A stretch of 64,000 bases of DNA, taken from assembly GCA_011109175.1 (NCBI GenBank), contig RDEW01000002.1, positions 1,408,111 through 1,472,110 on the forward strand. The letters run 5' to 3'. The position numbers and the translations under genes are program-made. The notes under the pieces are model-generated. The model was not told where the DNA came from. It saw nothing but the letters and a program-made list of their open reading frames with translations, and ran no database searches. Position 1 is the stretch's first letter, and every line of letters begins with the position of its first letter. This stretch comes from Dicyema japonicum. Taxonomy: Eukaryota > Animalia > Dicyemida. Below, piece by piece: positions 1 through 64,000 of this stretch.

Positions 1-261
1 AGTGATGTCCGCACCGGTTGGATGTGGGATAAAAGTGGAGGAAAGTAGAATTACTTCTCCACCTCTCTTCGAAAGCGGTGTTCTAGAAAGGGGGTATGGT
101 TGGTTTTTATTAATTTTGAGCTTCGTTTTACTATGTTCTTTTTGGGTAAGGAAGATAAACGTCCTCGTCTTCAGGGAGTCTGTTGATCAGTTTCGGAGTC
201 TTTAAAAAAAGAGTTGCATGAACCCTTATGGTAAAAATATTTTACGATCTCGTTCCATTTT

Positions 262-411
262 GGTTCNGGGCTAAAGTGACTTAGGTTACGGGTTCGATTA
301 TCGCTGCTATTCACCTGGTGGAAGGTTCCACGCATCTACGATGCAGAAAAGGTTTGACGAGTGACGCCGTCATCAGTGGATACTCACTGCGGAACTGGAT
401 TGTCTATAAAG
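262..411 (+). mobile_element. SINE family copy (partial)
   Basis: B-box GGTTCGATT, then the core GGTTCCACGCATCTACGATGC...CACTGCGGAACTGG, near-identical to 57570-57690. Confidence 0.75.
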
Positions 412-414
412 AAT

Positions 415-880
415 TTTTCGTGTAGCGATCCGATTCCCTAGACGACTCAAAAATTCCAGCGTTTCAGGCGAAAGGGAACCAGACGTCTCAACGGCGAGTA
501 GAACAAACAAAAAAATCCTTGGACAGGAGCGCGTACTTTTCCCGTTTCATCTTCTCGGCTTTTTCATCGGCAGATCAGGCTCTAGAGGCACTTTGGACTA
601 GGTTTCAAGAGGCAAATGTGTCGATGCAAATAACGTCCCAGACAAGAGGTTTCCCGGCTTCAAAAAGGAAGATTATCATCCCGTCTGGTCGTTTCCCGTT
701 CCGCCTGCAAAGGCCGACAGGTTCGAGCATGGAGGGGTGTCCGGCAGCGTCCAAAGATCGTCTAACGACTTGAGGGAATTGTTAAGACTCTTCCTGCAGG
801 AGAGAGGGTATAGGCCAAAACAGTCGATCTTGTCTCCGCATCAGCACGGATGTGGAACACAGACTTTTAATCCCAGATTA
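415..880 (-). mobile_element. CRE-like non-LTR retrotransposon, RLE-domain fragment
   Basis: Minus strand translates to CGDKIDCFGLYPLSC...LEPVGLCRRNGKRPDGMIIF...LVWDVICID; disrupted. Confidence 0.85.
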
Positions 881-998
881 TTCACTACTTTATTATTTAT
901 ATAACTTTAATTAAATAAACCTGATATTTTTGTTTACGACAAAATAAATAAAGAAGTAACCTTAATCGAAGTGAACATTATCTCAAAAGATTGACTAA

Positions 999-1421
999 AA
1001 GCAAGTTGAAATTGAGAAGCTTCACAAATATGACTCGCTTGCAAATGAACCTTCGCTACTCTATGAAAGCCAAGTGAAGATTATTTCAGTGGTTTTGACA
1101 TGGGAAGTTGTCTCAAGATGCATCAAGAATCATTTGGATAAATTATCTATTGAAGAATCAACGAGGACTTACATCCAATCGGTTGTGCTGAAGAGAACGC
1201 TCGAAAGTATGCTCACTGAACATAAGCATGGGATGAAGGTATACGATGAAGAGTACGCCTCTGCTACCTCCCAACTTGTGGAACTGGCATGCCGTGAGGA
1301 CAGCCCACTGGACTCTAACGAAAATATTTTGACTGAATCTGATGTGGAGATGGGAAGTAACAGGGAGTTTATGGCACACTCTTCTCATTTTCGATATAAT
1401 TTATTGTTCAATCAGATATAG
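999..1421 (+). CDS. Hypothetical open frame of about 140 codons, unknown product
   Basis: Stop-free frame extends upstream of ORF 1074-1421; no motif recognised. Confidence 0.2.
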   Translation, partial: KQVEIEKLHKYDSLANEPSLLYESQVKIISVVLTWEVVSRCIKNHLDKLSIEESTRTYIQSVVLKRTLESMLTEHKHGMKVYDEEYASATSQLVELACREDSPLDSNENILTESDVEMGSNREFMAHSSHFRYNLLFNQI

Positions 1422-2749
1422 TGTATTTAAAATTTCAGTTTGTTTTCATTTTTAGTGCTTCCGTCAATTATTTCGTCTTCTTCAGAATTCATTATTTCGA
1501 ATCATTGATGGATTTTTCGGATCTAGGAAGATGAGCCACAGAGGACCGGGCTCATTCCGACTGGATTTCCATGACAACTTCTACGTGTCCACCTAATTGG
1601 AGACTGTGAATGAGACCTATCCCTTTAGTCATGACAATCACCTTTTCAAGACAATCTTAGAAAAATCGTCTGAGATTGTTTTCATGAACCTTTCTTTCTG
1701 GGTGAAAGAGACGACCTTTTGGACTACCTCCAGGAGATGGCTCCTTCAGTCACGAAGGTTACCCAAATGACCAGAGGATCGCAGGCCATGCCAATGGTGA
1801 AGGCCTCGATCAATAGTAAATCGGAGGCCACATCACTAATACGCTGTGGCTTCTACATAGGAACGAACAAGATCTCTTGTGAGTGGATGAGAAGAGGACC
1901 GCAGACATGTTAATAAACGCTTCTTTCAATGTCTCCTACAATAATTCCTGATATGGCTTATAAACCTGATTATATCCACCAAAGCTTTTGTAGTTTTGCT
2001 AAATTGTAATATAACAGTACAGAACACGGTGAGAGATATTTCTGAGATATTGAAAGGAATGAGTTTAAACTAAAATAATACGTATTATTCAGTTTCTAAA
2101 GTTCTTCCATTAGGAAATAAACCGAAACGCTAGATTCCGCTTCTGTGAAAATCGACCTCTCCTTTGAGGACTTGATGAAGTTGCTTTGACTGGCTAATGA
2201 TTTGACCACTATCTGCCAAACACGTGGAAGCACACACCTTTTAGGACAGCATCGTTGGAACGTTCGTATATAAGGGAGAGCGTATGAACGTGTTCTGACC
2301 ACGTGAACGCTCATTACCGCGGTCTTTCAAACTGACGCCATTGACAGAAATAGTTAAAGAAGTTCATCAACGTCATCGCTCTTATTTTGACTTGATCGAA
2401 TAGTTTAGGGGTGAGGTACGTCTATCACACAAAATGACTTAATCTTCTCAAGATGGACTAGACATTTAGTTTCAATTCTTATGTTAATGTACGAACTGGT
2501 GGGTTTGAAAATATTGGATATACAAAAATTCAGAACGAGGTCGTCAAGTAACAATGATCTGGGTTCATAGATAGTATTGGCTTTATTGTCTTTTTATGAT
2601 TTTTATGGTTTTCATCATCGAAAATTAACATTTTAAGAATTCCATTAATACTTTAAGCAACAAAAAACATGAGTTGTAGCATTATATAATAATCCAGTAG
2701 TTTTATTCATGCATCCATCTCCTCCAGTTATCCCAGTTCCAAGGTGGAC

Positions 2750-4142
2750 GAAGAAAAATCATTCGCTATTTCCCGCTCAACTGAAGAGGTTCATATATCT
2801 ATTAGGACTGGATGAGTTTTTTAATAGTTTTGGGTGGATTTGTTCGATATTAAAAGGTTTCTGATTATGTGATTTTGGGGATTGGATACATTTGATTAGC
2901 GGTTCCTATTACTTGAATCTATTAACTACACACATGCAGAGAACATTCACTAATCTCCAAAGAACAAACAGGAAAATCCCACCTCGGGCAAAAGACAAAA
3001 CCTGAACTAAAAATATACATGAATTTGTATCTACGACCCATCGGAGAGAACAGATACAGGAGCGTAGACCTCCTGAGAACAAGCTGATTTGTTAATCGTT
3101 GACGCAGAGTGTGAACCTCCAAATGGCACAACCATATTCAATAGTCTTATGGTGTTATGGGCTTTTCCTAGCAATTACATTGAAGATATTCAACCTCTAG
3201 TCTTTTCGTTAGGAGTTGGTCTGAGGCCCTTGTAAAGTTTATCAGTTTGTTGTACGACTTCATAGGATATTAGGATTCTTTGAAATGGCTATAAGCACAT
3301 ATCCCGGAAGAAGCTAAAACTGAAACAATCCGATGTGAATAGAGTGAAGCTAGAGAGTTGTGCCTAAACTACTGCGATCGCCAGGGAGAGGCAAGCGTTC
3401 CTAGAGGCAGTGATAAAATCGTCTGCATACAACAAGAATGTTGGAATCCTCAATCTGGTGAACGTCATGAAGAAATAAATTAAACAAAATGTAGGGAACT
3501 CTGTAGGACTTCATTTGATATCATTCATTATATCTACCTGCTTTTTTCCACGAATAATCTTCCATGCCCTCCTGACAGGAAGTTTTCTAACCAGAGTTTG
3601 AGATTATGGTGAATATTAGTATCAAAATTTTTTGTTAGGTGTGTCACGAGACAGAATAAAAACCCTTTTTTTTTTTGTCGTGTTTTTTTTTGAGACGGTT
3701 CCATATGGGGTCCTAGATCATTAAAGACATCCATAATAATTTGAGATAGAGTTGACAGGAGCGTCTTCATATTCGAATACTATGTTGGAAGATGGCCCTG
3801 GCAATTAGGGAATAATCGTCATGAACTAATTTCTCTAACACTTATAAAGGATTGCGCGTCAGTGAAATCGGACGAAACTAGGATTGGCCATTCTTAGATT
3901 TTCAGGGTTTTAAAAATTGGATAATGACTGAATTCTTTCAGATGTTAGAAGGAGTGTGCACAACTGCCGAATAGTTGTGTATGTCTGTGAGTATCAATCT
4001 CGCCTCTAGCTCCAAGTGTTTCAAATGACTTAAAGACACTCCATCAGGGCCACAGGGACGGGAGTTTCGTAGCGAGAAAACGCCCCCATACTTGTTCGGC
4101 AGTAAAAAATATCATGTTAGGCGGTTCGTTTAGTTCTTAATG
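2750..4142 (-). mobile_element. Degenerate APE-type LINE RT region (Jockey/I-like)
   Basis: Minus-strand motifs PCGPDG (~4050), FRPISLT (~3870) and LLYADD (~3425); many stops and frameshifts. Confidence 0.7.
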
Positions 4143-4510
4143 GTTTTATTATAAGGAAAAGAATAGTTAATTTTAATTTTAATTATTCAGCTGTTGGGAG
4201 ATGCATAAGCTATTCCCACGGACAACAGCCAACGAGAGCCTCTCCTTGAGCCATATCGTCTCACTAAGATCACCAGTTTTGTCGGATAGTTGTTTTCCAA
4301 GATGATTCAGAAACTTCAGCGTTTTAGGGCCAAAGTTCCCCGAAGTTTCAATCGCAACAGGTGCGAAAATATACCTGTCGCTGATATCCGAATACTTAGC
4401 ATTTTTCATTTCCCTCTGCTTGAGAAGAAGGTCTGCCCGTGAATTATTTTTTTTGCTTGGGGCGAAAGAGCAGACACAGATCACATCCCATACAAGGTTT
4501 CGCCCTTGTT
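4143..4510 (-). mobile_element. 5'-truncated CRE-like element inserted into a LINE, with about 50 bp TSD
   Basis: GRNLVWDV...FAPVAIETSGNFG...RLSLAVVRGN; direct repeats at 4091-4142 and 4505-4550. Confidence 0.85.
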
Positions 4511-4667
4511 CGGCAGTAAAAAATATCATGTTTTCGTTTAGTTCTTAATGAACGAGTGTTGATGCTGAAAGGTTTTGGACGTTTTTTATTTATTTATAAA
4601 TGATTGATACATAAAATTTAATTAAAATTTAAAAGTTTAACTATTTATAATTTGGTTTTTAATAAAA

Positions 4668-5520
4668 ATGGTGTCGTTCCAACGACAGCCAAGTTGTTAA
4701 CCTTATAATTAAGGATCTGGAGGAGTCCCCTTGATGGGCATGGATTGGCGCATCAGACAAGATTTGAGTGCTCTATAGACACTCAAATAGTCATCGGCTG
4801 AGGATAAGAAGCATTGTGAGGAGTACAGTCGCATCCTACAGGCGGACCCTTCCAAAGTCAGTTTCAAGGACTAGAAAAGAGTTCTTCCTCAGCTAGCTAC
4901 TTTGGGTGTGGAAATCACTATGCGGAGATCCAAGTAGTGGATTAATTTACGACAAATTTCTTCCTCCAAGATGGGGATCGACAGATTAAGCCAAGTCTGT
5001 GTGATGATCCACATTGGAAGTCGAAGACTGGATCACCAACTCTCTACTGTTAGTTCTTTGATTCAACCAAGATGCTCTGGTTCAAGTGGATAAGTCTATG
5101 AGAATAGACCAGATTGATGTGATTGACCTTCTACTACCATGTGCAAGATCAGTTCAGAAGAAGGTCAGAAATATTTAAAGGCGATGGCTGCAGCGGCAAA
5201 CTATTCCTTGATGAACCAATCTTTGATGACCTTTCTTATGCGCAGATTTTGTTTTCAGTCATTCGAAGATCTCTACAAACAGTTTGATACTTCCAGAAGT
5301 GTAGGACATGCACGTGGTATATGACGTCTCGCATAACATCGCTAAAATGGAGGAACATGTGGTTGATGAAAGACGGGTGCAGATTCTGGTCTATCGGAAG
5401 GGATCAGCCCGACCCTTTCCGCCTCATCATCCTATGATCCCTGTTGATTACCAAGTTTTCTAGAGTTTATATTTGTAGTTGAATGGCTAGCCCAGGACGA
5501 TGGCCACGTGCAGCTATNTT
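4668..5520 (+). pseudogene. rtcB: RtcB tRNA-splicing ligase, internal fragment, disabled, with tiny introns
   Basis: [89 protein letters not shown] all match eukaryotic RTCB. Several in-frame stops and frameshifts; clean 24-nt intron at 5455-5478. Confidence 0.9.
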
Positions 5521-6619
5521 CCATTGATCATTTCTTGTGAATTTTTATAACTGCTACGTATTGACGTACCAACATCTTGGTTCTAAGTGGGCTTGTGTAT
5601 GACTTTGGAAAGATTCGTAAGTTGCAGATATTTTAATTAGTTGATTCTATTGTATCAAACGAAATGTACAATTAGCTTCATGATTTATGGAAATTTCATA
5701 TTCCTTTTTTCTATTGAGCATTGACTAGGTTAAGGATTCGGGAGATTTAGGAAACATAAAATTCCGGTTCGAATTTCTTCCAGCCCAAAATTAAAAGAAC
5801 TCTAAATATCACCAGTGATGCTGATAGTTAATATTATTCTGGCCATGAGTATTGCGTAGTGTTCAAATCTCGGACAAAATCCAAATGTTCGAATCTTGGT
5901 GCTGTCCATCCCGACAGAAGGTCCAACCCACATATGGTGGTTCTTGTTTTGACAAAGGACGTCATCATCATTGATACCTAACTCGGTACCAGATTGTTTA
6001 CAAGGGCTCACACACAACAACAAAAAAAGTTAAGAACGTGCTTTATTCATTTTTTCAAGTTTAGTTAAAATAACTACGTGACCTTACTCGAAAATAAAAT
6101 GTGTGTCTTACCCATACGGTGCTATAAGTACCATGGCTTTCATTATGCTCACCAAGAGTTTAGCATACTTCCAGTACTTCAAAATTTCTAGCTTCCCAGA
6201 GCTCAACTGGTATTGGCAACACTCTGAAGCAGGTTATTTGACGCGAAATTGTTCATATACGTGACATTCCATACTAGGTGCATCCCAGCAGCGAAAAAAG
6301 ATGATTATTATATCTGCCATGTAACTGTCAGTATTCCAAGTTTGAGATTAATACACGAAATCTCATATTGTCAATTCTCAATTGTTCACTCACTACAAAT
6401 CTATCCGTAATAAAACGGCTACGTGACTAGTTAGAGATACACTTTCAAGAAAAGATCTTAAAATGTTGAGTAAAATCTCGACGAAAGGCAAACACATGAA
6501 GCACACGAAAAAAGAAATGCAAGGAGCGAAATTTCGGCCAAAGATTTGAGGCCTAGATCATCTTGAAAGGTCCGGAGATTGCACTGTCTCAAGCCTAGAT
6601 CGTTGAGCTAAATAAAAAA

Positions 6620-7215
6620 ATTCCCTCCACTAAGGATTTGAGTTGATGGTGTTTAGGATGTCCCTGTGCTTAAAAAATGACGAGTATTTCAGAACAAAGA
6701 GTAAGAAAGACAATTTTTCAGCAGGAAGAACCCATGGTGAATCAAGGATCCTTAGCATAGGAAATGCTAAGCATCGTCGATTCAACCTTAAAATCCTTTG
6801 TGTTTCTCTGATATAGAGTGTAGAAGAGAGTCCTTCGAGGAAAGAGCTCTCCGTCGTCGCCAAAACAAATCTTAAGAAATTAAAATTCATCCACTTCCCG
6901 ATCCTTTATCCCGTAAACTGATCTTTAAAGCTCCGGCAACGAAAACTAAATCTTGGGCGGATATAGAGATGTTGATAATCAAAGACTCCTTAGAGTTGTT
7001 AATGACATGGAGGTCTTTCAAGACGGAGTCATAAGGGCCTCCACGTCATCCATATACAATACGTTGAATAGAGAAAGCACATTGCATGCGACATCATCCA
7101 CAGTCAGATCAAATAGGAGTGCTCCAAGCACACTATTCTCTAAAGAGAACACACAACATTATCTTCGAAGACAACTCTGCTGTCCGAACCATACGCTAGG
7201 GTAGCCAATATCCAT
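6620..7215 (-). mobile_element. CRE-like RT fragment
   Basis: LAYGSDSRVVFED...LGALLFDLTVDD...FNVLYMDD, then a KHRDIL segment like other CRE copies in the window. Confidence 0.6.
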
Positions 7216-8890
7216 AGAAGTGGTTTGGCTCATGACTTCAAGGCCAGCATTCTCGGCTAAGATCTTCAGTAGTCGTTTATCTGCATTGATTTTGTAGCAC
7301 CCGTAACTCACGTTCTTAGTATTTAGGTCACCCACTTGTATACCCATCGCATTTTGCTCAAAGAATTTGTTAATGTCTGTAAAACAGTCCCTTATGTCCT
7401 TCGAATATATACCCCCTATATTTATCCATCATCCGCAGAAACGTACTACAATAGACACGAATTCGCACTGTGAGGCCGAGATGATGTTAGGATTCCATAC
7501 TTGTAAGTCATCACGGTAGAAGAGGGAAGTTTCCGTGCCACCCATAGCACCGTCTTCCCATAGTATATTTATCGAGTAGTATCCGTCCATAGTGTGAGTT
7601 TGAGTCTTCTTCACTTTTGTCTCGTTGACCAGCAAAACGTCAACCTTGGTGGTCGTCGAAAGTAGTGCCAGATCACGATGCCTTTTCCCTAGGAATCGGG
7701 AATTCACCAAAACTATCTTCAGACCTCTCGTTAATTACTTTTTAAATGACCTGGGATCTCCATTGCCAGGTTTATCCACTCCCAGGATAGCACTAAGCTC
7801 CTGCAATCTTGAGATTATATCTCTCAATTCTTGGAGAGATCAGACTGACGATTTATCAGTATGCTCGTCCTCGTTCAATATTTCAAAGGATTTCACAACT
7901 GGTGAATCAATTCTCATGAAATCAATAACATACATCAATAGTAAAGAAGGCGGATTGGCATTCAAATACGAAAGAAATTTTGAGAATCCACTTTCCTCCG
8001 GCCATGCATGACAGAGTTTATATTGAAGGAGAGGGAACCAGAAATCAAATGGGTCCAGTCCTCCACATATTCATTAGTTTCCAGAACGACCCCCTGAGAC
8101 TTCTATGGACATTTCCACAGAATTTTTTCTCGGGAGAAGACATTGAGAAAATGAAAACATATTTTTTCATTCCAAATTCACTCAGATTCTGATTTATAGG
8201 TAACCTAAAACCTTACTGAATGTCCCTGAGTAATATCGGTTCCTCCACTGTGAACCACAGGAAGGCTTTCATTATTTTTCTTTTTAAGGTTTTTAAAATA
8301 ATTAAGATAGTTCGACATATCCATCATCTTAGTTTCGTCACTAAAGAGTTGTTAAAAATGCAGTACCTAGTTAAATTCTTAACAATTTAATCCACATTGG
8401 AATAGACAGTTTCACTGAAAGACATCAAGACTAATACTCTAAATGTATCATGTCACATGGCAGATTGATCTAATTGATTTGAAAAAAAACAGTTTTTAAT
8501 TTATAAAATACAATTTTTATAGAAATTTTTTGGGAAGTTTACGTGTTTGGACGGATTTGCTATAAAATGTCAATAATCTGTTTGCCAACTATGGCAAATG
8601 TCCGTCATTCGCACAAGATACTATATTTGCCATGTATTATTAATTGACGTTTCACAACTTGCCTGAATCCTCTCGAATTTTTATGACTTTAAAAATAGCA
8701 ATTCCTCATTCAGATGTCAGTCGAATATTCTTAATTATTTACCTCACACGTAACATTGAGTTGATTATCAAATACAAAATTCATAATGCACTGAAAATTT
8801 TGTTTTTTTTATTCTTCGCATTATGTTATGTTTATTTCCTTTTGGAACTAGGGTCTTCACCTATTCTCTTTTCTGAGATTTGTCCATTTC
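7216..8890 (-). mobile_element. LINE 5' region (upstream/ORF1-like plus APE endonuclease); inverted near-identical copy of 37455-39122
   Basis: VNSRFLGK...VDVLLVNETK and QVGDLN APE motifs; reverse complement matches 37455-39122. Confidence 0.8.
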
Positions 8891-8974
8891 TGTAATAGTT
8901 GATAATAACATTGCATACATTATATTATTTTGATTTTTTTAATCACAAGAGAATTTATTTTTAAAATTATTAAT

Positions 8975-10740
8975 AACTAGGACGACAGATTGGCGAAGGT
9001 GTTACCTCTGATAATCGCCATTTCGAGCCTCTGCCTCAACCAGAACCTCTCCCGTGGCTCACACTTTTTTGAGGCCAGTTTGCTTCCAATGCTGAAGAGA
9101 AAGCCGTCCATCTTTGCTCCCACGGTTCCAGTTGTCTCCACAGCAATGGGGGTGAAATGGTATTAGTCTTCGAGGGATTCGTACTTGCGGATCTTCTTGG
9201 CCTCCGCCTGGTCGGGTATTTCTCCAGGAGAGTGCGTCGCCGTCAGCGGTCTGGACTCTGAGAAGGTTTCCACATACGTTGCATCCTAGACGAGTGATTT
9301 TCCGTGGGAGTATGGGAATAACGTCATGCCATCCGGCCTATTCCCGTCGCCTCTGTCTAAGCCCAAAGAAGCCCAAAAATTGGGCCGGAAATCCCGCGGC
9401 CTTGAGGGCTCGAAAAAAGATGTCATTGAGGGCTGCGTGACGCGGGGCTCGACCAGCGTTTCGTCGACAAGAGAGTGGATGTAAACCTTTCGTATCAACG
9501 TCCCCGCCGCAACGGCATTTGTGTCTCTGGCATATGCCCAGTCCTAGGCGCAGTGCCACCCCGATCCTCAGGCTGTTTTCGTCAAAAAAGGTCCCCAGAT
9601 GTAGGTACGGTAGGGCCTCGAGTCAGACTCCATTTCCGCGATGTGCGGCCGACTTAATGCTTGCTAGTCGGTGTTGGTTGGCGCTTGTCTTCGCGGCCTC
9701 CAGAGTGCTCATACATTCAATTGATTCCCAACTCTTCTGGCAAGAAATGTTCGACGTGAATTCCAAACCCAACTCTTTTCACAACTTGCTAACTCTATCA
9801 AGCTCCGAGTCCAAGGTATGTCTGGTTGCGTTACGTAGGACTGCTTGGACTAAGCGACTGCAGCTCGCAAGGAATGAAAAGTAGGCAGGCAGGGTGGCCT
9901 CAAAGGGGGATCTTAACCCAATACCCCAATTTCTCACAGGTAGTTTGCACATTGTCCAGCCCAGATCATCGAATTTGACATTCAGTATTGACTCCGCCGA
10001 TCGTCTCAGAATCTTAATGCTCTACGGTGTTCAAAACATGGTGAACATTCAAAATGTACATCATCTTGACATGGAAATAATTTCTTGAACAAGAAGAAAG
10101 ACACATATGGATTCAAAGATGATACTCTCTTTGTAAAGGCTTCAACTTGATTATCCTTACTGGTAAGGCAGTGTCCAGCTTGTCGTTTCCGAGAGGGCAG
10201 CCGAAGAAGTGTGCTTTGTCCAAGGAGGATATGCTGAAACCTGGAAGTAGGGATCTGATTCTTGGCAGGCAGTAGAAAAGCTTGGAATTTCATAATATTG
10301 ACACTTAAACCCAATCGATTTCATAACATTGACACTTAAACCCAATCGATTTCATAACATTGACACTTAACCAATTCCTGATATACATTCTCCCATGGGC
10401 CAGCTATTGTGGCGTCGTCCAAGTCCCACAGGTTGAGTTCGCTGTTTATGTTTCGTGCCACTGTGTCAATTGTCATTGCAAAAAGCAAAGGCCCTAGAGG
10501 GCCACCATGCTGAACGCCTATGCGTGAATAAACGATATCGCTTCCGTAAACTAAGGCAGAGTCCGTCCCATACGATAAATGTCCACGTGACCAGTCTCTG
10601 GAGCTCTCTTCCGACAGGTTTCCAAAATACAGTCTCTCCTCAGCGAGTTGAAAGCATTTGATATATCAAGCTTCAGGCTTAGCCTTTGGGTCTGGGAATT
10701 ATTGTTGTTGAAGAAACTCCCCACGGCGTGGACTGCTGCC
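8975..10740 (-). mobile_element. CRE-like non-LTR retrotransposon (RT plus RLE), degenerate
   Basis: WDLDDATI RT motif, HKCRCG..DTKGLHPLSC zinc knuckle, RPDGMTLFPY RLE motif. Confidence 0.9.
10289..10372. repeat. 31-bp tandem repeat, about 2.7 copies, inside a CRE element
   Basis: TTCATAAYATTGACACTTAAACCCAATCGAT repeated head to tail. Confidence 0.9.
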
Positions 10741-11111
10741 TATAATATTTTTTGATTAAAAATCACATTTTTATAAATTTTGAACAATTTTAAAGAACAT
10801 ATGAATTTTTGACTTTATAGACAAAAATCGTCCTAGTCATAGGAATAGTCACTAGGAATAGTTCTAGGTAAATTCATCGCCTGTAAATTCAAGGATTAGT
10901 GGTTCCTAGATAGAAAAGGTCGAAATTTTTGATTTTTGTATATTATCGTTAGAATGTGATTTTGGAGGTTACATCCGCTAGAGGATGCACAGAGGCAATT
11001 CCCCAAGATAGAAGAATTCGAAAAGTTCTAAAAAGTGTTAAAATGGACTACGTGGGTACGTCTAATATATTTATTATTTTTTGGAGATAAACCAATTTTA
11101 GTTAAACGAAA

Positions 11112-12295
11112 GCAAGTATTTATTTATAACAATAAAATCGTTCTAAAGTCCAGCGGATATGATCGAGTGGCTGTTACCTCTGACTACTGCCAGGGATATC
11201 CTTTGGAAAAGCCACTCGGTTTCCCGACGCTCCTCGAGGCTTTGGTCAATAGACACCCAAGTGCTCTAAGGAAAGAGACCGTCTTGGGGCCAAAGACTCC
11301 GCTCGTCTCGACGACCACTGGCTGTACATGGAAACGGTTTAGGAGGCTGCTGTATTTCTTTATTTTTGAGTTTTCATATAAACGGGCGGCCTCTCCCGCT
11401 TTCATTGCCGACCTCAAAAGTTTCGACTGGGAAAAGCTGTCAGTACAGGCAGCATCCCAAATTAAGCATTTGCCCCGAGAGAAGGGGAAGACAGTAATTC
11501 CATCGGGTCGCTTCCCATCATCCCTACTCAAGCCCGTTGGCTCTAGAATGGATGGGTATCCCGCCAACTCGAGGGCGCGCTTCACCACTTCATTTATAGC
11601 CTTGTGTCTAGCGAATCGACCTGCGCTTTTTCGACAGGAAAGGGCATGATGTCCATAGCAGTCGACCTTCCGGCCGCATCGGCACTCATGGGTTGACAAA
11701 CTTTCATCCAAGTCTGATGGAGACTCCGGTGCGGACCGTTTCATCGTCTAGGTGAGTTCCCACGTTTCCAATGGGTAGGGCATTGATCCAAGCCCCGCTC
11801 CACTCGCATCTTGCAGTTAAAAGACAGGCTCGTCGGTGTTGGTTAGATATTTTCAAAAGCCTCTCGTATTTATCCTCGCAAACAGACTCATAAAGGTCTC
11901 TCTGCCCGAGTTGTTTGACTTTAGGGTGTACCAAATCTTCGATCTTTGACGACTCTGATGGGAGCTGGAGAATCATCATGATCAAATTCTGATTGGAGTC
12001 CAATGAGGATTGATATGCCGGGTGTGCTAAATCAGATGGTGAGAGAATTCCGAGTCCACCAAAGCGAACGGGCAAAGTTGCTTGTTCCCATCCTTGTTCG
12101 TCGAATTCGACATTAGTAATACGTTCGGTCGTAGACCGGAATAGGGAGTCAATCGCCCCGAGTTGTTGCATTTTCAGGTAACATGGAGCTCCTCGAAGGA
12201 CGTAATTTAATTTCTGCGTGGATAAAGCGTTTTTCATGAGAAAAAGAGAGGTATGTGCATCCAGCATCCCAAGGCGTAAAAAAGTTTTTCTTAGT
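11112..12295 (-). mobile_element. 5'-truncated CRE-like element with about 59 bp flanking duplication
   Basis: ORFs 11704-12267 (LPVRFGGLG) and 11184-11744 (CRCG, HALSC, KRPDG, LIWD); direct repeats at 11053-11111 and 12301-12360. Confidence 0.9.
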
Positions 12296-12520
12296 TCTGT
12301 TGGGTAGGTTCTAATATATTTATTATTTTTTGGAAATAAACCAATTTTATTTAAACGAAAAAACTAAAAGTTAACAAATGCTGGCTGCTCTCATAATTGA
12401 AAACGCATATATTATTTGACGATTTGCATGTATATTCGTTCAATGAGCCAGCTCCTTTCTTTCTGTGATATATTGATTATTATTTCGAGGCAAGCAACAA
12501 CTCACGAAATCAACAAAAAA

Positions 12521-12593
12521 TGCCCCGAGTGGGACTCGAACCCGCGACCTTCGCGTTATTAGCACGACGCTCTAACCAACTGAGCTACAGGGC
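12521..12593 (-). tRNA. tRNA-Ile (anticodon AAT)
   Basis: GCCCTGTAGCTCAGTTGGTTAGAGCGTCGTGCT-AAT-AACGCGAAGGTCGCGGGTTCGAGTCCCACTCGGGGCA followed by a T6 Pol III terminator. The acceptor 5' strand is 1 nt short and the T-stem has one mismatch. Confidence 0.88.
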
Positions 12594-15500
12594 TTTTATT
12601 TTTTAACATTCAAAAAGATGTTATGCTAGTATATAGTTGTTTTAAACAATAAAAAACTCATTTAGATGCAATTGAACAATTTTAAAATTGAACTACTCTG
12701 TGATATACCAACTGGATCTATACTTACTCTTCGATATGAATAAAGCTTATTATTAAACAACAGGGAAACAACATAAGTAAAACCAAGGGTTCCACCGTCC
12801 ACTGTCGTGTACAAGTAGTCGAGATGATTTCCACATCTCAGTTTTTTTGACGTACTTGATATCAGTAATTGCGACTTGTGGAAGTCTACAGAAACGCTGT
12901 CGACAAAGTATTTCTTTCCAGAGTGAAGGAAGAGAAATCTTCGATCAAGTGTCCACTGAGATGAATTCTAAATAAGAGTCTTCAGTTTTTTTGGAAGATT
13001 ATTTGAATTTTCGATATTTTTCTCATTGGTTGATGGGGAAACAATTCCCCATGATCAGAACCATCATACTGTTTTTTCAGGTCAACAACCAAGTTTCAAT
13101 ACAAATATGATATTATGGACATAACCTTATCACGTGAAAAGTGCACGGTAAGCTGGATCGTTGTCTCCACTCATTCGTCTCCTCTTTAATCACCCTACCC
13201 ACACTTCCAAAGTCTTCGTAGCTAATAGTTTTGACCGTCATAGCTGAGTTTTCATTTCCTCAATTTCTACTTCAACTTTCTGGCAAACATTATCCCAATA
13301 TCGATATTATCGACATCAGTAGTGTTGTTAACTTCTTTTTTAAGAGTACCTAAACAATCCAGTTCCGCAGTTTAGTATTATGGATGAAACACACGTCATA
13401 TCTCGTACTGTATCGATAATTGGTCTTTAGTGTGTTTTAATTCAAAAACTGTAGTATTTAAGGACATTGTTGATTTTTCGAGACTAACATTTTTAATAAA
13501 TAGCCAAATTAAATACTGAAGTTGGAAATCGGAAAATATTCCTAAAGAGGTCAATAGTAATGAACATGACATCCCTAAATTATAGCAAGTAAAGAAGGTC
13601 AAATGCGTAAGAGTCTTAAAAATAAAGCTATGACTGAGTTTTCCAAAAACAATAGTCATAAAATTAATTAAAGGACGTTTTCGTCAAAAATATGAAAAAG
13701 TTATATAATAAAATTGCATCATTATTAGCCAATTTTCGCATCTTTAGAATTTCCATTTATTTTATATACGAGTGGGTTTAATCTTATTAATCTTTTAATT
13801 TAAATTTTTTGAAGAAGTTAATAACTGTTGTTACCATTCTTATATTTATTTTCATTTTGGGCTCAATGTGAAAGTAGTTTATCTCAGCGTTCTGTTTTAG
13901 TGGCGCGTTTTTTGACAGTGGCGAGTTCATAAAATTTAGCGAACTGAGGTTACTAATCTAATTCCATCCTATGATTACATTAATTTAGATATCTTCAAAA
14001 TTATGAATTATTATATAATAGTGATTGCAAAGCTCATTCTTCATCGCTTCTCGGTGGATAGAAGAAATGATGCAATCAAGAAACATCGGATATATGAAGT
14101 TTATGAGCGAGGAACGTCGAATGTACTATACTTTGGGTCAGAATTTCTTCTGAATTTTGGTTGAAATATCAGGCATATCTGTAATAATTATTACACCATA
14201 TATTATATAATGTAATAATTATTAACTATATAAGATTATCACCGTCGGATGCTTTAACGATACTTTATCACAGTAACATCATAGTACTGCTCAATTCAGA
14301 GATCCACAATCCATAGAAAACATTAGTCAACTGATGTGTTCTACAACATATTCACTTAAAAACAAACTAAAATCATGAATTTATTGAGAACTGAATTTAA
14401 CAATAATCGAAGAATTTATGCCTTAGTCAGATTAATAATACCCAAATTTCTTTGTTCAAATTATGTGAGTTTTCTTCCGCATTTTCTAAAAATCAATCAT
14501 TTTATCAAATTACAATTAAATTTCTATCAATCTGCAGGTATTACCCATTTCACAAAACAAAATTGAGCAATTCTACTCTTCATTACAAGGTTTCCCATAA
14601 ATAAATCGAACAATTTTCCATATATTAATAGAAAATTTTTAAATAAAAATAAAAACGAAAAAATAACATTTTAATGTTAAATAGTATAAAAATGTTGTTT
14701 TATTGATTAGGTTAAGCTGACATTATCCATTATTGCGATTGTTTCATAATTTATATGAGTCAATTTTTAAACAAAAATTAGAATTCTTGAGGCACAATGA
14801 CGATGGTCGTTTACTACAATTTTGAATTGCCTTACTTCCATGGAAGCCCAAGATACGTTGTGGTTTCAGATAAGTCCATTGCTAGAACTTGGGAAAAATA
14901 GAAAAAATTGATTATGTAGAGGGAAAGAGATACCAGAATCTTGTTAGTAACAGGGGTTTTGATTGCATAAGCCCAGTCGTGAATCGTCTTAAAGAGTGGC
15001 TGACTGGGATAATGTCTGGAATGGTTTGAATAATGTGACTCACTGTAGGTATGATTCTCCTTTTATTGTGAAAAGCAAAAAACAGTGGGACGAATGGTCC
15101 GATGTTTTAATTCCTAACATATCGAGATTTTTTTGGACTTAAAGATCTAGTTCTATAAGGTGGTTTGAAGTCAAACATCCTCTCTGGCTACTTTCACAAT
15201 TATCTGGGTCGTTGCAAGTACATCTTGCTTTCACTTGGCGACATGATCACTAGTAACTACCGAGAAACTCATACAAGTCACTTGTATTAATAAAAGACAG
15301 TCCCACATTCCCGTATTTATCCTTATCTTAGGAATGACCCATGACATGTTATGTGCCACGGCCCCAAAAGATACCCTAGTATTGACCTCTGCTTCGAAAG
15401 CTGAAGCGTCGTCCTCATTCCTGAATCCTAGGAACAAGTGGGATTCTCCGCGTTTGATAACTCTTCCTTTGGCATTGGTAGTCAGATTAGCTATACAGCA

Positions 15501-15988
15501 CAGGAGCTTAACGACTCCCACCTTCGGCACCTCTGACCAACTAGTGTAGTTAGTCCCACTCCAACCAGATTTCAACTTTTCTGTCTGTCCTCTCAAGAAA
15601 AGTCTAAATTAAATCAGAATTAAACTTATCGTTTCTAAGCGAAAAATGTGAAACCTTATCTCGTACTCTCCGTCTCATTTAAGTACTTATATCTTCAGAA
15701 TCGATTCCACATAAGATATGTTTAATTTTTTCATATTCGACAAGATCTCTGATATATCCCCTAAATTGAGACATAAAAAATCACTAAATCCATGCTGTTA
15801 AAATTAAAAGAAATCAGGTTAGCCATTTAATAAATACAGTTTGTATTAATTTTTTATTTAAAATTAATGAATTAATTAAATGTTGTTTTTATAATAGTTA
15901 CAAAAAAGTCATATTATGTAGTATATCTCTGGTTATTATTATTTTTTGGTTGAGGTGGTGATATCTCTGGTTATTATTATCGTCCCTC

Positions 15989-16380
15989 TTGAAAAGTATG
16001 TCTGAAAAACACGAAAATTGCAACCTAAATGACTTCTCTCTTTTAACGTTCAATGTCAGAGGACTTTCTAGTGCATGGAAAAGAAAAGAACTTTGTGAAG
16101 ACCTGGCTTGTCCATTCCTCACAGTAAACATGCAAACGTGTCAACAAGAAAATATAAAACAATGTCTCGATAAGATTATAGGTTTACGAACGAAAAGTTT
16201 AATCTTGAATTCATATCTGTCTCTAAAAATGAACATGAACGACTATCACTGGTACAAGTACACGAACCAAACTCATATGGAGAAATGTCAGCAATCTCAA
16301 GTCACTCAAAAGATGTGTTGAGACTTATCCATATAAGGGGAAGACTGCTGCCTAATTACTGTTTAACTTGGCTTTGTTAT
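15989..16380 (+). mobile_element. APE endonuclease N-terminal fragment of a LINE
   Basis: LLTFNVRGL...CQQE motif. Confidence 0.55.
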
Positions 16381-17334
16381 TTCTTCTATTTGGAGTGTTA
16401 TTTCATATATTTATTTGGAAGATAATGTACAAAAAGATATGCGCATTACTTTTCAAGAATTCGTCTTAAATGATATAAGAAGCCTGTAATTAGATACTTC
16501 CTTCGGCAAAAACTCGTGCACATTGCCAATTTCTGCAAAGAAAAAGAACGGCTATTAATTTGTGGTGGAAATTACACCGATAAAAAAAGCGAAAGAAATT
16601 TATTAATGTGAGACAGTTGGCTTTCATTTGCATATCAAAACCTTATGAAAATGTGTGGATTTGATTTTCTATTTTCTGCTTTGGAATGGAATATCGTTTT
16701 AGATGCGGAATAACATTCGATATGAACGGTCTTAGAGACTTCTCTTCAAGGAGTGATGGAAAAATTCTGAAGCATATTGACATCATGCTCTTATTCCGTG
16801 AGGGCTGAAAATTCCCGGCTGAAATTCCTTGTTCGGTTGGTGCCTCATGAGTTTTCATTAGAAAACAAAAGATGCGTCCAGACAACTGTCTCTTTTTTCG
16901 AAGGTGGCAGATACCTCACTATGGAAACTCAATGCAGATGGATTTTGTTTCCACAATTTTCAATTACGACAACTAATCGGGAATCATCTACTTAAAAAGT
17001 CTGCATAATTGTAGAGAATTGATTATCTAGAAAAAAAGATGAATAAGCGAGAAAATAGTCGTTTATCATGGAATTTCCTATTTGGAATAGGCGATATCTC
17101 AGGATGTTGTTCTACAGATTTGAATTTGTGTCATTTGGTGTGGCCAGGTTCATCCCCCTTGAAGAATTTTAAGCAGTGAATAACTCAATCAAAAAAATAT
17201 CAAATAAACACGACAAGTCTAGAGACACAGGACTCACATACGTTCTTTATTCTGTCGAGAATACTCTTTTCAGAGCAAAATTCGCAAAGTCAGAATCGAT
17301 GTATCGACTGTAATATTCTGTTTGATAGATTTTT

Positions 17335-17917
17335 TTTCAAAACTATTATTATTTAACAATTAAACAAATGTCAGTTGAGGAAGCCTGCTGCGTGGATTGA
17401 GAACGAGTTCCCTCGGAGTATGGCTATTCCTATCTTTTGTCTTAGCCATAACCCTTCTCGTTGATCCCTTTTCTTTCTGGCAAGCAATCCTCCGAGTTCT
17501 TGCAAGAATTCAGCCGTCATTGGACCAACGGCTCCCGATGATTCGGTCGCAACAGGAGTAAATCGGTAGCGATCCCCGAGGCAAGAATATTTCTTGATTT
17601 TTAGGTTTTCCGCAGTCGAAGCAGCTGCTCCAGGTGTCTGAACCGATTTAAAAATGTTCGTGCTTGAGAACGTGTCTATGCAAGTTGCGTCCCAGACCAA
17701 AGATCTTCCAGACGTGAAGGAGAAAATGGTCATCCCGTCAGGTCTCTTCCCATCTCCTCGATCAAGACCCACTGGTTCAAGCTGTGCTGGGAAGCCTGAA
17801 GCCTTCAGAGCTCTGACGATCACATCATTCAGAGCAGCATGACATGGTCCCCTTCCGGCGCTTCTTCTGCAGGACAGCGGGTGCAATCCTTTCGCATCGA
17901 CTGTTTTCCCGCATCGG
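17335..17917 (-). mobile_element. CRE-like 3' fragment with intact RLE frame; 13-bp TSD TGTTTGATAGATT
   Basis: ORF 17371-17886 HPLSC...KRPDG...LVWD...LRGN; repeat at 17319-17331 and 17918-17930. Confidence 0.9.
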
Positions 17918-17999
17918 TGTTTGATAGATTAGAAAAAAACAATTGGTGACAGACACAAGTTTATTAGAGATAAAAGAGAAGTCTAATCAGGAGAATATA

Positions 18000-18580
18000 C
18001 ATCTTTATACATCTGCACCAGCTAATTCAGTATGCATCTGCAAGGTAGAATTGATTTAATCCAGAGTAATCAGATGATCCTCTAAATATCTCTCAATGAA
18101 CCCCCAAAATTGAGAACAATTCACCATCCGTCATTTCTTTAAAAAGAGGTACAACAAATAGTATTACCCACCTTGGTCTTGTTGTCAATCAAAGTAGTCC
18201 AACAGTCTACAACTTGCATCACATCATTATTTATACGTAGACATTTAAAGACATTCAAACCACGTGCTGGCAGCATACTTGGGGTCCAAAAGCTACTGAG
18301 TCATTTCTTAGAAAATAACAGAAAATGAAGCTCACGATGTGCTTTCACCATTTCAAGGTTGTCAAATCGAAGTCTGAAGATTGTACTGATCGTCGGGAGA
18401 GGTCTGTCGTTCAGATATTTTCGAAGAGCACGTCCAATTAGTAGATGAGACTCGATCTACAATAAAAAATTTAGAAAACTTAAATGAGCTGGTTTAATGG
18501 CAGAATTTTCACGAAAGTGATAAGGAATCGTTCATTTGGCCGATAATTAGTTTATCTAGATAGTCTTCGAAAACATTCAC
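18000..18580 (-). pseudogene. Decayed host-like gene with short introns, product unknown
   Basis: Three short GT..AG AT-rich gaps keep one frame (IESHLLIGRALRKYL...LDPKYAASTWFEC...EMTDGELFSILG), but there are many in-frame stops. Confidence 0.3.
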
Positions 18581-19559
18581 CTTTTTCATAACCATCAAGA
18601 CTATCGTGTACAACTAAACTGGGAACCAAGTCTCAACTTCACGAAAAATCTAATTTCTTACTTTAAGGTGCAACCTGTTCAAGAATCCGCGATAAAAACA
18701 ACAGAAGTTGAGTTGATGGGAGAGGACATTAGACTACCAATTTGGTAGTAGATTCTTCTACATTTAAGGGCAGACTGGGATCTCTAACCACATAATTATA
18801 AAAAGTACTGGCAGATCATAAATGCGTAGTAATCTCCAAAAATCCATTGGAAAGAGAAATCATTGAGTGCAAAACCGGTAAACAGAATTTAATAAATCCA
18901 AAAGGGTTTTGGATACAACTCTTTCTTTGGGGCTAGTGAAGTTCTTGACGATTTTTTGCAAAACTTCTCTAGTTTTGACATTCTTGGATTCAAAAAAGTC
19001 ATAGAATCACTCATTGAGGTCGAAGTTATTCATAGTGCGGTAATTTTGATATAAACGGTGGAAAATAGATAAGAATTACAAAAACATTACTTTAGGTAAA
19101 ATAAATCCGCTTTTTCTAAATGAAGAAACTCAGCAGAACGACAAGTGGCCTCCAATTTACGCACTTAACAAAATAAGCACGTGGAACTAAATCTATGTGT
19201 TATTGTATTGTCAAGTAAAGGAAGAATATTTCGAATTGATAGGTTTCCGTAATTAGATTATTGATACACATAACTATGAGATCACTCAGTTTGGAACTAT
19301 TAGAAAGCTGTGTTAAAAGAGGATGTCTTATTGAGTCCTTGTTATCTTAATGGTTTTCGATCAGGTTGGTGAAAATGTGGTATAGTCGATTATAATTGCG
19401 TTTAGGACTAGAATTTAACTTTGGATTAAAGTGTACCTTCACTTTCATGGAAATAAAGAAGATGGTCAACAAGATCACAATTCATTTAAATTTATTTATT
19501 TTATATAAGATTTATTAAACAATACTAATGTAAAAAATAATATTAATTAATCCGCAAAA

Positions 19560-20217
19560 AGTAACGGATTCATTTCATATCTGAACTGTTGGCTCGTTAA
19601 AAACATTTTACGTACAAGTCCTGAAAAGTCTTATAAAACAATTTTCACAACATAGATTGACAAACTCCACTCCATGTGTAACCATAAATGGAAACTCAAT
19701 CCCCACGACCAACTCGCTCAAGATACTGGGCGTAACTTACGACCCACTCTTGACCTTCAGCAAACACATCGACAACGTAATTCCTAAGGCACAACGAAAG
19801 CTAGATTTTGTTAAACACTCCTTGGACAATATAATGGGTGTTTCAACTCAAATTTGGACTCGCTCTACGTGCAGTATATACAACCGTCTCTAACTTACAG
19901 GTGTGCTACATGGGGAAGCAACCTATCAAACAGGAATATAGAAAAAATCAAATCCTTCCAAAAATTGGGCAGTATGGCTTTGCAAAGGTTTTCTTGGACA
20001 TTTCTAAACCCTACACCTTTTGAGGAATTAGTGAGGAAAACCGGAGCCTTACTACCCTCCAAAAAGTTAGAAACCTCCGCCCAATCCGGAAATGCGTTGG
20101 AACCCGGAAGAACACCGAATAAGAATGAGATGGCTACTCGACGGCCGGAATCACCTGACGGTTATGTAGTTATTTAATTTGTCGGTGATTTTTGGTTTTT
20201 AATAATAATAATAATAT
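19560..20217 (+). mobile_element. LINE 3' fragment (Jockey/I-like post-RT region)
   Basis: LKILGVTYDPLLTFSKHID and LYVQYIQPSLTY; (TAA)n tail. Confidence 0.75.
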
Positions 20218-20759
20218 GAGTCATCCACTTGTGGAGAAAACTCCCTACATGTATAGCAGACTAATCCAAACATTCTTCTTTACCTAGCAGCTAACAAGCA
20301 AAGTATTCATAATCATTAATATGTAGTATGTAAAGAATCCAATAATTCTTTTGGATAAATAATAAATTTATTGCAATCGTCCAAGTATCACAAAGACTTT
20401 ATTCTGTGAAACGAAGCTGTGACCAGTGGATATACCTATTGGAGAACAGCACCTAGCAACATATATTTCTTTTTTTTTACCCAATGCGAGTAGTTTGGCA
20501 TAGAACATATTGTGGCTAATAGTTTCGTCGCATCCGATAGCTTTTCCATTCTCATATCATCATAATGTTAGTTGTAGGATAGTAAGGGGGTAACTTGATC
20601 TATTTGAGTGCTTTAAAGGGGGTAATCAGGCTATTCTGTTCTCTCAAAGGTAAAGAAATATTCCTTGTTGAGCTAACTGGTATCTTTTTTGTATATATTG
20701 TATTTTATATTAAGCACTACCGCGTTGCCATAAGCACGTAAGATGCCTGGAGTTTCGCT

Positions 20760-21020
20760 CGTGCAGAACACACACTTTATTTAAGTAATGAACAGTTATT
20801 ATAACTAATCGTAAAAAGTGAACCAAGGAATGCTCTTCACTTCTTTGTTTTTTTCTTTTTCTTCTGTGTATGTCCTTTTGACTATCCAGTTCCGCAGTAA
20901 ATCTCCACTGATGATGGCGTCACTTGTCAAGCCCTTTCCGCATCGTAGATGCGTGGAACCTTCCACCAGGTGAACAGCAGCGAGAATCGAACCCGTGACC
21001 TAAGGAACTTTAGCCCGACT
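20760..21020 (-). mobile_element. SINE family copy
   Basis: Reverse complement matches 57540-57790 (B-box, core, A-rich linker, TTACTTAAATAAAGTGTGT). Confidence 0.8.
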
Positions 21021-21307
21021 TATACATTAATCTTGATCTTCTTCAATTTAATAGAAGCGACCATTGTAACAGGCCAGGCAAAGAGAGATACCATTAATTT
21101 GAGATGAGATCTCTTTAAAGTTAAAGACTGAAGTTCCAAGTAAGACTAGTTTTTGGAAGGACAATAAATTCTAAGGACACTTATTGTGCATTAATTTAGA
21201 AAAAGATTGATTTCTTTACACAGTATGGCCAAATTTAAAAATTACCCCAAAAAGAACGATAAATAAAAATTTTTGTTTATTAAAAAACCAAATTATTATT
21301 GATAATT

Positions 21308-21620
21308 GTGGTATATGGTCTCTACCGTTTAACGAGTTCCGGGCAAAAGGCAAGAGGCCCGTCCGAATCCCGCTGCTGTAGGTTTCGCTCGAAGGTTCCA
21401 CGCATCTACGATGCTTTGACTTGACGAGTGATGCATTTATAAGTAAACAGAACCGGATCGTTTATAAAGGACATACACGCAATTAAAAAAGTGAAGATCA
21501 TTCTTCGGTTCTCCCTCTACGATCAATTATCCTAACTGTTCTTTACTTAAATAAATTGTGTGTCCTGTCTGAGCGGAGCTATAGCTAATGTGCTTCTGTT
21601 TAAAAGTGCAGTTTTTATGC
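21308..21620 (+). mobile_element. SINE family copy, diverged head
   Basis: Shares GGTTCCACGCATCTACGATGC and the 3' block ending GTGCAGTTTTT. Confidence 0.75.
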
Positions 21621-21699
21621 CTAAAGCAGTCAGTAATTTTTTTTCTAAATTCGTAGTAACTATGAGGCGATATGACGTAGAAGACTTCTATAAATCAAT

Positions 21700-22150
21700 A
21701 TTCTGTTGAATCATTATTTACTTATAAATTGTTGTGTCGTAAAAGCTAAAATTTCCCTGATCTTTTCCCAAGCGATTCCAATCACTAAAATAACTTGTCT
21801 TAGATTCACATTTTGCAAACTCTAAAAGGTATCTCATCTTTTTCAAAAGTAAGCGTAAAATTGCCTTTATGACACCCGCATCAAGGGGATGTATTAAGGC
21901 AGTCGTATTTTTGCAAGAAAAAAATAATTTGATGTTCGACAATAGAATATTTTGTGGCGAGGTACGCGTCTAAAAATAAAAGGATATTTATTCCTTGATT
22001 TCCCATTTCTTGATTATTCCTTGATTTCCATGACTTTGTAAAAGCATGCACTAATGATTTCAGATGTCATCCAGGTATTTTCGAGGCAGAATAAATGACT
22101 CCTGTTCTCCACTGTTGATTTTTTCATACATTACGGAGATTTGTATTTTG
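21700..22150 (-). mobile_element. pogo/Tigger DDE transposase remnant
   Basis: NIKLFF..NTTALIHPLDAGVIKA plus an upstream WMT motif. Confidence 0.75.
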
Positions 22151-23549
22151 ACGAGTAATGCCTTCATTGTTTCATCACCAAGGAACCGGATTATGTTATA
22201 GGACTCACAAGAAAAATAAAAGAACGACACGTCAAGAACATTGCCTTGTTATAATTGCTTCAGATTAGTAAGTATGACTTCTTACATTTTAAACAAAGTG
22301 TGAGTTCTGCCTAAGCTGAGATTTAACAATGAAAACATTACTAATCCTTGGCGACAGGGCTGTTTTATTTGTATTTTCCATTCAATAAAGGTTTCAACTC
22401 TCCTAGAGCCCTACAACAGAGAAGTTGACTTTGTTTTTACAATTTGTTCTGCTATGCTGAGATGAGTAATTAAAACATTACTACTCATCGGTGGAAGAAC
22501 GATAATAAGGATCCTTGTTTACCATCAATATTTTAAATAATATTAACAATCTTCATGAGTTGTAATGAGATTTGAAAACTTTAATTACTCTGATCATCCT
22601 TTAATCCTTTCTCTTAGTTTTTCCTTTCTTGGCTTTCCCTCGTTTTTGCTATCAAGATTTGATGGTAGGAAAGAAAGGGACTTGGGTCTAGAATTTCCAG
22701 GGTTTAGCTGTGACGGATATGAAACGAATGGTCAAGTATTTTTAAGGTTTCGTCTCTAAAAAACTGCCTATCGTGGATGAGTGTCTGTCATTGTGAAGTT
22801 TAAAAAAAAGTCATCAACAAAACCGACTTCCTGGCATGGTTTTTTCCCACTATTCGACGGGAGAAGATTTGGTTTAGTATGACGCAGGTTTTTGTGAGTA
22901 CTAAATTGATCAACTACCAAGAAAATGTTTCATTTACTTTTCGATAAATTAACTTCCCATTCAAGCAAAACTGTTGAGTCCACCCATGCTTTTTGGAAAT
23001 TCTTAACCTTACCGACGTTCCCTTGAGAAACAGTCTCAAAAGTTCTTGATGTTGCTTCGTTCCTTTGCTATCGTGAGAGTCAACACGCCTAGATAGATTA
23101 ATTAATTTATTTTATTTTTTTAAAAATGTTTTACAATATGGGAAACCTAAATTTTTTAATAAATTGTACATTACTCGACGTGTAGTCGCCACCTTGTTTG
23201 GTTGTTTCTTTTACTTAATTTTATTTTTATCTGTTCTATTATTACATATTTGTTTCAATATTATATTTTTGGATATCAAATACTGTTGAAGCTGTTATCA
23301 AAATGTCTAATATATATTTCGGTAACCTATAAAATATATTGATTATTCAACAATATTTGACTTTCTATATTTATTGTTGTCAGAATTTGAAATTATAAAA
23401 AAATTTATTGTATAATTTTTTCTATCACCATTTTGAAATTTTTATTGTATTTTTTGAAAAAATAGCACTATTCAAACAGAAGGTGGCTTTTCAATCTCAT
23501 CGATTTTTTTGATGAATGATTTTCTTTGATACTATCTTCCTTGAAACGG

Positions 23550-23850
23550 AGTCGGACGCCTTGTGGATATTAACTGACTCGAACAGGCTTATTACTCAGA
23601 CTTTACAAATTACAAAAAAATGAAGAGAATAACCCACGTGGCTGTTTGAGTCTGTGACGATCTTTTGGGTAATAATAGATTCATTTTTCATATATACAGA
23701 ATAGGAGATCAATCCCACAATGGCGGCAATGTTGTGTACCATTGAACAAGGATTTTTCCGAACCTAATCTAGACAGGCTAGTTGTAAGTTGGTTGCTATC
23801 AGGAGAGTCCCCCACAATATACCTTTCGAATTGCCTGGGCATCAACTCGT
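23550..23850 (-). mobile_element. LINE APE fragment, paralogous to 59830-60010
   Basis: About 135 bp shared with 59875-60005; YIVGDS...GIDLLF. Confidence 0.5.
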
Positions 23851-25379
23851 CTCAAATTAATTGATTAAAATTTATAACAATTTTATTCTAATTTCAACAA
23901 TAAATTTTCTCAGTATGTTTAAAGTAACTACCATTTCTAAGCATTCTTGCATCTTTTGCCAAGTATCTTAGTTTTTCTTCTTTTTTGTGATCAACATCGA
24001 TTATTGTTAAATAATTGCTCTTCTTAATTTTAATCAATGTCAAATCTGATTTTTTCTTTAGTAAGTAGTACCTCAATAAATTTGGCAATATTTGGATGGG
24101 AGATACCTCACAACCTATCGTGTTATTCTAGGTTCACCCTTCCGCTTCCTCGATTAACTTGATGAACTCAGACGTGCTCGGACCAATAATGCCAGACGTC
24201 TAACCGGATATCGTCTGGACAACTGTTGAAGACACCTCCATTGATTTCTGTTAAGATTAGGTAATTAGTGAATCATTCATGCGCTTTGTGAACGTTAAAT
24301 TTGAGCATGAAAAATACCAGATATTTATAAACGCCCTACTTTTTAAAAGAATAATTTCTTATTAATAAAAAAATCCCTTTACTTTTAAAGGGATCTTGAC
24401 GCCGTTTTCCTTTATTGGACATCAGTTTTACCACAACCTGCCACCAATTGACTCTTCAGCCAATTGGCTTATTCTTTGTGTAAATTGCATATAAATCAAT
24501 AATTAATGTGATTATATATCACTCACAAAATTAACAAATTTTTACAGTCGGGCTTGTATCTGTCGACCTCTACCCCTTACAGCGGTGATTGACTGAATTA
24601 CATTGTCATGATCTTCATTGGTTCCATTCTGGATCTGGATGCTCTTTGAATTGATCTTTCCGTTAGTCTCGGGGTAGACCTGTGCCAGAAACATCGTGTT
24701 GTGGACGTAAAAGGTTTCACCCACTCTCTTGTAGACTCAGTGGCCGGTTCCATGCCATACCACCATTAACAGGGTCTTGAAGCGCGCTCTTGAAACGGCT
24801 GGAAACCCATCATCTCTGGAAACGGTGGGTCTAGCGAGACGGTCTCTTTGTTAAGATCATTTGAGAGAATGATATCAAAACTCAGTAACGAGCGTTCTAA
24901 GATATTTGGGTCCATGAAATCAAATGTCTGTTCCAAAGGATTTCTTTCAGATTTTTTAAGGGAAACAGCCATTCAATTCTTTCTGCTGGATCATTTTGAT
25001 TATTTAGTTTTGAATAAATAAAATTTCTTGTTGTTTTAAATCAATTTAATTCGCACATAAAGCTCATCGGTTAAAGTAAATTCGCATATCTCTTTTCTGG
25101 GCAAAGGAAAGTCGATTGTCTCAGTTTTCTCTTTAGTCGATTTCAAGCGCGAGAGGAGACGCGGAGAAGTGGTGGATACAATGGAGGACTACATACTTAT
25201 GATGGTGCTGCTAATTGTGGAAACAGAGATCACTTGACTGTTTAGTATCTATCTTTCTCGATGGGGATTTAAATAAATAAGACTCCGTTAATAACGCAAG
25301 TATGGTGTACAATAGTTCTAGTACTATAGTCTCCAAATTCTCATCCCCCTTAAAAGACCCTATATATAAATATTCGATT

Positions 25380-26520
25380 TATCTTTTTCAATTTTCTCAA
25401 TGTCCTATTCAGTGACAGAAGAATGTCACGATGTTTAAAGCAGGGAGAACATGGGAGAGCATATAGGAGTTTGGGCATGCCGATGCTATTCTTCAAAAGG
25501 AAGAACGCTGTATGACATAAGTAAGGAGAGTTTCTCCGTAACTCTAGAGAGTTCATCCTCTTTTGTTAAAGATGGCGCCGCAGTTCCTTTTCTTCAAGTG
25601 GGCTCCCAAAAGTATGTATGTTCCTTAGGTACGACAGTAATTCCAGGTAGTTCCAAGTTGAAGACTCGACCACGTTGATAAAATCACTCTCCGAGTATGT
25701 GATACTTATTAGCTCCGATCTTTAATTTATCTCAACTCCGTGGTTTCGTAGTGCCGGCACGGCATGTGACAGAACGTCATGAACTTTTCTCCACGGCCCT
25801 CCAATCGTGGCGTCATAAAGATACTTGAGGTTTAGTTGTGTGTTTATAGAGCGGACAATTTCATCGATGGCCAGAGCGAAGAAGTGGACCAAGTAGGTCC
25901 CCTTGTTGGACTCCAGTCTCCGAAAGATAATCTTGTCCCCGAAAACCAGTGAAGAATTGGTTCCGTAAGCAAGGTAGACAAGTGGAATAAGTTCCGGGGC
26001 TCGTTTGCTTTTAGTTTGAAATTTGATCCTTCCGCAGTATATTGAAGGCATTGGAGATATCCAGCTTGACTTCAAAGTGTAGGTTTTGTTCGTCTTTCTG
26101 TCCAAAAAAACACCTCGGAGCATGCACTGCCGCCTCGCATCCGGTCCTTACATTAGCCCCCTAGTTGGAGGGGGATAATTCTTCAGATATCCTCGGACAG
26201 ACAATACTGCATACGATTTTCGGTGTCACTCTTCTGAAATAGTTGCCGACCGCGATGGGGCGGACCTTACCTTCGGGTTTTTGAAGGTCAGTAGATGTGC
26301 ACTGAAAAGAAGCTCTCTTGCGTGAGGAGGAGTATCTCCGTTCAAAATACGCATAACCAGTTTTGTAGTTGATTTGACAAGGTTGCATCCACCAACACAT
26401 GACGGCCTGATTTCCAGATGCTCCATATCTCTGAGATTCCGTTGGGAGTTGAAGAATCATCTTGATCAACAGCTTACAGGAGCTCAATAAGATAGATATG
26501 CAAGGAGCGCTAGATATGTG
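25380..26520 (-). mobile_element. CRE-like RT region (family A)
   Basis: KVRPIAVG, FFALAID and LLYALPCSPC; homologous to 55010-56872. Confidence 0.88.
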
Positions 26521-27870
26521 GCTGAGTCGTTCTCCCAAAGCGAATTGGTAAGGGTGCTTGGTCCCTTGGTCGTCAAATATAACCTTCCTAAGACATTCAG
26601 TATAGGTCTGGAGAAGGAGTCGATTGTTTTGAGCGGTACATTTCAGTTCTTTGATTTTATACTTCATGTATGCGTCGGTGATTTTACTCAACACCTCAAG
26701 ATCTTCCATCGAAAAGGCTTTCTCAGAACGCTGAACAGGATGTGAGGGTTGTTCTAATGCTCCCCTACTTTCTCAGAGATTATGTGACGAAATAGAAATC
26801 ACATCAACTCTTTGAAGCTAAGAAAAAACATCAACACGACAGGCTATCTTTTGCATGGACTTGACAATGGGAGCCTAAGAATCGGCATTTCACATCGTCT
26901 TCTCCTGCAAGAAGATCCCTAGAAGATTCCCATGCATGCTGGATAACGATCTCCCATTTACAAAGGACACTCTCTTGTATGTGATGAACCTGTTTTGATA
27001 CTTTTTCCTCCACAAATATTTGATTTCCACCACGAACTCAGACTGTCCTGACTCTGCCGAACGGAGGATAGCTGGATGCATATTCTGTTCTTAAGAACCG
27101 TTTCCGTTTCATCCCAATTGCATTTGTGACTTTTGTGGATAGGCCTGTCAGTGTTCGCAATCTCATAAAGGCTGGGATGTCATCGGAAACGGTGTTGGTT
27201 CCTCTAAGGTCATGGAATTGGGCCGATGCTCATGATCCTTCAACTTCTTTTAATTTTCAGTTTGAGTAGATTCGAACGCGATTTTCGTTCATTGGATACT
27301 TCCTCTGTTAAGACCACAAGATTTCTGGGTCTCCTGAGTGTGTCATCTCGTCTATGCTTACGAAAAGTAAGGACTTTCATACCTATAAGTAGACATTTAG
27401 TAGAATAGAAATACGTCACTGTTTCAAACTTTTGGACAAAATTTACGAGATCAAAGAGAGGAATCCTGTTAATCAAATATTCATGGCTCTTCAATTCGAT
27501 TTGATTCATGAACATTTCTTTTTGCTGATCAGCTTATTTATTTAAAGGCCCAAATAGGCATAGGAATAAAAACCAGATCAGCTAAAAAATGTAAATGACA
27601 AATAGAATATGGGAATATATTTCGTGAATTAAAAAAGTCTTTAAAATTAAAGGAAAAAAGAGTAAACGGTTGTCTTCGGGTGCCCTGACTGCGTGACTAT
27701 TCCGTCTCAGGATTGCGAGCGACATTCGCTCAAATAACCAGCAGCACTCACGAGGAGTATTAAAAGTTGATAAAAAAGTTAATTCATTTTTGTTATAAAA
27801 TTTAATTTATAAATAAAAATATTTTTTTAAACAAAAATGAATAAATTATAAAATTATTTGGCGAATGAAT

Positions 27871-27920
27871 TCTCAAGTTTTGACCATCATTTCTCAAGTT
27901 TTGACCAACATTTCTCAAGT
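27871..27920. repeat. 21-bp tandem repeat just upstream of the MBOAT gene
   Basis: TTCTCAAGTTTTGACCAWCAT, about 2.4 copies. Confidence 0.8.
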
Positions 27921-27938
27921 ATTAGTATTATAAATATA

Positions 27939-29381
27939 ATGATTCATGGGCTACTCTACATTTCCAAATATGTTATAAATATCCTGATATGCAGAATAAT
28001 TTCCTTCCATGTGATCAGAAATATAACTCTTCGCTACATATTTTCTATTTTAGCAGGATTTTATCTCCTTTATGGAGAATATGGAATGTTATTTCTCACA
28101 TTAATTATTTCAGAGAAGGATTCCACGTGTTAGCTCATTCACTGATAATATATTTGATAATATTGTACATTCCACACACTGGAAAGTCTCTTGCTCATCT
28201 TCGTATCTTTCGTATATTTGGGGGTACTACATTTCAAAACTGCGTGGGAAAATTATGAGAGTTTAACACAGTTGGCATTGCTAAGTTTGTATTGGAGACT
28301 TATTGTTAGCCCAATAATGATTTCAACCCAAAGATTAACTGCTTTAGTTATGTCATGCCACGATGGTCACCATAATGTGGAAGAAGTAAACGAGAAATAC
28401 GTTCTAAAGTCCTCATATATTGAATCGTAGAAAACATCCATCCTTGTTACAAATCCTTGGATATATTTTCTGTTTCCATGGAGTACTCTTTGGTCCTTTC
28501 TTCCATTTCAACGACTACGTAGAATACTTAGAATCCAATGAGGTAGTTTGCTTATTTCATGTAAGAAACCAAAGTTTCCCATAAAAGTTGTTTTAAAGAA
28601 GTTGATTTCTTCGCTATTAATTATTCAACTATCGAGGTATTTACTAGACTACAGAACACCATGGTGGATATACGGTGTGTTTTTTTGTTATCCCCCAGAA
28701 AAATCCATGGAAATAGATTCCGTTGTGTCGTTTTTTAGGTTTTATTTTTACGCATTTCTGTGCATCTTTGCGGTTAGAGTAAAGTACTATTTCTTCTGGT
28801 TGTTTTGTATAACATTGTCCTCAATTTAGCTGATGGATTGTTTAATTTGGCTGGATTCGGATATGACAAGGAAACCGACAACTGGTCCATGACGACAAAC
28901 GTAGATATTCTTGGTTTTGAGGTAGTTTTGAAGTCCCATCTTAGTTTGCTTCTCACATGCAGAAGGCTGTTGCTAGTTGGAACATGACAACAGTGAAATG
29001 GATCCGCTACATCCTCTACAGTAGAAATATTCCGTATAAACGGATCAAATTGTTTATCTTTATGGCTGCCTGGCATGGAGTCTACTCAGGATATTACATT
29101 TTCTTTCTGAACCTTTACATGTTTTTGCATGCAACTATAAAAGTATGACAGTGAATCACGTGTAGATGTACAAGTTCACCAAACGAATGAATATTTCACC
29201 AATGTTATCAAAAGCTGTCCAATCAGTGTGGGCTCTCGTATCAATTGGGTACATCTCCATCCCCTACGTCGTCCTCACATTGATAGTACACTTGAAATCT
29301 ATTGGTAAGGAATGTCGTTATTTTAGGTCTGTCGGCTTCTCTTTGCATTTTGTGGCTTTAATTATTATTTTAGTACTCTGA
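27939..29381 (+). CDS. MBOAT-family lysophospholipid acyltransferase (MBOAT1/2-like), 10 exons
   Basis: PIMISTQRLT, HPSLLQILGYIF..GPFF.F.DY, KYYFFW, WNMTTVKWIRY and AAWHGVYSGYY (catalytic His). Introns at 28088-28113, 28285-28309, 28409-28430, 28543-28565, 28675-28698, 28807-28829, 28922-28944, 29143-29165 and 29305-29326. Two or three small frameshifts, no nonsense codons. Confidence 0.88.
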
Positions 29382-29746
29382 CTGGGAATATATTTTTGAC
29401 GGGGGAATTATTTTATTTATTTATATTTCAATTATGTTTGTGAATAAGACTTGTGTCTTACACAAAAATAAGTAATTGTATCATGTTATTGTCTAACTTC
29501 TTTTGAATTGAGCCACTGCGTTTCTCTTTATACCACTCACTATTGTCTAGCTACTCTTAAATCTATACTGTGGTTCCATTAACTGTTTCATGTTATCTTC
29601 TAGCTCAATGGACTTTCGTTTGAGATCAATAATAACTTAACCAACATCACTCCCTTGAACATTCTGTAGTCTACTAACATACTTTTAAGAGTCCTCTTGA
29701 TCGTAATAGATTGAACATATTTTACTTACAATTATTTCAAAATCGG

Positions 29747-30034
29747 AATTTTCCCACAAGTTTTGAAATGTAGTACCCCCAAATATACGAAAGATACGAC
29801 AAGTGAGCAGGAGACCTTTCCACTGTGTGGTATGTGCATTATTATCAAATATATTATAAGTTAATGAGCTAACACGTAGAATCCTTTTCTGAAATCATTA
29901 ATATGAGAAATAACATTCTATATCTTCCATAAAGGAAATAAAATCCTACTAAAATAGAAAATATGTAGCGAAGAGTTATATTTCTGATCACATGGAAGCA
30001 AATTATTCTGGCATATCAGGATATCTATCACATT
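29747..30034 (-). pseudogene. Inverted partial duplicate of the MBOAT 5' end (27969-28254)
   Basis: Reverse complement aligns at roughly 90% identity and includes intron 1. Confidence 0.85.
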
Positions 30035-30320
30035 CACAAAGGAAAACTTATCGATATCTTGGAGAATTTGGTTGAGGCAGTACAGTGTCAGAATAATCCT
30101 TCTATTACTCGGAACAACGCAACTACGTGTACGTTTTGGAAATTTGGAGTCTGTCCCAATCGAGACAATGTACGGGGTACGCAGGGAAGATTCTTGTCAC
30201 TGGTTCTTTTGTGACATATCTGGAAGGCGGCACTCAGAGACTTCAGACTATTAATGTGGCGAACTTATTTCAAACTGAAGTGATTTATGCAGATGATATC
30301 GACTATATATCCAGGAATTT
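30035..30320 (+). mobile_element. RTE-like RT fragment
   Basis: GVRREDS...YLE...IYADDID. Confidence 0.6.
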
Positions 30321-30344
30321 GCTAATTTTATACTATATATAGGA

Positions 30345-30710
30345 ATCCTACACACGCCTCGGAGTTAAGGGTATCAGGTCGGCGCTGAGATCGCCTTTCC
30401 AGCATATGTGTAATCGAAGCCTTTTGGTTCAAGATATCCTACGTTTTCCAACTGACTTTCTTGGGAAAAAGTCTTCGACGAAGCTCGTCGCGAATGATGT
30501 GAAACTGGTTTGGATATGCCGAACGATCCTTCGAGCAACGCGTGACTGGGATGATGTCTACTTCAAGAATATCTTCGACGTTGCTGAGAGCTCTTGAAGC
30601 GGCAATGCATCCCGGCAGTACTGAGCCCGTGAGATTGGACCCCGGAGATGGGAAAAGACCGGATGGGTTAACTATTTTTCCGTTCACTGACGGAAAATCG
30701 CTCGTATGAA
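30345..30710 (+). mobile_element. CRE-like family A fragment with internal deletion
   Basis: Matches 34340-34920; DGKRPDGLTIFPF. Confidence 0.8.
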
Positions 30711-30714
30711 ATTT

Positions 30715-31135
30715 TTTCATTTGCATTCCTAATATTTTTCTGAAATTATAATAATTTTTCAAAGCTTCAGGAAAGAAATTGAGGTATAGTTCAAATTCCT
30801 AGCTACTTTTATAGCAATGTTTTTAAGAATAGGTCCTGAAACGGGAATAAATTCTTCCCTTGCTTTAAAAAAGCATTCATAAACAATTCTATCGAATTTC
30901 TGTGACAGACTGTCTCTTCTCTGAAATTTGACTAAGACAATTTGATTGTACGGACCCATTATTTATAGAGTTCATATAATTTTGTTTAATTCTTGATACT
31001 GCTCCTAAAAAATAGAATTATCAGATAACCTTTACTAATTTTATACTTTTTGACAATATCTCGCTCATGAAACAATTTTCGTTGATTTCTTGGACAATTT
31101 TAAGCTTTAACTCCAGAGTAAGCTTCCTCCCCATG
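30715..31135 (-). mobile_element. pogo/Tigger transposase N-terminus (HTH-psq/CENP-B)
   Basis: MGRKLTLELKLKIV and AREEFIPVSGPILKNIA. Confidence 0.75.
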
Positions 31136-31201
31136 ACAACAAAAACGTAAATCTAACACGCGAAGTTTAAGAAAATGTTATATAATTAAATTTAATATTA
31201 A

Positions 31202-31312
31202 TTGCAAGAAGGGTTATGGCTAAGACAAAAAATTGAAATAGCCATACTCCGAGAGAACTCGACGCAATCCACGCAGCAGGCTTCCTCAACTGACATTTGT
31301 TTAATTGTTAAA
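31202..31312 (+). mobile_element. CRE-like extreme 3' end, same family as 17335-17917
   Basis: GAAGGGTTATGGCTAAGACAAAA...GCTTCCTCAACTGACATTTGTTTAATTG. Confidence 0.8.
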
Positions 31313-31479
31313 AAAAATTTTTGTATAAAAAAAAATTGCAAGACTTTATATAAATTAAAAAAATTAAGTGCCCCACTAAGAGGTTCAGGTAATTTCCAAA
31401 TTTGGAAATTACTGTATAAAAATGATCTAATTTTCAAACTGCCCAAAACCTGGGGGTGCTCCAAAAATAGATGTGCCCC

Positions 31480-32250
31480 AATGAGGAGGTCCGCCCCAAA
31501 TGGAGGTTGCACTGTACCGATTCAATCTCTTGAATACAATCCGATCCATAATCTTTGATGTAGAACATATAAGGCATATTGGCCTATAACTAAAAAGACC
31601 TTTCTCGACTTTCCAGGTTTGAGGATCATCTTCACAATAGAACGCTTCCATAACGGAGGTTGTAGAACAAATAGTAGTTCATCGGACCCTTCTTTAAACA
31701 TAGTCATTGGAATGCTATCGAATCCAGGAGCCTTGTGTTTGCACTCGCGTATAGAAATTCTGACTTGTGACAGAGTGATTTCCTCTACCAGACTTTCCAG
31801 ATCGCCCATAGAGTAATCCATAGAATTAGATATCTCCTCTGAAAATTTCTCAGGTATAATACTAACAGGGTCAACTCCCTGTATTTTTTCCAGTTGTTTT
31901 CTGATACCGAAGGTACCCTTTCCAGGGGAATTGTGTTTCCCTCTTGATCGGCCAGCACAATATTTTTTGCCTTTAAATTTTCATCATTAAGCCTTTTGTA
32001 CATTTTTCAGAAACAAGGGTTCTTCCAGTTAACCTTCGAGGCTGCATTCTTCAATTTATTTTCGGCATTCACTTTCCAAACTCTTTGCAATATTTTTTGA
32101 ATCACATCAATTCTTTTTTTCAGAGTTGTCCTGTCCCACAAATCAACACATCGTCTGTGCTTCGCCTTCGGAGGATTCCGCTCGCGAATAAGATTCCGTA
32201 TTGTACGTGGGCAAGACTGTTTGTTCTTCAGAAAGCTCTTGGAGTCGACA
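31480..32250 (-). mobile_element. LINE pre-RT/RT N-terminal fragment
   Basis: KAPGFDSI, ILKPGK and SYRPICL. Confidence 0.7.
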
Positions 32251-32289
32251 GAAGATTACTGTTATTGCAAGTTTCTTTAATGAAGACTG

Positions 32290-33962
32290 CCAAGAATGAT
32301 TCGCTTACTACTTTCTGGGACTAAACTTACTGTCCGAGTTTTAAATAGGACCACTGGAACACCACAGAGTGACTCGCTTTCGCCTGTCCTTTTTATTGTA
32401 TACCTTGAGGCAGAGCTGAGATCCCTCAGGATGCGAAAGACATATGCCATGGAAATATTTTATGCCGACGATATTGATTTTTTATGTTAAAATAACTGTA
32501 AATTGGAACGGTTATCGGGCGGAATCTCCAATGAATGAAAATACTGGGTTTTGACCGTCAACATGAAAGACCGAGTTTATAACAATTACAAGATAACCTG
32601 AGTATGATGAAGAAGGTTGGAGGAAAAAAGAAAATTGGGATCTTTACTTGGAGACAGTGATCACATGAAGCACAGGAGGGTCATAATGTAGAAGAAATGG
32701 AAAACATACGGAGCGAGAGAAAATTTTTGAAAACAAATTTGAGAATATATAATGCATACAATCTCCAACAGGCAATCTCCAAGTCGGCCAATATATGCCT
32801 TGGAGTCCGAAATCATCACGCCCTAAAATTAAATCACCTCCCGAACGTGCCAGATATTGCAAAACATTGCAGAGAGCTACGGCTAAAAGCGGCAAACACG
32901 TCAGACGAGAGTGAAAAAAAAGCTTAATATCCAACAAAGGGAACTAAAATGGAAAATCAAAAAGATGAACAGAAAACACTCACGGGAAATTATTACATTT
33001 CTATTAAAAGATGTGGAATGCCTAAAAGACAATCAAGGATGTATGCGGCTTTGCGGCTGCTGCGGGTAAAGAAAGGACAAAACATCCTTCACATCAAAAA
33101 CAAAGATGGAAAATTTGTGGATAACCCGAAAGAAAAAGCAGAATTGATTGCACGACACTTCAAAACACTGTTGAATAAAGAAAATAATGACTTTCCCCCT
33201 TTCCAAGGAGAAGCAAAAGCGCTAAAAATCCCAATCACAGTGGAAGAGGTGGAATTAGCGATAAATAAACTGAAGAACAACAAGAGTGCTGGGCCGGACA
33301 ACATAAGCCCTGAGCTCCTAAAATATGGGCCAAAAAAACTTAGCGACACAATTGCAAAAACCCTAAATGCCGTCTTTGAAACTAATACCGATCTAGGACT
33401 TGGAAATGGATTATTAATACCCATACAAAAACCGAACAAATCAAAAGGACCAGTAGAAAATCTCCGCCCGATAATACTTCTGAATTCGATACGCAAGGTG
33501 CTGGCAAACATTGCACTAAGCCGGATGAAGGGTGTGGCGGATACCTACAGCAAGTTAAATTGGGTTCCGAGAAGGGAGGTCTACCACTGGTATCTACAAC
33601 AAGTGTATGTGTTCTTACATCAGCAAGGATGTGATAGATGCCTGGTGGAGGCTATTTGGGCATGTACTAAGAATGAACCCGGACGCACTCGCTAACGAAG
33701 CGATGGAAGATTACTTTGACAGTTGCGAAAAACCCTTCCGCGGACGACCTAGATCGACACTTCCGACAGCCCTAAACAAAGACTTAAATCGTGTGAGAAA
33801 AAATCTAAAGACGGGAGACGACCTGGACGAATTGAGATCACTCGCATTCGACAGAGGAAGATGGAAGAGATTAACTATAAATATTGTTTCTATAAGTGTT
33901 GGACATGCGGGATTATAAACATTATGACTTTCGTGAAAGTGCTTTAATAATAATAATAATAT
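32290..33962 (+). mobile_element. RTE-like LINE, internally rearranged
   Basis: GTPQSDSLSP..YADD precedes KSAGPDNI..NLRPIILL; 3' RLFGHVLRM..GRPR; (TAA)n tail. Confidence 0.85.
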
Positions 33963-34119
33963 AATGCATACACAAACACGGTGTTGATGCACGATTCGGG
34001 TGGTGGATCTGTTAAACTCAAGATATAGGCAAATAAGTCATGGCAACCCCAAGAAAAAAGTGATTATTATTCTTCCACAAAAAAAAATTTTCACATTAAT
34101 TTAAAAAGTAATGTTGAAA

Positions 34120-35260
34120 TCGAGAGGTCACGAGAAACTCTCCTTACTCGATGGTCATACAGCGTTCTTCTTTTTAAAAAATAGTATCGGCTTGCTTAAA
34201 CTCCTATATGCTCTCCGATGTTCTCCCTGCTTCAAACATAGTGACATCCTTCTGTCACTGGATCGGACATTGAGAAAATCAGCTGAATTGCTTCTAAACA
34301 TCCACTTTGATGTGCCGAGTTAGAACCAATACAAGCTTCCTACACGCCTCAGAGGAACAGGTCTCAGGTCGACGTTGGAGATCGCCTATCCAGCATATGT
34401 GTCATCGCTCTCAAGTGGAAGCCTTTTGATCCAAGATATGGTGTGAAACTGGTTTGGATATTCCAAACGATCCTTCGATGCAACGTGACTGGGATGATAT
34501 TTACTCCAAGAATATCTTCGACGTGCTAAAGTCTGAGGCCAACCAGCATTGTCTTGCATGCCTCGTGTCCGCCGCCAACCATGGGAGCTGAGCGTGGCTG
34601 GATGCACTCCCGTGTTCCTCCCTGGAGACCCTTTTGGACGATGACTGTATTCGGATTAAGATCGCACAACGTCTGGGAGTTGATGTTCGCGTCGAACACT
34701 AATGTCGCTGTGGAGGGATTGTCGATGCCAAAGGGCTGCATCCGCTCTCGTGCAAAAGGAGTGCGGGCAGAGCACCCCGCCATGCTGCTATGAACAACAT
34801 TGTCATGCGAGCTCTTCAAGCGGCAGGCTTTCCGGCAGTACTGGATTGGACCGCGGAGATGGGAAAAGACCGGATGGGTTAACTATATTTCCGTTCATTG
34901 AGGGAAAATCGCTTGTATGGGACTGCACTGTTGTGGATTTTTTCTCGAACTCGATGATACTCAGCTTGGCACAGTCTGCTGGATCGGCAGCCGATCTGGC
35001 CGTGAAAATCAAGGTTAAAAAATATGGCGAAATTGGAGACCGCTACCGTTTTGTACCGGTAGCAATCGAGAAGTCTGGTGCGGCCGGAAGTATTACAGCC
35101 TCTTTCCTAAAGGAAATCGGGGGAAAATTGGCCCACCGCAAGAAAGACGTGCGGGAAGCGGTCTGGCTGAGACAAAGAATTGATATCGCAGTTGTCCGCG
35201 AAAACGCTTACTCCGTAATTTCAGCAGCCGCTCTTTTCCTTAGTTAATAAATAATATTAT
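34120..35260 (+). mobile_element. CRE-like family A 3' half
   Basis: CRCG, LHPLSC, KRPDG, LVWD and VPVAIE. Confidence 0.9.
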
Positions 35261-37454
35261 ATTGTTAATTAAATATTTAAAAATAAACAAGTTTTTATTA
35301 AAATAATCCGTTATTTTTTTCCCCTACAATCTTTGTATTTTTAATATCTTAAGATAAAATCTTAAGAAACTCGTAAAATTTTGTTAGAGTTTGTGGCATA
35401 AATTTAAAAATACCATTTTCCAATTCATTCATTGAAAATATGATTGTTTTGAATGTTGTCGACTCATAATCATCATTTCCGTCATAAAACGTTTTATCGT
35501 CTGTCTCTTCTTCTTGAATCACGTTGTGGACAATATTTTCGATCTGATTTTCTTCAATTGAATGAGCATTGTCGTGTTATTCTATTCTATGTTTATTTAT
35601 TTTCCGCCAACAATTTTCAATCACATTTCAAGAAATACTTGTCCTCGTATTTCCAACAACCGTTATTCCATGTCTCAGATTGATTTCATATAGGTTTTTT
35701 TGAAAATTAAGTTTTATTTCAACTAATTATATTTTTACTACTATTAAATAAATATTAAAAACATGTTGTTTACACGTTTTTTTGAATGCCATGTATTTTT
35801 AAGTCTTCTCTGTCTAAAGCAACATTAATCGTTAACAAATTTCCAAGAGAATTTCAATTATATAATAACCATGAGTTCTTTTGCATACTATGGTTAACGA
35901 CAGTGATGTGCCTCAAAAAAGCACTTTGTTAACCTTCACAGATCGTCCAGGAAACATAAAATTTCCGTTGGTAAGGATTTTTTGATGATATAGATAGATC
36001 GTTTGACAACATTTAGCCAACAATGAATCTGAAATTGGAAACTGGGATTTGAAGCTCTTCATAAATGTGACATTCCGTTAAACAAATTATCAATGCCTTT
36101 ATTGAAGACGAAGGAATTTTGTAACTTCTACGAAGAATGCATTGAAAAGTGAAAAAATGGTACAGAACTTATGCGCTATTTCGCATAACTATTCACATAT
36201 TCCAGCTTTTTCTTATATAGTAATTTATTACATAGAAATATATTACATTTTGAATGTAACGAGTGTATAATAGAGTACGCATATTCGACAGTTAGTGCAA
36301 TAGATTTTGGGAAAAATGAAACAGGGGTCAAAATATTTGGAGAAGAGAATTTTGGATAGTGACCTAACTAAAATTATTAATATGGAATGTAAAAATGTAT
36401 CTCCTGAAAATTATTCGTTCCTTCTAAATTGTCAGCCATTCTCGTAAAAGATGTTTTTCGCAATTCAAGAGTTTTTTGAGTACAAACAGAAACTTTTGTA
36501 CACGAAATCTGGAAAATTACGTATTGTCCATTTTCAATAAATAATCTTTAAAACAACATTTGTCTTTTATTGTTTACAAGTTTAAATTGATAATAAATAA
36601 AATTAAGTTTTTTTTAATTTTAAGTTTAAAAAAATATTTGCTTTAATTATTACACAATTGAGGGGTTGTGTGCTATGTTGCTTTGATTTCAAATTTGGTT
36701 TCTCGTTTAATTTACTTTCTCGAACGGGCGTACCCCCTTCGGTTGTCACAATATAGATGATATCAAGTTATCCACAGGGACCGACTTTTGTTGTACTCAC
36801 GCTCTCATTTTATTTGTGGGATCATCTCATATGCGTGTATTTGATTGTTTATAGAAAGTGCTCGCGATGCTGTTTCAACACTATGTTCCCTGCAGTAACC
36901 AACAAGGAGTGATATTATTCTGGAAATTGAACAGGAATGATTGCTTCCTTAGATTAAATAATTGTTAATATCTTCATAATACCATTGATCAGTCTAATAG
37001 CTAGAACGTGATTTAATAACGTGGTTGAGTTTTGCATCACAATGATTATGATCCTCTTCTGTAAGTTACCCTTTAAGACATTGATCTTATATTCCAGGAC
37101 CCAAGGTATCGATGACCATCCATTCTATGAAGTTTAACTTGGCAGTATATTAGTAGCATATCCAGTTGTTTCAGCAAATATCAACCCGTCGGATTCCTTC
37201 ACAGCTATATATGCGGTAGCTGGATTGTCCCCATTCTCCTAATTGATAGTTTAGTGTCGTGAGTCCCTAAGGGATAAAAAAAGAGATCCCCTATAGAATC
37301 ACTCGAATAAAGTGCACTCCCTTCGTATTGACAATTTTTTAGTAAGGTGGTAGGATCAAAGTCAACTTTCTAGAAAGAAGTTATACACCCCATCGCATCC
37401 ACTTTCCTCTACTTTGACAAATTAATTCACTCAAAGATCCTTTCCTTCGTGAAC

Positions 37455-39480
37455 TCCCCAAAATCTCAGAAAAGAGAATAGATGGAGACCCTAGTTCCGA
37501 AAGGAAATAGACATAACATAATGCGAAGAATAAAAACAAAAAACAAAATTTTCAGTGCATTATGAATTTTGTATTTGATAATCACTTCAATGGTAAGTGT
37601 GAGGGACAAATAATTATTCGACTGACATCTGAATGAGGAATTGCTACTTTTAATGTCATAAAAATTGAGAGGATTCAGGCAGGTTGTGAAACGTCAATTA
37701 ATAATATATGGCAAATATAGTATCTTGTGCGAATGACGGACATTTGCTATAGTTGGCAAACAGATTATTGACATTTTATAGCAAATCCGTCCAAACACGT
37801 AAACTTCCCAAAAAATTTCTATAAAAATTGTATTTTATAAATTAAAAACCGTTTTTTTTCAAATCAATTAGATCAATCTGCCATGTGCCATGATACATTT
37901 AGAGTATTAGTCTTGATGTCTTTCAGTGAAACTGTCTATTCCAATGTGGATTAAATTGTTAAGAATTTAACTAGGTACTGCATTTTTAACAACTCTTTAG
38001 TGACGAAACTAAGATGATGGATATGTTGAACTATCTTAATTATTTTAAAAACCTTAAAAAGAAAAATAATGAAAGCCTTCCTGTGGTTCACAGTGGAGGA
38101 ACCGATATTACTCAGGGACATTCAGTAAGGTTTTAGGTTACCTATAGACCAGAATCTGAGTGAATTTGGAATGAAAAAATATGTTTTCATTTTCTCAATG
38201 TCTTCTCCCGAGAAAAAATTCTGTGGAAATGTCCATAGAAGTCTCAGGGGGTCGTTCTGGAGACTAATGAATATGTGGAAGACTGCACCCATTTGATTTC
38301 AGGTTCACTCTCCTCCAATATAAACTCTGTCGTGCATGTCCGGAGGAAAGTGGATTCTCAAAATTTCTTTCGTATTTGAATGCCAATCCGCCTTGTTTAT
38401 TATTGATGTATGTTATTGATTTCATGAGAATTGATTCACCAGTTGTGAAATCCTTTGAAATATTGAACGAGGACGAGCATACTGATAAATCGTCAGTCTG
38501 ATCTCTCCAAGAATTGAGAGATATAATCTCAAGATTGCAGGAGCTTAGTGCTATCCTGGGAATGGATAAACCTGGCAATGGAGATCCCAGGTCATTTAAA
38601 AAGTAATCAACGAGAGGTCTGAAGATAGTTTTGGTGAATTCCCGATCCTAGGGAAAAGGCATCGTGATCTGGCACTACTTTCGACGACCACCAAGGTTGA
38701 CGTTTTAATGGTCAACGAGACAAAAGTGAAGAAGACTCAAACTCACACTATGGACGGATACTACTCGATAAATATACTATGGGAAGACGGTGCTATGGGT
38801 GGCACGGAAACTTCCCTTTCTACCGTGATGACTTACAAGTACGGAATCCTAACATCATCTCGGCCTCACAGTGCGAATTCGTGTCTATTGAAGTACGTTT
38901 CTGCGGATGATGGATAAATATAGGGGGTATATATTCGAAGGACATAAGGGACTGTTTACAGACATTAACAAATTCTTTGAGCAAAATGCGATGGCTATAC
39001 AAGTGGGTGACCTAAATACTAAGAACGTGAGTTACGGGTGCTACAAAATCAATGCAGATAAACGACTACTGAAGATCTTAGCCGAGAATGATGGCCTTGA
39101 AGTCATGAGCCAAACCACTTCTCTCACCATGGCGGAGACATGCTTGGAGTGTTCTTATCGCAACTACACGCATGTGGGATATCTGAAGTGACCATATTCA
39201 CCAAGAACGTGCCTTGAACATGAAACCGGATATCATCGAGATGTTTCCATTAAATACAACATATCTCACATATACTGAAAACACTATCGGCAATTTTTGT
39301 CTCAAGAACCTTCGTAGATGGATGAAAATACCTACGACAAGCCATGAGACGTGATCTATCAGACCTAATTCTGTCATACTTACGACTGTATGGAATGAAA
39401 ACAACTTTAAAAAGAGTATCAATCCTACATATATAATAATTGATCTAATTATTATTATTACCCCCAGGATCACTGGGTCA
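37455..39480 (+). mobile_element. LINE 5' region (ORF1-like plus APE)
   Basis: VNETK, GDLN and SDH APE motifs; inverted twin at 7216-8890. Confidence 0.8.
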
Positions 39481-39489
39481 AAGAGAAAG

Positions 39490-40330
39490 AAATAAAAGTT
39501 CTCATCTAACTAAGTGATCCCAGACCGACAAAGGTGAGGACGAGTCCGGTGGGGTCGAGAATCCTGAACAGCTCTTCTCATTAGACATGGCATCGGATCA
39601 AAATTTCTGTATGATTGTAGATAATTCGATAGTATATGGAATAGAGGGCAGCTCGGTAGAATAGTCTCCTTTAATAGTTTCCGTTGTAGTTCGATTAAAA
39701 AGTTTTCAATGGGTTGAATATTGTGATCTGGTCCAATTAACTTTATTGCAGTCTCCTCGATTGCAGATAATTTCAATGAGGAAGATCGTGACATTTTCAT
39801 TGCCCATGAAGGACTTGCATACGTCATCGTTGGTCGGATGAATTGTTTGTAAATCGTTGCAAGGACACCAGTTTGATCTCTAAGTGATTTTCAGGGCACT
39901 TTTAAAATTCTCATTTTTTTCAGAGCAGAAGTTACTTTGTTTTCAACATGCCGGATAAAGATGAGTCCCTGATCAATGGTTACTTTCATAATCTTTGGTG
40001 TTTTGTTAATAGAGATAGCTTCGTTCTTCATAAAGACTTTTGGTTCGATACAGAGCTGTCTCTTGTAGGTAATAAACAGTGTTACAATGGACTTTGCTGC
40101 CTATGTGTCGAGTCTCCCCTTCGAGAGCCATAGTTCCAAGTTGTCGAGCATTTGTTGAGCCAACTGAGTCGCTAATTGTATGCTTCTGTTCTTGGAAGCA
40201 AGAATGATATCGTCGGCATAGGAAAGGATTAGACAGTTTTCATTACAGGTTTGTGGCATGTCGTTTATGTAGAGATTGAAAGTTGGAGTGATAGTGAGGA
40301 GCCTCGTCATAAAACGACATGGACTGGGCA
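39490..40330 (-). mobile_element. LINE RT 3' half (Jockey/I-like)
   Basis: FNLYINDMP..SYADD and YKQFIRPTMTYASPSW. Confidence 0.85.
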
Positions 40331-42620
40331 ACGACTTCTACCTCCAAAGACTCTATTAACATTTTCAATCAAATCGACTACATCATCTGTCGAGTCAATG
40401 AAAAATCACTCCTACGTGACTCAAGGTCTTACGGAGGTGCAGCTATCGACAGTGATCACAAGATAGTCTCTGCCAAGTTCACAATGAGGACTTTGACTGA
40501 CCTAATAAGAAGAGAGCCAAACGTAGATGTAAGAAGAAGCTATAAAATGGAACAATTTTGTTACTCTACATCGATCAGAGACAACTACCAAATATCAATT
40601 ACGAAATTTCTCGAAACCTTGATCCCGGACTTTTTCTCCAAGAGGCACTGGGCGGAGACAATGGAAGGGATCTTCTCGGCAGCAAATGGGAATATCGAAC
40701 CTGGTCCCCAGCACTGTTTAAAAAATGTATACATCCAGATGTTCCCGCCCTTATTAAAGAACAAAGGGAACTAAGATTACAACTGGAAAATACTTCTGAT
40801 CCGGACAGGAAACAATTCTCGAAGTCTAGAAGAAGATCCATCCAGAAAACCATAAAGATTTTGAATAAGAAGCACGCCATTAACCTACTTGATTTAAGAG
40901 CTGCATAGGTTGAACAGTTAAAAGACTCATCAAAAATATTCACTGCAATCCGTCTGCTCAACAGAAGAAAACAAACGAACAAACTCAAACTCCATGAGGA
41001 GAATGGAAGACAACAAATCCCAAAGATCAGGCTGAATATTTGCGTCGTATTTCGAGATATATTAACTGTCCGCGGAGAAATATCTGATCATACTTGTGGA
41101 TACGCCACCCAACTTGATAAAGCTATCACACCTGGCAAAATCTCAAATGCAATGGTCAAACTTAAGAATGGTCGCTCCCCTGGACCGAATGGAATCAATT
41201 CAGAACTTGTCAAATATAGGCCACCTGCACTAACAGACAAGTTGCCAAAACTACTCAACTCTATGTTTATAAAAAAAGAATACCCAGCTCTTGGATCCGG
41301 ACTATTAATACCAATACAAAAACCTAACAAGCATGCTGGGCCTGTTGAAAACCTACGTCCAATAATCCTGCTAAACACCTTAAGGAAACTTCTGGCATTA
41401 GTTACGTTGAACCGAATCAGAGAACAAGTGGACAACTATCTATCCTCTAGTCACAGTGGATTCAGGACAGGAAGATCCACTGCAGATGTAGTATGGAGCC
41501 ACAAGTGGCGCTGCGCTATCAACCAGAGATTTGAAAGTGCAACGACAGTCCTGGGAATAGACCTTTCTAGGGCCTTTGACACGGTCCGTCGTGGTCTACT
41601 TCTCAAGATACTGAAACAATTCTTGGACCCAGATTCTGTCAATATGATCAGAGTGTTCCTATCTAACATGAAGCTCAGAGTGTGGTCGGTAAGACGTTAT
41701 CCCGTGAATTTACGTGCAATGTTGGTACTCCCCCCCTGCTATTTGTCATATATCTGGAGGCGGCATTACGAGATCTTCGGAAGTTCTATGATGGCAACAT
41801 CGTCGAAATTGCCTTATGCGGACGACGTCGACGTTGTGTCAGAGACAAATCGGCCACTTCGACTCCTCGAGCTGGCCCCTGCTGAACTGAACCGATGGTT
41901 CCTTGGAATGAACATCGCAAAAACTGACATTTGGAAATCAGGAGAATGGAAAGCAGATCAAGTGAAACATGGCGAAAAACAAACAAACTTGGCTCTTTAC
42001 TTGGAGACAGTCAAGATATTGCCAGAAGGAAAGCCCTCGCTTGGGTAACGATGAACAAGTTGAAGAAAGTGGATTGCAAACGACGATCTTGCAAATCACT
42101 TCGTTTGAGACTGTATAAGTTTTTGTCAAGTCGATCCTAATGTACAATTCATCGACCTGGGGAACGTCCAAAACCGAACAACTTGGACTAGACTCTTTCC
42201 ATCGAAGACAACTTAGATCCCTACTAGGACTGAACTGGCCAGCAAGAATAAAATGGAATCGCTGTACAAGAGCACGGTCCACTGTATCTCGAAATTGCTG
42301 ATATGCGCTAGAGGCTATTTGGACATGTCTTGCGTATGGACTTGAACGCTCCAGCAAACATGACAATGGAGGACTACTTTATGAAAAAAGGGCCGTGTCT
42401 TCGTGGACTCCGGCGTATTACACTACCTGAAACACTTGACGGAGATCTAAAGCTCGTGAACAAACGTCTAAGAAGTGGAGACGACTTGGACGAGTTGAGG
42501 AAAATCTCCTACGATCGAGGAGGTTGAAAAAAGTTGGTTCGGAAGATTGTTTCGAATGCTGCACGAGTGAAATTATAACTATTATGATTTTACAAATGTT
42601 GCTTATAATAATAATTATAC
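40320..42620 (+). mobile_element. RTE-like LINE (APE C-terminus, RT, 3' end), frameshifted
   Basis: QIDYI..SDH, RSPGPNGI, NLRPIILL, GFRTGRST, IDLSRAFD, YADD and LFGHVLRM. Confidence 0.9.
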
Positions 42621-42844
42621 CCTCATCACTTGAAGACCTTATCCGACAAAATGGAAAGGGATTTGCTACCCTGTGCAAGCAGTGCAACTATCAACAATAC
42701 ACAGCCACGACGTGTCTTATGAGAAGGGTATACTTCACCCCTCACCAATTCCTATTCCCGAAACCACCCCACCCCAGAGAAGTTGTGTTGGATCCCAGAA
42801 GGCGCACGAGGAAAAAATGAGAATTCTGATTGAGGCCTTCGAGA

Positions 42845-43117
42845 TCACTTTATTAATTTAGTAATTAAATTAACTATTGGTGTTCTCTGGTTAATAATAA
42901 TATTCCTATATAGATCACACAAACGAGAGTTATATGGTCTTGCTACGGGCAGATGCTTTCGTAAAATAAACCATTCGCCTGTTTTTTTAACAAAAACCTC
43001 GAATGGGATTGGATCTGTTGCAGAACTGGAAAACGTTTGGTAACTGATTAAAAATTCTTCGTACATGTTCGGTTCAATATGTTGGGTATATAAGGAACTC
43101 AGCTGTGAGAAACTCAT
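42845..43117 (-). CDS. Intronless 90-aa hypothetical protein
   Basis: Clean ATG-to-stop ORF, divergent from 43237 across a 120-bp AT-rich spacer. Confidence 0.4.
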   Translation of the reverse strand: MSFSQLSSLYTQHIEPNMYEEFLISYQTFSSSATDPIPFEVFVKKTGEWFILRKHLPVARPYNSRLCDLYRNIIINQRTPIVNLITKLIK

Positions 43118-43236
43118 TTTATCTTTATTTCAATATTTATTTATCAAAATAGTTATTATTTTGATGATATAATATTGATTATTACATAAATAGTCTATAT
43201 AAATGAACGATTTTGTACATATTCTGTGAATTAACC

Positions 43237-43512
43237 ATGGATGATCAAACATATTATTGCCAAAATTGCAATGTGCCCGTCCGAGATTGTTTCTGCGATG
43301 ACAGAACAATGTCAGTAGTGGAGGATCATTGTCGAACGTGTAATGTGCCAATTCGAGATGTTTCTCGTGATGACAGAACAATGTCAGTAGTGGAGGATCA
43401 TTGTCGAACATCTCTGTTTTTGATACACCCTCGGGATTTGGAACACTTCGAAAATTTTATTAGAAAATTAATAAATCCTTACAAAAAAGACCTCGTTTTG
43501 GAACACTTATAA
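43237..43512 (+). CDS. Small Cys-rich protein (CxxC-x6-CxC) with 24-aa internal repeat
   Basis: MDDQTYYCQNCNVPVRDCFC; 72-bp tandem duplication at 43267-43410 keeps the frame. Confidence 0.5.
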   Translation: MDDQTYYCQNCNVPVRDCFCDDRTMSVVEDHCRTCNVPIRDVSRDDRTMSVVEDHCRTSLFLIHPRDLEHFENFIRKLINPYKKDLVLEHL

Positions 43513-43628
43513 TTATTTTAATTTAAAATTAAATTTTACAGTTTTTATATTTTACTACAATTAATTTTTAAATCACGTGCAGATTTTTGTTCATTTTTTT
43601 GTTTGTCTTAAAGTTATCTACACCTTTT

Positions 43629-43900
43629 ATGGGCTTAAACTACAATACAAAAGTTGAAATTGCTGAACTTCTTTCAAAAAAGGAGCATTCAATTCGAAAA
43701 CTCGCGAGAATGTTTGACACGGAACAATCTCTAGAATCAAGAGAAACATTGTTCCATTCACAAAAAATGGACAGATTTATTCAAATGCAGAGACTTTAGA
43801 GTCAGTCACTATTGAAACGCATAAACTTTTGGATTCAAAAGTGTTGGATGTATTTCAACTTAAAAGTCTTAGTATGGCTGACTGGATCCGTAAAGTTTCG
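43629..43900 (+). mobile_element. pogo/Tigger N-terminal HTH remnant
   Basis: LNYNTKVEIAELL..SIRKLARMFD. Confidence 0.5.
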
Positions 43901-45208
43901 TCGAATCCTAAATTATACGTCTAACTTATTTATTTGCTTATTAACCCCATTTTTGGAAGCCCAACAAAAATAGTCACTACTAATTAATCCAAGGAAGGAA
44001 CCCAAGGGAGAACATCTGCTTGTGTCGACCAAATCCATCCTCCAATAGTCCATTACACCCTTCCGCTTCCGAGAGAGGTGGAGAACTAGGTCCGCCCTCT
44101 TCCATTTCGTCGCACGTTTTACTGCCGCGGACATCACTTTATTCTTTAGCGAGAGAGTTTTTCATAATGGTAAATCTTCACCAGGGATTTAGACAGGAAG
44201 AAAGGTCGAAGATCTTTTAAACAACTGCGCGTCGTGCAGAAGGACCCGTCGTCTCCCGGGTGGGATCTGTTTGACGAGAATTGACGTCTAATATATCTAA
44301 TTAACATTTTTATTATCGATTGATCTGTAAAATAGTTTCCATTAACAGCGTTTGAAATATTTCTATAACAGAAAATGACTAATATGCGGATTGTAAATGA
44401 CGGATTGAGATCAAACTCACTTTCAGTGTGGAGTGAAAACAAAGTTCTCCTTAATCCTGCTTTTATCGATAAACAACACGTGGCTGTAAACGGGAATATA
44501 GCAATTTATAATAAAATGTCTTATTTTATGTTACTAAATAATTTACCAAAGCGACATTTTGTGCTGCAAAGTCCACGATTCTGGCAATTTTGTGGCAGTC
44601 GAATTATCTGACGGAAAAATTAACGTCAAACCATGAATTATTTAAGATTTACGATACCCATAACGGAAATTTGCTTCATGGTCTTTATGACGATGATTTG
44701 AAAAAAAACCCCCTGCAAGTAGATCCGGTTTATTAAGGAGACACAGTTCTTAATAGCTAATTGTACTTTTTAGAATAAAGCCTATAGATGGGTCGGGAAT
44801 AGTCAAATCTTGGCAATATAAGAACGAATATTGCCTTAGGACAGTTAAGGAATCTCGGTGTACCTTCTCCCAGGCGGTTCAACCAGCCATAAAAAGAGTT
44901 CTAATGGGGACATATTTACATATGACGTTAAGACAGGAGATGAAGTCATGTGTTGTTTTAAGGGGTTTCAGTAAAAATAACTTGAAGAGATCAATTCACC
45001 AAAGTGACAGGACACATCTTTCGTGTTTTCCGAGTATATCATCCGTCCACACAACATTCTTTCATTACTGGGGGATGGGATAACACGATTTTGGTTTAAT
45101 TGTGGGTTACTAATGTAATTTTGGGATGATCGAAGTAAACATGCTCAGGTTAAAAGTTTGTAATTTAATAGAAAAGAAAAATCTCAGGTCCTATGTGGAG
45201 AAGTAAAT

Positions 45209-46983
45209 TTATTTAAAGATAAATTTATCGGTTTGGTATTCATCAGATATATCATCATCACTAAATATTTTGTCTTTGTTTTTCAAAAATGGTTGGTTTT
45301 CGCTAAAAATAAATCCAAAGCTACCATTTCATTTCAAAACAATTAAATCCGTCATGTGACTGCTGATCCATCACTAAAATTAATAAAACAAAAAATACAG
45401 CTATAACTCTCCCCCATCTTCCAATACAGATTTTAACCGCCCAGCAAATTAAAATGATAATCAATAATACAATGAAAGATATCGCAATTATCCTTCCAGA
45501 TCTGTTAGTTTTTTCTAAATATCCGAATAATGGGCTACTCGTATATTTTAATTCAATAGGAGGGGACTTATTCTCCCAAAAACGTGGCTCTCCAATATAC
45601 AGTAGTAGATTCCCGCCATGCTATCAAGATTACTGACATTTTGTGTTGAAATTTTCATAGTTCTGCTATTACACCTAATTGTACCTCTTAATATTCCCAG
45701 TCATTGGGGATACTTTGTATTTATCAGAGGAAGTGATTATTTTGTCTTCACGGTAGAAGTTAAGGTCGCTGAGATTTGTTAGAATTGGATCGATGGGAAC
45801 GATACATTCTAAAGTTGTGGATTGATTAGGCTTAAGAAAGGCGGTCTTTGGAGAATGGAGAATTAGCGACGGCACTCAAACATAAATATGAATAAACTCT
45901 CAACAACGATCATTCTGGAAGAGGATGTAGCAGTTATATTGTTGGAATTGAGATAAAATAAGCGAAGCACTGAATTGAGGCTGATTTTGTTATATTTCTG
46001 AGCAAAATTTGGCTGAAATTATCCCCTAAAAAATAAGTGCATAAATACATTCATGCATGATTTCCCCGTTAATGGTCCAATGAAGTCCTTTTCTTTTCGA
46101 CTCCCAATCCGATATCCCAATTGATGTCGTGAACCAGCAAGATCCACCATTAAGGACCACACAGTCTTTCATGTCATTATCAATCACAAGGGATTCAATG
46201 TAATCAAAAAGAGCACTTCGATTCCCAATACTGCAGTTCCAACGTCCCGGAGTTAGATCTTGGTCAAACTCTAGCAACCGTTAACAAAGCTTTAACCACG
46301 TGTGATGTTTGTCCCCATTTTATGATAACTTATTTCTTTTGATCCAACGCCAGAAAAGAAACATTTAAATAATTTTGAGTGTGATATTCTCGCTGTAAGA
46401 CCAGGCGGGGGATATTGCATGAGTGGAGAAGTAGTTAAGGATTGATTCGTCAAAAATATTCTAATTTTGTTCCCATCAGTGTTTGAACAGTTTATATTCG
46501 CATTTGAGCACTTAATCGTTACTCCGTCAAAGAATAGAATATCTATTTTCAATCAAATTGGGATACCCGGGAGTAATAATCATAGTCAAATGAGCAGCAC
46601 TCGGATTTACAGGAGCCTGGGACCGCCTTAGTTTCCACTTTTAGACAACCATTGCTTGGGACGTCCAAATTATAAACCACGGTTTTCTTATCTAAATATT
46701 AGAATATTATAAAATGACCACTATCAGGAAACAGTTGGGAGATCGGTCGAAGAGGTCCTTTAATGCAGCTGCAGTCGTTTTTGGCGACACAGTATTCGTT
46801 GTTAACCAAGTCAACTCTAAAAAAATCATGAATGAATTACTGAGCTGACGACTGGTCGACGTCGCATATGAAAAAACCGAAGGATGGCCAGACAAGGACA
46901 GGTGGAACAAATTTGAGAGGAATACAACGGTGATTAAAATTGCTGGTTATGAGGAAAAGTAGATTTAAAAAAAAGTATAACAT
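45209..46983 (-). CDS. Type I membrane protein with Ig-like domains, 10 exons
   Basis: Signal peptide MLYFFLNLLFLITS; Ig-like motifs EYCVAKN, GRWNCSI, WTINGE..IQCFA and TLECIV..GIYYC; TM IIAISFIVLLIIILICWAV; short acidic tail. Introns at 46817-46840, 46692-46718, 46543-46566, 46271-46296, 46026-46048, 45875-45897, 45663-45684, 45374-45398 and 45303-45324. About 3-4 single-base frameshifts must be corrected. Confidence 0.75.
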
Positions 46984-47289
46984 TGATAAGAAATTAGGTC
47001 GGTTATGAACTATTATATTTCTAAAAATTCCAGGCTAATTTATTTATTATTAAAAATAATAAAAATTGATAAAACGAATAGATAAATAATAAAAAATAGA
47101 TTGAATCTGGTTGGCCTTTAAAAATTTTTTAACACCTGACAGATCTCTGGGAAAAACTGCTATTGGCCTTGACATTCTTGTTAGCCACTGGTTTCCTTCA
47201 CTCTAAAAATCGGGGGTAAATGAATTAATTTAAAGAATAATTTATTTATATTGCCCAGAATATGAGTTAAAAGTGATCCCAAACCAACT

Positions 47290-49730
47290 AGGTGGAGGTC
47301 GATGCTTGCGAAGACGGCTATCTTGTATTGCTTTTCTTATTAAGACAGGTCTCATATTTTGTTTTGCATCTGTTCAACTGAGACTTGGAGTTCAATGGTA
47401 CGATCGAAGTTGCTTGAAGGAGAAACCCGATCCGCATTGAAGGACCTGATGGACCTCTCAATCCAACCTCTGATAATACAAGATTCTATTGGAGAAGCAT
47501 CCACCCTCTCCGAATGATCTACGTCACTGTTCACCCCCATCAAAAGTGACCCCTTTGACCACGTCGTCTGAGGATGTCATCAGGGCGTTATGGAACTTTG
47601 CACCAAGTAGCAGTGGAAGTCTCGATGGCTTAAGGCCCAGCCATCTTAAAGACCTTATTTCACCGACGATTGGAGACCAAGCATGTGGTCTCTCCTTCTC
47701 ACTCACTTCTCTTATGAACAGGATATTATCTGGACATTTGCCTGATTTGATAGGTCATATCTTGTTTTCGATAGTTTGATTGCAGTCGACAAGATGGGAG
47801 GTAGGATCCCCCGATCGCGGTCGGATTCATTTCAGAGACTAGCAGCCAAGATTGCTTCCAAATTTTCTACGTCAATCTTGTCAAAATTCCTTACTTCTCA
47901 GTCAAGTTGGAGTCTGAGTTCGTCTTGGATGTGAGGCAACCATTCACTCCATCAGGAAATTCATGAACCGCAGCATTCAAGACTTTAAAAGGCACACTAT
48001 GGTAAAAGCTGGACATCAAGAACGCTTTTAACAGTTTAAGAAGAGACTGCATTCTGGAGGCCTGCAAGAAAGATGTCCATATATTTTTGAACTGGTCAAT
48101 TATTCATACGGAAAGCCTACGTCACTATTGCACGGGGATTTCATGGTTCCATCGTCCTCAGGTGTTCAACAGGGCGACCCCCTCGGATCACTGCTGTTCT
48201 CCCTCGGAATTGAAGGATACGAAGCTTCTCGATGCCCACTCAACAATTGGTACTTCGATGAAGTTGTCATAGGAGGTGCCCCGGAAACGGTCTTCCAGGA
48301 GTTAGAAGTACTCATCCCCGCGTTGTCCGAGGTCGGTCTTGAGTTGAATACACGAAATGTGAAATAACAAACTGTGGTGTGCTGACGATGACTTCTCTTC
48401 AATTGTTCCAAAATTTTACTCCTTGTTTCCTGGTGGGATTTCGACCCCTGAAAACGAATTCATTTTTCTTGGATCACCGATCACTAGGAATGCGATGAAG
48501 CATGTCCTCCTTGACAAAAACAACTATGCTAATCGCTAGACAGATTACAGCTACTTGACTCACACTTAGCACCATTCCTCATGAAAAGAAGTCTTAACAA
48601 TCAGAGAATCGCCTATTTACTCAGGACAGCCCCGTACTATTCCAATTGGAGCAACTTGAGCACTTTGATTTGTCTTTCCTCAGCTCGACGGAGCAAATAT
48701 TCAAGTCAAATTCGATGATGCTACATGGAAGCAAGCCTTACTCCCAGTTAGATTTGGGGGTCTAGGAATCCATCGTACTTTGGACGTCTCACTTACTGCA
48801 CATCTGTCTTCACTCACGGCCTGCGAACCTTTGGTCAGGAGGATTCTACACTCCCTACCCGAATTCTCAATTGACCAAGACATAATCCACGCACGAGATG
48901 CCTGGAATGCCACCAACCTCCCCCTGCCTCCTTCACAAGACTGCCAGCAAAACCTAGACAATTTATTATGTTGAAAATCACTTGGACTCCTACTGGAATC
49001 AGCCAGTCAGCACCGACGCGCTTGTTTGCTTTCGGGGGCTTCCCCTAAAAGCGGAGCTTGTCTAAACGCCATCCCCAATGGAGTTCTGGGCACCTTTCTG
49101 GATGATGAATGCGTTAGAAGTGGTATCTCTCTGCGGCTGAGACTGAAAGTATGTGTACCTCATCCGTGCCGATGTGGCATTCTGATAGACTGCTATGGCC
49201 TGCACCCTATCTACTGCCAGAGGAGCGCTGGCAGATCTCCAAGGCACAAGGCTCTGAATGAGATTGTCAAGCGGGCTATGGATGCTGCTGGATACTCGGC
49301 CATTCTTGAACCGGTCGGGTTATGCAGAAGTGACGAGAAACGACCGGACGGGATGACCATATTTCCCTTTGAGGCCTGGAAACCACTTGTTTGGGACGTG
49401 ACATGTACAGACACGTTCGCCCCGAACAATCTTCACGAGTGAGCTTGAAGGGCCTGCTCTGCAGCCGTCAAGGCGGAGAAGGCCAAACTCGAAAAATACG
49501 TCGACCTTCCCAATAATGTTAAATTTGTTCCCCTTGCTATGGAGACTTTGGGATCCTACTCCCCCTCTACAATTGAGTTTTTCGGACGTCTTTTAAACCG
49601 GATCACCTCATGCACTGGAGATCTCCGGAAACGCCGCTGGCTATTTGAGCGAATTTCGCTCGCAATTCTGAGAGGGAACAGCCACGCAGTCAAGGCGGCA
49701 ACTAACTAATTTATGTTTTGACCAAAATAA
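47290..49730 (+). mobile_element. CRE-like element (family B), longest copy: RT plus zinc knuckle plus RLE
   Basis: GSLDGLRP, KLDIKNAFNS, GVQQGDPLG, WYFD, LPVRFGGLG, CRCG, KRPDG and ILRGN. Confidence 0.92.
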
Positions 49731-50049
49731 TTAAGTAAATTTAGATACCTGAAATGATTTGTTCATACACAAAATATGTTGTCAATTTTTCATTTGAAAT
49801 AGCTGAACCAACATTTGGTGAATTGACGGATAATGAATATCTAAGAATCAACAAAACGGTATTAATATGTCCATCTGTAATCAATGAAATTTGTCATCAT
49901 AAAGTGATTACATGGTTATTAGGATATTTTAGTTTAGAATTTATTATTTAATTTCGATAAAGTTATTTCATTATTTAATATTGTTTTAATTCTCTAATTA
50001 AGAGTTAGCAATGCTAAATTTATCTTTGACTCTCTATCTCCTGAACTTC

Positions 50050-50670
50050 CTTAAACAAGTTGATCTCCCGTTCAAAAAACTGCTAAAAATTATTGGAGCA
50101 AGATTCAGGTCCGCTCCTATCGAAAAACATCTTATTGAACGATAAAGGACCTCATTAATGGCGGCCAATATACCAGGCAGTCCCTTAAACAAAATACCTT
50201 GCATTCAGCTCACAATACGAGGTAGTGCCATCCTTAATAAAATCCGGATGTTTTTCCATGTCTCATCCTTCAAAGGAACTGTCGTCAGTCTCTCTGAGAG
50301 GGTGTCTGCCGAGGTGGATAGGTAATTTCATAAATTAATGATTTGTGTTATATAGCGAAGATGGATTTAACAAAGATGGTGGTCCTGGTTCTGGAAAGAT
50401 GAGGCATCAAAAAGTTTGCCGGTGGAAGACCTGAATGTCGGTTCTCTAAGGAAAAGTCATAATGAACTAACACTCCTTGCATGGACCTCTAAAGTCTACA
50501 TGTCGAATGAGACAAAGATAAAAAAGGTTGACTGCTCTATTCTGAAGGGATATCAATCTGTCAACATTGTATGGAAGGATGGTGCAATAGATGGGTTGGG
50601 GACATCTATTTTTATCGTGACTATCTCCTAACTAAGAATTATTGTGTCATTTTATCAGAATTTGTATCTG
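50050..50670 (+). mobile_element. Diverged relative of the 37455 LINE (APE start)
   Basis: NETKIKK..GYQSVNIVWKDGA, compared with NETKVKK..GYYSINILWEDGA. Confidence 0.6.
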
Positions 50671-50679
50671 TGAAAGTTT

Positions 50680-51698
50680 ACCCGTCCCAGATTTGAAGCC
50701 ATGTTCCGGAATGTCGGATTAACATATTTATTATTTAGTAATGTGGGATTGTGATAAACTATGCAATTAAAAAATTAAACAATTATAAAAAAATATAAAA
50801 ATAATATTAAATTTGAATTAATTAACGCATTCTTTAAAAAATTGTTTGTGATGCCTCTCACTTCAAATAGAAAATGTATTTTTTATCAAACAATTTAGGA
50901 AGGAATATCCATTTCTTAAAAATGTGGAAACGATCATACCGCTGAATGCATTCTGTGCTATTCGCGTTTCTCAATTTCTCATGGAGGGTGCTCTGATATA
51001 AAGGCTCACAAAAACAAAACTCAATGATATTAAAGAAAATAAATTTCAACGTGAGTTGTTTGAAAGAAATTTTTATATTTTTTATTGCTTCTGTGTATCG
51101 TATTTGGAATTGTGGGAAAAAATGAAGCTGAGGGGAATTCTTTCTTTGGATACAAAAAAGTGATATTGAATTGTTTGATGTAGAAGCATCGGCAGAAAAA
51201 AAATTAATAAAACATTGGATTCGAAGATATAAATATCGACGATTTATTTGAAGAATGTAAAACGTTTTGCTTTACAAAAGCTAATCAGGATAATTGTGAA
51301 TTAAATTGGATGCATGTTTGTAGATATTTTAATGAGAAGACTATTCAAATTCATAATTTTATTAAAATTATCTATGTTTTTTGCATGCACGGCACTACGG
51401 CTCATGTAGAAAGAATATTTTCAAATATGAATTCAACTTGGTTAAAAGAAAAAAGTCGAATGAAAGAAGAAATTCAAATCATTATTGAGTTGTAAATTGA
51501 ACATTTTTGAAAAATTCTAAAATAATCAAAAATTTTTAGATTAAATTCATTCAGTTCAAAAATATAATCGACTTTTTTGGTTAATTTTAAATAAAGAAAT
51601 CTTTTTTCTTGTTTTATGTGAAATTTTTTTGTCCCAGATATTGATTATCAAAATAAATAAATGTCCCGGATTTTTAGAATAGTAAAGTGGTAAGCCTA
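50680..51698 (+). mobile_element. hAT transposon remnant with right end
   Basis: GTTAHVERIFSNM dimerisation motif; end ...TGTCCCGGA...GGTAAGCCTA resembles hAT termini. Confidence 0.7.
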
Positions 51699-52689
51699 GT
51701 TATTCCTAATCTGAAAGAACAATGTTGGATAAACATTCACCTGGAGTTGGTAATAGTTTGAAATCAGAATAGAAAGCATATTCATGAAGTCAGACGTATC
51801 TCATATTGATTGAGACAATTACATGAGCTTCTTGTTGAATAATTTATGTATTTGACCCAATGAGTTTTCAACGAAGGATAATATCGTTATTGCAAGCAGG
51901 ACGAAATGGAACAATCATGGAAAGCTGTTTCGTCGAGGGTTAATAACGTTAAATAAACCGGATAGTAACATAACAGGAGGAATTACCCTCGATTTTTAGG
52001 GATCAATTAGAAACATGCAGACTTGATCCCTGATGATAAAAAGATTCAAATAACGATGCAAGTAAGCGGAAGAATAGCTGTCAATTCAAAACTAAAGTGT
52101 TACCTTATTGGAAGGTGAAAGCAGTCAGAAAATGCGAAACCAATGCTGCGGGTTATGACTTCATGGTCCTTTTCAACGAGGGACTTGAGATTATGTTTGA
52201 CGTTTTACTGATTCTATATGAATTATGCCTCAGACAAGGTCATATTTTTCGAAGATATTCATTATTAGAATGATTCCGAAACCGGAAAAGCTGAGAAGAG
52301 ATCCAACAAGTTGCAAACCCATTTCTTCACTCAGTTCAATTTGGAGCATAGTGGTTGGAAGGATCTATGGCACAAAAAATGTGAAATTTTATATAAAACT
52401 CTGAGGACAAACTTAAAGGAAAAAGTTCCTGGGACAAGTGTTCATCCCACAATGCAGGACAAAAATATAACCCCTTCTATAACTCCAAAATCTTTAATAA
52501 TAAAGTTTTTTTATTTTTGTGGAAAATCAGAGACCTGATGTATTGCTAAATTACTTGCAAAAATATTAATTAAAATTAATTTTAAATTAAATTAATAAAT
52601 ACTGTGGTGTAACAAGGGTTAATTATAATATTAAACAGAAAAAATAAGATAAATACAGTCCGACCACACCCCAAGCCACCCCCGCTTTT

Positions 52690-53000
52690 TAGGGCATTTG
52701 TGAATCATGCCTATTTTTGAGTATTAATTGATAAACCATGGAGGTACTGGAATAATTGCTGCTAAAGTCTAATTTACGTATTATCAAAATGTTATTGTCA
52801 CATACAGAGCTCTCCTTAATATTTGGTGAGATATACTCTAGAAAATTTACGGTTATCGAGGGGACTCATCAAGGAGACTCCTTCTCCCAACTTCTATTCA
52901 TTCTATATTTGGAAGTTGTCATGAGAGAACTCAGAACACTATTCCAAGAAAAAAGTAACTTCCAGAGATGATGTGGACCCAATTGCTAATAAAAAACAGA
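52690..53000 (+). mobile_element. RTE-like RT fragment
   Basis: GTHQGDSFSQLLFILYLE. Confidence 0.65.
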
Positions 53001-55009
53001 ATTGAAGCATTTATTGGTAAATGTACCATAACTGATTAAGAATTTGTTCCTCAAAGACAAAAAGAGTTCATGAAAGTAAAAATAATAGGTAATAATCTCG
53101 AGGAATAGTGGAGACACCTTTAGTCAAAACGTGATCATGACTTTTTCACGGAAGCGTAGGAATCCTGCTTTGCATCTACTGCTCGTCGCTTCCGTGAGTA
53201 GACGACCGATCCATAAAATTAAATTACCGAAAATGCAAAAATTCGACAGGTATAGATAGTTGATTCGGTGTAGCATTGGCTCTGACAGCGCGAATCTCCA
53301 TGCATGAGGCTCCCAGTCAATATTGTCTGTAAAATATTAGAGTGGCTTTGTCCACATTGAAAGTTCTTTCGACTAGTTCAAATAAAAGTTTTAGTAGGCT
53401 CTTTGCGAGGTTTGCTTGCAATGGGAAATTCATCAGCATGTCGTATGTTACTTTGTGAATAGTAAGAAAGCTCGTTGCTGGCGCTTGCATAGACCAAATA
53501 AAGATTCTAGGTTCTTTACATCTCCAGTCCGGAATGAATGTGTGCACATTGATTTTGTCGTTGATACCGAAAGGCAGTTGGTTGTCAACCAGTTGCTCAC
53601 ATTGTCCCACATCAGTTGAGTATTGGAGACTGGTTGACTGAAAACGGTTTGTGGTTGCACAATAAGGTAATTAACAATAATGTGTGATAGCGTTGACAGG
53701 TGTATGGGAGTCAATTTTCAAAAAGAAAACCGTGTGGAATTTTGGTTGCGGAAGAGAAGTGTAATCGCCATGAGTAAGAGTTTTTCAAGTAAAGCAAATC
53801 TTTTTGAATCTGCCATTTTTTGAGTTTCAAAAATGTGGCTGATTTTGGAATTGGTGATTCAAGAGGATTATTGATTTCTATGTAGTGTATTAACCAATTT
53901 CCTTTTGACCTCTGTTAACCATTAATAGAGTTTTAGTTCACTGGTCACTGATAATTAAGATTTGAAGTCACGTGTGTCTGCCTTGATAATTAAAATTTGA
54001 AGTCAAAATTTGGTTGACTTGAACGAGGAAATGTCTGAAAACAACATTATGGTGGAGAAGTAATCAAACTGAATCTTCGCAGATACATAGTTTAAGCGGG
54101 AAAAGTTGATCGAGACTGAATCGAGTATGTGGAGACCATTTACTACACCTAAAATCACTGAAAAGCAGAATTTGTCTTTGGAAGCCTACATCAATCGAAT
54201 TAATGAGTACTACCAAAACTGCATCAGGGACATGGATACAAAGAAATATTATAAAAACAATTTGGATGATTCCAATGAGAATTTAGTCTCTCATACTCAA
54301 GCAAATGAAGATAACCATAAGGAATCAGATTTCTGACTTGAAGCAATATAACTACGAATTGGCGCTGAAACCCAAGGAGATTAATGAGCTCAGAGAACGT
54401 TATGCTAAACTTGAGGATATTTACTTTTAATCTCCATAATTCTCAAGTGCTGTCGAAAGATCTAGCTGTGATGAACCTCAATCTACTAAAATTTTCTCAA
54501 TGTCATCTCTTGATAAACAGTCTATACGACTTAGCTAAAAAATATCGACTCTAAACATTTTTTCTCGTAGAAAGTGATCTTCTGAGATCTGATTTAGGTG
54601 GGTCAAACATAAGAGATATTCGAATTCGTCTACTCCTGTGAGGAATAAAGAATCGCTAATATTTGACATGAAAGGAGTGCACCCATGCGCCGACCGCACA
54701 TCAATATTTCCTTCAAAAAATATAAAAAGAACAAATTTTTAATAATGCCTAAAATCAACCTTATCTTTAATTTCTGTCACTATAAAGTTTTGTTACAATT
54801 CAAAATAATATACTTTAAAACATGGTTTAAATTCTAAATTTTAATTTTATTGATCCAAAAAACCACCGTCATATTCAAAATAAACAAATTCAGGTGATCC
54901 CAGCCTCCCTTAGCAGTCTCGCATCTTTTCTCAGTGTTCCGATTAATAAATGAAATAATTATCTTATTTTTCTTAAAATTACTGTTTTATTTAACAATAA
55001 AATTTCATT

Positions 55010-56872
55010 CCAGTCACGTTGCCTCGAAGGATCGTTCGGCGTATCCAAACCAGTTTCACACCATTCGCGACGAGCTTCGTTGAAGACTTTTTCCCAGAAA
55101 GTCCGATTGAAAACGTAGGATATATCGGACCAAAAGGCTTCCGCTTGAGACCGATGACACATATGCTGGAAAGGCGATCTCCAGCGCCGACCTGAGACCC
55201 GTTCCTACAAGGCGTGTAGGAAGCTTGCATTGATTCCAACTCGGCACGTCAAAGTGGATGTTTAGAAGCAATTCAGTTGATTTTCTCAATGTCCCATATA
55301 GTGACAGGAAAATGTCACGATGTTTGAAGCAGGGAGAACATCGGAGAGCATATAGGAGTTTGGGCAAGCCGATGCTATTCTTCAAAAGGAAGAGCGCTGT
55401 ATGAGCATCGAGTAAGGAGAGTTTCTCCGTAACTCTAGAGAGTTCATCCTCTTTTGTTAGTAGATGGCTCCGCAGTTCCTTTTCGTCAAGTGGGCACCCA
55501 AGAAAGTATGTCCGCTCCCTGGGTATGACAGTAATTCCAGGTAGTACCGAGTTGAAAGACTCGACCACGTTGATAAAATCACTCTCCGAGTATGTGATAT
55601 TTATTAGCTCCGATTTCTTTATATTTATCTCAAGTCAGAAGTTTCGTAGTCTTGGGCCACGGCATGTGACAGAACGTCATGAACTTTTCTCCACGGCCCT
55701 CCAATCGTGGCGTCTTCAAGATACCAGAAGTTTAGTTGTGTGTTTGATAGTGCGGACAATTTCATCGATGGCCAAAGCAAAGAAGTGGACTAAGGGTCCC
55801 TTGTTGACTCTAGTCTCCGAACAGATAATCTTGTCCCCGAAAACCAATGAAGAATTGGTTCCGTAAGCGAGGAAGACAAATATAATAAGTTCCAAAGCTC
55901 GTTTGCTTGTAGTTTCGAAAATCTGATCCCTCCGCAGTGAATTGAAGGCATTGAAGATGTCCAGCTTGACCCCAATGTGTGGGTTTTGTTCGTCTTTCTG
56001 TCCAAAAAAACACCTCGCAGCATGCACTGACTCCTTGCATCCGTTCCTTACACCAACCCCAGTTAGATGGGAAAAATTCTTCAGATATTCTCGGACAGAC
56101 AATAATGCATGCGATTTTCGCTGTCAGTCTTCTGAAATAGTTGCCGACCGCGATGGGCGGACCCCGCTTCGAGATTTTTGAAAGCCACTAGATGTGCACT
56201 GAAAAGAGTTCTCTTGCAGGGGAGCAAAATCTCTGTTCAAAATAAACATAACCAGTTTTGTAATTGATTTGACAAGGTTGCAGCCAGCTTCTGCAGTAGC
56301 CCCCCGTAAGATCCTTGATGTGACCTAGCCGCAAGCCATCGAGACCTTCACTGCTACTCGCCGCAAACGACGAAATGCCGCGTCGCACTTGGCTTTCGGT
56401 GACGGTCGTCCTTGGCACATTTCCGGATGCACGAATGGGCGGTAATCTGCCGAAGGACATGGATGTTTTCGTTTGAGTAGTTCAAGCACCTCAGGCGTCG
56501 CAGCCATGACAGTATCGTCGCTGGCAACAACGCGCAACGCCGCTCGGACGTCGCCTTCAAATAGTTTACGATTTACCGACTCGGTAAATGAAATTCTTTG
56601 TGCTATTGGAAAGAAACTGAGGAGTTTTATCCAGGCCTCCTGGTCGTCGGACGTGAGAGCATCGTCAATTGCAGAGGCCAGGCATGTAGCCGCGGGGATC
56701 CGGACGGGTCTTGGGATCCTGATTGGGATCTTCCTGGCTTTCCTTAGATCCTACAAAAAAAGCACGAGGTTGTCCACATCATTGAAGCCTAGAGGTTCAT
56801 TCGGTTCGACGTGCTCGTTGGAATGATCCTCTTGGTTTTTCCGACCAGTGCCCGTGCTCGTTTGGAATGATC
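55010..56872 (-). mobile_element. CRE-like family A, N-terminal plus RT portion
   Basis: GDVRAALR, GLDGLR, KLDIFNAFNS and LLYALRCSPC. Confidence 0.9.
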
Positions 56873-57520
56873 CTATTATTAATTAATAAGATAGTTCTGA
56901 ATTTATTGAGGTATTTTAAAATTATATTTATTTTATAAAAAATATGACATGTGCTCTCCGCGCATAGGCGTGAGTAGAATACAGGCAACATTTCACTGTC
57001 TCGTCTTATGGTTGCTAGAATTCAAATTTGCAGATCAACCCCTTTTATTTTCGATAAGTTGAGATCAGTCAAGATTTATGTTAATGGTGGGGATGTGATA
57101 ATTTCTCAAAGTCATTTTCTGAAATTAAATGCAAGAGAAAGGTCGATTCCCCGAGGAATCTCAATATAACGTGGATGTACAATGGAAAACTGGATGGAGC
57201 AAATTCCATGTTCCAAGTCACTCAAAATGGAAACGACTTTATTTGGACCTTAAGTAACAAGGACTAGATACTTTAGTGCGGTTTACGAAACCTCTAATAA
57301 GATTTTCGATAGTTCCGCAAACCTTGCACATTGCATACGAAGACTTATCCCAAAAGTAAGCTTTAGAGTAAAGTTACGCGTTTTCTCAAATTTCTTGATA
57401 ATTGTGTCTCTTTTTTGAGTCGTACCATCCTTCTAAACCGTATAACATTGCAGGAAATATTGCGGAGTGAAGACATAAACAAGGGTCTCCAACTCAAGTT
57501 TTAATTTTCTAATGCAAAAC

Positions 57521-57800
57521 CGGGTGGCTTAGTGGTTAGGTGTCGGGCTTAAGTGGCTTAGGCTACGGGGTTCGAATCTTGCTGCTGTTCACCTGGTGGA
57601 AGGTTCCACGCATCTACGATGCAGAAATGGTTTGACGAGTGACGCCGTCATCAGTGAATACTCACTGCGGAACTGGATTGTCTAGAAAGGACACTCACAC
57701 AAGAAAAAGAAAAAAAAGAAGTGAAGACCTTGGTTCTACGATTAGTTAAATTAACTGTTCTTTACTTAAATAAAGTGTGTGTCCTGCCTATGCGGAGCTA
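57521..57800 (+). mobile_element. tRNA-derived SINE, most complete copy
   Basis: A-box TGGCTTAGTGG, B-box GGTTCGAATC, structured core at 57602-57674. Confidence 0.82.
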
Positions 57801-57804
57801 CACC

Positions 57805-57985
57805 TAAGAAAAAAAACGTTCCCATTTCCGGACCTTTAATCCAAAAAATCGGCATTATTGTAATTCTAAAAATCATTGTATTAGGACTGAAAGTCGCATC
57901 TAGAATCTTACTTCAAAATTTTAAGGTTTCAAACGGATGGTTAGAAAAATTCAAATTAAGACATGAATTTAAGTTCAAAACTTTG
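57805..57985 (+). mobile_element. pogo/Tigger CENP-B HTH fragment
   Basis: NVPISGPLIQ..FKVSNGWLEKFKLRH. Confidence 0.75.
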
Positions 57986-58095
57986 TTCTCCCTCTACGGT
58001 TATTCATCATAACTGTTCTTCACTTAAATAAAGTGTGTGTCTTGTCTGAACGGAGCTATAGCTAATGTGGCTCTCGTAATAGTGCAGTTTTTCTG
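57986..58095 (+). mobile_element. SINE 3' segment
   Basis: Matches 21510-21620, ending GTGCAGTTTTT. Confidence 0.7.
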
Positions 58096-58866
58096 ATAAA
58101 GCAAAAGTCTTAAAATTCCAAGGATTTTGGAAATACTAAATATTCAAACAAAAGTCTCCCACCTCTGTATATGTAAATTTTCGAAGTTTACTTCAGAAAG
58201 AGTTATTTCACTAATCCAAAATTCTCACAAAAGATCTTAAATTTTAAAGAGCACTGGAAGTATCAGACAAATATTAATGACTATTTCATTCAAGAACGAG
58301 TTTTATTTTTCCGGGAAACACAATTAAATTAAACTTTACTACCAGCTTTTAAACCTGTCTCCTCTTAGAAGAGAATTTTCCACATAATCCCATCCATTTC
58401 CACCTCACTCAGGTTACCTGGACAGTCATTGAAATGAACAGGACCTTGAATTTTATATATAATTTTCATAGGCACTAAATATTTTTTCATTTAGATGCGA
58501 AAATAATGATGCTATTTTGTTCCTATTTAAAAAAAATTTTTCAAAGTCAAGGTCACCATCTCCATTACATCCACCTCCGCAATAGAGCACAGATGGTTTA
58601 TGGTGAAACTGACCATCTAGTTTTTCGGATCAACTCAATGTTCTAAATGGTCACCAAAGCTCCACGTGAAACTGAAGGCTTCGAGGGCGTATCTCGATAG
58701 CTATCATATGAGGAAACATCATGGCTATTCAAGCTCCGTAAATTAAGTGATCTTTTTACATTTTTTAATAACAATAAATCCTAATATTCAAAAAATAATA
58801 ACAATTAAGAATTCCATAACAAAAAACCCATTAAATTAACCAAATAACCAAAATTATTAGTTTCCA

Positions 58867-59265
58867 TCAATCGCCTATATAAATAATGAATATACAATCT
58901 AAGTTTTCTTTATCAAAGTTTTCTTGATTGGATGTTTGCGAATCTAAATTTAGTTCTTCAAAGTCCAGATCATCTATTTGATCGTCTGTATCACTTTCCG
59001 TAAATCCGAATTTACCGATTGGATACATAATTTCGTATGGTCCACTGTGACATAACTAAATTTTCAAATAATATTTAATTGAATTAAGAGAGTACACTTT
59101 AATCTGACCCCACTTCGTATTCTCGTCTATTTCGAAATCATCACTATGTTAATAACCTAATTACTCTTGTGTATCATTTTTTAAATTTGTTTTATTTTGC
59201 TCACCACACGTGCAATCAGAGCTACTCTTATTGCATGCTTGACAATTATTGCTTTGATCACCCAT
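58867..59265 (-). CDS. Small acidic protein (about 105 aa) with N-terminal CxxC-x6-CxC motif
   Basis: MGDQSNNCQACNKSSSDCTC...KWGQIKLCHSGPYEIMYPIGKFGF...; introns at 59144-59164 (21 nt) and 59056-59097 (42 nt), probably also 58875-58895 (21 nt), give an uninterrupted frame. Confidence 0.65.
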
Positions 59266-60039
59266 TGTGTTTTGACAGAAAAAGTACAAAATTGCTCATT
59301 TATATGAAATATTATGATCGATAATTTGTAATCTAATCGCATTTGATTATTCATTAAATTTATAAACTGAGTTCCCTTATACAAAATAATCGATTAACCC
59401 ACCAAATACTGTCGCAGTGGTAACTTCCAATCAACAACTTCTGCGGAGGTTTTCAGGTTCTGTGATTGATTCAATTCTCTTTGAAATCCTTGTTAGGAAA
59501 TTGAGGGGGAGGATTATCTCGGCGAGCATCTGCCTGTAACAAGATTATATGGAGAATTCGTGGGATTCTGATATAGAATTCGTGGATTCAGAGATGGATC
59601 ACCAACTGGCTGCATCTTTCTCTTAATGTAGTGATGATTATAGGTCATTAAGTATATTATACGTTTTTGAGTTAAATTTACATTAATTACAAGGTATTAA
59701 TAATTTAAAGGGTCTTCTATAATGTGGGCACCACCCCTCTCTCACGACTTACGTATACTGGGTGAGGTAAAAGATGTTCGAGATGATCACTTTTTGGAAA
59801 TTAGTACACTGTTGATTCATGTCTCAGGTAGCCCGGAAAAGGATCACTAGCTCTCCTCGACTGAAAGGGTTCGAATAGGAGATCAATCCCACGATGGCGT
59901 CAATGTAATGTACTATTGAACAAGGATCCTTCTAAACCTAAGCTAGACAGGCTACTTGGAAATTGATTGCTATTAAGAGAGTCCCCCACAATGTACTTTT
60001 CAAATTATCTCAAAGACTTCATTCGTTCAAATGAGCAGA

Positions 60040-60705
60040 GAGCGGAGCTTGGATAAACGCCATCCCCAATGGAGTTCCGGCCACCTTTCTGGATGATGAA
60101 TGCGTTAAACGTGGTATCTCTCTGTGGCTGGGACTGAAAGTATGTGTACCTCACCCGTGCCGATGTGGCATCCTGATAGACTGCTATGGCCTGCAAGAGG
60201 AGCGCTGGCAGATCTCCAAGGCACAAGGCTCTGAATGAGATTGTCAAGCGGGCTATGGATGCTGCTGGATACTCAGCCAATCTTGAACCGGTCGGGTTAT
60301 GCAGAAGTGACGTGAAACGACCGGATGGGATGACCATATTTCCCTTCGAAGCCGAGAAACCACTTGTTTGGGACGTGACAAGTACAGACACGTTCGCCTC
60401 GAACAATCTTCACAAGTGTGCTTTAAGGACCTGCTTTGCAGCCGTCAATGCGAAGAAGGCCAAACTCGAAAAATACGTCGACCTTTTCGATAATGTTAAA
60501 TTTGTTCCCCTGGCTATGGAGACTTCCGGATCCTACTCCCCCTCTGCACTCGAGTTTTTCGGACGTCTTGGAAACCGGATCACCTCATACACTGGAGATC
60601 TCCGTGAACGCACTGGCTATTTGAGCGAATTTCGCTCGCAATTCTGAGAGGGAACGCCACGCTGTGGGGCAGCAACTAACTAACCTATGTTTTGACCAAA
60701 ATAGA
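60040..60705 (+). mobile_element. CRE-like family B 3' fragment
   Basis: Highly similar to 49050-49730. Confidence 0.9.
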
Positions 60706-60842
60706 AAAAAAATCAATGAGCATGAAGGAATAATGCAAATATTACAATGTCAACAGTTCTGAATGGCATGCTTCCATAAATTCAAAAAAATCATGTTATA
60801 ACTTAGCGTCGTTTAACTGATATTTATTGACTTAATAAAAAA

Positions 60843-61090
60843 CTCCACTTTTACGCAGAGCCATATTAGCTATAGCTCTCTCTTACTTAATAACAGTTAT
60901 GATAACTAATCTTAGAGTGAGAGCCAAGGAATGCTCACACTTCTTTTTGTTCGTGTTTGTCCTTTATAGGAAATACGGAATGCTGACTGATGACGGCGTC
61001 ACTCCTCAAGCCAAAGCATCGTAGATTCGTGGAGCCTTCACTTGAATTCGAACTAGGCGCAGCGAAATTCGAACTAAGCGCTGTCAGGCA
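60843..61090 (-). mobile_element. SINE family copy
   Basis: Reverse complement carries the core and the GAGCTATAGCTAAT 3' block. Confidence 0.7.
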
Positions 61091-61149
61091 TCCTGCCAAT
61101 TACACTTGACCTATTATTATTATCAACAGTTAATTTAATTACCAAATTA

Positions 61150-63290
61150 ATTAAATGACCTCAAAGACCTCAAACAGATTTTTATCTTCTCCTTGTGTGC
61201 CTTCTGGGATCCAACGCAACTTCTATGTGGGCGGGGTGGTTTGAGGAATAGATATTGGAGAGGGGGTGATCCTTTCCATCTTGTCGGCGATAAGGTCTTC
61301 AAGTGATGAGAGGATTAGTTTTTCTAGTTTCCCGAGATTACTAATAGTAGTGGCTGTTAAGGCCTGAATGTCCCGAATTTTTTGTTTGTTCGTCCAGGAC
61401 AGATTGATTCCCCATGACGTACAGCCATAGCTTACGAATTGTTTGTACAACAATTTCAAAGCTGGGAAAGGGGTTTTAATGACACAAAATAGTATTTATT
61501 ATCCCTAGCTTACATGAGCAGCTTCCAAAGATGCCGTTGACATGAGATGAAAAAGACATGTGTGTCGAAAGTGATCCCCAAGAATTTCAGTTTCTTTGCG
61601 AGAGGTAATTTTGCCTAGTTGATAAATATATCCACTGTCAATTTTCCAAGTCGTTTGTCTGAGGTAAATAAGGACGAAGATGATTTTTCTGTAGATTTAT
61701 CAAGCCGGTTATAATTTAGCCAAATTTGAATCTTGTGTAGGTATTGATAGCGGGATCCGACTAATGGGTCATCAGCAGCGCATGTGGCATATTATAGGAT
61801 GAAATCGTCTTTATTATCGGGTTGTAGTAAATCGGACATATATAAGTTAAATTAGGCGGTGATAAAGGGGAATTTTGTGAGACACCATTGGGTAGTAAGA
61901 CACATTTTGAAACTGATTCGTCCCATCCTTTTATACCCGCGCCCTTCTTCCATTGATGAAGTTAGCAAGCCAGAGTTTTATATTGGGGTTGACGGAAAGG
62001 CCAAACAATTTCCGGGCTAGGATTTTCCTGGAGACAGAGTCGAAGGCCTTTGTAAATCGATCGAGCAAACGACGGTTTTGAGGAGGCGAGGATTTGTGTT
62101 AAAGCCTTCAAGGATAAATTGTTTGAAGGATGTGAGGTGATAGAAGTTGAATAACCCATCTAATTTATGTTGTGAAGATGAAAAAGGAAGGGACGAGGTA
62201 ATAAGATTATGAATCAGTTTTTCCAATAATTTTGATAAGGTGTATAGGTCGAAATGATGCAGGATTGTTAAGAGATAGGTCGAAATGATGCAGGATTGTC
62301 CTTAGTCATCCCAGGTTTAAGGATTGGGAATTTATAGGACATTTGCCAGATAGTTGGAATTGTGTTTATTGAATAGTTGAAAATCACTGTGATTGCATCA
62401 AGGTGTTTTAGTAAAATACCAAGGATAGAATCAGGCCCACAAAAGAGAGAAGAATTCATCCTCTTAAACCTCACTGACATCTGAATGTGAGATAAAGTTA
62501 ATCGGCTCTTCAGTCTTAGAGGATAAATAAGGCCCATCCATTTTCCTGAAAGTTTTGTGCAGGCGTAAAATTTCATAAGTTTGTTAAGACTGTGCTGATC
62601 CGTCTGTTTCTGCTAAAATTTCCTTTTGGGCCAAATTGTTTAATTTCTCTCCATATCGTCTGAGCGGATTTCTGAAATGGAAGATACTAGTTTGTCTTAT
62701 TTGTTGGCTTTAGCTCTTCTAATCATTTTTGATATTTCGTCATTGAGAGTTTTTGTTTGATTATTCTGTCCGGGAAAGGGAGATACGTGTATTTTAGGTG
62801 GTTCCTTTCTTTAATTAATGATTTGGTGTTCTGATAGAGTTTTTAATTGTAGAATTTAATTGTTCCGCGCGGAATGAATGTTTTCCGCGCCATGAGAATA
62901 GTTTTATCCAAAAAGTCAATAGCTTCATCTATTGAGGGGAATATCATTATGTCAAGTTTAGTAGAGCTTGATCGATCGATGAATTGAGAGCCCAATGTTC
63001 TGAAGAGCCATTGTGTATTTCAAGGCTCTCCCTTCGGCAGTCTCGGAAGCCTTCCGATAAGCCTGATAAGCTCAGACATTCTCGGGCCAATAACGCAGAC
63101 GTCTCAAGGAGATCGGCTGGAAAAAGACCAGTCACCTCTCCTTTTCAAAACTTCAGCAGTGCTAGTTGCATATCCCACACAAATGATAAATTGAGCAAAT
63201 TACCATTAAAGAAAGTATTTGTGGCTTCAATCCGGATCAGTCCACAACTACGCATTTGGCTTCTTTAAATCAATTTACTACTAAAGGATT
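61150..63290 (-). mobile_element. Jockey/I-like LINE ORF2, degenerate
   Basis: CGPDSI, PILKPG..SFRPIS, DLQRPS(AFD), GVSQ and LLYKQFV. Confidence 0.8.
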
Positions 63291-63634
63291 TAACACAATC
63301 AATTGTCATCTTCGGACTTTGTTACATTGGAGATCCAGAAGGCCTTTAAATCAACGTGGTTTTTTGCGTCTCTTAAAGAACTCGTAAACAAATATCTTTT
63401 GCAGAACGGTCCTAAAGAATGATACCCGATCAAATTTCTTAATAGACGATCTCAGAAACACTCGCACGGGACCGTTAATGTATCTTGGAATGAGAATGCG
63501 GTTATTATTGGAAACTAGGATCACCTAATAGCCAAAGTAACAATGATATTAACTAATTTTGTGGGAAGGTCATCAAATGATCTCTTTTGAATAAATTTGT
63601 CAAAATTTTAAAATCCAAGACACAGGGCGATCAA

Positions 63635-64000
63635 CGAATTGTCAAGCGACAGAGGAGACGGCCTGGACAAAGGAGACGGAAAACGTCCCGACGGGATCAC
63701 AATTTTCCCATTCAAAGAGGGGAAACCTTTGGTCTGGGACGCTTCTTTTGTCGACCCACTTTACCCGTTTAATATTGTCGGGAGCGCAGTAGACACACTG
63801 AAAAAAACGATGAGAGCAAAGGAGAAAAAATACGAAGCGCTACGCGACCGATTCGCGTTCTATCCTATTGTGGTCGAGACAACTGGAGGAATAAGTGGAT
63901 AATCGCTTCGTTTCCTAAAGAAACTTGGACGTTTAGCTACACTAAAAAGCCACGACGCACGTGAGACCCGGCGGTTTCTCTAGTTGATCTCTGTTGCAAT
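63635..64000 (+). mobile_element. CRE-like RLE fragment running off the window end
   Basis: GLDKGDGKRPDGITIFPF..LVWD..YPIVVETTG. Confidence 0.85.

What the first reader, a model, noticed from the sequence alone, without database searches (positions are those of the whole stretch)
27939..59265. Intron-rich genes whose introns are almost all 21-27 nt
Seen: nine introns in MBOAT (22-26 nt), nine in the Ig-like gene (22-27 nt) and 21/42/21-nt introns in the small gene. They are GT..AG and AT-rich, with no obvious branch-point consensus, and removing them restores family motifs. Known: this is far below usual animal intron length and close to the spliceosomal minimum; very short introns are reported in dicyemids and some myxozoans. 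Inference: a reduced animal parasite with a modified, length-measuring spliceosome. The miniaturised introns sit in a TE-bloated region, so intron shrinkage is decoupled from genome compaction.
Basis: partly seen in the sequence, partly recalled or inferred. Interest (0 to 1): 0.75.

Follow-up and report, generated by a model that had tools for sequence, protein, structure and literature searches.

The report
Known tiny introns, frameshifted gene copies
Genes in this repeat-rich stretch are interrupted by 21-27-base GT-AG segments that are very likely real, shrunken ancestral introns of a parasitic animal (likely a dicyemid, otherwise a myxobolid myxozoan), a feature already published for both groups, and the gene copies here also carry one-base losses, one pair of which mimics an extra intron.

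Summary
Real but already known. In the MBOAT1/2-like gene (27939-29381) a length-free spliced aligner picks eight GT-AG introns of 20-26 nt. It of 39 introns at 20-27 nt in 80 other MBOAT loci. Seven of nine intron positions match, in position and phase, 40-95-nt introns of other eukaryotes, so these are shrunken ancestral introns. No RNA run was listed, so splicing is inferred. Corrections: the MBOAT copy lacks single bases at four places relative to other copies or alleles, and segment 28165-28186 is coding. The Ig-like gene cannot be read through by removing introns alone. The small gene has no support beyond GT-AG and stops. The lineage is not pinned. Intron median 23 nt, 38% GC and LINE load fit Dicyema best. 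Sub-30-nt introns with reduced signals, at conserved positions and in 49-68% repeat genomes, are published (PMC13644364, PMC6736024, PMC11557904). A modified spliceosome was not testable; myxozoans keep U2 and U2AF. The scan has noted dicyemid-type tiny introns on other DNA before.

The parts
27939..29381 (+). MBOAT1/2-like lysophospholipid acyltransferase gene, 411 aa with X at four one-base gaps; one of several copies or alleles
   Evidence: Pfam MBOAT on two exons; 262 bits to a profile of 29 full-length relatives against 103 for the best single frame; named relatives are lysophospholipid acyltransferase 1/2/6
28088..28113 (+). intron, 26 nt, phase 2
   Evidence: chosen in 4 of 4 raw runs; same position and phase as a 68-nt intron in L012
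28165..28186 (+). NOT an intron: coding segment that mimics a 22-nt GT-AG intron because the window copy lacks two single bases (near 28185 and 28197)
   Evidence: extra bases in all contig depth of X1 and X2 at both places and in the in-window duplicate; reading it as coding closes an 8-residue gap
28285..28309 (+). intron, 25 nt, phase 2 (24 nt in some copies); needed once the base missing near 28265 is allowed for
   Evidence: position shared with a 64-nt intron in L012
28409..28430 (+). intron, 22 nt, phase 2
   Evidence: 4 of 4 raw runs; shared with L035 and L075
28543..28565 (+). intron, 23 nt (or 20 nt from 28546), phase 0
   Evidence: frame change required; aligner prefers 28546; position not seen in the 80 loci
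28675..28698 (+). probable intron, 24 nt, phase 1, in frame, no stop
   Evidence: not chosen by the aligner; profile column 251 phase 1 equals a 68-nt intron in L012, in a poorly aligned stretch
28807..28829 (+). intron, 23 nt, phase 1
   Evidence: 4 of 4 raw runs; keeping it costs 15 bits
28922..28944 (+). intron, 23 nt, phase 0
   Evidence: 4 of 4 raw runs; shared with L075; exon edge seen in database single-exon ORFs
29143..29165 (+). intron, 23 nt, phase 0
   Evidence: in-frame stops if kept; shared with L020 and L075
29305..29326 (+). intron, 22 nt, phase 2; needed once the base missing near 29282 is allowed for
   Evidence: shared with a 95-nt intron in L020
29747..30033 (-). inverted partial duplicate of the MBOAT 5' part, 91% identical, with the 26-nt intron and the unbroken frame at the 28185/28197 equivalents
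45208..46983 (-). Ig-domain membrane protein gene, broken as assembled; ten GT-AG candidates: 46840-46817 (24), 46718-46692 (27), 46566-46543 (24), 46296-46271 (26), 46048-46026 (23), 45897-45875 (23), 45684-45663 (22), 45538-45515 (24, in frame, uncertain), 45398-45374 (25, uncertain), 45324-45303 (22)
   Evidence: model by eye and script; Ig I-set/Dscam-like look-alikes for 45678-45875; 7 of 10 candidates phase 1 in the X-bridged model; no open path without extra bases
44380..45250 (+). broken WD40-repeat gene (ends approximate) with candidates 44530-44551 (22), 44625-44646 (22), 44763-44787 (25), 45149-45171 (23)
   Evidence: read by eye; Pfam WD40 E 0.008, under the curated cut-off
58868..59265 (-). 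possible 104-aa acidic protein gene with 59164-59144 (21), 59097-59056 (42), 58895-58875 (21)
   Evidence: sequence only; not above shuffles; no atlas hit

Best explanation
The 21-27-nt GT-AG segments are likely ordinary major-spliceosome introns, at positions shared with other eukaryotes, that have likely shrunk to about 23 nt in a parasitic animal, likely a dicyemid. Shown: the segments exist; their removal restores MBOAT homology; seven of nine MBOAT positions are shared with longer introns elsewhere; signals are reduced to GT(A) and (T)AG. Inferred: the spliceosome defines each intron across its short length, ignores AGs closer than about 20 nt to the donor and takes the first usable AG beyond that, branching at a weakly defined A. 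Retrotransposons fill the space between genes while these introns stay short. The copies in the window are broken by one-base losses, from recent decay of duplicates or from deletion-biased assembly error.
For: Profile score 262 bits spliced against 103 unspliced. The free-length aligner picks 8 introns, all 20-26 nt, and forcing 31 nt or more drops the score from 229 to 134. Control: 0 of 39 calls at 20-27 nt in 80 other MBOAT loci. Shared position and phase at profile columns 68, 125, 162, 320, 386, 436 and 251. In database single-exon ORFs the residue before column 320 is Q or K (CAG/AAG) in 34 of the 45 that reach it (68 rows in all), against E in 36 of 36 full-length rows. One-base indels among copies fall inside two introns (28294, 29320). 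Homology-free score for MBOAT: 392 with 20-27-nt introns, 155-299 in six other length classes, 0 of 60 shuffles reach it. Median 23 nt in 25 candidates against D. japonicum quantiles 22/23/24/25 (PMC13644364 S14); window GC 38% against 36.7%, with 49% repeats and many LINE ORF2 copies (PMC6736024). Early AGs skipped 13 times; later internal AGs 2 against 6.9 expected.
Against: No spliced read was seen. The lineage is not shown: no close relative was found for MBOAT (best identity 31% in the tree set, end branch 2.33, in no starred clade), RTCB or the retroelement. T. kitauei also has 37.5% GC and mostly 20-25-bp introns (PMC4986447). Ig-like and small-gene introns have no homology test, and their homology-free scores do not single out the 20-27 class. 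At least 2 of 25 candidates have an internal AG at 18-19 nt, so the distance rule is loose. The candidate set was chosen by eye with short lengths in mind, which biases the pooled statistics.
Confidence: 0.8

Rival explanations
1. The same real introns, but the host is a myxobolid myxozoan rather than a dicyemid. This changes the label only; the finding is still known.
For: Myxobolid medians are 22-27 nt in 75-175 Mb genomes (PMC13644364 S14). T. kitauei has 37.5% GC and mostly 20-25-bp introns. M. honghuensis is rich in duplicates and transposons.
Against: T. kitauei, M. rasmusseni and M. honghuensis have Q10 = 20 and H. salminicola Q25 = 25, both fitting a 21-27, median-23 set less well than Dicyema. 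Their repeats are mostly DNA transposons (LINEs 0.07% in T. kitauei; retroelements 9% in M. rasmusseni), whereas this stretch is at least 27% retroelement.
Confidence: 0.25
2. The host is a third animal (or non-animal) lineage with sub-30-nt introns.
For: No close relative was found in any search; MBOAT placement is unresolved.
Against: Dicyemid and myxozoan proteins evolve fast (established) and need not appear as named hits. Length quantiles, GC and repeat type fit Dicyema. Ciliates that read TAA/TAG as Gln are unlikely: 5 of 5 Gln codons in MBOAT are CAA/CAG and there is no in-frame TAA/TAG.
Confidence: 0.12
3. The segments are not introns but chance GT-AG pairs used to explain frameshifts in decayed or mis-assembled genes.
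For: This is true for 28165-28186. 93 of 170 random one-base deletions can be read through by re-choosing 20-27-nt GT-AG pairs, so an open frame alone proves little. It may hold for some Ig-like, WD40 and small-gene candidates.
Against: It cannot explain seven positions shared with longer introns elsewhere, the insert-sized gaps against the profile or the clean control.
Confidence: 0.04
4. The window's MBOAT copy is a working paralog whose base losses are absorbed by new splicing: one exon piece becomes a 22-nt intron and two 3n+1 introns are kept or shifted.
For: A full open frame is reachable as assembled with seven 20-27-nt introns (426 aa). Two of the three lesions cost only -1.5 and 5.4 bits, a level reached by 33 of 170 random deletions (loss up to 8 bits), and the third 23.7 bits (56 of 170 at up to 25). 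Listed differences from other copies are 11 synonymous to 13 non-synonymous (27 of the 40 rows shown, 125 more not shown).
Against: The test is post hoc. The neighbouring Ig-like, WD40 and RTCB genes carry uncompensated one-base losses. 11 of 12 indel rows shown are bases missing from the window, as expected from assembly error or decay. X1 and X2 show no contig with the window's state at 28185/28197.
Confidence: 0.07

Closest known systems
Ultra-short introns of Dicyemida (D. japonicum, Dicyema sp.; PMC13644364, PMC6543705, PMC6736024; Ogino et al. 2010 seen only as cited there)
   Same: GT-AG introns of about 22-27 nt, several per gene, reduced GTa...AG signals, about 37% GC, repeat- and LINE-rich genome.
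   Different: Identity of the organism not shown; the genes here are frameshifted copies; no RNA check.
Ultra-short introns of Myxobolidae (Henneguya salminicola, Thelohanellus kitauei, Myxobolus rasmusseni, M. honghuensis; PMC13644364, PMC4986447)
   Same: 20-27-nt introns at conserved positions, no clear branch or pyrimidine motif, found in genomes of up to 175 Mb with up to 68% repeats.
   Different: Their short peak lies at 20-22 or 24-27 nt and they have a tail of kb-sized introns (means 248-1292 nt); their repeats are mainly DNA transposons. No long intron was found in the four genes here.
Tiny introns of ciliates (Paramecium about 25 nt, recalled; Stentor 15-16 nt, as cited in PMC13644364)
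   Same: Size class and AT-richness.
   Different: Standard code in MBOAT, an Ig-domain gene and dense retrotransposons point away from a ciliate macronucleus.
MBOAT1/2 (Oysgedart-type) lysophospholipid acyltransferases, Pfam PF03062
   Same: Full-length match with the WN...W and WHG motifs; seven intron positions shared with other loci.
   Different: About 28-34% identity to the nearest relatives; this copy has four one-base gaps.

Membership tests
U2-type spliceosomal introns | GT...AG ends | tested here: met
   25 of 25 pooled candidates under 30 nt; this was also the selection rule
U2-type spliceosomal introns | removal restores a homologous reading frame | tested here: met
   MBOAT only, with X at four gaps; not met without extra bases for the Ig-like gene
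U2-type spliceosomal introns | absent from mature mRNA | not testable with these tools
   no RNA holder listed; the four runs laid cover introns, repeats and intergenic DNA alike and show no joint at any intron
U2-type spliceosomal introns | branch-point motif | tested here: inconclusive
   TACTAAC 0 of 25, YTRAY 7 of 25, A at -7 in 12 of 25
Ancestral (shrunken) rather than newly gained introns | same position and phase as introns of other eukaryotes | tested here: met
   7 of 9 MBOAT positions; columns 200 and 285 not seen in 80 mostly intronless loci
Dicyemid/myxobolid ultra-short introns | median under 30 nt with signals reduced to GTa and AG | tested here: met
   median 23; +3 A in 15 of 25, -3 T in 18 of 25, no fixed +4 to +6 motif; window only, hand-picked set
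Dicyemid/myxobolid ultra-short introns | organism belongs to Dicyemida or Myxobolidae | tested here: inconclusive
   no close named relative; long branch beside Macrostomum at SH-aLRT 89 in a quick tree; indirect fit of GC, repeats and lengths
Modified or reduced spliceosome | altered or lost snRNAs, U2AF, SF1 | not testable with these tools
   no genome held; no snRNA in the window
MBOAT (PF03062) | profile match with catalytic His in WHG | tested here: met
   (35.9 bits on one exon, cut-off 27)
Immunoglobulin superfamily membrane protein | Ig fold domain plus transmembrane helix | tested here: inconclusive
   atlas look-alikes at 0.87-0.93 to I-set/Dscam clusters; no Pfam hit; fold model unusable, pLDDT 45; hydrophobic segment seen in the translation

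The most novel reading that the evidence does not exclude
In a genome whose spliceosome pairs GT and AG mainly by distance, one-base indels near introns are absorbed by keeping, shifting or creating 20-27-nt introns. The MBOAT copy here would be a live example: three lesions, one new intron made from exon and two ancestral introns kept or moved, still giving a full-length acyltransferase. Tiny introns would then buffer frameshifts and let paralogs rewire their exon structure fast.
Probability: 0.07. Interest if true: 0.65.

Novelty: already known. Interest (0 to 1): 0.2.

Why it matters
Introns under 30 nt test the lower size limit of the spliceosome, but their existence in dicyemids and myxobolids, their conserved positions, reduced signals and presence in repeat-rich genomes are already published. 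This locus adds one more gene showing ancestral positions. It also gives a practical warning: with 20-27-nt introns allowed, 93 of 170 random one-base deletions could still be read to full length, so DNA-only models here invent introns and hide frameshifts. It would matter more if the organism proved to be a third lineage, or if the frameshift-buffering reading were confirmed in RNA.

Tried and rejected
Whole genome: none held, so no snRNA, U2AF or SF1 inventory. RNA: no RNA holder listed, which is no evidence either way; the four runs behave as DNA of one sample and gave no intron joints. Lineage searches that led nowhere: MBOAT exon by word index, 0 hits of 4 candidates; RTCB exon, best hits 72-80% across many eukaryotes; retroelement domain, 120 listed hits without an organism name; the tree was the quick search only, the careful one did not finish; scan look-ups by genome, relatives and sequence were blank. 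Pfam on 245 stop-to-stop pieces found only MBOAT, RtcB, RVT_1, weak WD40 and two weak matches taken as chance, Imm47 and PIGBOS1. The atlas gave only unnamed clusters for 46029-46280 and nothing for the small gene. The single-sequence fold of one Ig-like exon was unusable. No paper giving MBOAT1/2 exon structure was found, so human positions were not compared; other eukaryotic loci were used instead. Rejected: 28165-28186 as an intron; a TAA/TAG=Gln ciliate; open-frame length alone as proof of an intron. One WD40 coordinate was off by 2 and corrected; pooled counts come. The 42-nt segment and the RTCB introns were left out of the pooled 25.
Full report
What was checked. No genome is held and no RNA run was listed, so splicing could be tested only by homology, by comparison with other copies and by controls.

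MBOAT: the introns are real by homology. One exon found 246 relatives (150 listed); named ones are lysophospholipid acyltransferases 1/2/6 of animals. A profile of the 29 full-length hits scores the best unspliced frame at 103 bits and the nine-intron model at 262 bits. I wrote a spliced aligner with a flat intron cost and no length preference. On the raw window four introns (26, 22, 23, 23 nt) were chosen in 4 of 4 settings, and others varied. With an unknown base at the four places shown by other copies, it chose eight introns of 20-26 nt; forbidding introns under 31 nt dropped the score from 229 to 134. As a control, the same aligner on 80 other MBOAT loci (many intronless, some near-duplicates) called 39 introns, none of 20-27 nt and one of 29 nt.

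The positions are old. Six of the eight match, in profile column and phase, introns of 40-95 nt in L012, L020, L035 and L075. The in-frame 24-nt candidate maps to column 251, phase 1, where L012 has a 68-nt intron, though the alignment is poor there. That makes 7 of 9. Short database proteins that are single exons read through their flanks agree: before column 320 they show Q or K in 34 of the 45 rows that reach it (68 rows in all), where 36 of 36 full-length rows have E; at column 386 they show V (a GT codon) in 60 of 68 rows against 9 of 36. So these are ancestral introns that shrank, not new inserts.

The copy in the window is frameshifted. Contigs of four runs from one sample show related copies or alleles with an extra base near 28185, 28197, 28265 and 29282. 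The partial inverted duplicate at 29747-30033 has the first two as well. Hence 28165-28186, a 22-nt GT-AG segment that restores the frame as assembled, is coding in the family, while 28285-28309 and 29305-29326 become necessary introns. One-base indels among copies lie inside those two introns (28294, 29320). Of the indel rows shown, 11 of 12 (5 not shown) and 9 of 12 (65 not shown) are bases missing from the window. A 163-nt contig matches the window copy exactly, so the copy exists as such. Whether its gaps are decay or assembly error I cannot tell. Listed coding differences are 13 non-synonymous to 11 synonymous, which suggests the divergence was largely under selection and the gaps are recent or artefactual.

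The other genes are weaker. The Ig-like gene has ten GT-AG candidates of 22-27 nt. Removing them gives 129 aa; three or four one-base gaps must be bridged with X to reach 520 or 512 aa, and then 7 of 10 are phase 1, the usual phase between Ig modules (established knowledge). No path with 15-45-nt introns passes about 46515. One exon resembles I-set/Dscam clusters; Pfam and a fold gave nothing usable. The small gene's 21/42/21-nt segments are all multiples of three in one frame; it is not above shuffles and has no look-alike. A broken WD40 gene inside the stretch has four more candidates by eye, and a decayed RTCB fragment outside it has one or two.

Signals and mechanism. In 25 pooled candidates (hand-picked; 42-nt and RTCB segments left out) the median is 23 nt, GC 28%, +3 is A in 15, -3 is T in 18, and there is no TACTAAC. 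AGs ending 4-13 nt from the donor are skipped 13 times (8.2 expected). AGs from 14 nt up to the acceptor occur twice (6.9 expected). This fits, weakly, a minimum distance of about 20 nt followed by the first usable AG. That is intron definition with a size floor; it does not require a rebuilt spliceosome. I put the real-intron reading at 0.8 overall and higher for the MBOAT set.

Who the host is. Not shown. MBOAT is a long branch (2.33) with at most 31% identity, joined to Macrostomum at SH-aLRT 89 in a quick tree and in no starred clade. RTCB and retroelement searches named no close relative. Indirect fit favours a dicyemid. D. japonicum has intron quantiles 22/23/24/25 (PMC13644364 supplement S14), 36.7% GC, 49% repeats and many LINE ORF2 copies (PMC6736024 passages). 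The window has 38% GC and at least 27% retroelement protein in the stretch. Myxobolids peak at 20-22 or 24-27 nt and are richer in DNA transposons, but T. kitauei has similar GC. My odds: dicyemid about 0.6, myxobolid 0.25, other 0.12-0.15.

What is known. Hadjez et al. [quoted passage not shown] PMC6543705 (passages) gives a 27-bp median for Dicyema sp.; PMC4986447 (passages) gives mostly 20-25 bp for T. kitauei. The decoupling point is visible in print: M. rasmusseni has 174.6 Mb, 68% repeats (PMC11557904 passages) and a 22-nt median, while Kudoa at 35-40 Mb has medians of 50-62. The authors themselves link shortening to compaction. PMC8855578 (passages) describes mixed reduction and expansion. 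Earlier scan notes report dicyemid-type tiny introns on other DNA; they prompted me to weigh dicyemids and are not used as support.

The boldest reading left. As assembled, MBOAT still has a full open path with seven 20-27-nt introns. Random one-base deletions can be read to full length in 93 of 170 trials, 33 at a cost of 8 bits or less, and the three real lesions cost -1.5, 5.4 and 23.7 bits. Multiplying the rates gives roughly 1 in 100, post hoc and with the two-base lesion compared to single deletions. This leaves room for a working paralog whose frameshifts are absorbed by re-chosen tiny introns, but the uncompensated losses in the neighbouring genes argue for error or decay. I give it 0.07.

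Verdict. Observation partly confirmed: firm for MBOAT, plausible for the Ig-like gene, unsupported for the small gene. Interpretation partly supported. The phenomenon is already known; interest 0.2.

Noticed in passing
window 4734-5457 (+): Decayed RTCB fragment with a stop and five or more frameshifts; a 23-nt GT-AG candidate at 4768-4790 (1 of 3 settings) and a 19-23-nt one ending at 5071.
   Followed up: partly
window 44380-45250 (+): Broken WD40-repeat gene with four 22-25-nt candidates and a fifth 25-nt segment that ends in AA instead of AG (read by eye).
   Followed up: partly
window 7216-8881 and 37461-39122: 1.67-kb inverted duplication at 96.8% identity; further repeats of 1.0 kb (25391-26391 / 55280-56286) and 0.68 kb (49050-49729 / 60041-60703).
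   Followed up: no
window 17374-17928, 34684-35247, 48975-49709, 60180-60647 and others: Many fragments of a non-LTR retrotransposon with a zinc-knuckle and 'KRPDG...WD' endonuclease-like domain (family label recalled, not tested), plus other reverse-transcriptase fragments (RVT_1 at 40909-42045); nearest relatives 55-60% identical and unnamed.
   Followed up: partly
window 12521-12593 (-): tRNA-Ile(AAT).
   Followed up: no
window 27850-29500: MBOAT has several related copies or alleles in the runs, some truncated or with a stop at 28140, and joints skipping 354 and 454 nt without GT-AG ends.
   Followed up: partly
window 43207-43512 (+): 101-aa open frame with two near-identical Cys-rich repeats; not examined.
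   Followed up: no
window 57000-57500 (+) and 51700-52560 (+): Gene-like fragments with possible 23-25-nt GT-AG segments; not above shuffles (8 and 9 of 60), no Pfam hit.
   Followed up: partly
L024, L033, L034 and 17 other loci: A recurrent 45-72-nt in-frame insert at profile column 385 was called as an intron in 20 loci; it may be a coding insertion of one subfamily rather than an intron.
   Followed up: no
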